The notes under the pieces were generated by a model that saw nothing but the letters and a program-made list of their open reading frames with translations, searched no databases and had not been told where the DNA came from. DNA of 64,000 bases from the human T2T-CHM13v2.0 reference genome, Homo sapiens. Shown piece after piece: positions 1 to 64,000 of the stretch. The stretch lies in assembly GCF_009914755.1 (NCBI RefSeq), contig NC_060933.1; one strand, 5' to 3'. Made by a program: the position numbers and the translations under genes. Numbering within the stretch: the first letter of the stretch is position 1; every line of letters begins with the position of its first letter.

Positions 1-719
1 CCGGAAGATTCCATTCCATTGCATTCCATTCCATGCCATTCCCCTGCACTCGCTTTGATTCCATTCCATTCCATTCCATTCCATTCCATTCCATTCCGTT
101 CCGTTCTATTCCATTCCATTCCATTCTATTCGGGTTAATTCCATTCCATTCCATTCGATTGCAATCGTGTTGATTCCATTCCATTGCATTCCATTCCATT
201 CCATTCCATTCCATTCCATTCCTTTCCATTCCATTACGGATGATTCCATTCCATTGCATTCCATTCCATTCCATTCCCCTGTACTCGGGTTGATTCCATT
301 CCATTGCATTCCAATCCATGCCCTTCCACTCGTGTTGATTCCATTCTTTCCATTCCATTCAAGTTGAATCCATTCCATTGCATTCCATTCCATTCGATTC
401 CATTCGATTGCACTCGGGTTGATTCCATTCTATTGCATTCCATTCCATTCCATTCCATTCCATTCCATTCCATTCCGTTCCATTCCATTCCATCACATTC
501 GGATTGATTCTATTCAATTCCCTTACACTCCATTACATTTCGTTCCATTCGGGTAGTTTCCATTCCATTCCATTCCATTCCTCTCCATTCCATTGCACTC
601 GGGTTGATTGCATTCCATTGCATTCCATTCCATTCCATTCAATTCCATTCCATTCCATTCCATTTCATTCTATTCCATTGTACTCGGGTTGATTCCATTC
701 CATTGCATTCCATTCCATT

Positions 720-3620
720 CCATTACGTTCCATTCCATTCCATTACTTTCGGGTTGATTCTATTCAACTCCCTTACTCTCCATTCCATTCCATTCCATTC
801 CTGTTGTTCCATTCCATTCCATTCCATTCCACTCCATTCCATTGCACTGGGGTTGATTCCATTCCATTTCATTCCATTCCATTCAATTCCGGATGATTCC
901 ATTCCATTGCATTCCGATCCATTTCATTCCCCTGCACTCGGGTTGATTCCATTCCATTCCATTCCATTCCATACCATTCCATTCGATTCCATTCCATTCC
1001 AATTCTTTCCATTCCATTCAATTCCGTACCATACCATTCCATTCCATACAATTCCATTCCATTCCATTCCATTCCATTCCATTCCATTCCGTTCCGTTCC
1101 ATTCCATTCCATTCCATTCTATTCCATTCCATTCCATTCCATTCTGTTCCGTTCCATTCCTTTCCATTCCATTCTATTCCATTCTATTCCATTCCATTGC
1201 AATCGAGTTGAATCTATTGCATTCCATTCCATTCCATTCCGGAAGACTACATTCCATTGCATTCCATTCCATTCCATTCCCCTGCACTCGCGTTGATTCC
1301 ATTCCATTCCATTCCATTCCATTCCATTCCATTCCATTCCATTCCATTCCTTTCCTTTCCATTCCATTGCATTCCATTCCATTCCGTTCCATTCCATTCC
1401 GTTCCGTTCCATTCCTTTCCATTCCATTCTATTCGGGTTAATTCCATTCCATTCCATTCGATTGCAATCGAGTTGATTCCATTCCATTCCATTCAATTCC
1501 ATTCCATTCCATTCCATTCCATTCCTTTCCATTCCATTACGGATGATTCAATTCCATTGCATTCCATTCCATTCCATTCCCTTGTACTCGGGTTGATTCC
1601 ATTCCATTGCATTCCAATCCATGCCATTCCACTCGTGTTGATTCCATTCTTTCCATTCCATTCAAGTTGAATCCATTCCATTGCATTCCATTCCATTCGA
1701 TTCCATTCGATTGCACTTGGGTTGATTCCATTCCATTGCATTCCATTCCATTCCATTCCATTGCATTCCATTCCATTCCGTTACATTCCATTTCATTACA
1801 TTCAGATTGATTCTTTTCAATTCCCTTACACTCCATTATATTCCAATCCATTCTGGTTGTTTCCATTCCATTCCATTCCATTTCACTCCATTCCATTGCA
1901 CTCGGGTTGATTCCATTCCATTCCATTCCATTGCATTCCATTATATTCCATTCCGGATGATTCCATTCCATTGCATTCCATTCCATTACATTCCCCTGCA
2001 CTTGGGTTGATTCCATTCCATTCCATTACATTACATTCCGTTCCATTCCATTCCATTCCATTCGGATTGATTCTATTCAATTCCCTTACACTCGATTACA
2101 TTCCATTCCATTCGGGTAGTTTCCATTCCATTCCATTCCATTCCTCTCCATTCCATTGCACTCGGGTGGATTCCATTCCATTCCATTCCATTCCATTCCA
2201 TTCCATTCCATTCCATTGTACTCGGGTTGATTCCATTCCATTGCATTCCATTCCTTTCCATTCCATTCCATTCCATTCCATTACATTCCGCTCCATTCCA
2301 TTACATTCGGATTGATTCTATTCAACTCCCTTACTCTCCATTACATTCCATTCCATTCGGGTTGTTCCATTCCATTCCATTCCATTCCACTCCATTCCAT
2401 TGCACTCGGGTTGATTCCATTCCATTCCATTCCATTCCATTCCATTCCATTCCATTCCATTCCATTCCGGATGATTGCAATCCATTGCATTCCGTTTCAT
2501 TACATTCCCCTGCACTCGGGTTGATTCCATTCCATTCCATTCGATTCCATTCCATTCCAATTCTTTCCATTCCATTCTATTCCGTACCATTCCATTCCAT
2601 TGCATTCCATTCCATTCCATTCAATTCCATTCCGTTCCATTCCATTCGATTACATTCGGGTTGATTCTATTCAACTCCCTTACTCTCCATTACATTCCAT
2701 TCCATTCCTGTTGTTCCATTCCATTCCACTCCATTCCATTGCACTGGGGTTGATTCCATTCCATTCCATTCCATTCCATTCAATTCTGGATGATTCCATT
2801 CCATTGCATTCTGATCCATTACATTCCCCTGCACTCGGGTTGATTCCATTCCATTCCATTCCATTCCATACCATTCCATTCGATTGCATTCCATTCCAAT
2901 TCTTTCCATTCCATTCAATTCCGTACCATTCCATTCCATTCCATACAATTCCATTCCATTCCATTCCATTCCATTCCGTTCCGTTCCGTTCCGTTCCATT
3001 CCATTCCATACCATTCTATTCCATTCCATTCCATTCCATTCCGTTCCGTTCCATTCCTTTCCATTCCATCCTATTCCATTCTATTCCATTCCATTGCAAT
3101 CGAGTTGAATCCATTGCATTCCATTCCATTCCATTCCATTCCATTCCATTCCGGAAGATTCCATTCCATTGCATTCCATTCCATTCCATTCCCCTGCACT
3201 CGCGCTGATTCCATTCCATTCCATTCCATTCCATTCCATTCCATTCCTTTCCTTTCCATTCCATTCCATTCCATTCCATTCCATTCCGTTCCGTTCCATT
3301 CCTTTCCATTCCTTTCCATTCCATTTTATTCGGGTTAATTCCATTCCATTCCATTCGATTGCAATCGAGTTGATTCCATTCCATTCCATTCCATTCCATT
3401 CCATTCCATTCCATTCCATTCCTTTCCATTCCATTACGGATGATTCAATTCCATTGCATTCCATTCCATTCCATTCCCTTGTACTCGGGTTGATTCCATT
3501 CCATTGCATTCCAATCCATGCCATTCCACTCGTGTTTATTCCATTCTTTCCATTCCATTCAAGTTGAATCCATTCCTTTGCAATCCATTCCATTCGATTC
3601 CATTCGATTGCACTCGGGTT
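720..3620 (+). repeat. Direct duplication with ~1.9 kb offset (~720-1700 / ~2640-3620)
   Basis: Private variants gcactggggttg (844/2741), ggatgattcaatt (1541/3438) and cttgtactc (1581/3478) are all offset by 1897; ctgttgttcc is at 801/2708. Confidence 0.8.
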
Positions 3621-6600
3621 GATTCCATTCCATTGCATTCCATTCCATTCCATTCCATTCCATTCCTTTCCGTTCCGTTCCATTCCATTCCATTCCATTC
3701 CATTCCATTCCGTTCCGTTCCATTCCATTCCATTCCATTCTATTCGGGTTAATTCCATTCCATTCCATTCGATTGCAATCGAGTTGATTCCATTCCATTC
3801 CATTCCATTCCATTCCATTCCATTCCATTCCTTTCCATTCCATTACGGATGATTCCATTCCATTGCATTCCATTCCATTCCATTCCCCTGTACTCGGGTT
3901 GATTCCATTCCATTCCATTCCAATCCATGCCATTCCACTCGTGTTCATTCCATTCTTTCCATTCCATTCAAGTTGAATCCATTCCATTGCATTCCATTCC
4001 ATTCGATTCCATTCGATTGCACTCGGGTTGATTCCATTGCATTGCATTCCATTCCATTCCATTCCATTCCATTCCATTCCATTCCGTTCCATTCCATTCC
4101 ATTCCATTACATTCGGATTGATTCTATTCAATTCCCTTACACTCCATTACATTCCATTCCATTCGGGTAGTTTCCATTCCATTCCATTCCATTCCTCTCC
4201 ATTCCATTGCACTCGGGTTGATTCCATACCATTGCATTCCATTCCATTCCATTCCATTCCATTCCATTCCTTTCCATTCCATTCCATTACATTCGGATTG
4301 ATTCTATTCAACTCCCTTACTCTCCATTACATTCCATTCCATTCGGGTTGTTCCATTCCATTCCATTCCATTCCACTCCATTCCATTGCACTCGGGTTGA
4401 TTCCATTCCATTCCATTCCATTCCATTCCATTCCATTCCGGAAGATTCCATTCCATTGCATTCCATTCCATTCCATTCCCCTGCACTCGCGTTGATTCCA
4501 TTCCATTCCATTCCATTCCATTCCATTCCCTTCCTTTCCGTTCCATTCCATTCCATTCCATTCCATTCCGTTCCGTTCCATTCCATTCCATTCCATTCTA
4601 TTCGGGTTAATTCCATTCCATTCCATTCGATTGCAATCGAGTTGATTCCATTCCATTCCATTCCATTCCATTCCATTCCATTCCATTCCTTTCCATTCCA
4701 TTACGGATGATTCCATTCCATTGCATTCCATTCCATTCCATTCCCCTTTACTCGGGTTGATTCCATCCCATTCCATTCCAATCCATGCCATTCCACTCGT
4801 GTTGATTCCATTCTTTCCATTCCATTCAAGTTGAATCCATTCCATTGCATTCCATTCCATTCGATTCCATTCGATTGCACTCGGGTTGATTCCATTCCAT
4901 TGCATTCCATTCCATTCCATTCCATTCCATTCCATTCCATTCCGTTCCATTCCATTCCATTACATTCGGATTGATTCTATTCAATTCCCTTACACTCCAT
5001 TACATTCCATTCCATTCGTGTAGTTTCCATTCCATTCCATTCCATTCCTCTCCATTCCATTGACCTCGGGTTGATTCCATTCCATTGCATTCCATTCCAT
5101 TCCAATCCATTCAATTCCGTTCCATTCCATTCCATTACATTCGGATTGATTCTATTCAACTCCCTTACTCTCCATTACATTCCATTCCATTAGGGTTGTT
5201 CCATTCCATTTCATTCCATTCCACTCCATTCCATTGCACTCGGGTTTATTCCATTCCATTCCATTCCATTCCATTCCATTCCATTCCTTTCCGTTCCATT
5301 CCATTCCATTCCATTCCAATCCAATCCATTCCATTCTGTTCCGTTCCGTTCCATTCCATTCCATTCCATTCTATTCGGGTTAATTCCATTCAATTCCATT
5401 CGATTGCAATCGAGTGGATTCCATTCCATTCCATTCCATTCCATTCCATTCCATTCCATTCCATTCCATTCCTTTCCATTCCATTACGGATGATTCCATT
5501 CCATTGCATTCCATTCCATTCCATTCCATTCCAGTCCTTTCCATTCCATTCCACTCGGGTTGATTCCAATGTATTCCTTTCCATTCCATTCCATTCCATT
5601 GCAATCGAGTTGATTCCATTGCTTTGCATTCCATTCCATTCCATTCCATTCCGGATGATTCCATTCCATTGCATTCCACTCCATTCCATTCCCCTGCCCT
5701 CGGGTTGATTCCATTCCATTCCACTCCATTCCGTTCCATTCCATTCCATTCCATTGTATTCGTGTTAATTCCATTCCATTCCATTGCATTCCATTCCATT
5801 CCATTACAATCGAGTTGATTCCATTCCATTCCATTCCATTCCAGTCCTTTCCATTCCATTCCTCTCAGGTTGATTCCATTCTATTAGTTTCCATTCCATT
5901 CCATTCCCTTCCATTCCACTCTGGTTGATACCATTCCTTTCCATTCCACTCGAATACATTCCCTCCTATTCCACTCGGAATGATTCCATTCCATTCCATT
6001 CCATTCCACTCCATTCCAATCGAGTTGATTCCATTCCATTCCACTCCATTCCATTGCACTCGGGTTGATTCCATTCCATTCCATTCCATTTCATTCCATT
6101 CCGGATGATTCCATTCCATTGCATTCCGTTCCATTACATTCCCCTGCACTCGCGTTGATTCCATTCCATTCCATTCCATTCCATTCAATTCCATTCCATT
6201 ACAATTCGTTCCATTCCATTCTATTCCGTACTATTCCATTCCATTCCATACCATTCCATTCCATTCCATTCCGTTCCATTCCGTTCCATTCCATTCCATT
6301 CCATTCTATTCGAATTAATTCCATTCCATTCCATTCCATTCCATTCTATTCCATTCCATTGCAATCGAGTTGAATCCATTGCATTTCATTCCATTCCATT
6401 CCATTCCGGAAGATTCCATTCCATTGCATTCCATTCCATTCCATTCCCCTGCACTCGCGTTGATTCCATTCCATTCCATTCCATTCCATTCCATTCCGTT
6501 CCGTTCCATTCCATTCCATTCCATTCCATTCCATTCCATTCCGTTCTGTTCCATTCCATTCCATTCCATTCTATTCGGGTTAATTCCATTCCATTCCATT

Positions 6601-9600
6601 CGATTGCAATCGAGTTGATTCCATTCCATTCCATTCCATTCCATTCCATTCCATTCCTTTCCATTCCATTACGGATGTTTCCATTCCATTGCATTCCATT
6701 CCATTCCATTCCCCTGTACTCGGGTTGATTCCATTCCATTCAATTCCAATCCATGCCATTCCACTCGTGCTGAATCCATTCTTTCCATTCCATTCAAGTT
6801 GAATCCATTCCATTGCATTCCATTCCATTGGATTCCATTCGATTGCACTCGGGTTGATTCCATTCCATTGCATTCCATTCCATTCCATTCCATTCCATTC
6901 CGTTCCATTCCATTCCATTACATTCGGATTGATTCTATTCAATTCCCTTACACTCCATTACATTCCATTCCATTCGGGTAGTTTCCATTCCATTCCATTC
7001 CATTCCTCTCCATTCCATTGCACTCGGGTTGATTCCATTCCATTGCATTCCATTCCATTCCATTCAATTCCATTCCGTTCCATTCCATTCCATTACATTC
7101 GGATTGATTCTATTCAACTCCCTTACTCTCCATTACATTCCATTCCATTCGGGTTGTTCCATTCCATTCCATTCCATTCCACTCCATTCGATTGCACTCG
7201 GGGGGATTCCATTCCATTCCATTCCATTCCATTCCATTCCATTCCGGAAGATTCCATCCCATTGCATTCCATTCCATTCCATTCCCCTGCACTTGCGTTG
7301 ATTCCATTCCATTCCATTCTATTCCATTCCATTCCCTTCCTTTCCGTTCCATTCCATTCCATCCCATTCCATTCCATTCCGTTCCGTTCCATTCCATTCC
7401 ATTCCATTCTATTCGGGTTAATTCCATTCCATTCCATTCGATTGCAATCGAGTTGATTCCATTCCATTCCATTCCATTCCATTCCATTCCATTCCATTCC
7501 TTTCCATTCCATTACGGATGATTCCACTCCATTGCATTCCATACCATTCCATTCCCCTATACTCGGGTTGATTCCATTCCATTCCATTCCAATCCATGCC
7601 ATTCCACTCGTGTTGATTCCATTCTTTCCATTCCATTCAAGTTGAATCCATTCCATTGCATTCCATTCCATTGGATTCCATTCAATTGCACTCGGGTTGA
7701 TTCCATTCCATTGCATTCCATTCCATTCCATTCCATTCCATTCCATTCCATTCCGTTCCATTCCATTACATTCGGATTGATTGTATTCAACTCCCTTACT
7801 CTCCATTACATTCCATTCCATTCGGGTTGTTCCATTCCATTCCCTTCCATTCCACTCCATTCCATTGCGCTCAGATTGATTCCATTCCATTCCATTCCAT
7901 TCCATTCCATTCCATTCCATTCCGGATGATTCCATTCCATTGCATTCCGTTCCATTACATTCCCCTGCACTCGGGTTGATTCCATTCCATTCCATTCCAT
8001 TCCATTCCATTCCATTCCATTCTAATTCTTTCCATTCCATTCTATTCCGTACCATTCCATTCCATTCCATACAATTCCATTCCATTCCATTCCACTCCGT
8101 TCCATTCCGTTCCGTTCTGTTCCTTTCCATTCCATTCCATTCCATTCTATTCGGTTTAATTCCATTCCATTCCATTCCATTCCATTCCATTCCATTCTAT
8201 TCCATTCCATTGCAATCGAGTTGAATCCATTGCATTCCATTCCATTCCATTCCATTCCATTCCATTCCATTCCGGAAGATTCCATTCCATTGCATTCCAT
8301 TCCATTCCATTCCATTCCATTCCATTCCATTCCATTCCATTCCATTCCATTCCGGAAGATTCCATTCCATTGCATTCCATTCCATTCCATTCCATTCCAT
8401 TCCATTCCATTCCATTCCATTCCATTCCATTGTACTCGGGTTGATTCCATTCCATTGCATTCCATTCCATTCCATTCCATTCCATTCCATTCCATTCCGT
8501 TCCGTTCCATTCCATTCCATTCCATTCGGATTGATTCTTTTCAACTCCCTTACTCTCCATTACATTCCATTCCATTCGGGTTGTTCCATTGCATTCCATT
8601 CCATTCCACTCCATTCCATTGCACTCGGGTTGATTCCATTCCATTGCATTCCATTCCATTCCATTCAATTCCATTCCATTCCATTCCATTCCATTACATT
8701 CGGATTGATTCTATTCAACTCCCTTACTCTCCATTACATTCCATTCCATTCGGGTTGTTCCATTCCATTCCATTCCATTCCACTCCATTCCATTGCACTC
8801 GGGTTGATTCCATTCCATTCCATTCCATTCCATTCCATTCCATTCCATTGTACTCGGGTTGAATCCATTCCATTGCATCCCATTCCATTCCATTCAATTC
8901 CATTCCGTTCCATTCCATTCCATTACATTCGGATTGATTCTATTCAACTCCCTTAGTCTCCATTACATTCCATTCCATTCGGGTTGTTCCATTCCATTCC
9001 ATTCCATTCCACTCCATTCCATTGCACTCGGGTTTATTCCATTCCATTCCATTCCATTCCATTCAATTCCATTCCATTCCGGAAGATTCCATTCCATTGC
9101 ATTCCATTCCATTCCATTCCCCTGCACTCGCGTTGATTCCATTCCATTCCATTCCATTCCATTCCATTCCATTCCCTTCCTTTCCGTTCCGTTCCATTCC
9201 ATTCCATTCCATTCCATTCCATTCCATTCCGTTCCGTTCCGTTCCGTTCCATTCCATTCCATTCCATTCTATTCGGGTTAATTCCATTCCATTCCATTCG
9301 ATTGCAATCGAGCTGATTCCATTCCATTCCATTCCATTCCATTCCATTCCATTCCATTGCATTCCTTTCCTTTCCATTCCATTACGGATGATTCCATTCC
9401 ATTGCATTCCATGCCATTCCATTCCCCTGTACTCGGGTTGATTCCATTCCATTCCATTCCAATCCATGCCATTCCACTCGTGTTGATTCCATTCTTTCCA
9501 TTCCAATCAAGTTGAATCCATTCCATTGCATTCCATTCCATTCCATTCCCCTGCAGTCGGGTTGATTCCATTCCATTCCATTCCATTCCATTCCATTCCA

Positions 9601-12600
9601 TTCCAATCAAGTTGATTCCATTCCATTCCATTCCATTCCATTCCACTCCATTCCAGTCCTTTCCATTCCATTCCACTCGGGTTGATTCCAATGTATTCCT
9701 TTCCATTCCATTCCATTCCATTGCAATCGAGTTGATTCCATTGCTTTGCATTCCATTCCATTCCATTCCATTCCGGATGATTCCATTCCATTGCATTCCA
9801 TTCCATTCCATTCCCCTGCACTCGGGTTGATTCCATTCCATTCCACTCCATTCCATTCCATTCCATTCCATTCCATTGTATTCGGGTTAATTCCATTCCA
9901 TTCCATTCCATTCCATTCCATTACAATCGAGTTGATTCCATTCCATTCCATTCCATTCCAGTCCTTTCCATTCCATTCCACTCGGGTTGATTCCATTCTA
10001 TTAGTTTCCATTCCATTCCATTCCCTTCCATTCCACTCTGGTTGATTCCATTCCTTTCCATTCCACTCGAATACATTCCCTACTATTCCACTCGGAACGA
10101 TTCCATTCCATTGCATTCCATTCCATTCCATTTCGTTCCATTCCATTCTATTCCGTATCATTCCATTCCATTCCATTCCATTCCCCTGCACTCGCGGTGA
10201 TTCCATTCCATTCCATTCCATTACATTCCGTTCCGTTCCATTCCATTCCATTCCATTCCATTCCGTTCCGTTCCATTTCATTCCATTCCATTCTATTCGG
10301 GTTAATTCCATGCCATTCCATTCGATTGCAATCGAGTTGATTCCATTCCATTCCATTCCATTCCATTCCTTTCCATTCCATTACGGATGATTCCATTCCA
10401 TTGCATTCCATTCCATTCCATTCCCCTGTACTCGGGTTGATTCCATTCCATTCCATTCCAATCCATGCCGTTCCACTCGTGTTGATTCCATTCTTTCCAT
10501 TCCATTCAAGTTGAATCCATTCCATTGCATTCCATTCCATTCGATTCCATTCGATTGCACTCGGGTTGATTCCATTCCATTGCATTCCATTCCATTCCAT
10601 TCCATTCCATTCCATTCCATTCCGTTCCATTCCATTCCGTTACATTCGGATTGATTCTATTCAATTGCCTTACACTCCATTACATTCCATTCCATTCGGG
10701 TAGTTTCCATTCCATTCCATTCCATTCCTCTCCATTCCATTGCACTCGGGTTGATTCCATTCCATTGCATTCCATTCCATTCCATTCAATTCCATTCCGT
10801 TCCATTCCATTCCATTACATTCGGATTGATTCTATTCAACTCCCTTACTCTCCATTACATTCCATTCCATTCGGGTTGTTCCATTCCATTCCATTCCATT
10901 CCACTCCATTCCATTGTACTCGGGTTTATTCCATTCCATTCCATTCCATTCCATTCCATTCCGGAAGATTCCATTCCATTGCATTCCATTCCATTCCATT
11001 CCCCTGCACTCGCCTTGATTCCATTCCATTCCATTCCACTCCATTCCATTGTACTCGGGTTTATTCCATTCCATTCCATTCCATTCCATTCCATTCCGGA
11101 AGATTCCATTCCATTGCATTCCATTCCATTCCATTCCCCTGCACTCGCCTTGATTCCATTCCATTCCATTCTATTCCATTCCATTCCCTTCCTTTCCGTT
11201 CCATTCCATTCCATTCCATTCCATTCCATTCCGTTCCGTTCCATTCCATTCCATTCCATTCTATTCGGGTTAATTCCATTCCATTCCATTCGATTGCAAT
11301 CGAGTTGATTCCATTACATTCCATTCCATTCCATTCCATTCCTTTCCATTCCATTACGGATGATTCCATTCCATTGCATTCCATTCCATTCCATTCCCCT
11401 GTACTCGGGTTGATTCCATTCCATTCCATTCCAATCCATGCCATTCCACTCGTGTTGATTCCATTCTTTCCATTCCATTCAAGTTGAATCCATTCCACTG
11501 CATTCCATTCCATTTGATTCCATTCGATTGCACTCGGTTTGATTCCATTCCATTGCATTCCATTCCATTCCATTCCATTCCATTCCATTCCATTCCCTTC
11601 CATTCTACTCTGGTTGATTCCATTCCTTTCCATTCCACTCGAATACATTCCCTCCTATTCCACTCGGAACGATTCCATTCCATTCCATTCCATTCCATTC
11701 CATTCCATTCCATTCCATTCCATTTCGTTCCATTCCATTCTATTCCGTATCATTCCATTCCATTCCATTCCATTCCATTCCATTCCATTCCATTGGACTC
11801 GGGTTGATTCCATTCCATTGCATTCCATTGCATTCCATTACAATCGAGTTGATTCCATTCCATTCCATTCCATTCCAGTCCTTTCCATTCCATTCCACTC
11901 GGGTTGATTCCATTCTATTAGTTTCCATTCCATTCCATTCCCTTCCATTCCACTCTGGTTGATTCCATTCCTTTCCATTCCACTCGAATACATTCCCTCC
12001 TATTCCACTCGGAACGATTGCATTCCATTCCAATCCATTCCATTCCATTCCATTCCATTCCATTCCATTTCGTTCCATTCCATTCTATTCCGTATCATTC
12101 CATTCCATTCCATTCCATTCCATTCCCCTGCAGTCGGGTTGTTTCCATTCCATTGCATTCCCTTCCATTCCATTCCATTCCATTCCATTCCGTTCCGTTC
12201 CATTCCATTCCATTCCATTCTATTCGGCTTATTTCCATTCCATTCCATTCCATTCCATTCCATTCCTCTCCATTCCATTGCACTCGGGTTGATTCCATTC
12301 CATTCCATTCCATTCCATTCCATTCCATTCCGTTCCATTGTACTCGGGTTGATTCCATTCCATTGCATTCCATTCCATTCCATTCCATTCCATTCCATTC
12401 CATTCCGTTCCATTCCATTACATTCGGATTGATTCTATTCAACTCCCTTACTCTCCATTACATTCCATTCCATTCGGGTTGTTCCATTCCATTCCATTCC
12501 ATTCCACTCCATTCCATTGCACTCGGGTTGATTCCATTCCATTCCATTCCATTCCATTCCATTCCATTCCATTCCATTCCGGATGATTCCATTCCATTGC

Positions 12601-15600
12601 ATTCCTTTCCATTACATTCCCCTGCACTCGGGTTGATTCCATTCCATTCCATTCCATTCAATTCCGGAAGATTCCATTCCATTGCATTCCATTCCATTCC
12701 ATTCCCCTGCACTCGCGTTGATTCCATTCCATTCCATTCGATTCCATTCCATTCCTTTCCATTCCTTTCCATTACATTCGGATTGATTCTATTCAACTCC
12801 CTTACTCTCCATTACATTCCATTCCATTCGGGTAGTTCCATTCCATTCCATTCCATTCCATTCCACTTCATTCCATTGCACTCGTGTTGATTCCATTCCA
12901 TTCCATTGCATTCCGTTCCGCATGATTCCATTCCATTGCATTCCATTCCATTCCATTCCCCTGCAGTTGGGTTGATTCCATTCCATTCCATTCCATTCCA
13001 TTCCATTCCGTTCCGTTCCATTCCATTCCATTCCATTCCGTTCCATTCCATTCCTTTCCGTTCCATTCCATTCCATTCCATTCCATTCTATTCGGGTTAA
13101 TTCCATTCCATTCCATTCGATTGCAATCGAGTTGATTCCATTCCATTCCATTCCATTCCATTCCATTCCATTCCATTCCATTCCATTGCTTTCCATTCCA
13201 TTACGGATGATTCCATTCCATTGCATTCCATTCCATTCCATTCCCCTGTACTCGGGTTGATTCCATTCCATTGCATTCCATTCCATTCCATTCCATTCCA
13301 TTGCATTCCATTCCGTTCCATTCCATTTCATTACATTCAGATTGATTCTATTCAATTCCCTTACACTCCATTATATTCCAATCCATTCTGGTTGTTTCCA
13401 TTCGATTCCATTCCATTCCATTTCACTCCATTCCATTGCACTCGGGTTGATTCCATTCCATTCCATTCCATTGCATTCCATTACATTCCATTCCGGATGA
13501 TTCCATTCCATTGCATTCCATTCCATTCCATACCCCTGCACTCGGGTTGATTCCATTCTATTCCATTACATTACATTCCGTTCCATTCCATTCCGTTCCA
13601 TTCGGATTGATTCTATTCAATTCCCTTACACTCCATTACATTCCATTCCATTCGGGTAGTTTCCATTCCATTCCATTCCATTCCTCTCCATTCCATTGCA
13701 CTCGGGTGGATTCCATTCCATTCCATTCCATTCCATTCCATTCCATTCCATTGTACTCGGGTTGATTCCATTCCTTTGCATTCCATTCCATTCCATTCCA
13801 TTCCATTCCATTCCATTCCATTCCATTCCGTTCCATTCCATTACATTCGGATTGATTCTATTCAACTCCCTTACTCTCCATTACATTCCATTCCATTCGG
13901 GTTGTTCCATTCCATTCCATTCCATTCCACTCCATTCCATTGCACTCGGGTTGATTCCATTCCATTCCATTCCATTCCATTCCATTGCATTCCATTCCAT
14001 TCCATTGCATTTTGTACCAATCCATTCTATTCCGAACCATTCCATTCCATTCCACGCCATTCCTTTCCATTCCATTCCATGCCATTCCACTCGTGTTGAT
14101 TCCATTCTTTCCATTCCATTTAAGTTGAATCCATTCCACTCCATTCCATTCCATTCGAATCCATTCCATTGCACTCGGGTTGATTCCATTCCATTCAATT
14201 CCATTCGATTCCATTCCATTCCATTCCATTCCTTTCCATTACATTTCATTACATTCAGATTGATTCTATTCAATTCCGTTACACTCCATTATATTCCAAT
14301 CCATTCAGGTTGTTTCCATTCCATTCCATTCCATTTCACACCATTCCATTGCACTCGGTTTGATTCCATTCCATTCCATTCCATTCCATTCCGGATGAAT
14401 CCATTCCATTGCATTCCATTCCATTCCATTCCCCTGCACTCATGTTGATTCCATTCCATTCCATTCCACTCCATTCGGTTCCGTTCCATTCCATTCTATT
14501 GCATTCCATTCTATTCGGGTTAATTCCATTCCATTCTATTCCATTCCATTCCATTCCATTCCATTACAATGGAGTTGATTCCATTCCATTCCATTCCATT
14601 CCGGATGATTCCATTCCATTCCATTCCATTCCATTCCATTCCCTTCCTTTCCGTTCCGTTCCATTCCATTCCATTCCATTCCATTCCATTCCATTCCATT
14701 CCATTCCGTTCCGTTCCATTCCATTCCATTCTATTCGGGTTAATTCCATTCCATTCCATTCGACTGCAATCGAGTTGATTCCATTCCATTCCATTCCATT
14801 CCATTCCATTCCATTCCAGTCCTTTCCATTCCATTACGGATGATTCCATTCCATTGCTTTCCATTCCATTCCATTCCCCTGTACTCGGGTTGATTCCATT
14901 CCATTCCATTCCAATCCATGCCATTCCACTCGTGTTGATTCCATTCTTTCCTTTCCATTCAAGTTGAATCCATTCCATTGCATTCCATTCCATTCGATTC
15001 CATTCGATTGCACTCGGGTTGATTCCATTCCATTGCATTCCATTCCACTCCATTCCATTCCATTCCATTCCATTCCGTTCCATTCCATTTCATTACATTC
15101 AGATTGATTCTATTCAATTCCCTTACACTCCATTATATTCCAATCCATTCTGGTTGTTTCCATTCCATTCCATTCCATTTCACTCCATTCCATTGCACTC
15201 GGGTTGATTCCATTCCATTCCATTCCATTGCATTCCATTCCATTCCATTCCGGATGATTCCATTCCATTGCATTCCATTCCATTCCATTCCCCTGCACTC
15301 GGGTTGATTCCATTCCATTCCATTCCATTACATTTCGTTCCATTCCATTCCATTCCATTCGGATTGATTCTATTCAATTCCCTTACACTCCATTACATTC
15401 CATTCCATTCGGGTAGTTTCCATTCCATTCCATTCCATTACTCTGCATTCCATTGCACTCGGGTTGATTCCATTCCATTCCATTCCATTACATTCCATTC
15501 CATTACATTCCATTCCATTCCATTCCATTCCGTTCCATTGTACTCGGGTTGATTCCATTCCATTGCATTCCATTCCATTCCATTCCATTCCATTCCATTC

Positions 15601-18600
15601 CATTCCGTTTCATTCCATTACATTCGGATTGATTCTATTCAACTCCCTTACTCTCCATTACATTCCATTCCATTCGGGTTGTTCCATTCCATTCCATTCC
15701 ATTCCACTCCATTCCATTGCACTCGGGTTGATTCCATTCCATTCCATTCCATTCCATTCGATTCCATTCCATTCCAATTCTTTCCATTCCATTCTATTCC
15801 GTACCATGCCATTCCATTCCATACAATTCCATTCCATTCCATTCCACTCCGTTCCGTTCCGTTCCGTTCCGTTCCATTCCTTTCCATTCTATTCGGGTTA
15901 ATTCCATTCCATTCCATTCGATTGCAATCGAGTTGATTCCATTCCATTCCATTCCATTCCATTCCATTCCATTCCATTCCATTCCATTCCTTTCCATTCC
16001 ATTACGGATGATTCCATTCCATTGCATTCCATTCCATTCCATTCCCCTGTACTCGGGTTGATTCCATTCCATTCCATTCCAATCCATGCCATTCCACTCG
16101 TGTTGATTCCATTCTTTCCATTCCATTCAAGTTGAATCCATTCCATTGCCTTCCATTCCATTCCATTCGCCTGCAGTCGGGTTGATTCCATTCCATTCCA
16201 TTCCATTCCATTCCGTTCCGTTCCCTTCCATTCCATTCCATTCTATTCGGGTTAATTCCATTCCATTCCATTCCATTCCAATCGAGTTGATTCCATTCCA
16301 TTCCATTCCATTCCATTCCACTCCATTCCAGTCCTTTCCATTCCATTCCACTCGGGTTGATTCCAATGTATTCCTTTCCATTCCATTCCATTCCATTGCA
16401 ATCGAGTTGATTCCATTGCTTTGCATTCCATTCCATTCCATTCCATTCCGGATGATTCCATTCCATTGCATTCCATTCCATTCCATTCCCCTGCACTCGG
16501 GTTGATTCCATTCCATTCCCTTCCATTCCATTCCATTCCATTCCATTCCATTCCATTTCGTTCCATTCCATTCTATTCCGTATCATTCCATTCCATTCCA
16601 TTCCATTCCATTCCATTCCATTCCATTCCATTCCATTCCATTGTACTCGGGTTGATTCAATTCCATTGCATTCCAATCCATTCCATTCCATTCCATTCCG
16701 TTGCATTCCATTCCATTACATTCGGATTGATTCTATTCAACTCCCTTACTCTCTATTACATTCCATTCCATTCTGGTTGTTCCATTCCATTCCATTCCAT
16801 TCCACTCCATTCCATTGCACTCGGGTTGATTCCATTCCATTCCATTCCATTCCATTCCGGATGATTCCATTCCATTGCATTCCGTTCCATTACATTCCCC
16901 TGCACTCGGGTATGATTCCATTACATTCCTTTCCATTCCATTCCATTCCAATCCATTCCACTGCACTCGCGTTGATTCCATTCCATTCCATTCCATTCCA
17001 TTCCATTCCATTCCATTCCATTCCATTCCTTTCCGTTCCATTCCATTCCATTCCATTACATTCCGTTCCGTTCCATTCCATTCCATTCCATTGTATTCGG
17101 GTTAATTCCATTCCATTCCATTCGATTGCAATCGAGTTGATTCCATTCCATTCCATTCCATTCCATTCCATTCCAGTCCTTTCCATTCCTTTCCATTCCA
17201 TTACTGATGATTCCATTCCATTGCTTTCCATTCCATTCCATTCCCCTGTACTCGGGTTGATTCCATTCCATTCCATTCCAATCCATGCCATTCCACTCGT
17301 GTTGATTCCATTCTTTCCTTTCCATTCAAGTTGAATCCATTCCATTGCATTCCATTCCATTCGATTCCATTCGATTGCACTCAGGTTGATTCCATTCCAT
17401 TGCATTCCATTCCACTCCATTCCATTCCATTCCATTCCATTCCGTTCCATTCCATTTCATTACATTCAGATTGATTCTATTCAATTCCCTTACACTCCAT
17501 TATATTCCAATCCATTCTAGTTGTTTCCATTCCATTCCATTCCATTTCACTCCATTCCATTGCACTCGGGTTGATTCCATTCCATTCCATTCCATTGCAT
17601 TCCATTCCATTCCATTCCGGATGATTCCATTCCATTGCATTCCATTCCATTCCATTCCCCTGCACTCGGGTTGATTCCATTCCATTCCATTGCATTACAT
17701 TTCGTTCCATTCCATTCCATTCCATTCGGATTGATTCTATTCAATTCCCTTACACTCCATTACATTCCATTCCATTCGGGTAGTTTCCATTCCATTCCAT
17801 TCCATTCCTCTCCATTCCAATGCACTCGGGTTGATTCCATTCCATTCCGTTCCATTCCATTCCATTCCATTCCATTCCATTCCATTCCATTCCATTCCGT
17901 TCCATTGTACTCGGGTTGATTCCATTCCATTGCATTCCATTCCATTCCATTCCATTCCATTCCATTCCATTCCATTCCGTTCCATTCCATTACATTCGGA
18001 TTGATTCTATTCAACTCCCTTACTCTCCATTACATTCCATTCCATTCGGGTTGTTCCATTCCATTCCATTCCATTCCACTCCATTCCATTGCACTCAGGT
18101 TGATTCCATTCCATTCCGTTCCATTCCATTTCATTACATTCAGATTGATTCTATTCAATTCCCTTACACTCCATTATATTCCAATCCATTCTAGTTGTTT
18201 CCATTCCATTCCATTCCATTTCACTCCATTCCATTGCACTCGGGTTGATTCCATTCCATTCCAATCCATTCTAGTTTTTTCCATTCCATTCCATTCCATT
18301 TCACTCCATTCCATTGCACTCGGGTTGATTCCATTCCATTCCATTCCATTGCATTCCATTCCATTCCATTCCGGATGATTCCATTCCATTCCATTCGATT
18401 CCATTCCATTCCAATTCTTTCCATTCCATTCTATTCCGTACCATGCCTTTCCATTCCATACAATTCCATTCCAATCCATTCCACTCCGTTCCGTTCCGTT
18501 CCGTTCCGTTCCATTCCATTCCATTCCATTCTATTCGGGTTAATTCCATTCCATTCCATTCGATTGCAATCGAGTTGATTCCATTCCATTCCATTCCATT

Positions 18601-21600
18601 CCATTCCATTCCATTCCATTCCATTCCTTTCCATTCCATTACGGATGATTCCATTCCATTGCATTCCATTCCATTCCATTCCCCTGTACTCGGGTTGATT
18701 CCATTCCATTCCATTCCAATCCATGCCATTCCACTCGTGTTCATTCCATTCTTTCCATTCCATTCAAGTTGAATCTATTCCATTGCCTTCCATTCCATTC
18801 CATTCCCCTGCAGTCGGGTTGATTCCATTCCATTCCATTCCATTCCATTCCATTCCATTCCATTCCGTTCCGTTCCGTTCCATTCCATTCCATTCCATTC
18901 TATTCGGGTTAATTCCATTCCATTCCATTCCAATCGATTTGATTCCATTCCATTCCATTCCATTCCATTCCATTCCACTCCATTCCATTCCTTTCCATTC
19001 CATTCCACTCGGGTTGATTCCAATGTATTCCTTTCCATTCTATTCCATTCCATTGCAATCGAGTTGATTCCATTGCTTTGCATTCCATTCCATTCCATTC
19101 CATTCCGGATGATTCCATTCCATTGCATTCCGTTCCATTACATTCCCCTGCACTCGCGTTGATTGCATTCCATTCCACTCCATTCCGTTCCATTACATTC
19201 CATTGCATTGTATTCGGGTTAATTCCATTCCATTCCATTCCATTCCATTCCATTCCATTCCGTTGCATTCCATTCCATTACTTTCGGATTGATTCTATTC
19301 AACTCCCTTACTCTCCATTACATTCCATTCCATTCTGGTTGTTCCATTCCATTCCATTCCATTCCATTGCACTCGGGTTGATTCCATTCCATTCCATTCC
19401 ATTCCAATCCATTCCGGATGATTCCATTCCATTGCATTCCTTTCCATTACATTCCCCTTCACTCGCGTTGATTCCATTCCATTCCATTCCATTCCATTCC
19501 ATTCAATTCCATTCCATTACAATTCGTTCCATTCCATTCTATTCCGTACCATTCCATTCCATTCCATACAATTCCATTCTATTCCATTCCATTCCATTCC
19601 GTTCCATTCCGTTCCATTGCATTCCATTCCATTCTATTCGGATTAATTCCATTCCATTCCATTCCATTCCATTCTATTCCATTCCATTGCAATCGAGTTG
19701 AATCCATTGCATTTCATTCCATTCCATTCCATTCCGGAAGATACCATTCCATTCCATTCCATTCCACTCCATTCCATTGCACTCGGGTTGATTCCATTCC
19801 ATTCCATTCCATTCCATTCCATTCCATTCCATTCCATTCCATTCCCCTGCACTCGCGTTGATTCCATTCCATTCCATTCTATTCCATTCCATTCCCTTCC
19901 TTTCCGTTCCATTCCATTCCATTCCATTCCATTCCGTTCCGTTCCGTTCCATTCCATTCCATTCCATTCTATTCGGGTTAATTCCACTCCATTCCATTCG
20001 ATTGCAATCGAGTTGATTCCATTCCATTCCATTCCATTCCATTCCATTCCTTTCCATTCCATTACGGATGATTCCATTCCATTGCATTCCATTCCATTCC
20101 ATTCCGCTGTACTCGGGTTGATTCCATTCCATTACATTCCAATCCATGCCATTCCACTCGTGTTGATTCCATTCTTTCCATTCCATTCAAGTTGAATCCA
20201 TTCCATTGCATTCCATTCCATTCGATTCCATTCGATTGCACTCGGGTTGATTCCATTCCACTGCATTCCATTCCATTCCATTCCATTCCATTCCATTCCG
20301 TTCCATTCCATTCCATTACATTCGGATTGATTCTATTCAATTCCCTTAGACTCCATTACATTCCATTCCATTCGGGTAGTTTCCATTCCATTCCATTCCA
20401 TTCCTCTCCATTCCATTGAACTCGGGTTGATTCCATTCCATTCCATTCCATTCCATTGCATTCAATTCCATTCCGTTCCATTCCATTCCATTACATTCGG
20501 ATTGATTCTATTCAACTCCCTTACTCTCCATTACATTCCATTCCATTCGGGTTGTTCCATTCCATTCCATTCCATTCCACTCCATTCCATTGCACTCGGG
20601 TTTATTCCATTCCATTCCATTCCATTCCATTCCATTCCATTCCGGAAGATTCCATTCCATTGCATTCCATTCCATTCCATTCCCCTGCACTCGCGTTGAT
20701 TCCATTCCATTCCATTCCATACCATTCCTTTCCGTTCCATTCCATTCCATTCCATTCCATTCCAATCCATTCCATTCCGTTCCGTTCCGTTCCATTCCAT
20801 TCCATTCCATTCTATTCGGGTTAATTCCATTCCATTCCGTTCGATTGCAATCGAGTTGATTCCATTCCATTCCATTCCATTCCATTCCATTCATTTCCAT
20901 TCCATTACGGATGATTCCATTCCATTGCATTCCATTCCATTCCATTCCTCTGTACTCGGGTTGATTCCATTCCATTCCATTCCAATCCATGCCATTCCAC
21001 TCGTGTTGATTCCATTCTTTCCATTTCATTCAAGTTGAATCCATTCCTTTGCATTCCATTCCATTCCATTCACCTGCAGTCGGGTTGTTTCCATTCCATT
21101 CCATTCCATTCCCCTGCTGTCGGGTTGTTTCCATTCCATTCCTTTCCATTCCATTCCATTCCATTCCATTCCGTTCCGTTCCGTTCAATTCCATTCCATT
21201 CCATTCTATTCGGGTTAATTCCATTCCATTCCATTCCATTCCATTCCAATCGAGTTGATTCCATTCCATTCCATTTCATTCCATTCCACTCCATTCCAGT
21301 CCTTTCCATTCCATTCCACTCGGGTTGATTCCAATGTATTCCTTTCCATTCCATTCCATTCCATTGCAATCGAGTTGATTCCATTGCTTTGCATTCCATT
21401 CCATTCCATTCCATTCCGGATGATTCCATTCCATTGCATTCCATTCCATTCCATTCTCCTGCACTCGGGTTGATTCCATTCCATTCCACTCCATTCCGTT
21501 CCATTCCATTCCATTCCATTGTATTCGGGTTAATTCCATTCCATTGCATTCCATTCCATTCCATTCCATTACAATCGAGTTGATTCCATTCCATTCCATT

Positions 21601-24600
21601 CCATTCCATTCCACTCCAGTCCTTTCCATTCCTATCCATTCCATTACGGATGATTCCATTCCATTGCTTTCCATTCCATTCCATTCCCCTGTACTCGGGT
21701 TGATTCCATTCCATTCCATTCCAATCCATGCCATTCCACTCGTGTTGATTCCATTCTTTCCTTTCCATTCAAGTTGAATCCATTCCATTGCATTCCATTC
21801 CATTCGATTCCATTCGATTGCACTCGGGTTGATTCCATTCCATTGCATTCCATTCCACTCCTTTCCATTCCATTCCATTCCATTCCGTTCCATTCCATTT
21901 CATTACATTCAGATTGATTCTATTCAATTCCCTTACACTCCATTATATTCCAATCCATTCTGGTTGTTTCCATTCCATTCCATTCCATTTCACTCCATTC
22001 CATTGCACTCGGGTTGATTCCATTCCATTCCATTCCATTGCATTCCATTCCATTCCATTCCGGATGATTCCATTCCATTGCATTCCATTCCATTCCATTC
22101 CCCTGCACTCGTGTTGATTCCATTCCATTCCATTCCATTACATTTCCTTCCATTCCATTTCATTCCATTCGGATTGATTCTATTCAATTCCCTTACACTC
22201 CATTACATTCCATTCCATTCGGGTAGTTTCCATTCCATTCCATTCCATTCCTCTCCATTCCATTGCACTCGGGTTGATTCCATTCCATTCCATTCCATTC
22301 CATTCCATTCCATTCCATTACATTACATTACATTCCATTCCATTCCGTTCCATTGTTCTCGGGTTGATTCCATTCCATTGCATTCCATTCCATTCCATTC
22401 CATCCCATTCCATTCCATTCCATTCCATTCCATTCCGTTTCATTCCATTACATTCGGATTGATTCTATTCAACTCCCTTACTCTCCATTACATTCCATTC
22501 CATTCGGGTTGTTCCATTCCATTCCATTCCATTCCACTCCATTCCATTGCACTCGGGTTGATTCCATTCCATTCCATTCCATTCCATTCGATTCCATTCC
22601 ATTCCAATTCTTTCCATTCCATTCTATTCCGTACCATGCCATTCCATTCCTTACAATTCCATTCCATTCCATTCCACTCCGTTCTGTTCCGTTCCGTTCC
22701 GTTCCATTCCATTCCATTCCATTCTATTCGGGTTAATTCCATTCCATTCCATTCGATTGCAATCGAGTTGATTCCATTCCATTCCATTCCATTCCTTTCC
22801 ATTCCATTCCATTCCTTTCCATTCCATTGCGGATGATTCCATTCCATTGCATTCCATTTCATTCCATTCCCCTGTACTCGGGTTGATTCCATTCCATTCC
22901 ATTCCAATCCATGCCATTCCATTCCATTCCGTTCCGTTCCATTCCATTCCATTCCATTCTATTCGGGTTAATTCCATTCCATTCCATTCCATTCCAATCG
23001 AGTTGATTCCATTCCATTCCATTCCATTCCATTCCACTCCATTCCAGTCCTTTCCATTCCATTCCACTCGGGTTGATTCCAATGTATTCCTTTCCATTCC
23101 ATTCCATTCCATTGCAATCGAGTTGATTCCATTGCTTTGCATTCCATTACATTCCATTCCATTCGGGATGATTCCATTCCTTTGCATTCCATTCCATTCC
23201 ATTCCCCTGCACTCGGGTTGATTCCATTCCATTCCATTCCATTCCATTCCATTCCATTCCATTCCATTCCATTTCGTTCCATTCCATTCTATTCCGTATC
23301 ATTCCATTCCATTCCATTCCATTCCTTTCCATTCCATTCCATTCCACTGTGCTCGGGTTGATTCAATTCCATTGCATTCCATTCCATTCCATTCCATTCC
23401 ATTCCGTTGCATTCCATTCCATTACATTCGGATTGATTCTATTCAACTCCCTTACTCTCCATTACATTCCATTCCATTCTGGTTGTTCCATTCCATTCCA
23501 TTCCATTCCACTCCATTCCATTGCACTCGGGTTGATTCCATTCCATTCCATTCCATTCCATTCCATTCCATTCCGGATGATTCCATTCCATTGCATTCCT
23601 TTCCATTACATTCCCCTGCACTCGCGTTGATTCCATTCCATTCCATTCCATTCCATTCAATTCCATTCCATTACAATTCGTTCCATTCCATTCTATTCCG
23701 TACCATTCCATTCCATTCCATACAATTCCATTCCATTCCATTCCATTCCATTCCGTTCCATTGCATTCCATTCCATTCTATTCGGATTAATTCCATTCCA
23801 TTCCATTCCATTCCATTCTATTCCATTCCATTGCAATCGAGTTGAATCCATTGCATTTCATTCCATTCCATTCCATTTCATTCCATTCCGGAAGATTCCA
23901 TTCCATTGCATTCCATTCCATTCCATTCCCCTGCACTCGCGTTGATTCCATTCCATTCCATTCCATTCCATTCCGTTCCGTTCCATTCCATTCCATTCCA
24001 TTCCATTCCATTCCGTTCCGTTCCATTCCATTCCATTCCATTCTATTCGGGTTAATTCCATTCCATTCCATTCGATTGCATTCGAGTTGATTCCATTCCA
24101 TTCCATTCCATTCCATTCCATTCCATTCCATTCCTTTCCATTCCATTACGGTTGATTCCATTCCATTGCATTCCATTCCATTCCATTCCCCTGTACTCGG
24201 GTTGATTCCATTCCATTCCATTCCAATCCATGCCATTCCACTCGTGTTGATTCCATTCTTTCCATTCCATTCAAGTTGAATCCATTCCATTGCATTCCAT
24301 TCCATTCGATTCCATTTGATTGCACTCGGGTTGATTCCATTCCATTGCATTCCATTCCATTCCATTCCATTCCATTCCATTCCATTCCGTTCCTTTCCAT
24401 TCCATTACATTCGGATTGATTCTATTCAATTCCCTTACACTCCATTACATTCCATTCGGGTAGTTTCCATTGCATTCCATTCCATTCCTCTCCATTCCAT
24501 TGCACTCGGGTTGATTCCATTCCATTGCATTCCATTCCATTCCATTCAATTCCATTCCGTTCCATTCCATTCCATTACATTCGGATTGATTCTATTCAAC

Positions 24601-27600
24601 TCCCTTACTCTCCATTACATTCCATTCCATTCGGGTTGTTCCATTCCATTCCATTCCATTCCACTCCATTCCATTGCAATCGGGTTGATTCCATTCAATT
24701 CCATTCCATTCCATTCCATTCCATTCCGGAAGATTCCATTCCATTACATTCCATTCCATTCCATTCCCCTGCACTCGCGTTGATTCCATTCCATTCCATT
24801 CTATTCCATTCCATTCCCTTCCTTTCCGTTCCATTCCATTCCATTCCATTCCATTCCGTTCCGTTCCGTTCCATTCCATTCCATTCCATTCTATTCGGGT
24901 TAATTCCACTCCATTCCATTCGATTGCAATCGAGTTGATTCCATTCCATTCCATTCCATTCCATTCAATTCCTTTCCATTCCATTATGGATGATTCCATT
25001 CCATTGCATTCCATTCCATTCCATTCCGCTGTACTCGGGTTGATTCCATTCCATTACATTCCAATCCATGCCATTCCACTCGTGTTGATTCCATTCTTTC
25101 CATTCCATTCAAGTTGAATCCATTCCATTGCATTCCATTCCATTCGATTCCATTCGATTGCACTCGGGTTGATTCCATTCCACTGCATTCCATTCCATTC
25201 CATTCCATTCCATTCCATTCCGTTCCATTCTATTCCATTACATTCGGATTGATTCTATTCAATTCCCTTAGACTCCATTACATTCCATTCCATTCGGGTA
25301 GTTTCCATTCCATTCCATTCCATTCCTCTCCATTCCATTGAACTCGGGTTGATTCCATTCCATTCCATTCCATTCCATTCCATTCCATTCCATTCAATTC
25401 CAATCGAGTTGATTCCATTCCATTCCATTCCATTCCATTTCACTCCATTCCAGTCCTGTCCATTCCATTCCACTCGGGTTGATTCCAATGTATTCCTTTC
25501 CATTCCATTCCATTCCATTGCAATCGAGTTGATTCCATTGGTTTGCATTCCATTCCATTCCATTCCATTCCGGATGATTCCATTCCATTGCACTCAATTC
25601 CATTCCATTCCTCTCCATTCCATTGCACTCGGGTTGATTCCATTCCATTTCATTCCATTCCATTCCATTCCTTTACATTACATTCCATTCCGTTCCTTTG
25701 TACTCGGGTTGATTCCATTCCATTGCATTCCATTCCATTCCATTCCATTCCATTCCATTCCATTCCGTTCCATTCCATTACATTCGGATTGATTCTATTC
25801 AACTCCCTTACTCTCCATTCCATTCCATTCCATTCGGGTTGTTCCATTCCATTCCATTCCATTCCAGTCCATTCCATTGCGCTCGGGTTGATTCCATTCC
25901 ATTCCATTCCATTCCATTCCATTCCATTCCGGATGATTCCATTCCATTGCATTCCGTTCCATTACATTCCCTTGCACTCGGGTTGATTCCATTCCATTCC
26001 ATTCCATTCCATTCGATTCCATTCCATTCCAATTCTTTCCATTCCATTCTATTCCGTACCATTCCATTCCATTCCATACAATTCCATTCCATTCCATTCC
26101 ACTCCGTTCCGTTCCTTTCCGTTCTGTTCCGTTCCATTCCATTCCATTCCATTCTATTCGGTTTAATTCCATTCCATTCCATTCCATTCCATTCCATTCT
26201 ATTCCATTCCATTGCAATCGAGTTGAATCCATTGCATTCCATTCCATTCCATTCCATTCCATTCCATTCCGGAATATTCCATTCCATTGCATTCCGTTCC
26301 ATTCCATTCCATTCCATTCCATTCCATTCCATTGTACTCGGGTTGATTCCATTCCATTGCATTCCATTCCATTCCATTCCATTCCGTTCCATTCCATTCC
26401 ATTACATTCGGATTGATTCTTTTCAACTCCCTTACTCTCCATTACATTCCATTCCATTCGGGTTGTTCCATTCCATTCCATTCCATTCCACTCCATTCCA
26501 TTGCACTCGGGTTGATTCCATTCCATTCCATTCCGGATGATTCCATTCCATTGCATTCCGTTCCGTTACATTCCCCTGCACTCGGGTTGATTCCATTCCA
26601 TTCCTTTCCAATCCATTCGATTCCATTCCATTCCCCTGCACACGCTTTTATTCCATACCATTCCATTACATTCCATTCCATTCCATTCCATTCCATTACA
26701 TTACATTACATTCCATTCCATTCCGTTCCATTGTACTCGGGTTGATTCCATTCCATTGCATTCCATTCCATTCCATTCCGTTCCATTCCATTACATTCGG
26801 ATTGATTCTATTCAACTCCCTTAATCTCCATTACATTCCATTCCAATCGGGTTGTTCCATTCCATTCCATTCCATTCCACTCCATTCCATTGCACTCGGG
26901 TTGATTCCATTCCATTCCATTCCATTCCATTCCATTCCATTCCATTCCCGATGATTCCATTCCATTGCATTCCGTTCCATTACATTCCCCTGCACTCGGG
27001 TTGATTCCATTCCATTCCATTCCATTCCATTCTATTCCATTCCATTCCAATTATTTCCATTCCATTCTATTCCGTACCATGCCATACCATTCCATACAAT
27101 TCCATTCCATTCCATTCCACTCCGTTCCGTTCCATTCCGTTCCGTTCCGTTCCATTCCATTCTATTCCGTACCATGCCATACCATTCCATACAATTCCAT
27201 TCCATTCCATTCCACTCCGTTCCGTTCCATTCCGTTCCGTTCCGTTCCATTCCATTCCGTTCCATTGTATTCGTGTTAATTCCATTTCATTCCATTCGAT
27301 TGCAATCGAGTTGATTCCATTCCATTCCATTCCATTCCATTCCATTCCATTCCTTTCCATTCCATTACGGATGATTCCATTCCATTGCATTGCATTCCAT
27401 TCCATTCCCCTGTACTCGGGTTGATTCCATTCCATTCCATTCCAATCCATGCCATTCCACTCGTGTTGATTCCATTCTTTCCATTCCATTCAAGTTGAAT
27501 CCATTCCATTGCCTTCCATTCCATTCCATTCCCCTGCAGTCGGGTTGATTGCATTCCGTTCCATTCCATTCCATTCCATTCCATTCCAATCCGTTCCGTT

Positions 27601-30600
27601 CCATTCCATTCCATTCCATTGTATTCGGGTTAATTCCATTCCATTCTATTCCATTCCATTCCAATCGAGTTGATTCCATTCCATTCCATTCCATTCCATT
27701 CCACTCCATTCCAGTCCTTTCCATTCCATTCCACTCGGGTTGATTCCAATGTATTCCTTTCCATTCCATTCCATTCCATTGCAATCGAGTTGATTCCATT
27801 GCTTTGCATTCCATTCCATTCCATTCCATTCCGGATGATTCCATTCCATTGCATTCCGTTCCATTACATTCTATTCCGTAGCATTCCATTCCATTCCATA
27901 CCATTCCATTCCATTCCATTCCATTCCATTCCATTCCATTCTATTCGGATTAATTCTATTCCATTCCATTCCATTCCATTCTATTCCATTCCATTGCAAT
28001 CGAGTTGAATCCATTGCATTTCATTCCATTCCATTCCATTCCATTCCATTCCATTCCATTCCATTCCGGAAGATTCCATTCCATTGCATTCCATTCCATT
28101 CTATTCCCCTGCACTCGAGGTGATTCCATTCCATTCCATTCCATTCCATTCCATTCCATTCCATTCCTCTCCATTCCATTGCACTCGGGTTGATTCCATT
28201 CCATTGCATTCCATTCCATTCCATTCAATTCCATTCCGTTCCATTCCATTCCATTACATTCGGATTGATTCTATTCAACTCCCTTACTCTCCATTATATT
28301 CCATTCCATTCGGGTTGTTCCATTCCATTCCATTCCATTCCACTCCATTCCATTGCACTCGGGTTGATTCCATTCCATTCCATTCCATTCCATTCCATTC
28401 CATTCCATTCCATTCCGGAAGATTCCATTCCATTGCATTCCATTCCATTCCATTCCCCTGCACTCGCGTTGATTCCATTCCATTCCATTCCATTCCATTC
28501 CATTCCGTTCCGTTCCATTCCATTCCATTCCATTCCATTCCATTCCATTCCATTCCGTTCCGTTCCATTCCATTCCATTCCATTCTATTCGGGTTAATTC
28601 CATTCCATTCCATGCGATTGCAATCGAGTTGATTCCATTCCATTCCATTCCATTCCCTTCCATTCCATTCCATTCCTTTCCATTCCATTACGGATGATTC
28701 CATTCCATTGCATTCCATTCCATTCCATTCCCCTGTACTCGGGTTGATTCCATTCCATTTCATTCCAATCCATGCCATTCCACTCGTGTTGATTCCATTC
28801 TTTCCATTCCATTCAAGTTGAATCCATTCCATTGCATTCCATTCCATTCGATTCCATTCGATTGCACTCGGGTTGATTCCATTCCATTGCATTCCATTCC
28901 ATTCCATTCCTTTCCATTACATTCGGATTGATTCTATTCAATTCCCTTACACTCCATTACATTCCATTCCATTCGGGTAGTTTCCATTCCATTCCATTCC
29001 ATTCCTCTCCATTCCATTGCACTCGGGTTGATTCCATTCCATTGCATTCCATTCCATTCCATTCAATTCCATTCCGTTCCATTCCATTCCATTACATTCG
29101 GATTGATTCTATTCAACTCCCTTACTCTCCATTACATTCCATTCCATTCGGGTTGTTCCATTCCATTCCATTCCATTCCACTCCATTCCACTGCACTCGG
29201 GTTGATTCCATTCTATTCCATTAAATTCCATTCCATTCCATTCCATTCCGTTCCGGAAGATTCCATTCCACTGCATTCCATTCCATTCCATTCCCCTGCA
29301 CTCGCGTTGATTCCATTCCATTCCATTCTATTCCATTCCATTCCCTTCCTTTCCGTTCCATTCCATTCCATTCCATTCCATTCCATTCCGTTCCGTTCCA
29401 TTCCATTCAATTCCATTCTATTCGGGTTAATTCCATTCCATTCCATTCGATTGCAATCGAGTTGATTCCATTCCATTCCATTCCATTCCATTCTATTCCT
29501 TTCCATTCCATTACGGATGATTCCATTCCATTGCATTCCATTCCGTTCCATTCCCCTGTACTCGGGTTGATTCCATTCCATTCCATTCCAATCCATGCCA
29601 TTACACTCGTGTTGATTCCATTCTTTCCATTCCATTCAAGTTGAATCCATTCCATTGCATTCCATTCCATTCGATTCCATTCGATTGCACTCGGGTTGAT
29701 TCCATTCCATTGCATTCCATTCCATTCCATTCCATTCCATTCCATTCCAATCCATTCCGTTCCATTCCATTCCATTACATTCGGATTGATTCTTTTCAAT
29801 TCCCTTACACTCCATTGCATTCCATTCCATTCGGGTAGTTTCCATTCCATTCCATTCCATTCGTCTCCATTCCATTGAACTCGGGTTGATTCCATTCCAT
29901 TGCATTCCATTCCATTCCATTCAATTCCATTCCGTTCCATTCCATTCCATTACATTCGGATTCATTCTATTCAACTCCCTTACTCTCCATTACATTCCAT
30001 TCCATTCGGGTTGTTCCATTCCATTCCATTCCATTCCACTCCATTCCATTGCACTCGGGTTGATTCCATTCCATTCCATTCCATTCCATTCCATTCCATT
30101 CCATTCCGGAAGATTCCATTCCATTGCATTCCATTCCATTCCATTCCCCTGGACTCGCGTTGATTCCATTCCATTCCATTCTATTCCATTCCAATCCCTT
30201 CCTTTTCGTTCCATTCCATTCCATTCCATTCCATTCCATTCTATTCGGGTTGATTCCATTCCATTCCATTCCATTCCATTACAATCGAGTTGATTCCATT
30301 CCATTCCATTCCATTCCAGTCTTTTCCATTCCATTCCTCTCGGGTTGATTCCATTCTATTAGTTTCCATTCCATTCCATTCCCTTCCATTCCACTCTGGT
30401 TGATTCCATTCCTTTCCATTCCACTCGAATACATTCCCTCCTATTCCACTCGGAACGATTCCATTCCATTCCATTCCATTCCATTCCATTCCATTCCATT
30501 CCATTCCATTCCATTTCGTTCCATTCCATTCTATTCCGTATCATTCCATTCCATTCCATTCCCTTCCATTCCATTCCATTCCATTCCATTCCATTGTACT

Positions 30601-33600
30601 CGGGTTGATTCAATTCCATTGCATTCCATTCCATTCCATTCCATTCCATTCCGTTGCATTCCATTCCATTACATTCGGATTGATTCTATTCAACTCCCTT
30701 ACTCTCCATTACATTCCATTCCATTCGGGTTGTTCCATTCCATTCCATTCCATTCCACTCCATTCCATTGCACTCGGGTTGATTCCATTCCATTCCATTC
30801 CATTCCATTCCATTCCATTCCATTGCAGATGATTCCATTCCATTGCATTCCGTTCCATTACATTCCCCTGCACTCGCGTTGATTCCATTCCATTCCATTC
30901 CATTCCATTCAATTCCATTCCATTACAATTCGTTCCATTCCATTCTATTCCGCACCATTCCATTCCGTTCCATACCATTCCATTCCATTCCATTCCATTC
31001 CGTTCCATTCCGTTCCATTACATTCCATTCCATTCTATTCGAATTACTTCCATTCCATTCCATTCCATTCCATTCTATTCCATTCCATTGCAATCGAGTT
31101 GAACCCATTGCATTTCATTCCATTCCATTCCATTCCATTCCATTCCGGAAGATTCCATTCCATTGCATTCCATTCCAATCCATTCTCCTGCACTCGAGTT
31201 GATTCCATTCCATTCCATTCCATTCCATTCCATTCCGTTCCGTTCCGTTCCATTCCATTCCATTACATTCGGATTCATTCTATTCAACTCCCTTACTCTC
31301 CATTACATTCATTCCATTCGGGTTGTTCCATTCCATTCCATTCCATTCCACTCCATTCCATTGCACTCGGGTTGATTCCATTCCATTCCATTCCATTCCG
31401 GATGATTCCATTCCATTGCATTCCGTTCCATTACATTCTATTCCGTACCATTCCATTCCTTTCCATACCATTCCATTCCATTCCATTCCATTCCATTCCA
31501 TTCCATTCCATTCCATTCTATTCGGATTAATTCCATTCCATTCCATTCCATTCCATTCTATTCCATTCCATTGCAATCGAGTTGAATCCATTGCATTTCA
31601 TTCCATTCCATTCCATTCCATTCCATTCCATTCCATTCCATTCCGGAAGATTCCATTCCATTGCATTCCATTCCATTCCATTCCCCTGCACTCGAGGTGA
31701 TTCCATTCCATTCCATTCCATTCCATTCCATTCCATTCCATTCCATTCCGTTCCGTTCCATTCCTCTAAATTCCATTCCGTTCCGTTCCATTCCATTCCA
31801 TTCCATTCCATTCCATTTCGTTCCATTCCATTCTATTCCGTATCTTTCCATTCCATTCCATGCCATTCCATTCCATTCCATTCCATTCCATTCCACTCGT
31901 GTTGATTCCATTCCTTTCCATTCCATTCGGTTTGAAAGTATTCCAATCCATTCCATTCCATTCCATTGTACTCAGGTTGATTCCATTCCATTGCATTCAA
32001 TTCCATTCCATTCCATTCCATTCCGTTTCATTCCATTCCATTACATTCGGATTGATTCTATTCAACTCCCTTACTCTCCATTTCATTCCATTCCATTCAG
32101 GTTGTTCCATTCATTCCATTCCATTCTACTCCATTCCATTGCACTCGGGTTGATTCCATTCCATTCCATTCCATTCCATTCCATTCCATTCCGGATGATT
32201 CCATTCCATTGCATTCCGTTCCATTACATTCCCCTGCACTCGCGTTGATTCCATTCCATTCCATTCCATTCCATTCCATTCAATTCCATTCCATTACAAT
32301 TCGTTCCATTCCATTCTATTCCGTAGCATTCCGTTTCATTCCATACCATTCCATTCCATTCCATTCCATTCCATTCCATTCCATTCCATTCCGTTCCATT
32401 CTGTTCCATTCCATTCCATTCCATTCTATTCGGATTAATTCCATTCCATTCCATTCCATTCCATTCTATTCCATTCCATTGCAATCAAGTTGAATCCATT
32501 GCATTTCATTCCATTCCATTCCATTCCATTCCATTCCGGAAGATTCCATTCCATTGCATTCCATTCCATTCCATTCCCCTGCACTCGCATTGATTCCATT
32601 CCATTCCATTCCATTCCATTCCATTCCATTCCGTTCCGTTCCGTTCCATTCCATTCCATTCCATTCCATTCCATTACGTTCCGTTCCATTCCATTCCATT
32701 CCAGTCTATTCGGGTTAATTCCATTCCATTCCATTCGATTGCAATCGTGTTGATTCCATTCCATTCCATTCCATTCCATTCCATTCCATTCCATTCCATT
32801 CCATTACGGATGATTCCATTCCATTGCATTCCATTCCATTCCATTCCCCTGTACTCGGGTTGATTCCATTCCATTGCATTCCAATCCATGCCCTTCCACT
32901 CGTGTTGATTCCATTCTTTCCATTCCATTCAAATTGAATCCGTTCCATTGCATTCCATTCCATTCGATTCCATTCGATTGCACTCGGGTTGATTCCATTC
33001 CATTGCATCCCATTCCATTCCATTCAATTCCATTCCGTTCCATTCCATTCCATTACATTCGGATTGATTCTATTCAACTCCCTTTGTCTCCATTACATTC
33101 CATTCCATTCGGGTTGTTCCATTCCATTCCATTCCATTCCACTCCATTCCATTGCACTCGGGTTTATTCCATTCCATTCCATTCCATTCCATTCAATTCC
33201 ATTCCATTCCGGAAGATTGCATTCCATTGCATTCCATTCCATTCCATTCCCCTGCACTCGCGTTGATTCCATTCCATTGCATTCCATTCCATTCCATTCC
33301 ATTCCATTCCATTCCTTTCCGTTCCATTCCATTCCATTCCATTCCATTCCGTTGCGTTCCATTCCATTCCATTACATTCGGATTGATTCTATTCAATTCC
33401 CTTACACTCCATTACATTCCATTCCATTCGGGTAGTTTCCATTGCATTCCATTCCATTCCTCTCCATTCCATTGCACTCGGGTTGATTCCATTCCATTGC
33501 ATTCCATTCCATTCCATTCCATTCAATTCCATTCCGTTCCATTCCATTCCATTCCATTCCGGATGATTCCATTCCATTGCATTCCGTTCCATTACATTCC

Positions 33601-36600
33601 CCTGCACTCGCGTTGATTCCATTCCATTCAATTCCATTCCATTACAATTCGTTCCATTCCATTCTATTCCGTACCATTCCATTCCATTCCATACCATTCC
33701 ATTCCATTCCATTCCATTCCATTCCTTTCCGTTCCATTCTGTTCCATTCCATTCCATTCCATTCTATTCGGGTTAATTCCATTCCATTCCATTCCTTTCC
33801 ATTCCATTACGGATGATTCCATTCCATTGCATTCCATTCCATTCCATTCCCCTCTACTCGGGTTGATTCCATTCCATTCCATTCCAATCCATGCCATTCC
33901 ACTCGTGTTGATTCCATTCTTTCCATTCCATTCAAGTTGAATGCATTCCATTGCATTCCATTCCATTCCATTCCCCTGCAGTCGGGTTGATTCCATTCCA
34001 TTCCATTCCATTCCATTCCATTCCATTCCATTCTGTTCCGTTCCGTTCCATTCCATTCCATTCCATTCTATTCGGGTTAATTCCATTCCATTCCATTCCA
34101 TTCCATTCCATTCCATTCCAATCGAGTTGATTCCATTCCATTCCATTCCATTCCATTCCATTCCATTCCATTCCATTCCAGTCCTTTCCATTCCATTCCA
34201 CTCGGGTTGATTCCAATGTATTCCTTTCCATTCCATTCCATTCCATTGCAATCGAGTTGATTCCATTGCTTTGCATTCCATTCCATTCCATTCCATTCCG
34301 GATGATTCCATTCCATTGCATTCCATTCCATTCCATTCCCCTGCACTCGGGTTGATTCCATTCCATTCCACTCCATTCCGTTCCATTCCATTCCATTCCA
34401 TTGTATTCGGGTTAATTCCATTCCATTCCATTCCATTCCATTCCATTCCAGTCCTTTCCATTCCATTCCATTCCATTCTATTTGGTTTAATTCCATTCCA
34501 TTCCATTCCATTCCATTCCATTCTATTCCATTCCATTCCCTTCCTTTCCTTTCCGTTCCGTTCCATTCCATTCCATTCCATTCTATTCGGTTTAATTCCA
34601 TTCCATTCCATTCCATTCCATTCTATTCCATTCCATGGCAATCGAGTTGAATGCATTGCATTCCATTCCATTCCATTCCATTCCATTCCATTCCATTCCA
34701 TTCCATTCCGGAAGATTCCATTCCATTGCATTCCATTCCATTCCATTCCATTCCATTCCATTCCATTGTACTCGTGTTGCTTCCATTCCATTCCATTCCA
34801 TTCCATTCCATTCCATTCCATTCCATTCCGTTCCATTCCATTCCATTACATTCGGATTGATTCTTTTCAACTCCCTTAATCTCCATTACATTCCATTCCA
34901 TTCGGGTTGTTCCATTCCATTCCATTCCATTCCATTCCATTCCGTTCCGTTCCATTCCATTCCATTCCATTCTATTCGGGTTAATTCCATTCCATTCCAT
35001 TCGATTGCAATCGAGTTGATTCCATTCCATTCCATTCCATTCCATTCCATTCCATTCCTTTCCATTCCATTACGGATGATTCCATTCCATTGCATTCCAT
35101 TCCAATCCATTCCCCTGTACTCGGCTTGATTCCATTCCATTCTATTCCAATCCATGCCATTCCACTCGTGTTGATTCCATTCTTTCCATTCCATTCAAGT
35201 TGAATCCATTCCATTGCATTCCATTCCATTCGATTCCATTCGATTGCACTCGGGTTGATTCCATTCCATTGCATTCCATTCCATTCCATTCCATTCCAAT
35301 CCATTCCGTTCCATTCGATTCCATTACATTCGGATTGATTCTATTCAATTCCCTTACACTCCATTACATTCCATTCCATTCGGGTAGTTTCCATTCCATT
35401 CCATTCCATTCCACTCCATTCCATTGCACTCGGGTTGATTCCATTCCATTCCATTCCATTCCATTCCATTCCATTCCATTCCATTCCGGATGATTCCATT
35501 CCATTGCATTCCGTTCCATTACATTCCCCTGCACTCGCGTTGATTCCATTCCATTCCATTCCTTTCCATTCCATTCAATTCCATTCCATTACAATTCGTT
35601 CCATTCCATTCTATTCCGTACCATTCCATTCCATTCCATACCATTCCATTCCATTCCATTCCATTCCATTGCATTCCATTCCGTTCCATTCCGTTGCATT
35701 CCATTCCATTCCATTCTATTCGGGTTAATTCCATTCCATTCCATTCCATTCCATTCCATTCCATTCCATTCCATTCCAATCTATTCCATTCCATTGCAAT
35801 CTAGTTGAATCCATTGCATTTCATTCCATTCCATTCCATTCCATTCCATTCCATTGCAATCGAGTTGAATCCATTGCATTTCATTCCATTCCATTCCATT
35901 CCATTCCATTCCGGAAGATTCCATTCCATTGCATTCCATTCCATTCCATTCACCTGCACTCGCGTTGATTCCTTTCCATTCCATTCCATTCCATTCCATT
36001 CCATTCCGTTCCGTTCCGTTCCATTTCATTCCATTCCATTCCATTCCATTCCGTTCCGTTCCATTCCATTCCATTCCATTCTATTCGGGTTAATTCCATT
36101 CCATTCCATTCGATTGCAATCGAGTTCATTCCATTCCATTCCATTCCATTCCATTCCATTCCATTCCAATCGAGTTGATTGCATTCCATTCCATTCCATT
36201 CCATTCCACTCCATTCCAGTCCTTTCCATTCCATTCCACTCGGGTTGATTCCATTCTATTCCTTTCCATTCCATTCCATTCCATTGCAATCGAGTTGATT
36301 CAATTGCTTTGCATTCCATTCCATTCCATTCCATTCCGGATGATTCCATTCCATTACATTCCATTCCATTCCATTCCCCTGCACTCGGGTTGATTCCATT
36401 CCATTCCACTCCATTCCGTTCCATTCCATTCCATTCCATTGTATTCGGGTTAATTCCATTCCATGCCATTCCATTCCATTCCATTCCATTCCATTCCATT
36501 CTATTACAATCGAGTTGATTCCATTCCATTCCATTCCATTCCATTCCATTCCAGTCCTTTCCATTCCATTCCACTCGGGTTGATTCCATTCTATTAGTTT

Positions 36601-38189
36601 CCATTCCATTCCATTCCCTTCCATTCCACTCTGGTTGATTCCATTCCTTTCCATTCCAATCGAATACATTCCCTCCTATTCCACTCGGATCGATTCCATT
36701 CCATTCCATTCCATTCCATTCCATTCCATTCCATTCCATTCCATTCCATTTCGTTCCATTCCATTCTATTCCGTACCATTCCATTCCATTCCATTCCTTT
36801 CCATTCCATTCCATTCCATTCCACTCTTGTTGATTCCATTCCTTTCCATTCCATTCGGTTTGAAGGCATTCCATTCCATTCAATTCCATTCCATTCCATT
36901 CCATTCCATTCCATTCCATTCCATTGCATTGTACTCGGGTTGATTCCATTCCATTCCATTCCATTCCATTCCATTCCATTCCATTCCATTCCATTCCGTT
37001 GCATTCCATTCCATTACATTCGGACTGATTCTATTCAACTCCCTTACTCTCCATTACATTCCATTCCATTCGGATTGTTCCATTCCATTCCATTCCATTC
37101 CACTCCATTCCATTGTACTCGGGTTGATTCCATTCCATTCCATTCCATACCATTCCATTCCATTCCATTCCATTCCATTCCGTTCCATTCCGTTCCATTC
37201 CATTCCATTCCATTCTATTCGGGTTAATTCCATTCCATTCCATTCCATTCCATTCTATTCCATTCCATTGCAATCGAGTTGAATCCATTGCATTTCATGC
37301 CATTCCATTCCATTCCATTCCATTCCGGAAGATTCCATTCCATTGCATTCCATACCATTCCATTTCCCTGCACTCGCGTTGATTCCATTCCATTCCATTC
37401 CATTCCATTCCATTCCGTTCCGTTCCGTTCCATTCCATTCTATTCCATTCCATTGCATTCCATTCCGTTCCGTTCCATTCCATTCCATTACATTCTATTT
37501 GGGTTAATTCCATTCCATTCCATTCGATTGCAATCGAGTTGATTCCATTCCATTCCATTCCATTCCATTCCATTCCATTCCATTCCATTCCTTTCCATTC
37601 CATTACGGATGATTCCATTCCATTGCATTCCATTCCATTCCATTCCCCTGTACTCGGGTTGATTCCATTCCATTCCATTCCAATCCATGCCATTCCACTC
37701 GTATTGATTCCATTCTTTCCATTCCATTCAAGTTGAATCCATTCCATTGCATTCCATTACATTCGATTCCATTCGATTGCACTCGGGTTGATTCCATTCC
37801 ATTGTATTCCATTCCATTCCATTCCATTCCATTCCATTCCATTCCATTCCGTTCCATTCCATTCCATTACATTCGGATTGATTCTATTCAATTCCCTTAC
37901 ACTCCATTACATTCCATTCCATTCGGGTAGTTTCCATTCCATTCCATTCCATTCCTCTCCATTCCATTGCACTCGGGTTGATTCCATTCCATTGCATTCC
38001 ATTCGATACCATTCAATTCCATTCCGTTCCATTCCATTCCATTACATTCGGATTGATTCTATTCAACTCCCTTACTCTCCATTACATTCGATTCCATTCG
38101 GGTTGTTCCATTCCATTCCATTCCATTCCTCTCCTTTCCATTGCACTCGGGTTGATTCCATTCCATTCCATTCCATTCCGGAAGATTCC
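3148..38189. promoter_or_regulatory. Dispersed perfect 3-unit heat-shock elements nTTCnnGAAnnTTCn (about 25 copies, span given)
   Basis: aTTCcgGAAgaTTCc at 3148, 4435, 6403, 7241, 8269, 8349, 9076, 10958, 11093, 12661, 20639, 23885, 24723, 26266 (GAAtaTTC), 28063, 28412, 29250, 30103, 31142, 31640, 32533, 34705, 35908, 37322 and 38175. The motif match is direct; function is inferred. Confidence 0.55.
10896..11165 (+). repeat. 135-bp tandem duplication containing an HSE word
   Basis: gtactcgggtttatt at 10916/11051 and cccctgcactcgccttgatt at 11001/11136. Confidence 0.85.
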
Positions 38190-38439
38190 ATTCCATTGCA
38201 TTCCATTAAATTCCATTCCCCTGTACTCGCGTTGATTCCATTCCATTCCATTCCATTCCTTTGCATTCCATTGCATTCCATTGCATTCCATTCCCCTGCA
38301 CTCAGGTTGATTCCATTCCATTCCATTCCATTCCATTCTATTCGCGTTAATTCCATTCCACTCCATTCCATTACATTCCATTGCAATCGACTTGATTCCA
38401 TTCCATTCCATTCCATTCCATTCCATTCCATTCCATTCC

Positions 38440-41400
38440 ATTCCATTCCCTTCCATTCCACTCTGGTTGATTCCATTCCTTTCCATTCTACTCGATTGCA
38501 TTCCCTTCTATTCCACTCGGATTGATTCCATTGCATTCCGTTCCATTCCATTCCATTTCGTTCCATTCCATTCTATTCCATTCCATTCCATTCCATTCCT
38601 TTCCATTCCATTCCGTTCCATTCCATTCCATTCCATTCCATTTCTTTCCATTCCATTCTATTCCATACCATTCCATTCCATTCCGTTCCATGCCATTCCA
38701 CTCGGGTTGATTCCATTGCTTTCCATTCCATTTGGGTTGAATCCATTCCATTCCATTCCATTCCATTCCATTCCATTCCATTCCATTCCGTTCCATTCCA
38801 TTCCATTACATTCGTATTGATTGTATTCAATTCCCTTACACTCCATTACATTCCATTCCATTCGGGTTGTTTCCATTCCATTCCATTCCATTCCACTCCA
38901 TTCCATTGCAGTCGGGTTGATTCCATTCCATTCCATTCCATTCCCTTCCATTCCATTTCGTTCCATTCCATTCTATTCCATACCATTCCATTGCATTCCA
39001 TTCCATTCCATTCCATTCCATTCCATGCCATTCCACTCGGGTTGATTCCTTTCCATTCCATTCCATTCGGGTTGAAACCATTCCATTCCATTCAATTCCA
39101 TTCCATTTCGGATGATTGCATTCCATTGCCTTCCATTCAATTGCATTCCCCTGCACCCGGGTTGATTCCATTCAATTCCATTCCATTCCATTCCGTTCCA
39201 TTCCATTCCATACCATTCCATTCCATTCCATTCCATTCTATTTGGGTTAATTCCATTCCATTCCATTCCATTCCATTCAGTTTCATTGCAATCGGGTTGA
39301 TTCCATTCCGTTCCATTCCATTGCATTCCATTCCATTCCATTTCATTCCATTCCATTCCATTCCATTCAACTCTGGTTGATTCCATTCCTTTCCATTCCA
39401 TTCGGGGTGAAGCCTTTCCATTCCATTCCATTCCTTTCGATTCCATTCCATTGCACTCGGGTTGATCCCATTCCTTTGCATTCCATTCCATTCCATTCCA
39501 TTCCATTCCATTCCATTCCATTCCATTCCATTCCTTTCCATTCAATTCCATTACATTCGGATTGATTCTATTCAATTCCCTTAGAATCCATCACATTCCA
39601 TTCCATTCGGGTTGTTTCCATTCCTTTCGATTCCATTCAATTCCATTCCATTCCATTCCATTCCGTATGATTCCATTCCATTGCATTCTATTCCATTCCA
39701 TTCCCCTGCACTCGGGTGGATTCCATTCTATTCCATTCCATTCCATTCCATTCCATTCCATTCCATTCCATTCCATTCCATTGAAATCGAGTTGATTCCA
39801 TTCCATTCCATTCCATTCAATTCCATTCCATTCCATTCTATTCTGGTTAAATCCATTCCATTCCATTCCATTCCCTTCCATTCCATTCCATTCTATTCCA
39901 TTCCATTCCATTCTATTAGGGTTAATTCCATTCCATTCCATTCCATTCCATTCCATTCCATTCCATTGCAATCGAGTTGATTCCATTCCATTCTATTCCA
40001 TTCCATTCCATTCAATTCCATTGAACTCGGGTTGATTCCATTCCATTCCATGCCATTCCATTTCATTCCAATCCATTGCCTTCCATTCCATTCCATTCCT
40101 CTGCACTCGGGTTGATTCCATTCCTTTCCATTCCATTCCATTCCATTCCATTCCATTGAAATCGAGTTGATTCCATTCCATTCCATTCCATTCAATTCCA
40201 TTCCATTCCATTCTATTCGGGTTAATTCCATTCCATTCCATTCCATTCCCTTCCATTCCATTCCATTCTATTCCATTCCATTCCATTCTATTAGGGTTAA
40301 TTCCATTCCATTCCATTCCATTCCATTCCATTACATTCCATTGCATTCCTTTGCAATCGAGTTTATTCCATTCCATTCCATTCCATTCCATTCCATTCAA
40401 TTCCATTGAACTCGGGTTGATTCCATTCCATTCCATGCCATTCCATTTCATTCCAATCCATTGCCTTCCATTCCATTCCATTCCTCTGCACTCGGGTTGA
40501 TTCCATTCCTTTCCATTCCATTGGATTCCATTCCATGCCATTCCACTCGGGTTGATTCCATTACTTTCCATTCCATTCGAGTTGAATCCATTCCATTCGA
40601 TTCCATTCCATTCGATTCCATTCCATTGCTCACGGGTTCATTCCATTCCATTCCATTCCATTCCATTCTATTCCATTTCATTCCATTTCGTTCCATTCCA
40701 TTCTCTTCCGTACCATTCCATTCCATTCCATTCCACTCCATTCCATGCCATTCCACTCGGGTTTATTCCATTCCTTTCCATTCCATTCGGGTTGAATTCA
40801 TTCCATTCCATTCCATTCCATTCCATTCCATTCCATTGCACTCGGGTTGATTCCATTCCATTCCATTCCATTCCACTCCATTCCATTGCACTCGGGTTGA
40901 TTCCATTCCTTTCCATTCCATTCCAGTTGAACCCATTCCATTCTATTCCATTCCATTCCATTCCATTCCATTCCATTCCATTCCATTCCTTTGCACACGG
41001 GTTCATTCCATTCCATTCCATTCCATTCCATTCCATTCCATTCCATTTCGTTCCATTCCATTCTATTCCTTACCATTCCATTCCATTCCATTCCCTTCCA
41101 TGCCATTTCACTCGGGTTTATTCCATTCCTTTCCATTCCATTCCATTCCGTTCCATTCCATTCCATTCCATTCTGTTCAGGTTAATTCCATTCCATTCCA
41201 TTCCCTTCCATTCCATTCCATTCCATTCCATTCCATCCAATTGCAATCGAGTTGATTCCATTGAATTCCATTCCATTCCATTCCATTCCATTGCATTCCA
41301 TTCCATTAGATTCCATTCCATTGCTTTCCATTCCATTCCATTCCCCTGCACTCAGATTGATTCCATTCCATCCCATTCCATTCCATTCCGTTCCATTCCA

Positions 41401-44400
41401 TTCCATTCCTTTCTATTCGCGTTAATTCCATTCCATTCCATTACATTCCATTGCAATCGAGTTGATTCCATTCCATTCCGTTCCATTCCATTCCATTCCA
41501 TTCCATTTCGTTCCATTCCATTCTATTCCGTACCATTCCATTCCATTCCATTCCATTCCATTCCATTCCATTCCATGCCACTCCACTCGGGTTGATTCTA
41601 TTGCTTTCCATTCCATTTGGGTTGAATCCAATCCATTCCATTCCATTCCATTCCATTCCATTCCATTGCACTAGGTTTGATTCCATTCCACTGCATTCCA
41701 TTCCATTCCATTCTGTTCCATTCCATTCCATTACATTCGGATTGATTGTATTCAATTCCTTACACTCCATTACATTGCATTCCATTCGGGTTGTTTCCAT
41801 TCCATTCCATTCCATTCCATTCCATTCCATTGCACTCAGGTTGATTCCATTCCATTCCATTCCATTCCATTCCATTCCATTCCATTCCATTCCATTCCAT
41901 TCCATTCCATTTCGTTCCATTCCATTCTATTCCGTACCATTCCATTCCATTCCATTCCATTCCATTCCATGCCATTCCACTCGGGTTTATTCCATTCCTT
42001 TCCATTCCATTCGGGTTGAATCCATTCCATTCCATTCCATTCGATTCCATTCCATTCCATTGCACTCGGGTTGATTTCATTCCATTCCCTGCCGTTCCAT
42101 TTCATTCCATTCCATTCCATTCCATTGCATTCCATTCCATTCCGTTCCATTCCATTCCATTACATTCGGATTGATTGTATTCTATTCCCTTACACTCCAT
42201 TACATTCCATTCCATTCGTGTTGTTTCCGTTCCATTTCATTCCCTTCCACTCCATTCCATTGTACTCGGGTTGATTCCATTCCATTCCATTCCATTCCAT
42301 GCCAATCCACTCGGGTTTATTCCATTCCTTTCCATTCCACTCGGGTTGAATCCATTCCATTCCATTCCATTCCATTCCATTCCATTCCATTCCCCTGCAA
42401 TCGGGTGGATTCCATTCTATTCCATTCCATTCCTTTCCATTCCATTCCATTCCATTCCATTTCGTTCCATTCCATTCTATTCCGTACCATTCCTTTCCAT
42501 TCCATTCCATTCCATTTCATGCCATGCCATTCCACTCGGGTTGATTCCATTCCTTTCCATTCCATTCTAGTTGAATCCATTCCATTGCATTCCATTCCAT
42601 TCGATTCCATTCAATTGCACACGGGTTCATTCCATTCCATTCCATTCCATTCCATTCCATTTCGTTCCATTCCATTCTATTCCGTATCATTCCCTTCCAT
42701 TCAATTCCATTCCACTCCATTCCATGCCATTCCACTCGGGTTTATTCCATTCCCTTCCATTCCATTCGGGTTGAATCCATTCCATTCCATTCCATTCCAT
42801 TCCATTCCATTCCATTCCATGATATTCCACTCGGGTTGATTCCATTCTTTTCCATTCCATTCGAGTTGAACCCATTCCATTCCATTCCATTCCATTCCAT
42901 TCCATTCCATTCCATTCCATTCCACTCGGGTTGATTCCATTCCTTTCCATTCCATTCGGGTTGAAACCATTCCATTCCATTCCATTCCTTTCGATTCCAT
43001 TCCATTTCACTCGGGTTGATCCCATTCCATTGCATTCCATTCCATTCCATTGCATTCCATTCCGTTCCATTCTATTCCATTACATTCGTATTGATTCTAT
43101 TCAATTCCCTTACTCTCCATTACATTCCATTCCATTCGGGTTGTTTCCATTCCATTCCATTCCATTCCACTCCATTCCATTGCACTCGGGTTGATTCCAT
43201 TCCATTCCATTGCATTCCATTCCATTTCATTCCATTCCATTCCATTCCATTCCATTCCGTATGATTCCATTCCATTGCATTCCATTCCATTCCATTCCAC
43301 TGCACTCGGTTGGATTCCATTCTATTCCATTCCATTCCATTCCATTCCATTCCATTCCATTCCATTCTATTCGGGTTAATTTCATTCCATTCCCTTCCAT
43401 TCCATTCCATTCCATTCCATTCCATTGAAATCGAGTTGATTCCATTCCATTCCATTCCATTCCATTCCATTCCATTCTATTCGTGTTAATTCCATTCCAT
43501 TCCATTCCATTCCATTCCCTTCCATTCCATTCCATTCCATTCCATTCCATTCTATTAAGGTTAATTCCATTCCATTCCATTCCATTCCACTCCATTCCAT
43601 TCCATTCCACTCCATTCCATGCCATTCCACTCGGGTTTATTCCATTCCTTTCCATTCCATTCGGGTTGAGTACTTTCCATTCCATTGCATTCCATTCCAT
43701 TCCATTCCATTCCATGCCATTGCACTCGGGTTGATTCCATTCCTTTCCATTCCATTCGAATTGAACCCATTCCATTCCCTTCCATTCCATTCCATTCCAT
43801 TCCATTCCATTGCTCACGGGTTCATTCCATTCCATTCCATTCCATTCCATTCCATTCCATTTCGTTCCATTCCATTCTACTCCGTACCATTCCATTCCAT
43901 TCCATTCCCTTCCATGCCATTTCACTCGGGTTTCTTCCATTCCTTTCCATGCCATTCGGGTTGAATCCATTCCATTCCATTCCATTCCATTCCATTGCGC
44001 TCGGGTTGATTCCATTCCATTCTATGCCATTCCATTTCATTCCGTTCCATTCCATTCCATTCCTTTCCATTCCTTTCCTTTCAATTCCAATCCATTGCAT
44101 TCGGATTGATTCTTTTTAATTCCCTTACACTCCATTACATTCCATTCCATTCGGGTACTTTCCATTCCATTCCATTCCATTCCACTGCATTCTATTGCAC
44201 TCGGGTTGATTGATTCCATTAGATTGCATTCCATTCCATTCCATTCCCCTGCACTCGGGTTGATCCCATTCCATTGCATTCCATTCCATTCCGTTCCATT
44301 CCATTCCATTCCATTCTGTTCACGTTAATTCCATTCCATTCCATTCCATTCCATTCCATTCCATTCCATTCCATCCCATTGCAATCTAGTTGATTCCATT

Positions 44401-44800
44401 GCATTCCATTCCATTCCATTCCATTCCATTCCCCTGCACTCAGATTGATTCCATTCCATCCCATTCCATTCCATTCCGTTCCATTACATTCCATTCCATT
44501 CTATTCGCGTTAATTCCATTCCATTCCATTCCATTACATTCCATTGCAATCGAGTTGATTCCATTCCATTCCGTTCCATTCCATTCCATTTCGTTCCATT
44601 CCATTCTATTCTGTACCATTCCATTCCATTCCATTCCATTCCATTCCATGCCATTCCACTCGGGTTGATTCCGTTGCTTTCCATTCCATTTGGGTTGAAT
44701 CCAATCCATTCCATTCCATTCCATTCCATTCCATTCCATTCCATTCCATTCCATTGCACTAGGTTTGATTCCCTTCCGCTGCATTCCATTCCATTCCATT
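38440..44800 (+). repeat. Left arm of an imperfect multi-kb inverted repeat (pairs with ~46400-51020)
   Basis: Private variants are mirrored in the right arm: ttcggggtgaagcctttcc 39401 vs 49969, gcacccggg 39153 vs 50222, 1-bp deletion ttcaattccttacact 41751 vs 49017, tctttttaat and cgggtactttcc 44111-44162 vs 47171-47224, gcaatctagttg 44381 vs 46862. Confidence 0.8.
39775..40520 (+). repeat. ~375-385 bp tandem duplication in the inner domain
   Basis: ttgaaatcgagttg 39781/40156, ctattagggttaatt 39913/40288, ttgaactcggg 40021/40406, cctctgcactc 40098/40483. Confidence 0.8.
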
Positions 44801-45170
44801 CCATTCCGTTCCATTCCATTCCATTCCATTCCATTTCTTTCCATTCCATTCCATTCTATTCCATGCCATTCCACTCGGGTTTATTCCATTCCTTTCCATT
44901 CCACTCGGGTTGATTCCATTCTATTAGTTTCCATTCCATTCCATTCCATTCCATTCCCCTGCACTCGGGTTGATCCCATTCCATTGCATTCCATTCCATT
45001 CCATTCCATTCCATTCCGTTCCATTCCATTTCATTCCATTCTCTTCAGCTTAATTCCATTCCATTCCATTCCCTTCCATTCCGTTCCATTCCATTCCATT
45101 ACATTCGGATTGATTGTATTCAATTCCCTTACACTCCATTCCATTCCATTCCATTCGGGTTGTTTCCATT

Positions 45171-45200
45171 CCATTCCATTCCGTGTGCAATGGAATGGAA
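45171..45200. other. Satellite inversion breakpoint (C-rich to G-rich switch) with 2-bp CC overlap at 45181-45182
   Basis: Sequence reads ...ccattccatt CC gtgtgcaatggaatggaa... ORF 44765..45391 switches from IPFHS to MEWNG repeats here. An intact donor context, atgaacccgtgtgcaatgg...tgggttcaact, is seen at ~51476-51580. Confidence 0.95.
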
Positions 45201-46399
45201 TGGAATGGAATGGAATGGAATGGGTTCAACTAGAATGGAATGGAAAGGAATGGAATCAACCCGAGTGGAATGGCATGGAATGGAATGGAATGGAATGGAA
45301 TGGAATGGAAAGCAATGGAATGAAATGGAATGGAAGGGAATGGATTGAAATGGAATGCGAATGGAATGGAATCAACCCGAGTGCAATGTAATGGAATTGA
45401 ATGGAATGGAATGGAATGCAATGGAATGAGTTCAACCCGAATGGAATGGAAAGGAATGGAATAAACCCGAGTGGAATGGCATGGAATGGAGTGGAATGGA
45501 ATGGAATGGAATACTACGGAAGAGAATGGAATGGAACGAAATGGAATGGAATGGAATGGAATGGAATGGAATGGAATGGAATGAACACGTGAGCAATTGA
45601 ATGGAATCGAATGGAATAGAATGGAATGGAATGGATTCAACTCGAATGGAATGGAAAGGAATGGAATCAACCCGAGTGGAATGGCATGGAATGGAATGGA
45701 ATGGAATGGAACGGAATGGAATGGAATCAACTCGATTGCAAAGGAATGTAATGGAATGGAATGGAACGGAATTAACGCAAATAGAATGGAATGGAAAGGA
45801 ATGGAACGGAATGGAATGGAAAGAAATGGAATGGAATCAATCTGAGTGCAGGGGAATGCAATGGAATGGAATGCAATGGAATGGAATGGAATGGAATGCA
45901 ATGGAATCACCTCGATTGCAATGGGATGGAATGGAATGGAATGGAATGGAAGGGAATGGAATGGAGTGGAATTAACCTGAACAGAATGGAATGGAATGGA
46001 ATGGAATGGAATGGAATGCAATGGAATGGAATCAATCAACCCGAGTGCAATAGAATGCAGTGGAATGGAATGGAATGGAATGGAATGGAATGGCAGGGAA
46101 TGGAATGAAATGGAATGGCAGGGAATGGAATGGAATCAACCCGAGTGCAAAGGAATGGAATGGAATGGAATGGAATGGAATGGAATGGAATGGAATGGTA
46201 CGGAATAGAATGGAATGGAAAGTAATGGAATGGAATGGAATGGAATGGAATGGAATCAACCTGAGTGCAATGGAATGGAGTGGAATGGAATGTAATGGAA
46301 TGGAAAAAACCCGAATGGAATGGAATGTAATGGAGTGTAAGGGAATTGAATACAATCAATCCGAATGTAATGGAATGGAATGGAACGGAATGGAATGGA

Positions 46400-49300
46400 A
46401 CGGAATGCAGTGGAATGGAATCAAACCTAGTGCAATGGAATGGAATGGAATGGAATGGAATAAAATGGAATGGAATGGAATGGAATGGAATGGAATGGAT
46501 TGGATTCAACCCAAATGGAATGGAAAGCAATGGAATCAACCCGAGTGGAATGGCATGGAATGGAATGGAATGGAATGGAATGGAATGGAATGGAATGGTA
46601 CAGAATAGAATGGAATGGAATGAAATGGAATGGAATGGAATGGAATGGAATGGAATGGAACGGAATGGAATGGAATCAACTCGATTGCAATGCAATGTAA
46701 TGCAATGGAATGGAATGGAATTAACGCGAATAGAATGGAATGGAATGTAATGGAACGGAATGGAATGGAATGGGATGGAATGGAATCAATCTGAGTGCAG
46801 GGGAATGGAATGGAATGGAATGCAATGGAATGGAATGGAATGGAATGGAATGCAATGGAATCAACTAGATTGCAATGGGATGGAATGGAATGGAATGGAA
46901 TGGAAGGGAATGGAATGGAATGGAATTAACCTGAACAGAATGGAATGGAATGGAATGGAACGGAATGGAAGGGAATGGAATGGAATGGAATTAAGCTGAA
47001 GAGAATGGAATGAAATGGAATGGAACGGAATGGAATGGAATGGAATGGAATGGAATGCAATGGAATGGGATCAACCCGAGTGCAGGGGAATGGAATGGAA
47101 TGGAATGCAATGGAATGGAATCAATCAACCCGAGTGCAATAGAATGCAGTGGAATGGAATGGAATGGAACGGAAAGTACCCGAATGGAAAGGAATGTAAT
47201 GGAGTGTAAGGGAATTAAAAAGAATCAATCCGAATGTAATGGAATGGAAGGGAACGGAATGGAATGGAATGGAATGGAATGGAATGGAATGGAATGAAAT
47301 GGAATGGCATGGAATGGAATGGAATCAACCTGAGTTCAATGGAATGGAATGGAATGGAATGGAATGGATTCAACCCGAATGGAATGGAAAGGAATGGAAT
47401 AAACCCGAGTGAAATGGCATGGAAGGGAATGGAATGGAATGGAATGGTAAGGAATAGAATGGAATGGAACGAAATGGAATGGAATGGAATGGAATGGAAT
47501 GGAATGAACCCGTGTGCAATGGAATGGAATGGAATGGAATGGAATGGAATGGAATGGAATGGAATGGAACGGAATAGAATGGAATGGAACGAAATGGAAT
47601 GGAATGAAATGGAATGGAATGGAATGGAATGGAATGGAATCAACCCGAGTGCAGGGGAATGGAATGGAATTGAAGGCAATGGAATGGAATCATATGGAAT
47701 TGAATGGAATGGAATGGAATCAAATCGATTGCAATGGAATGGAATGGAATGGAATGGAATGGAATGGAATGGAATGGAATGGAATGGAATTAACCCGAAT
47801 AGAATGGAATTGAATGGAATGGAATGTATTGGAAGTAAATGGAATGGAATGTAATGAGCGCGAGGGCAGGGGAATGGAATGGAATGGAATGCAATGGAAT
47901 TGAGTCATCCGGAATGGAACAGAAAGGAATGGAATGGAATCAACCCGTGTGCAATGGAATGGAAAGGAATGGAATGGAATGGAATGGAATGGAAAGGATT
48001 CAACCCGCATGGAATGGAAAGGAAGGGAATCAACCCAAGTGGAATGGCATGGAATGGAATGGAATGGAATGGAATGGAATGGTACCGAATAGAATGGAAT
48101 GGAACGAAATGGAATAGAATGGAATGGAATGGTATGGAAACAACCCGAATGGAATGGAATGAAATGGACTGTAAGGGAATTGAATACAATCAATCCGAAT
48201 GTAATGGAATGGAATGGAACGGAATGGAATGGAATGGAATGGAATGCAGTGGAATGGAATCAAACCTAGTGCAATGGAATGGAATGGAATGGAATGGAAT
48301 GGAATGGAATGGAATGGATTCAACCCAAATGGAATGGAAAGCAATGGAATCAACGTGAGTGGAATGGCATGGAATGGAATGGAACGGAATGGAATGGAAT
48401 GGAATGGAATGGAATGGAATGGAATGGTACGGAATAGAATGGAATGGAACGAAATGGAATGGAATGGAATGGAATGGAACGGAAAGGAATGGAATCAACT
48501 CGATTGCAATGGAATGCAATGGAATGGAATGGAATGCAATTAAAGCGAATAGAATGGAATGGAATGGAACGGTATGGAATGGAATGGAATGGAATGGAAT
48601 CGAATGGAATCAACCTGAGTGCAGGGGAATGGAATGGAATGGAATGCAATGGAATGTAATGGAATGGAATGCAATGGAAACAACTCGATTGCAATGGAAT
48701 GGAATGGAATGGAATGGAAGGAAAGGAATGGAATGGAATTAACCTGAACAGAATGGAATGGAATGGAATGGAACGGAATGGAATGGAATGGATTCAACCC
48801 GAATGGAATGGAAAGGAATGGAATAAACCCGAGTGGAATGGCATGGAATGGAATGGAATGGAATGGAATGGTACGGAATAGAACCGAATGGAACGAAATG
48901 GAATGGAATGGAATAGAATGGAATGGAATGGAATGCAGTCAACCTGAGTGCAATGGAATGGAATGGAATGGAATGGAACGGAATGGAAACAACCCGAATG
49001 GAATGGAATGTAATGGAGTGTAAGGAATTGAATACAATCAATCGGAATGTAATGGAATGGAATGGAACGGAATGGAATGGAATGGAATGCAGTGGAATGG
49101 AATCAAACCTAGTGCAATGGAATGGAATGGAATGGAATGGAATGCAATGGAATGGATTGGATTCAACCCAAATGGAATGGAAAGCAATAGAATCAACCCG
49201 AGTGGAATGGCATGGAATGGAATGGAATGGAATGGAATGGAATGGAATGGAATGGTACGGAATAGAATGGAATGGATCGAAATGGAATGGAATGGAATGG

Positions 49301-51020
49301 AATGGAACGGAATGGAATGGAATCAACTCGATTGCAATGGAATGTAATGGAATGGAATGGAATGGAATGGAATTAACGCGAATAGAATGGAATGGAATGG
49401 AATGGAAAGGAATGGGATGGAATGGAATCAATCTGAGTGAAGGGGAATGGAATGGAATGGAATGCAATGGAATGGAATCATCCGGAATGGAATGGAATGG
49501 AATGGAATGGAATGGAATGGAATTAACACGAATAGAATGGAATGGAATGGAATGGAATGGAATGGAATGGAATGGAATGGAATGGAATGGAATGGAATCA
49601 ACTCGATTTCAATGGAATGGAATGGAACGGAATGGAATGGAATGGAATGGAATGGAATGGAATGGAATAGAATGGAATCCACCCGACTGCAGGGGAATGG
49701 AATGGAATAGAATGCAATGGAATGGAATCATACGGAATGGAATCGAATGGAATGGAATGGAATGGAATGGAATGGAATGGAATGGAAACAACCCGAATGG
49801 AATGGAATGTGATGGAGTGTAAGGGAATTGAATAGAATCAATCCGAATGTAATGGAATTGAATGGAACGGAATGGAATGGAAAGGAATGTAATGGAATGG
49901 AATGGAATGCAATGGAATGGGATCAACCCGAGTGCAATGGAATGGAATCGAAAGGAATGGAATGGAATGGAAAGGCTTCACCCCGAATGGAATGGAAAGG
50001 AATGGAATCAACCCGAGTGGAATGGAATGGAATGGAATGGAATGGAATGGAATGGAATGCAATGGAATGGAACGGAATGGAATCAACCCGATTGCAATGA
50101 AATTGAATGGAATGGAATGGAATGGAATGGAATTAACCCGAATAGAATGGAATGGAATGGAATGGAATGGTATGGAATGGAATGGAACGGAATGGAATGG
50201 AATGGAATTGAATGGAATCAACCCGGGTGCAGGGAATGCAATTGAATGGAAGGCAATGGAATGCAATCATCCGGAATGGAATGGAATGGAATGGAATGGA
50301 ATGGAATGGTTTCAACCCGAATGGAATGGAATGGAATGGAATCAACCCGAGTGGAATGGCATGGAATGGAATGGAATGGAATGGAATGGAATGGAATGGA
50401 ATGGTATGGAATAGAATGGAATGGAACGAAATGGAATGGAAGGGAATGGAATGGAATGGAATGGAATCAACCCGACTGCAATGGAATGGAGTGGAATGGA
50501 ATGGAATGGAATGGAAACAACCCGAATGGAATGGAATGAAATGGAGTGTAAGGGAATTGAATACAATCAATACGAATGTAATGGAATGGAATGGAACGGA
50601 ATGGAATGGAAAGGAATGGAATGGAATGCAGTGGAATGGAATCAATCCTAGTGCAATGGAATGGAATGCAATGGAATGGAATGGAATGGAATGGAATGGA
50701 ATGGAATGGAATGGATTCAACCCAAATGGAATGGAAAGCAATGGAATCAACCCGAGTGGAATGGCATGGAACGGAATGGAATGGAATGGTATGGAATAGA
50801 ATGGAATGGAAAGAAATGGAATGGAATGGAATGGAATGGAACGGAGTGGAATGGAAAGGAATGGAATGGAATGGAATGGAATAGAATGGAATGGAACGAA
50901 ATGGAATGGAATGGAACAGAATGGAATGGAATCAATCAGAGTGGAATAGAAGGGAATGCATTCGAGTAGAATGGAAAGGAATGGAATCAACCAGAGTGGA
51001 ATGGAAGGGAATGGAATGGA
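46400..51020 (-). repeat. Right arm of an imperfect multi-kb inverted repeat (pairs with ~38440-44800)
   Basis: The same diagnostic variants occur in reverse-complement and in reversed order. The arms contain unshared blocks, e.g. 47640-48130 has no left counterpart that I could find. Confidence 0.8.
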
Positions 51021-54000
51021 ATGGAAACTAATAGAATGGAATCAACACGAGTGGAATGGAATGGAAAGGACTGGAATGGAATGGAATGGAATGGAATGGA
51101 ATGGAATGGAATCAACTCGATTGTAATGGAATGGAATGGAATGGAACGGAATAGAATGGAATGGAATGTAATGGAGTGTAAGGGAATTAAAAAGAATCAA
51201 TACGAATGTAATTGAATGGAATGGAACGGAATAGAATGGAATGGAATGGAATGGAATGGAATGAAATGGAATGGCATGGAATGGAATGGAATCAACCCGA
51301 GTGCAATGGAATGGAATCGAATGGAATGGAAGGGAATGGAATGGATTGAACCCGAATGGAATGGAAAGGAATGGAATAAACCCGAGTGGAATGGCATGGA
51401 ATGGAATGGAATGGAATGGAATGGTACGGAATAGAGTGGAAAAAAACGAAATGGAATGGAATGGAATGGAATGGAATGAACCCGTGTGCAATGGAATGGA
51501 ATGGAATGGAATGGAATGGAATGGGTTCAACTCGAAAGGAATGGAAAGGAATGGAATCAACCCGAGTGGAATGGCATGGAATGGAATGGAATGGAATGGT
51601 ATGGAATGGAATGGAGTGGAATGGAATGGAATGGAATGGAATGGAATGGAATGAACCCAACTGTAATGTAATGGAATCGAATGGAATGGAATGGAATGGA
51701 ATGGATTCAACCCAAATGGAATGGAAAAGAATGGAATCAACCCGAGTGGAATGGCATGGAATGGACTGGAATGGAATGGAATGGAATGGAATGGTACGGA
51801 ATAGAATGGAATGGAACGAAATGGAATGGAATGGAATGGAATGGAATGGAATGGAATGAACCCGTGTGCAATGGAATGGAATCGAATGGAATGGAATGGA
51901 ATGCAAAGGATACAACTCGAATGGAATGGAAAGGAATGAAATCAACCCGAGTGGAATGGCATGGACTGGAATGGAATGGAATGGCATGGAATGGAATGGA
52001 ATTGAATGGTACGGAATAGAATCGAATGGAACGAAATGGAATGGAATGGAATGGAATGGAATGGAATGGAAACAACCCGAGTGCATGGTAATGGAATGGA
52101 ATGGAAGGCAATGGAATGGAATCATCCGGAATGGAATGGAATGGAATGGAATGGAATGGAATGGAATGGAATGGAATGGAATGGAATCAACTCGATTGAA
52201 ATGGAATGGAATGGAATGGAATGGAATGGAATTAACCCGGATAGAATCGAATGGAATGGAATGGAATGGAATGGAATGGAATGGAATGGAAGGGAATGGA
52301 ATGTAATGGAATGGAATGGAATTAACCCGAATAGAATGGAATGGAACAGAAAGGAAGGGAATGGAATGGAATGTAATCAACTCCAGTGCAGGGGAATGCA
52401 ATGGAATGCAATGAAATGGAATGGAGTCATACGGAATGGAAGGGAATGGAATGGAATAAACCAGAGTGCAATGGAATGGAGTGGAATGGAATGGAATAGA
52501 ATGGAAACAACACGAATGGAATAGAATGTAATGGAGTGTAAGGGAATTGAATATAATCAATCCGAATGTAATGGAATGGAACGGAAAGGAATGGAATGGA
52601 ATGGAATGGAATGGAATGGAATGGAATGGAATGAAATGGAATGGCATGGAATGGAATTGAATCAACCCGAGTTCAATGGAATTGAATGGAATGGAATGGA
52701 ATGGAATGGAATGGAATCAACTCGATTGCAATGGAATGGAATGGAATGGGATGGAATGGAATGGAATGGAATTAACCCTAATAGAATGGAATGGAATGGA
52801 ATGGAATGGAAAAGAATGGAATGGAAGGGAATGGAATGGAATGGAATGGAATGGAATTAACCCGAGTTCAATGGAATTGAATGGAATGGAATGGAATGGA
52901 ATGGAATGGAATCAACTCGATTGCAATGGAATGGAATGGAATGGGATGGAATGGAATGGAATGGAATGGAATGGAATTAACCCTAATAGAATGGAATGGA
53001 ATGGAATGGAATGGAATAGAATGGAATGGAAGGGAATGGAATGGAATGGAATGGAATTAACCCGAATAGAATGGAATGGAATGGAATGGAATGGAATGGA
53101 ATCAACTCGATTTCAATGGAATGGAATGGAATGGAATGGAATGCAATGGAAGGGAATGGAATGGAATGGAATGAAATTAACCCGAATATAATGGAATGGA
53201 ATGGAATGGAATGGAATGGAATGGAATAGAATGGAATCCACCCGAGTGCAAGGGAATGGAATGGAATGGAATGCAATGGAATGGAATCATACGGAATGGA
53301 ATGGAATGGAATGGAATGCAATGGAATGGAATGGAATCACCCGATTGAAATGGAATGGAGTGGAATGGAATGGAATGGAATGGAAACAACCCGAAAGGAA
53401 TGGAATGTAATGGAGAGTAAGGGAATTGAATAGAATCAATACGAATGTAATGGAATGGAATGGAACGGAATGGAATGCAATGGAATGGAATGGAATGCAA
53501 TGGAATGGGATCAACCCGATTGAAATGGAATGGAATCGAAAGGAATGGAATGGAATGGAATGGTTTCAACCCGAATGGAATGGAAAGGAATGGAATCAAC
53601 CCGAGTGGAATGCAATGGAATGGAATGGAATGGAATGGGTTCAACTCGAATGGAATGGAAAGGAATGAAATCAACCCGAGTGGAATGGCATGGAATGGAA
53701 TGGAATGGAATGGAAGGGAATGGAATGGAATGGAATTAACCTGAAGAGAATGGAAGGGAATGGAATGGAACGGAACGGAATGGAATGGAATGGAATGGAA
53801 TGGAATGGAATGCAATGGAATGGGATCAACCCGAGTACAGGGGAATGGAATGCAATGGAATGCAATGGAATGGAATCATCCCGAATGGAATGGAATGGAA
53901 TGGAATGCAATGGAATGGAATCAATCAACCCGAGTGCAATAGAATGCAGTGGAGTGAAATGGAATGGTATGGAAACTACCCGAATGGAATAGAATGTAAT

Positions 54001-57000
54001 GCAGTGTAAGGGAATTAAAAAGAATCAATCCGAATGTAATGGAATTGAATGGAACGGAATGGAAAGGAATGGAATGGAATGGAATGGAACGGAATTAACC
54101 CGAATAGAATGGAAAGGAATGGAATGGAATGGAATGGAATGGAATGGAATGGAATGGAACGGAAAAGAATGGAATGGAACGAAATGGAATGGAATGAAAT
54201 GGAATGGAATGGAATGGAATGGAATGGAATGGAATGGAATGGAATCAACCCGAGTGCAGGGGAATGGAATGGAATTGAAGGCAATGGAATGGAATCATCC
54301 GGAATTGAATGGAATGGAATGGAATCAACTCGATTGCAATGGAATGCAATGGAATGCAATGGAATGGAATGGAATGGAATGGAATGGAATGGAATGGAAT
54401 GGAAGTAAATGGAATGGAATGTAATGAACCCGAGGGCAGGGGAATGGAATGGAATGGAATGCAATGGAATGGAGTCATCCGGAATGGAACAGAATGGAAT
54501 GGAATGGAATCAACCCGTGTGCAATGGAATGGAAAGGAATGGAATGGAATGGAATGGAATGGAATGGAACGGAATGGATTCAACCCGAATGGAATGGAAA
54601 GGAAGGGAATCAACCCAAGTGGAATGGCATGGAATGGAATGGAATGGAATGGAATGGAATGGTACCGAATAGAATGGAATGGAACGAAATGGAATAGAAT
54701 GGAATGGAATGGTATGGAAACAACCCGAATGGAATGGAATGAAATGGAGTGTAAGGGAATTGAATACAATCAATCCGAATGTAATGGAATGGAATGGAAC
54801 GGAATGGAATGGAATGGAATGGAATGCAGTGGAATGGAACCAAACCTACTGCAATGGAATGGAATGGAATGGAATGGAATGGAATGGAATGGAATGGAAT
54901 GGAATGGATTCAACCCAAATGGAATGGAAAGCAATGGAATCAACCCGAGTGGAATGGCATGGAATGGAATGGAACGGAATGGAATGGAATGGAATGGAAT
55001 GGAATGGAATGGAATGGTACGGAATAGAATGGAATGGAACGAAATGGAATGGAATGGAATGGAATGGAACGGAAAGGAATGGAATGGATTCAACTCGAAT
55101 GGAATGGAAAGGAATGGAATCAACCCGAGTGGAATAGCATGGATTGGAATGGAAAGGAATGGAATGGAATGGTACGGAATAGAGTGGAATGGAACGAAAT
55201 GGAATCGAATGGAATGGAATGGAATGGAATGGAATGGAATGGAACGGAATCAACCCGAGTGCAGGGGAATGGAGTGGAATGGATGCAATGGAATGGAATC
55301 ATCCGGAATGGAATGGAATGGAATGGAATGGAATGGAATGGAATGGAATGGAATCAACCTGAGTGCAGGGGAATGGAATGCAATGGAATGCAATGGAATG
55401 GAATGGAATGGAATGCAAAGGAAACAACTCGATTGCAATGGAATGGAATGGAATGGAATGGAATGGAATGGAATGGAATGGAATGGAATTAACCTGAACA
55501 GAATGGAATGGAATGGAATGCAATGGAACGGAATGGAATGGAATGGAATGGAATGGAATCAACCCGAGTGCAGGGGAATGGAATGGAATGGAATGCAATG
55601 GAATGGATTCATCCGGAATGGAATGGAATGGAATGGAATGCAATGGAATGGAATCAATCAACCCGAGTGCAATGCAATGGAGTGGAATGGAATGGAATGG
55701 AACGGAAACTACCCGAATGGAATGGAATGTAATGGAGTGTAAGGGAATTGAAAAGAATCAATCCGAATGTAATGGAATGGAATGGAACGGAATGAAATGG
55801 AATGGCATGGAATGGAATGGAATCAACCCGAGTTCAATGGAATGGAATTGAACGGAATGGAATGGAAAGGAATGGATTCAACCCGAATGGAATGGAAAGG
55901 AATGGAATGGAATGGAATGGAATGGTACGGAATAGAATAGAATGGAAAGGAATGGAATGGAATGGAATGAAATGGAATGGAATGGAATGGAATGGACCCG
56001 TGTGCAATGGATTCGAATGGAATGGAATGGAATGGAATGGAATGGAATGGAATGGAATGGAATGGTTTCAACTCGAATGGAATGGAAAGGAATGGAATCA
56101 ACCCGAGTGGAATGGCATGGAATGGAATGGAATGGAATGGAATGGAATGGAAAGGAATGGAATAGAATGAAATGGAATGGAATGGAATGGAATGGAAACA
56201 ACACGAGTGCAATGTAATGGAATCGATTGGAATGGAATTGAATGGATAGGAATGGATTCAATCCGAATGGAATGGAAAGGAATGGAATAAACCCGAGAGG
56301 AATAGCATGGAATGGAGTGGAATGGAATGGAATGGAATGGAATGGTATGGAATAGAATGGAATGGAACTAAATGGAATGGAATGGAATGGAATGGAATGG
56401 AATAGAATGAACCCGTGTGCAATGGAATGGAATCGAATGGAATGGAATGGAATGGAATGGATTCAACTCGAATGGAATGGAAAGGAATGGAATCAACCCG
56501 AGTGGAATAGCATGGATTGGAATGGAAAGGAATGGAATGGAATGGTACGGAATAGAGTGGAATGGAACGAAATGGAATGGAATGGAATGGAATGGAATGG
56601 AATGGAATGGAGTGGAATGGAATGGAATCAACCCGAGTGCAGAGGAATGGAGTGGAATGGAAGGCAATGGAATGGAATCATCCGGAATTGAATGGAATGG
56701 AATGGAATGGAATGGAATCAACTCGATTGAAATGGAATGGAATGGAATGGAATGGAGTGGATGGGAATGGAATGGAATGTAATGAACCCGAGTGCAGGGG
56801 AATGGAATGGAATGGAATGCAATGGAATGGAGTCATCCTGAATGGAACGGAATGGAATGGAATGGAATCAACCCGTGTGCAATATAATGGAATCGAAAGG
56901 AATGGAATGGAATGGAATGGATTCAACCCAAATGGAATGAAAAGGAATGGAATAAACCCGAGTGGAATGGCATGGAATGGAGTGGAATGGAATGGAATGG

Positions 57001-60000
57001 AATAGTACAGAATAGAATGGAACGGAATGAAATGGAATGGAATGGAATGGAATGGAATGGAATGGAATGGAATGGAACGGAATGCAATGGAATGGAATGG
57101 AATGGAATGGAATGGAATGAACCCGTGTGCAATGGAATGGAATGGAATGGAATGGGTTCAACACTAATTGAATGCAAAGGAATGGAATCAACACGAGTGG
57201 AATGGCATGGAATGGAATGGAATGGAATGGAATGGAATGGAATGGAGTGAAATGGAATGGAATGGAATGAAATGGAATGGAATGGAATGGAATGGAATCA
57301 ACCTGAGTGCAGTGTAATGGAATCGAATGGAATGGAATGGAATGGAATGGATTCAACACGAATGGAATGGAAAGGAATGGAATAAACCCGCGTGGAATGG
57401 CATGGAATGGAGTGGAATGGAATGGAATGGAATGGAATGGAATCAACCCGAGTGCAATGTAATGGAATCGAATGGAATGGAATGGAATGGAATGGATTCA
57501 ACCCGAATGGAATGGAAAGGAATGGAATAAACCCGAGTGGAATGGCATGGAGTGGAGTGGAATGGAATGGAATGGAATGGAATGGAATCGTACGGAATAG
57601 AATGGAATGGAACGAAATGGAATGGAATGGAATGGAATGGAATGGAATGGAATGAACCCGTGTGCAATGGAATGGAATCGAATGGAATGGAATGGATTGG
57701 AATGGATTCAACTCGAATGGAATGGAAAGGAATGGAATCAACCCGAGTGGAATGGCATGGCATGGAATGGAATGGAATGGAATGGAATGGAATGGAATGG
57801 AATGGAATGGTACGGAATAGAATGGAAAGGAACGAAATGGAATGGAATGAAATGGAATGGAATGGAATGGAACGGAATGGAATGGAATGGAATGGAACGG
57901 AATCAACCCGAGTGCAGGGGAATGGAATGGAATTGAAGGCAATGGAATGGAATCATCCGGAATTGAATGGAATGGAATGGAATCAACTCGATTGCAAAGG
58001 AATGGAATGGAATGGAATGGAATGGAATGGAATGGAATGGAATGGAATGGAATGGAATTAACCCGAATAGAATGGAATGTAATGGAATGGAAGTAAATGG
58101 AATGGAAGGTAATGAACCCGAGTGCAGGGGAATGGAATGGAATGGAATGCAATGGAATGGAGTCATCCGGAATGGAAAGGAAAGGAATGGAATGGAACCA
58201 ACCCGTGTGCAATGGAATTGAAAGGAATGGAATGGAATGGAATGGAATGGAATGGATTGGAATGGAATGGAATGGAATGGAATGGATTCAACCCGAATGG
58301 AATGGAAAGGAAGGGAATCAACCCAAGTGGAATGGCATGGAATGGAATGCATTGGAATGGAATGGAATGGAATGGTACCGAATGGAATAGAATGGAATGG
58401 TACCGAATAGAATGGAATGGAACGAAATGGAATGGAATGGAATGGAATGGAATGGAATGAACCCGTGTGCAATGGATTGGAATGGAATGGAATGGAATGG
58501 AATGGAATGGAATGGGTTCGACTCGAATGGAACGGAATGGAATGAAATCAAACCTAGTGGAATGGCATGGAATGGAATGGAATGGAATGGAATGGAATGG
58601 AATGGAAACAACACGAGTGCAATGTAATGGAATCGAATGGAATGGAATGCAATGGATTCAACCCGAATGGAATGGAAACGAATGGAATAAAACCGAGTGG
58701 AATGGCATGGAATGGAGTCTAATGGAATGGAATGGAATGGAATGTTATGGAATAGAATGGAATGGAACGAAATGGAATGGAATGGAACGGAATGAAATGA
58801 ACCCGTGTGCAATGGAATGGAATGGAATGGAATGGAATGGAATGGATTCAACTTGAATGGAATGGAAAGGAATGGAATCAACCCGAGTGGAATGGCATGG
58901 AATGGAATGGAATGGAATGGAATGGAATGGAATTAACCCGAATGGAATGGAATGGAATGGAATGGAATGGAATGGAATGGAAGGAAATGGAATGGAATGG
59001 AATGGAATGGAATGGAATGGAATGGAATGGAATGGAATGGTAGCGAATAGAATGGAATGGAACGAAATGGAATGGAATGGAATGGAATGGAATGGAATGG
59101 AATGGAATGGAATCAACCCGAGTGCAGGGGAATGGAATGGAATGGAAGGCAATGGAATGACATCATTCGGAATTGAATGGAATGGAATGGAATGGAATGG
59201 AATCAACTCGATTGAAATGGAATGGAATGGAATGGAATGGAATGGAATGGAATGGAATGGAAGTGAATGGAATGGAATGTAATGAAACCGAGTGCAGGGG
59301 AATGGAATGGAATGGAATGCAATGGAATGGAGTCATCCGGAATGGAACGGAATGGAATGGAATGGAATCAACCCGAGTGCAATGGAATGGAGAGGAATGG
59401 AATGGAATGTAATGGAATGGATTCAACCTGAATGGAATGGAAAGGAATGGAATCAACCCGAGAGGAATGGCATGGAATGGAATGGAATGGAATGTAATGG
59501 AATGGAATGGAGTGGAATGGTACAGAATAGAATGTAATGGAACGAAATGGAATGGAATGGAATGGAATGGAATGGAATGGAATCATTCCGAGTGGAATAG
59601 AAGGGAATGTTTTCGAGTGGAATGAAAAGGAATGGAATCAACCAGAGTGGAATGGAATGGAATCGAGTGGAATGGAATGCAATCGAATGGAATGGAAAGC
59701 AATAGAATGGAATCAACCCGAGTGGAATGGAATGGAAAGGACTGGAATGGAATGGAATGGAATGCAATGGAATGAAATCGATTGCAATGAAATGGAATGG
59801 AATGGAATGGAATGGAATGGAATGGAATTAACCGGAATAGAATGGAATTGAATGGAATGGAAAGGAATGGAATGGAATAGAATGGAATGGAATGGATTCA
59901 ACTCGAATGGAATGGAAAGGAATGGAATCAACCCGAGTGGAATGGCATGGAATGGAATGGAATGGAATGGAATGGAATGGAAACTACCCGAATGGAATGG

Positions 60001-61139
60001 AATGTATTGGAGTGTAAGGAAATTGAATAGAATCAATCCGAATGTAATGGAATTTAATGGAACGGAATGGAATGGAATGGAATGGAATGGAATGGAATGG
60101 AATGCAATGGAATGGAATCAACCCGAGTGCAATCGAATGGAATTGAATGGAATGGAATGCAATGGAATAGATTCAACTTGAATGGAATGGAAAGAATGGA
60201 ATCAACACGAGTGGAAGGGCATGGATTGGAATGCAATGGAATGGAATCAACCCGAGTACAGGGGAATGGAATGGAATGGAATGCAACGGAATGGAATCAT
60301 CCGTAATGGAATGGAAAGGAATGGAATGGAATGGAATGGAATGGAATCAACACGATTGCAATCGAATGGAAAGGAATGGAATTAACCCGAATAGAATGGA
60401 ATCGAATGGAATGGAATGAAATGGAATGGAATGGAATGGAATGGAATGGTATGGAATGGAATGCAATGGTACGGAATAGAATGGAATGGAACGAATTGTA
60501 ATGGAATGGAATTGAATGGAATGGAATGGAATGGAATGGAATCAACGCGAGTGCAGAGGAATGTAATGGAACGGAATGCAATGGAATGGAATCATCCGGA
60601 ATGGAATGGAATGGAATGGAATGGAATGGAATGGAATCAACCAGAGTGCAATGGAATGGAATGGAATGGAATGGAACAACCCGAATGGAATGGAATGTAA
60701 TGGAGAGTAAGGGAGTTGAATAGAATCAATCCGAATGTAATGGAATGAAATGCAACGGAATGGAATGGAATGGAATGGAATGGAATGGAATGGAATGCAA
60801 ATGAATGGAATGAACCCGAGTGGAATGGCATGGAATTGAATGCAATGGATTGGAATGGAATGGAATCAACTCGAGTGGAAAGGAATGGAATGGAATGGAA
60901 AGGAATGGAATGAAGTCAACTCTAGTGGAATGGAATGGAATGGAATGGATTGGAATGGATTGCAATGGAATGAAATGAAATGGAATGGAATGGAATCAAT
61001 CATGGAAGGGAATGTAATGGAGTGGAAAGAAGGGAATGGAATCAACACGAGTGGAATGCAAGGCAATGGAATGGAATGGAAAGGAATGGAATGGAATCAA
61101 CTCGATTGCAATGGAATGGAATGGAATGGAATGGAATGG

Positions 61140-64000
61140 AATGGAATCAACCCGAGTGCAATGGAATGGAGTGGAATGGAATGGAATGGAATGGAACAAC
61201 CCGAATGGAATGGAATGTAATGGAGAGTAAGGGAGTTCAATACAATCAATCCGAATGTAATGGAATGGAATGCAACGGAATGGAATGAAATGGAATGGAA
61301 TGCAATGGAATGGAATCAACCCGAGTACAATGGAATGGAATGGAATGGAATGGAATGGAATGGAATGGAATGATACGGAATAGAATGGAATGGAACGAAA
61401 TGGAATGGAATGGAATGGAATGGATTGGAATGGAATGGAATGGAATCGTTCCGAGTGGAATAGGAGGGAATGTACTCGAGTGGAATGGAAAGGAATGGAA
61501 TCAACCCGAGTGGAATGGAAGGGTATGGAATGGAATGGAAACTAATAGAATGGAATCAACCCAAGTGGAATGGAATGGAAAGGACTGGAATGGAATGGAA
61601 TGCAATGGAATTAACCCGAATACAATGGAATGGAATGGAATGGAACGGAATGGAGTGGAATGGAAGGGAATCAACCCGAGTGCAGGGGATTAGAATGGAA
61701 TGGAATGCAATGGAATGGAATCATCCGGAATGAAATGGAATGGAATTGAATGCAAAGCAATGGAATCAACTCGATTGCAATGGAATGGAATGGAATGGAA
61801 TGCAAAGGAATACATTGGAATCAACCCGACTGGAATGGAAGGGAAAGGACTGGAATGGAGTGGAATGGAATGGAATGGAATGGAATGGAATGGAATCAAC
61901 TCGATTGGAATGGAATGGAATAGAATGGAATGGAATGGAATCAACTCGATTGGAATGGAATGGAATGGAATGGAATGGAATCAACTCGATTGGAATGGAA
62001 TGGAATGGAATGGAATGGAATGGAATGGAATTAACCCGAATAGAATGGAATGGAATGGAATGGAACGGAACGGAATGGAATGGAATGGAATGGAATGGAA
62101 TGGAATGGAATGGAATGAACCCGACTGCAGGGGAATGGAATGGAATGGAATGCAATGGAATGGATTCAACCTGAATGGAATGGAAAGAATGGAATCAACA
62201 CGAGTGGAATGGCATGGATTGGAATGGAATGGAATGGAATGAACCCGAGTACAGGGGAATGGAATGGATTGGAATGCAATGGAATGGAATCATCCGTAAT
62301 GGAATGGAAAGGAATGGAATAGAATGGAATGGAATGGAATGGAATCAACTCGATTGCAATCGAATGGAATGGAATGGAATTAACCCGCATAGAATGGAAT
62401 GGAATGGAATGGAACTTAACGGAACGGAATGAAATGGAATGGAATGGAACGGAACGGAACGGAACGGAATGGAATGGAATGGAATGGAATGGAATGGAAT
62501 GGAATCAACGCGAGTGCAGGGAAATGGAATGGAATGGAATGCAATGGAATGGAATCTTCCGGAATGGAATGGAATGGAATGGAATGGAATGGAATGGAAT
62601 GAAATGCAATGGATTCAACTCGATTGCAATGGAATGGAATAGAATGGAATGGAATGGAATGGAATGGAATGGAATTAACCCAAATAGAATGGAATGGAAT
62701 GGAATGGAACGGAATGGAACGGAATGGAATGGAATGGAATGGTATGGAATGGATTGGAATGGTACGGAATAGAATGGAATGGAACGAATTGTAATGGAAT
62801 GGAATGGAATGGAATGGAATGGAATGGAATGGAATGGAATCAACGCCAGTGCAGGGGAATGTAATAGAACGGAATGCAATGGAATGGAATCATCCGGAAT
62901 GGAATGGAATGGAATGGAATGGAATGGAATGGAATGGAATCAACCCGAGTGCAATGGAATGGAGTGGAATGGAATGGAATGGAATGGAACAACCCGAATG
63001 GAATGGAATGTAATGGAGAGTAAGGGAGTTGAATAGAATGAATCCGAATGTAATGGAATGGAATGCAACGGAATGGAATGAAATGGAATAGAATGGAATG
63101 CAATGGAATGGAATCAACCCGAGTACAATGGAATGGAATGGAATGGAATGGAATGGAATGGAATGGAATGAAATGGAATGATACGGAATAGAATGGAATG
63201 GAACGAAATGGAATGGAATGGAATGGAATGGAATGGAATCGTTCCGAGTGGAATAGGAGGGAATGTATTCCAGTGGAATGGAAAGGAATGGAATCAACCA
63301 GAGTGGAATGGAAGGAAATGAAATGGAATGGAAACTAATAGAATGGAATCAAACCGAGTGGAATGGAATGGAAAGGAGTGGAATGGAATGGAATGGAATG
63401 GAATCAACTCGATTGTAATGGAATGGAATGGATTGGAATGGAATGGAGTGGAAAGGAATGGAATCAACCCGAGTGCAGGGGAATGGAATGGAATGGAATG
63501 CAATGGAATGGAATCATCCGGAATGGAATGGAATGGAATGGAATGCAAAGCAATGGACTCAACTCGATTGCAATGGAATGGAATGGAATAGAAAGGAATA
63601 CATTGGAATCAACCCGACTGGAATGGAATGGAAAGGACTGGAATGGAGTGGAATGGAATGGAATGGAATGGAATCAACTCGATTGGAATGGAATGGAATG
63701 GAATGGAATGGAATTAACCCGAATAGAATGGAATGGAATGGAATGGAACGGAACGGAATGGAATGGAATGGAATGCAATGGAATGGAATCATCCGGAATG
63801 TAACGGAATGGAATGGAATCAACTCCATTGCAATGGAATGGAATGGAATGGAATGGAATGGAATCAACTCGATTGGAATGGAATGGAATGGAATGGAATG
63901 GAATTAACCCGAATAGAATGGAATGGAATGGAATGGAAAGGAATGGAATGGAATGGAATGGAATGGAATGGAATCAACCCGACTGCAGGGGAATGGAATG
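61140..64000 (-). repeat. ~1.79 kb higher-order tandem unit (about 1.6 copies visible)
   Basis: ggagagtaag 61222/63015, actaatag 61541/63334, tacattgg 61811/63599. The variant aacccgactgg is shared by both copies. Confidence 0.7.
62551..62565. promoter_or_regulatory. Perfect 3-unit heat-shock element in the inverted arm
   Basis: gGAAtcTTCcgGAAt, the reverse complement of the left-arm HSE word. Confidence 0.5.

What the first reader, a model, noticed from the sequence alone, without database searches (positions are those of the whole stretch)
3148..38189. One substitution converts a satellite word into perfect canonical HSEs, only in the outer dialect
Seen: plain GGAAT repeats give only head-to-tail nGAAn units. 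The word attccggaagattcc instead parses as aTTCcgGAAgaTTCc, three alternately inverted pentamers. I count about 25 intact copies in 3148-38189, one at 62551, and a truncated one at position 1. Broken copies are at ~1236, ~19731 and ~33206. The sister word attccggatgattcc (TTCcgGATgaTTC) differs by one base and is the only form I see in the ~21 kb inner domain. There is also an HSE-free gap at ~12.7-20.6 kb. Established: HSF1 trimers bind nTTCnnGAAnnTTCn, and HSF1 binds SatIII DNA to form nuclear stress bodies and drive SatIII lncRNA. Inference: these amplified words may be the actual high-affinity HSF1 anchors, which would make stress responsiveness sub-domain specific. Each contains a CpG within a CCGG/TCCGGA site, allowing methylation gating.
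Basis: partly seen in the sequence, partly recalled or inferred. Interest (0 to 1): 0.8.

Follow-up and report, generated by a model that had tools for sequence, protein, structure and literature searches.

The report
Perfect heat-shock elements in HSat3
One repeated 15-base word in the chromosome 9 satellite forms a textbook binding site for the heat-shock factor HSF1; the sequence pattern is real, but HSF1 binding to motif-rich parts of this satellite is already published.

Summary
The window (CHM13 chr9:62,372,001-62,436,000, HSat3) has 24 exact ATTCCGGAAGATTCC words and 26 perfect TTCnnGAAnnTTC sites; shuffles give 2.6. All 26 lie outside 38.3-60.3 kb. That 22-kb inner block has no inverted nGAAn pair at all and straddles a strand switch at about 45,186.

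The word is a one-base derivative (T to A) of ATTCCGGATGATTCC. It sits in one module type of the repeat, linked to a CTCGCGTTG spacer variant.

Genome-wide it occurs 12,700 times, with none on chr1-8. Its density in 234 kb of chr9 samples accounts for nearly all copies. That is 17% of all perfect three-unit HSEs in the assembly.

A non-HSE sister word (ATTACGGATGATTCC) is about as abundant (11,273) and at least as well conserved. Amplification is therefore hitch-hiking and is no evidence of selection.

The classical pHuR98 interval, which HSF1 shifted weakly in vitro, holds no perfect HSE in 14 of 14 copies here.

Best reading: these words are the high-affinity HSF1 sites of 9q12, and GGAAT runs are weak sites.

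A 2024-25 preprint already reports HSF1 motifs in HSat3 sub-regions and ChIP-seq that follows motif density. On chr9 the HSE dialect is the rule and HSE-free patches are the exception. Methylation gating is untested.

The parts
8..45182 (+). C-rich (ATTCC)n HSat3 array. G-rich SatIII RNA from this arm would run towards lower coordinates.
   Evidence: TRF gives period 5, 9048 copies, 73% matches. GC skew is about -0.6.
45183..45188 (.). Strand switch (inversion junction) between the C-rich and G-rich arms.
   Evidence: Pentamer counts flip between 45,001 and 45,201. The sequence was read. TRF arrays end at 45182 and begin at 45189. It is not a clean palindrome.
45189..63974 (+). G-rich (AATGG)n HSat3 array, the same satellite in the opposite orientation.
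   Evidence: TRF. GC skew is about +0.6.
1..12 (+). Truncated copy of the HSE word at the window edge.
   Evidence: The window starts CCGGAAGATTCC.
3148..12675 (+). First cluster of 10 exact HSE words, starting at 3148, 4435, 6403, 7241, 8269, 8349, 9076, 10958, 11093 and 12661.
12676..20638 (+). HSE-free gap of about 8 kb. It is still the outer dialect (TAC and GAT words are present) and holds one broken copy at 19731.
20639..38189 (+). Second cluster of 15 perfect HSEs. 13 are exact words starting at 20639, 23885, 24723, 28063, 28412, 30103, 31142, 31640, 32533, 34705, 35908, 37322 and 38175. The other two are variants whose 13-base HSE cores start at 26267 (TTCCGGAATATTC) and 29251 (first base of the word is G).
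62551..62565 (-). Single HSE word in the outer dialect on the inverted arm.
1236..1250 (+). Broken copy (ATTCCGGAAGACTAC). Other broken copies are at 19731-19745 and 33206-33220.
38301..60300 (.). Inner dialect of about 22 kb that straddles the strand switch. It has no GAA or TAC words, 0 perfect HSEs and 0 inverted nGAAn pairs. It has 6 GAT words and its own words, such as ATTCCGTACCATTCC and ATTCGGGTTGAATCC.
3873..4033 (-). Example of a pHuR98-like interval of 160-161 bp, bounded by the published pHuR98 primers. It starts 31 bp after a TAC word and holds no perfect HSE.
   Evidence: Primers were read in Jolly 2004 and mapped. 14 intervals were found, and 0 of 14 hold a perfect HSE.
6403..7255 (+). 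Example of the roughly 840-bp sub-repeat that carries one GAA word and one TAC word. The GAA-to-GAA spacing of 838 bp recurs at 23885-24723 and 28412-29250.

Best explanation
ATTCCGGAAGATTCC is a derived one-base variant (T to A) of ATTCCGGATGATTCC, a diverged spacer word of the chr9 HSat3B5 repeat. It arose in one module type, marked by a linked CTCGCGTTG spacer. Array expansion then carried it passively to about 12,700 copies, roughly one per 2.2 kb of 9q12.

Each copy is one canonical three-unit HSE: TTC-cg-GAA tail-to-tail, then GAA-ga-TTC head-to-head. These words are almost the only inverted nGAAn pairs in the array.

Inferred mechanism: heat-activated HSF1 trimers bind these words with high affinity and so seed nuclear stress bodies and SatIII transcription. 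The surrounding head-to-tail GGAAT runs give only weak secondary binding. Rare HSE-free patches such as 38.3-60.3 kb would be poorly bound. This patch lies upstream of the nearest HSE on both diverging arms, so it would also be poorly transcribed.

Shown here: the sequence facts, the copy numbers, the linkage to the spacer variant and the distribution. Inferred, not shown: HSF1 occupancy, relative affinity and the effect on transcription.
For: Sequence and enrichment.
- The window has 26 perfect HSEs against 2.57 in shuffles, and 25 of the 26 share the core TTCCGGAAGATTC.
- Inverted pairs TTCnnGAA/GAAnnTTC number 28/26 in 1-38300, 0/0 in 38301-60300 and 1/1 in 60301-64000.

Genome-wide counts.
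- The word occurs 12,700 times, and the first listed hit is at chr9:49.16 Mb. The output lists places in contig order, as searches show, so there are none on chr1-8.
- All perfect three-unit HSEs total 76,189, against 43,994 for the reversed-pattern control. This one word is 17% of them.
- 30 HSat3 samples from chr9 (234 kb) give 0.427 words per kb. Scaled to the 27.6-Mb array (size), that is about 11,800.

Single origin and direction of change.
- 53 of 82 CGCG-type modules carry the exact word and 65 of 82 keep a perfect HSE. 0 of 64 CGGG-type and 0 of 95 TAC-type modules do.
- The T at word position 9 is shared by GAT and the canonical spacer ACTCGGGTTGATTCC. By parsimony, GAA is the derived form.

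Fit to known HSF1 preferences. The pyrimidine-purine junction, the conserved G and the higher affinity of tail-to-tail pairs are described in Feng 2021 (passages).

Published support.
- HSF1 motifs occur in HSat3 sub-regions and heat-shock ChIP-seq is enriched where motif density is high.
- HSF1_HS enrichment on HSat3 is 3.12, against 1.09 unstressed.
- All 111 chr9 HSat3B5 segments shown are motif-enriched, with a median of 10.1.

pHuR98. HSF1 shifted pHuR98 only at higher protein amounts than a consensus HSE (Jolly 2002). The corresponding interval holds no perfect HSE in 14 of 14 copies here.
Against: - No HSF1 occupancy could be examined at word resolution. The published ChIP result is at region scale, and I saw only the text and legends, not the figure.
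- HSF1 does bind DNA without the word. It shifts pHuR98 in vitro, and DBD crystal structures exist on head-to-tail SatIII repeats (cited in Feng 2021). The several million GGAAT units could therefore dominate by mass action.
- The HSE word is no better conserved than its non-HSE sisters. The top word accounts for 65% of its module type, against 67% and 77%. It is also no more amplified: 12,700 against 11,273 and 20,563.
- Each site has only three units. From recall, strong promoters carry longer HSEs.
- The central CpG is probably methylated in heterochromatin, and its effect on HSF1 is unknown (searches found nothing).
- Stress bodies also form on chrY and chr15, where this word seems absent.
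- The chr9 HSat3 array was listed among the anomalous regions of the assembly (Gershman preprint). Large-scale layout may therefore contain errors.
Confidence: 0.6

Rival explanations
1. Head-to-tail GGAAT runs are the real HSF1 substrate at 9q12. Binding is a mass-action effect of millions of weak nGAAn units, and the perfect word adds little.
For: HSF1 shifts pHuR98 in vitro and consensus HSE competes it off. pHuR98-like intervals here hold no perfect HSE in 14 of 14 copies. HSF1 and HSF2 DBD co-crystals on head-to-tail SatIII repeats are cited in Feng 2021. About 55% of sampled bases are exact ATTCC/GGAAT pentamers.
Against: pHuR98 needed more HSF1 than a consensus HSE (above 12.5 ng against above 3 ng). 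The preprint says ChIP-seq enrichment follows HSF1-motif density, whereas pentamer-based TEAD motifs are evenly spread. 65 of 199 non-chr9 HSat3 arrays have zero HSF1-motif enrichment although all are GGAAT-rich.
Confidence: 0.2
2. The word is a neutral passenger and is largely unoccupied in vivo. Heterochromatin or methylation of its central CpG would block HSF1, so that only a small subset, or the CpG-decayed copies, are used.
For: There is no excess conservation or amplification over the sister words. HSat3 is H3K9me3-enriched (Gershman preprint). CpG-loss derivatives that keep a perfect HSE exist: ATTCCAGAAGATTCC 431 and ATTCTGGAAGATTCC 295 genome-wide. At least 13 of the first 100 listed places for each are single-copy sites outside the array.
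Against: HSF1 visibly loads on 9q12 within minutes of heat shock. ChIP-seq enrichment on HSat3 rises about threefold with heat shock. I found no evidence that CpG methylation blocks HSF1.
Confidence: 0.12
3. The substitution matters for another factor. GGAT to GGAA makes a CCGGAAG ETS-type core inside the palindrome TTCCGGAA, which also resembles a short-spacer STAT half-site pair.
For: The motif resemblance can be read from the word. The ETS and STAT consensus sequences are recalled and come from no call.
Against: ENCODE ChIP enrichment on HSat3 is flat for ETS factors: GABPA 0.36-1.14 in 6 lines, ELK1 0.69-1.06 in 6 lines and ELF1 0.59-1.50 in 6 lines. STAT3 is 1.30 in 1 line. The preprint notes that ETS motifs are not enriched in HSat3 apart from ETV5-FOXO1. 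The base after CCGGAAG is A, not the T of the optimal ETS site as I recall it.
Confidence: 0.04

Closest known systems
HSF1-motif-rich sub-regions of HSat3 arrays (Franklin et al., bioRxiv 2024/25, PMC11526998)
   Same: It makes the same claim at region scale: HSF1 motifs are unevenly placed in HSat3, and heat-shock ChIP-seq follows motif density. Its table lists chr9 HSat3B5 segments with HSF1-motif enrichment of about 10.
   Different: In the parts I read, it does not name the word, its one-base origin, its copy number or the roughly 20-kb HSE-free patches inside chr9. On chr9 its segment-level values are uniform.
Canonical HSEs in chrY SatIII (DYZ1, Yq12; Penin et al. 2021, PMC7889540)
   Same: These are perfect HSEs interspersed in a SatIII repeat unit (four per 3,564 bp). 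HSF1 ChIP is positive, and the locus is a primary stress-body site.
   Different: It is a different chromosome and subfamily and presumably uses different words. Density is about 1.1 per kb there, against about 0.5 per kb on chr9.
pHuR98 (D9Z3), the classical 9q12 SatIII probe bound by HSF1 in vitro (Jolly 2002, 2004)
   Same: It comes from the same array and the same roughly 840-bp sub-repeat. The sense primer matches exactly at 14 sites in the window.
   Different: The interval holds no perfect HSE and no inverted pair. It lies 290-2885 bp from the nearest GAA word. This fits its weaker shift in EMSA.
Promoter HSEs of HSP genes such as HSPA1A
   Same: They share the architecture of alternating inverted nGAAn units read by one HSF1 trimer.
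   Different: Here there are three units only, no known core promoter beside them, thousands of copies, and a heterochromatin setting.
TEAD sites (GGAATG) in HSat3 (same preprint)
   Same: The satellite acts as a megabase-scale platform for a transcription factor.
   Different: TEAD motifs come from the pentamer itself and are evenly spread. The HSE needs one inverted pentamer, so it is confined to one module type.

Membership tests
Canonical trimeric heat shock element (HSE) | At least three contiguous nGAAn units in alternating orientation | tested here: met
   aTTCcgGAAgaTTCc occurs as 26 perfect sites. The flanking pentamers are ATTCC, so there are exactly three alternating units.
Canonical trimeric heat shock element (HSE) | The G of every GAA (C of every TTC) is intact, and the TTC/GAA junction is a pyrimidine-purine step | tested here: met
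   The word has a CG junction, a G before GAA and an A before both TTC units. The preferences are as described in Feng 2021.
Canonical trimeric heat shock element (HSE) | Occupied by HSF1 on heat shock | not testable with these tools
   Only published region-scale ChIP-seq is available. No reads are held here.
Canonical trimeric heat shock element (HSE) | Drives heat-inducible transcription of neighbouring DNA | not testable with these tools
   SatIII induction is known for 9q12 as a whole. No start-site data exist for these words.
HSat3 subfamily B5 (chr9) | (CATTC)n-derived array with CAACCCGAGT-type spacers, on chr9q12 | tested here: met
   TRF finds period-5 arrays and ACTCGGGTTG spacers run throughout. 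The hub gives the chr9 coordinates. chr9 arrays are labelled HSat3B5 (235 columns) and HSat3B3 (5 columns) in the preprint's table. I did not run the subfamily k-mer classifier.
ETS class I site | CCGGAAGT core with ETS-factor occupancy | tested here: not met
   CCGGAAG is present but is followed by A. ETS ChIP enrichment on HSat3 is about 1 or lower, apart from ELF1 at 1.50 in one line. The consensus is recalled, not taken from a call.
STAT GAS element | TTCnnnGAA, a palindrome with a 3-base spacer | tested here: not met
   The spacer is 2 bases (TTCcgGAA). The consensus is recalled.

The most novel reading that the evidence does not exclude
One T-to-A change in a spacer word, carried to about 12,700 copies, is what makes 9q12 the primary nuclear-stress-body locus. 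On this reading, the copy number of this single word sets how much HSF1 a person's chromosome 9 captures. HSE-free patches and strand switches would then mark the boundaries of SatIII transcription units, with G-rich transcripts diverging from a silent zone at junctions such as 45,186. If the word is human-specific, it would date the origin of the 9q12 stress body.
Probability: 0.2. Interest if true: 0.6.

Novelty: already known. Interest (0 to 1): 0.3.

Why it matters
HSF1 loading on 9q12 is the textbook case of a transcription factor awakening heterochromatin. A 2022 review still called the number of HSF1 sites there unknown and the HSEs an unpublished observation.

This check adds the following:
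- a concrete site;
- a count for one complete genome: about 12,700 copies, or 17% of all perfect three-unit HSEs;
- a genealogy: one substitution in one module;
- the point that the classical probe pHuR98 lacks the site.

It also provides natural controls for settling whether inverted HSEs or head-to-tail pentamers hold HSF1. These are the GAT and TAC sister words and HSE-free patches of equal pentamer density.

The principle itself, motif-rich sub-regions bound by HSF1, is already in a preprint. The gain is therefore resolution, not a new concept.

Tried and rejected
- Palindrome test around the strand switch. 32-mer pairs spread over p+q = 88-96 kb instead of one diagonal, so this is not a simple inverted duplication.
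- Search for a single higher-order period. Autocorrelation peaks are scattered (2.36, 4.44, 4.92, 6.81 kb and more) with no clean period. TRF, capped at period 500, reports only period 5.
- An inverted-repeat scan failed on a mistyped reference and was not repeated.
- First module anchor. Allowing 2 mismatches pooled all three module types, so that result was discarded in favour of exact spacer diagnostics.
- The antisense pHuR98 primer gives 0 matches at 2 mismatches or fewer, because the genomic copies carry extra C residues. It was mapped with indels instead. The pHuR98 clone sequence itself was not available, so the interval is inferred from the primers.
- The primer table in the supplement of Valgardsdottir 2008 could not be read.
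- The exact words were sought in paper text. There were 2 unrelated hits only. That library excludes most subscription journals, and figures are not held.
- HSF1 methylation sensitivity. Two searches and one paper gave nothing usable.
- Array-wide map. Only 244 kb of chr9 could be fetched (20 x 10 kb from 48.7-52.1 Mb and 11 x 4 kb from 54-76 Mb), of which 234 kb in 30 samples is HSat3. The size and frequency of HSE-free patches therefore stay rough.
- Whether chr10-22, X and Y hold the word was not listed by the tool. Its near-absence there is inferred from the density arithmetic alone.
Full report
**What is there.** The window is HSat3 throughout. It consists of a C-rich (ATTCC)n array at 8-45182 and the same satellite in the opposite orientation at 45189-63974. 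Shuffles expect 0.01.

Scanning for any perfect three-unit HSE (TTCnnGAAnnTTC, both strands) gives 26 sites, against 2.57 +/- 1.49 in shuffles. 25 of the 26 share the core TTCCGGAAGATTC, and one is TTCCGGAATATTC.

The smaller details are all correct. There is a truncated copy at base 1. Broken copies are at 1236, 19731 and 33206. An 8-kb HSE-free gap runs from 12.7 to 20.6 kb.

**Anatomy.** The word heads a conserved module of about 60 bases: the word, then ATTCCATTGCATTCC(ATTCC)2ATT, then a CCCCTGCACTCG-type spacer. There are three main module types.
- GAA words are followed by CTCGCGTTG.
- GAT words (ATTCCGGATGATTCC, 40 copies) are mostly followed by CTCGGGTTG.
- TAC words (ATTACGGATGATTCC, 24 copies) are followed by CTGTACTCGGGTTG.

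I pooled the window with 31 systematically spaced chr9 samples (308 kb, one of them not HSat3). Of 82 CGCG-type modules, 53 carry the exact GAA word and 65 keep a perfect HSE. None of 64 CGGG-type and none of 95 TAC-type modules do. GAA is thus tightly linked to a second variant about 47 bases away, as expected for a single origin followed by amplification.

All these words are diverged copies of the canonical spacer ACTCGGGTTGATTCC. GAT shares its T at position 9 with that spacer. Parsimony therefore makes GAA the derived form.

GAA and TAC modules recur together in a sub-repeat of about 840 bp, with GAA-to-GAA spacings of 838 bp at three places. I found no single higher-order period.

**The two dialects.** From about 38.3 to 60.3 kb the word repertoire changes. 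There are no GAA or TAC words. ATTCCGTACCATTCC, ATTCGGGTTGAATCC and ATTCGGGTTGTTTCC appear instead, with six GAT words. This 22-kb block straddles the strand switch at about 45,186. The outer dialect resumes, inverted, at about 60.3 kb, with a GAA word at 62551.

Even two-unit inverted pairs (TTCnnGAA/GAAnnTTC) number 28/26 in 1-38300 and 0/0 in the inner block. The inner block offers HSF1 only head-to-tail units.

One correction is needed. The sister word does not mark the inner domain, because 29 of its 40 copies are interleaved with GAA words in the outer domain.

**Beyond the window.** In the whole assembly the GAA word occurs 12,700 times. Places are listed in contig order, as searches show by starting with chr1. 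The first GAA hit is at chr9:49.16 Mb, so chr1-8 have none.

The tool does not list later chromosomes. However, 30 HSat3 samples from chr9 (234 kb spanning 48.7-76 Mb) hold 100 words, or 0.427 per kb. Scaled to the 27.6-Mb array (size from the Altemose preprint), that is about 11,800. Chr9 therefore accounts for nearly all copies.

All perfect three-unit HSEs in the genome number 76,189, against 43,994 for the reversed-pattern control. This single word is 17% of the total.

25 of the 30 samples contain the word. The five that do not are three at the proximal edge (48.7-49.25 Mb), one internal (51.40 Mb) and one at 76.0 Mb. On chr9 the HSE-bearing dialect is therefore the rule, and patches like the window's inner block are exceptions.

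**Is amplification a sign of function?** No. The TAC word creates no HSE and rides in the same sub-repeat (Spearman 0.85 with GAA across 19 ten-kb samples). It has 11,273 copies, and GAT has 20,563. The HSE word is also no better preserved within its module type (65%) than GAT (67%) or TAC (77%).

**Would HSF1 bind it?** I read passages of Feng et al. 2021. An HSE needs at least three alternating nGAAn units, and the G is the most conserved base. The TTC/GAA junction is usually a pyrimidine-purine step. The base before GAA and the A before TTC make auxiliary contacts. Tail-to-tail pairs bind better than head-to-head pairs. The word A-TTC-CG-GAA-GA-TTC-C meets each of these points. In GAT the third base of the middle unit is lost, which leaves an 8-of-9 site.

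I could not test occupancy here.

**What is already published.**
- Jolly 2002 (passages) showed that HSF1 shifts the 158-bp chr9 clone pHuR98. It needed more protein than a consensus HSE did.
- A 2022 review by Vourc'h and colleagues (passages) says putative HSEs at 9q12 are an unpublished observation and that the number of sites is unknown.
- Penin 2021 (passages) found four perfect HSEs in the 3,564-bp chrY unit.
- Franklin et al. (preprint; passages, legends and two supplementary tables) report three things. HSF1 motifs lie in sub-regions of HSat3 arrays. Heat-shock HSF1 ChIP-seq is enriched where motif density is high. HSF1 enrichment on HSat3 rises from 1.09 to 3.12 with heat shock.
- In the Franklin table, all 111 chr9 HSat3B5 segments shown have HSF1-motif enrichment (median 10.1). 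65 of 199 arrays on other chromosomes have none.

The exact word was not found in any searchable paper text.

**A link to the classical probe.** The published pHuR98 sense primer (Jolly 2004) matches exactly at 14 sites, all in the outer-left domain. Together with the antisense primer, mapped with indels, it bounds a 160-161-bp interval that starts 31 bp after a TAC word. This interval holds no perfect HSE in 14 of 14 copies. The nearest GAA word is 290-2885 bp away.

This fits a two-tier picture: weak binding to HSE-less SatIII DNA and strong sites nearby. It also shows that HSF1 can bind without the word, which is the main rival reading.

**Methylation.** I found no data on whether 5mC there affects HSF1.

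Copies that have lost the CpG by transition still form perfect HSEs. ATTCCAGAAGATTCC occurs 431 times and ATTCTGGAAGATTCC 295 times genome-wide, and a few of these are single-copy sites elsewhere. They would escape any such gate.

The same substitution also creates an ETS-like CCGGAAG core. ETS factors show no enrichment on HSat3 in the preprint's screen.

**Transcription geometry (inference).** Heat shock induces mainly the G-rich strand. Such RNA would run leftward from the C-rich arm and rightward from the G-rich arm, so transcripts diverge from 45,186. The HSE-free block lies upstream of the nearest HSE on both sides, which predicts a quiet zone there.

**Caveats.**
- The chr9 HSat3 array was listed among the anomalous regions of the assembly, so large-scale layout may contain errors.
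- My chr9 sample covers under 1% of the array.
The tables I read came from the PMC copy.

**Verdict.** What this check adds is the word's identity, origin, copy number and natural controls.

Noticed in passing
window 45183-45188: A strand switch lies inside the HSat3 array, and the 22-kb inner dialect straddles it asymmetrically (about 6.9 kb on the left, about 15.1 kb on the right). It is not a clean palindrome. G-rich SatIII RNA would diverge from this point.
   Followed up: partly
window 264-424, 3464-3624, 3873-4033 and 11 more: Intervals bounded by the published pHuR98 primers (160-161 bp) occur 14 times, only in the outer-left domain. None holds a perfect HSE. 10 of the 14 contain the published 20-base SatIII FISH probe.
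   Followed up: yes
window 8269/8349 and 10958/11093: These are local tandem duplications of the HSE module, which put two perfect HSEs 80 bp and 135 bp apart.
   Followed up: no
whole genome: Perfect three-unit HSE counts are strand-asymmetric: 31,067 forward against 45,122 reverse. They exceed the reversed-pattern control by about 32,000, and only 12,700 of that excess is this word. Another one-orientation repeat must supply the rest. The chrY SatIII unit with four HSEs is a candidate, but I did not check it.
   Followed up: no
L012 (chr9:49,240,001-49,250,000) and L024 (chr9:51,400,001-51,410,000): Two 10-kb samples with zero GAA and zero TAC words hold the most ATTCCGTACCATTCC words (8 and 11). 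This suggests that the window's inner dialect recurs elsewhere in the array. Across all 19 ten-kb samples the correlation is weak (Spearman -0.14).
   Followed up: partly
L009 and L028 (chr9:48.70 Mb and 52.12 Mb); L029-L039: Two of 19 ten-kb samples contain a strand switch. Orientation also differs between samples 2 Mb apart (5 C-rich and 6 G-rich among the 11). This is in line with the 235 chr9 HSat3B5 segments in the preprint's table.
   Followed up: no
L010 (chr9:48,880,001-48,890,000): This sample is not HSat3 (8 ATTCC pentamers in 10 kb). It is an interruption near the proximal edge of the array, and I did not identify it.
   Followed up: no
window, every GAA word: The word contains the 8-base palindrome TTCCGGAA and an ETS-like CCGGAAG core. 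Both are created or completed by the same T-to-A change.
   Followed up: partly

What the first reader, a model, noticed from the sequence alone, without database searches (positions are those of the whole stretch)
38250..59960. Mirror zonation A-B|B-A: a distinct, probably older satellite layer surrounds the inversion
Seen: dialect A occupies 1-~38.2 kb and returns inverted from ~60 kb. Dialect B occupies ~7 kb left and ~15 kb right of the junction. Homologous words differ systematically: A has ccatgccattccactcgtgttgattccattctttccattccattcaagttgaatcc, whereas B has ccatgccattccactcgggtttattccattcctttccattccattcgggttgaatcc. B is closer to the decamer consensus, keeps phase, and has more private substitutions between copies. 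Inference: the inversion sits in an ancestral layer preserved because homogenising unequal exchange is impeded at an orientation switch, while dialect A expanded on both sides. This would resemble layered expansion of alpha satellite.
Basis: partly seen in the sequence, partly recalled or inferred. Interest (0 to 1): 0.7.

Follow-up and report, generated by a model that had tools for sequence, protein, structure and literature searches.

The report
One old satellite junction, copied 85-fold
In the huge chromosome 9 satellite block, the point where the repeat flips direction in this window recurs 85 times along the block with a distinct, likely older repeat variant beside it, and five such junction types mark 199 flips, so most flips were likely copied rather than made anew.

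Summary
The A-B|B-A zonation is real. Dialect B starts sharply at 38,230-38,250, the strand switch lies at about 45,180, and B fades at 58.8-60.0 kb. The switch is not a local, one-off inversion. Its junction word occurs 85 times in the genome, all at chr9 52.3-76.4 Mb. B follows this junction family (H1): 10 of 10 sampled copies have B 5 kb away on at least one side, while 18 of 20 distant tiles are A. Four other junction families, one of the same polarity, sit in A, so a switch as such does not come with B. Together the five motifs mark 199 of at least 219 switches. B also lies at the array's proximal edge with no H1 nearby, and shares the diagnostic word with outer chr9 and chr5 HSat3, so it is likely older; whole-tile distances do not confirm this. 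Best reading: one inversion arose in B and was copied with its flanks while A expanded. The switches are published; I did not find their descent from few founders in 10 searches, but key texts were unavailable.

The parts
1..38230 (+). HSat3 dialect A, CATTC on + strand; the majority dialect of the chr9 array
   Evidence: A word 8269 exact copies genome-wide; 18 of 20 tiles far from H1 are A
38230..38250 (+). sharp A-to-B border; the same border recurs in the previous cassette at about chr9:62.197 Mb
   Evidence: held-out classifier; collinear chains
38250..45180 (+). dialect B, left (short) arm of the cassette, about 6.9 kb
45177..45197 (.). strand-switch junction of family H1 (CATTC-strand to GAATG-strand); 80 exact 21-mer copies, 85 copies of a 29-mer at up to 2 mismatches, all chr9 52.3-76.4 Mb, both orientations
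45190..59950 (-). dialect B, right (long) arm, about 14.8 kb, with internal direct duplications
50040..51150 (-). inverted homologue of 38,430-39,340 and of an A-type word at 36,520-36,660; holds the A-like islet
58800..60040 (-). mosaic B-to-A transition
60000..64000 (-). dialect A, inverted

Best explanation
The window holds one of 85 copies of a single strand-switch junction (H1) of the chromosome 9q12 HSat3 array; it likely arose once inside an older dialect (B) and was likely copied with its B flanks as part of larger duplicated blocks while dialect A expanded. Shown: the junction's copy number and place, B beside H1, A beside the four other junction families, B at the proximal array edge, and alternation of head and tail families. 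Inferred steps: (1) B is the earlier layer; (2) one break or template switch joined two B positions of opposite strand, at 2 bp of microhomology; (3) A arose and spread, and junctions H2, T1, T2 and T3 formed later inside A; (4) blocks with one head and one tail junction were duplicated in tandem and in both orientations, up to the 8.76 and 10.6 Mb duplications; (5) unequal exchange between direct repeats trims or lengthens each B arm (0.6 to about 55 kb) but cannot remove a lone junction, so B persists as a passenger next to it. No function is needed.
For: Junction clonal: 34 of 40 scored candidates match the 601-bp junction nearly full length at 89-100%; 80 exact and 85 near-exact motif copies, none off chr9, reversed-pattern control 0. 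B follows H1: previous copy has B about 8.6 kb left and about 28 kb right; 14 of 14 half-loci of 7 other copies B-dominant (picked by similarity, include twins); evenly spaced copies 12 B, 8 A of 20 tiles at 5 kb, 10 of 10 with B on at least one side, against 1 B, 18 A, 1 unclear of 20 tiles over 60 kb away; 65 of 65 listed B words in 52.0-53.33 Mb lie within 60 kb of H1, background 43%. Other families in A: T1 14 of 14 tiles, H2 5 of 6 tiles, H2 at 62,555,514 A on both sides, T2 and T3 one copy each read. Copied as a block: B is nearer to the neighbouring cassette (2.9 per 100 bp) than to itself (4.9). Five motifs (85+11+53+20+30 = 199) alternate head/tail at 178 of 198 neighbours, shuffles mean 99.5, max 126; their order repeats at offsets 8.76 and 10.62 Mb, in line with the published multi-megabase duplication (PMC9186530). 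B older.
Against: Polarity is not firm: token test p=0.29; tile tests p=0.20 and 0.19; outgroup sample only 8.6 kb; B has many private words of its own; no ape sequence tested. The 2.9 figure used a 36-kb reference and rises to 4.0 with 21 kb. Only 2 of 10 sampled H1 copies have B at 5 kb on both sides, so the mirror is often lopsided. One H2 tile leaned B (8:16) and one distant tile was B, 61.5 kb from an H1. At least 20 switches match none of the five motifs, and hidden pairs could raise the total. Copies are not independent because of the two large duplications. Microhomology rests on inferred parent words. Only the first 100 of 1228 B words were listed.
Confidence: 0.8

Rival explanations
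1. One reading: each orientation switch locally blocks homogenising exchange, so an ancestral layer survives around switches as such.
For: B does persist beside H1 in every copy looked at and at the true array edge, as an edge effect would give.
Against: H2 (same polarity) and T1-T3 lie in A; arms erode to 0.6-1.4 kb; a head switch between 49.6 and 50.0 Mb has A samples on both sides and no listed B word between 49.50 and 51.34 Mb; the 85 cases are one event copied.
Confidence: 0.08
2. B is not older than A: they are sister dialects of like age, and B owes its spread only to riding with H1.
For: Outgroup tiles are almost equidistant (outer chr9 9.9 to B vs 11.0 to A; chr5 11.6 vs 12.2; not significant); 17 of 20 B-enriched tokens are absent from the outgroups.
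Against: Order at the proximal edge is outer layer, B, then A; the A form is seen in none of 12 outgroup copies of the diagnostic word; A carries three times more phase shifts than B or the outgroups; B is more varied internally. This rival changes only step 1.
Confidence: 0.08
3. H1 is a hotspot: the same junction formed many times independently at a favoured B word, so B context causes the switch.
For: All five junction types fall at variant words with 2-5 bp inferred microhomology.
Against: Copies share about 600 bp of collinear flank on both sides at 89-100% and kilobases of collinear structure; a recurrent break would pair the word with different partners.
Confidence: 0.02
4. The junction and its B flanks are kept by selection, for example as a start or boundary for stress-induced satellite transcription or protein binding.
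For: The chr9 array is transcribed on heat shock (PMC11622622, passages); H1 makes up 85 of at least 109 head switches.
Against: No functional data here; arm length varies about a hundredfold; passive copying explains the counts.
Confidence: 0.02
5. Assembly artefact: the repeated junction comes from mis-resolved graph loops.
For: A twin 8,756,382 bp away is identical over 601 bp and gives the same scores over 3.6 kb; the region needed two traversals of a graph loop (PMC9186530).
Against: Most copies differ by 7-11%; hundreds of switches are seen in other assemblies.
Confidence: 0.01

Closest known systems
HSat3B5 array of 9q12 with over 200 inversion breakpoints (Altemose et al., bioRxiv 10.1101/2021.07.12.452052; subfamily from PMC4022460)
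   Same: The window lies in this array; my lower bound of 219 switches fits 'over 200'.
   Different: The passages I read count breakpoints but do not sort them into founder families or describe A/B dialects inside B5.
Population surveys of chr9 HSat3 strand switches (bioRxiv 10.64898/2026.07.22.740206; 10.64898/2026.09.03.749043)
   Same: Switch number scales with array length (r=0.90) and averages about 129 per haplotype, as copying of fixed junctions predicts.
   Different: The first calls them randomly distributed stochastic by-products of expansion; here 199 switches carry only five junction sequences.
Layered expansion of alpha satellite (same Altemose preprint, sections 8-9)
   Same: Works like it at the proximal edge: diverged outer layer, then B, then homogeneous A.
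   Different: In alpha satellite the new layer is central and old layers flank it once on each side. Here old sequence is in the centre of each local mirror, is repeated 85 times, and the distal edge does not mirror the proximal one. No kinetochore is involved.
[quoted passage not shown]
   Same: The junction order repeats at 8.76 and 10.62 Mb offsets; the window has an identical twin.
   Different: It explains about a doubling of part of the array, not 85 diverged copies.

Membership tests
Human satellite 3 (HSat3) | Tandem array derived from (CATTC)n | tested here: met
   TRF period 5 over the whole window, 73-74% matches
HSat3B5 (chr9) | Location in the large 9q12 array | tested here: met
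   window is C9:62,372,001-62,436,000; array label hsat3_9_3(B5) covers this place in PMC11622622
HSat3B5 (chr9) | Assignment by the published subfamily-specific 24-mer sets | not tested
   only the one representative 24-mer of PMC4022460 was seen; it is visible by eye in both A and B; the full k-mer sets were not run
Layered expansion (alpha-satellite type) | Older, more divergent layers lie outside a younger homogeneous layer | tested here: met
   proximal edge only: outer layer 49.07-49.12 Mb at 80-84% self identity, B at 49.19-49.33, A from 49.42
Layered expansion (alpha-satellite type) | Mirror symmetry of layers about the whole array | tested here: not met
   distal samples go from A (76.30-76.50 Mb) to unrelated diverged HSat3 (76.56-76.69 Mb) with no B in 7 samples
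Layered expansion (alpha-satellite type) | Age order confirmed by outgroup species or dated insertions | tested here: inconclusive
   in-genome outgroups favour B at the diagnostic word but not significantly overall; apes not available
Fold-back palindrome (inverted duplication) | Arms are reverse-complement copies centred on the junction | tested here: not met
   inverted matches have scattered centres; arms differ by 5.3 per 100 bp
Independent local inversion | Breakpoint sequence unique in the genome | tested here: not met
   80 exact, 85 near-exact copies

The most novel reading that the evidence does not exclude
Nearly all of the 200-plus strand switches of the largest human satellite array descend from five founder junctions, which can be ordered in time by the dialect around them: one born in the old B layer, four in the young A layer. 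The array grew by copying inverted macro-units of about 100-200 kb seeded on the B-flanked junction, and the junction string is a barcode that reads out its duplication history in any haplotype.
Probability: 0.7. Interest if true: 0.65.

Novelty: new variant of a known kind. Interest (0 to 1): 0.55.

Why it matters
The hundreds of strand switches in 9q12 were reported as a surprise and are still described as stochastic. If they are copies of five junctions, the array is not an inversion hotspot but a nested set of duplicated inverted units, which explains why switch number scales with array length. The five short motifs and two dialect words give alignment-free markers to align this hypervariable region between people and apes, to date its layers, and to test where stress-induced satellite transcripts start or fold back. 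It also gives a natural experiment on how homogenisation decays next to an internal boundary, with 85 replicate arms.

Tried and rejected
Fold-back palindrome: rejected. Unique local inversion: rejected. B at every switch: rejected. B only at switches: rejected. Overlapping k-mer polarity test favoured B strongly (15-mers: 42 of 206 vs 9 of 277 in outer chr9; 36 of 206 vs 14 of 277 in chr5), but overlapping k-mers are not independent; the non-overlapping versions were not significant, so the nominal p-values are not used. Single-strand folding of the junction (-64.5 vs about -5.5 kcal/mol for two controls) is a trivial result of inverted pentamers and is no evidence of function. Two 2-mismatch hits to the T2 motif were dropped from the 199. 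Supplement of PMC9186530 held only a coverage table for HSat3 (2 of 7 places seen). No protein, RNA-family or phage tool was used: the window is pure satellite. Dating in years was not attempted, for lack of a rate. Earlier findings of the scan were not seen.
Full report
Observation. The window is pure HSat3 with one strand switch near 45,180. k-mer PCA separates 38.2-59.9 kb from both flanks on PC1 at k=12, 16 and 24. A classifier trained on 200 kb upstream, not on the window, puts the left border at 38,230-38,250 and a mosaic right border at 58.8-60.0 kb. The quoted A and B words are mutually exclusive between zones (18:0 and 0:10). B has fewer phase shifts (0.57 vs 1.68 per kb), more singleton 16-mers (14.7% vs about 11%) and larger nearest-copy distance (4.9 vs 3.0-3.2 per 100 bp). 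The arms are not a palindrome about the junction.

The junction is a clone. A search of the own genome with 601 bp across the switch gave 34 near-full-length matches, the window included, among 40 scored of 4294 candidates, 89-100% identical, all on chr9. The 21-mer across the switch has 80 exact copies (33 +, 47 -) and a 29-mer has 85 at up to 2 mismatches, all at 52.3-76.4 Mb, reversed control 0. I call this family H1.

B follows H1, not switches in general. In 200 kb upstream the previous H1 copy again has B on both sides (about 8.6 and 28 kb), while the opposite-polarity switch at 62,283,770 lies in A. That switch is also clonal: 40 of 40 scored candidates match near full length, 53 motif copies (T1). 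Looking in three gaps where the two lists failed to alternate gave three more families: T2 (20 exact copies), H2 with the same polarity as ours (11 copies) and T3 (30 copies); each copy read lay in A. In 300-bp samples: over 60 kb from H1, 18 A, 1 B, 1 unclear of 20; 5 kb from 10 evenly spaced H1 copies, 12 B and 8 A of 20, B on at least one side in 10 of 10 and on both in 2 of 10; 2 kb from 7 T1 copies 14 of 14 A; 2 kb from 3 H2 copies 5 A and 1 B of 6. Held-out calibration: 188 A, 10 unclear of 198; 62 B, 4 unclear of 66. B arms range from about 0.6 kb and 1.4 kb to a span of about 55 kb of B words.

Five families cover most switches. 96 head and 103 tail motif hits alternate at 178 of 198 neighbours (10,000 shuffles: mean 99.5, max 126). 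Twenty same-class gaps imply at least 219 switches in 51.07-76.39 Mb, so the five families hold at most 91%; two more switches outside this span are implied by samples. The order of families repeats at offsets of 8.76 and 10.62 Mb, matching the recent multi-megabase duplication described by Nurk et al. (PMC9186530, passages). All five junctions fall at variant words with 2, 3, 5, 2 and 2-4 bp of inferred microhomology (H1, H2, T1, T2, T3); random opposite-strand joins reach 2 bp in 14% and 5 bp in 0.1% of cases, but the parent words are inferred.

Is B older? Of the first 100 of 1228 exact B words, 65 lie within 60 kb of H1, 26 at 49.19-49.50 Mb, 8 at 51.34-51.41 Mb and 1 at 48.50 Mb, none of these 35 near an H1. 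The A word (8269 copies) starts at 49.20 Mb and becomes dense after 49.34 Mb. Samples give, from the proximal edge: diverged layer leaning to B (49.07, 49.12), B (49.19, 49.26, 49.33), A (49.42-51.0), B (51.38), neither (51.80). The outer layer is 80-84% identical to itself and has relatives on chr5 and at chr9 48.5-48.8 Mb. In 8.6 kb of these outgroups none of 12 copies of the diagnostic word has the A form at any of its four differences; the second decamer and phase could be scored in 4 of the 12, all B. Outgroup phase shifts are 0.22 and 0.5 per kb, like B. Against this, non-overlapping tokens (3 of 20 vs 1 of 28, p=0.29) and tiles (17/13/9 and 17/17/6 closer to B/A/tie, with the A reference twice as long) are not significant, and B has private words. 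B is best taken as the earlier, more conservative layer, at about 0.75. From word densities my rough arithmetic gives about 3 Mb of B and 19-24 Mb of A.

Mechanism. Inferred: one inversion or template switch in B made H1; A arose and spread, and four younger junctions formed in it; head-plus-tail blocks (median spacing 84 kb between listed switches) were duplicated in both orientations; unequal exchange reshapes each arm but cannot delete a lone junction, so B rides along. B is nearer to the next cassette than to itself (2.9 vs 4.9 per 100 bp; 4.0 with a size-matched reference), as block copying predicts.

What is known. Altemose et al. preprint (passages and section 8): B5 array, over 200 breakpoints, layered expansion of alpha satellite. 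PMC4022460 (passages): subfamily B5. bioRxiv 10.64898/2026.07.22.740206 (passages): switch number correlates with array length, r=0.90, read as stochastic by-products. bioRxiv 10.64898/2026.09.03.749043 (passages): about 129 switches per haplotype. PMC11622622 (passages): heat-shock transcription of the array. PMC11526998 and PMC11661062 (passages): nothing on junction origin. Ten searches (listings only for other papers) showed no paper stating founder junction families or A/B dialects. The Science version, the 2022 review by Altemose and all bioRxiv supplements were not available, and could hold this result.

Verdict. Observation confirmed; interpretation partly supported; the more notable fact is that most strand switches of the array are copies of five junctions. 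New variant of a known kind; interest 0.55.

Noticed in passing
chr9 51.07-76.39 Mb: Five junction motifs mark 199 of at least 219 strand switches; their order is a barcode showing duplications at 8.76 and 10.62 Mb offsets, with one extra head-tail pair in the distal copy near 70.85 Mb.
   Followed up: yes
L001/L002 (C9:62,416,900 and 53,660,518); L020 junction and C9:53,538,678: Identical twins of both junctions about 8.75 Mb upstream, part of the known recent duplication or of its assembly consensus.
   Followed up: partly
L030, L031, L051 (C9:49.07-49.12 Mb); L049, L050 (C5:49.74, 49.86 Mb): An outermost diverged HSat3 layer whose best hits outside itself are on chr5 and at chr9 48.5-48.8 Mb, not in the main array.
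   Followed up: partly
L040 (C9:51.377 Mb): A one-strand B block of about 70 kb at 51.34-51.41 Mb with no H1 within 0.9 Mb.
   Followed up: partly
L041 (C9:51.80 Mb), L074 (C9:52.60 Mb): Tiles scoring as neither A nor B; possibly a third dialect, or low-information tiles.
   Followed up: no
L046-L048 (C9:76.62-76.69 Mb): Distal edge is a very different, GGAGT-rich HSat3; L048 holds two short copies of an Alu-like fragment (recognised from memory, not tested).
   Followed up: no
between L036 (49.60 Mb, +) and L037 (50.00 Mb, -); between L044 (76.50 Mb, +) and L045 (76.56 Mb, -): Head-type switches that match neither H1 nor H2.
   Followed up: no
C9:62.222-62.233 Mb: A 3.76-kb B unit, homologous to window 52.3-55.9 kb, is tandemly triplicated in the previous cassette: B still expands locally.
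   Followed up: partly
window A vs B: CpG density is higher in A (25.6 per kb) than in B (20.7) or the outgroups (18.5, 20.8).
   Followed up: no
L020:1763-1784: The T1 junction is a near-perfect 22-bp palindrome centred on the satellite's own decamer.
   Followed up: partly
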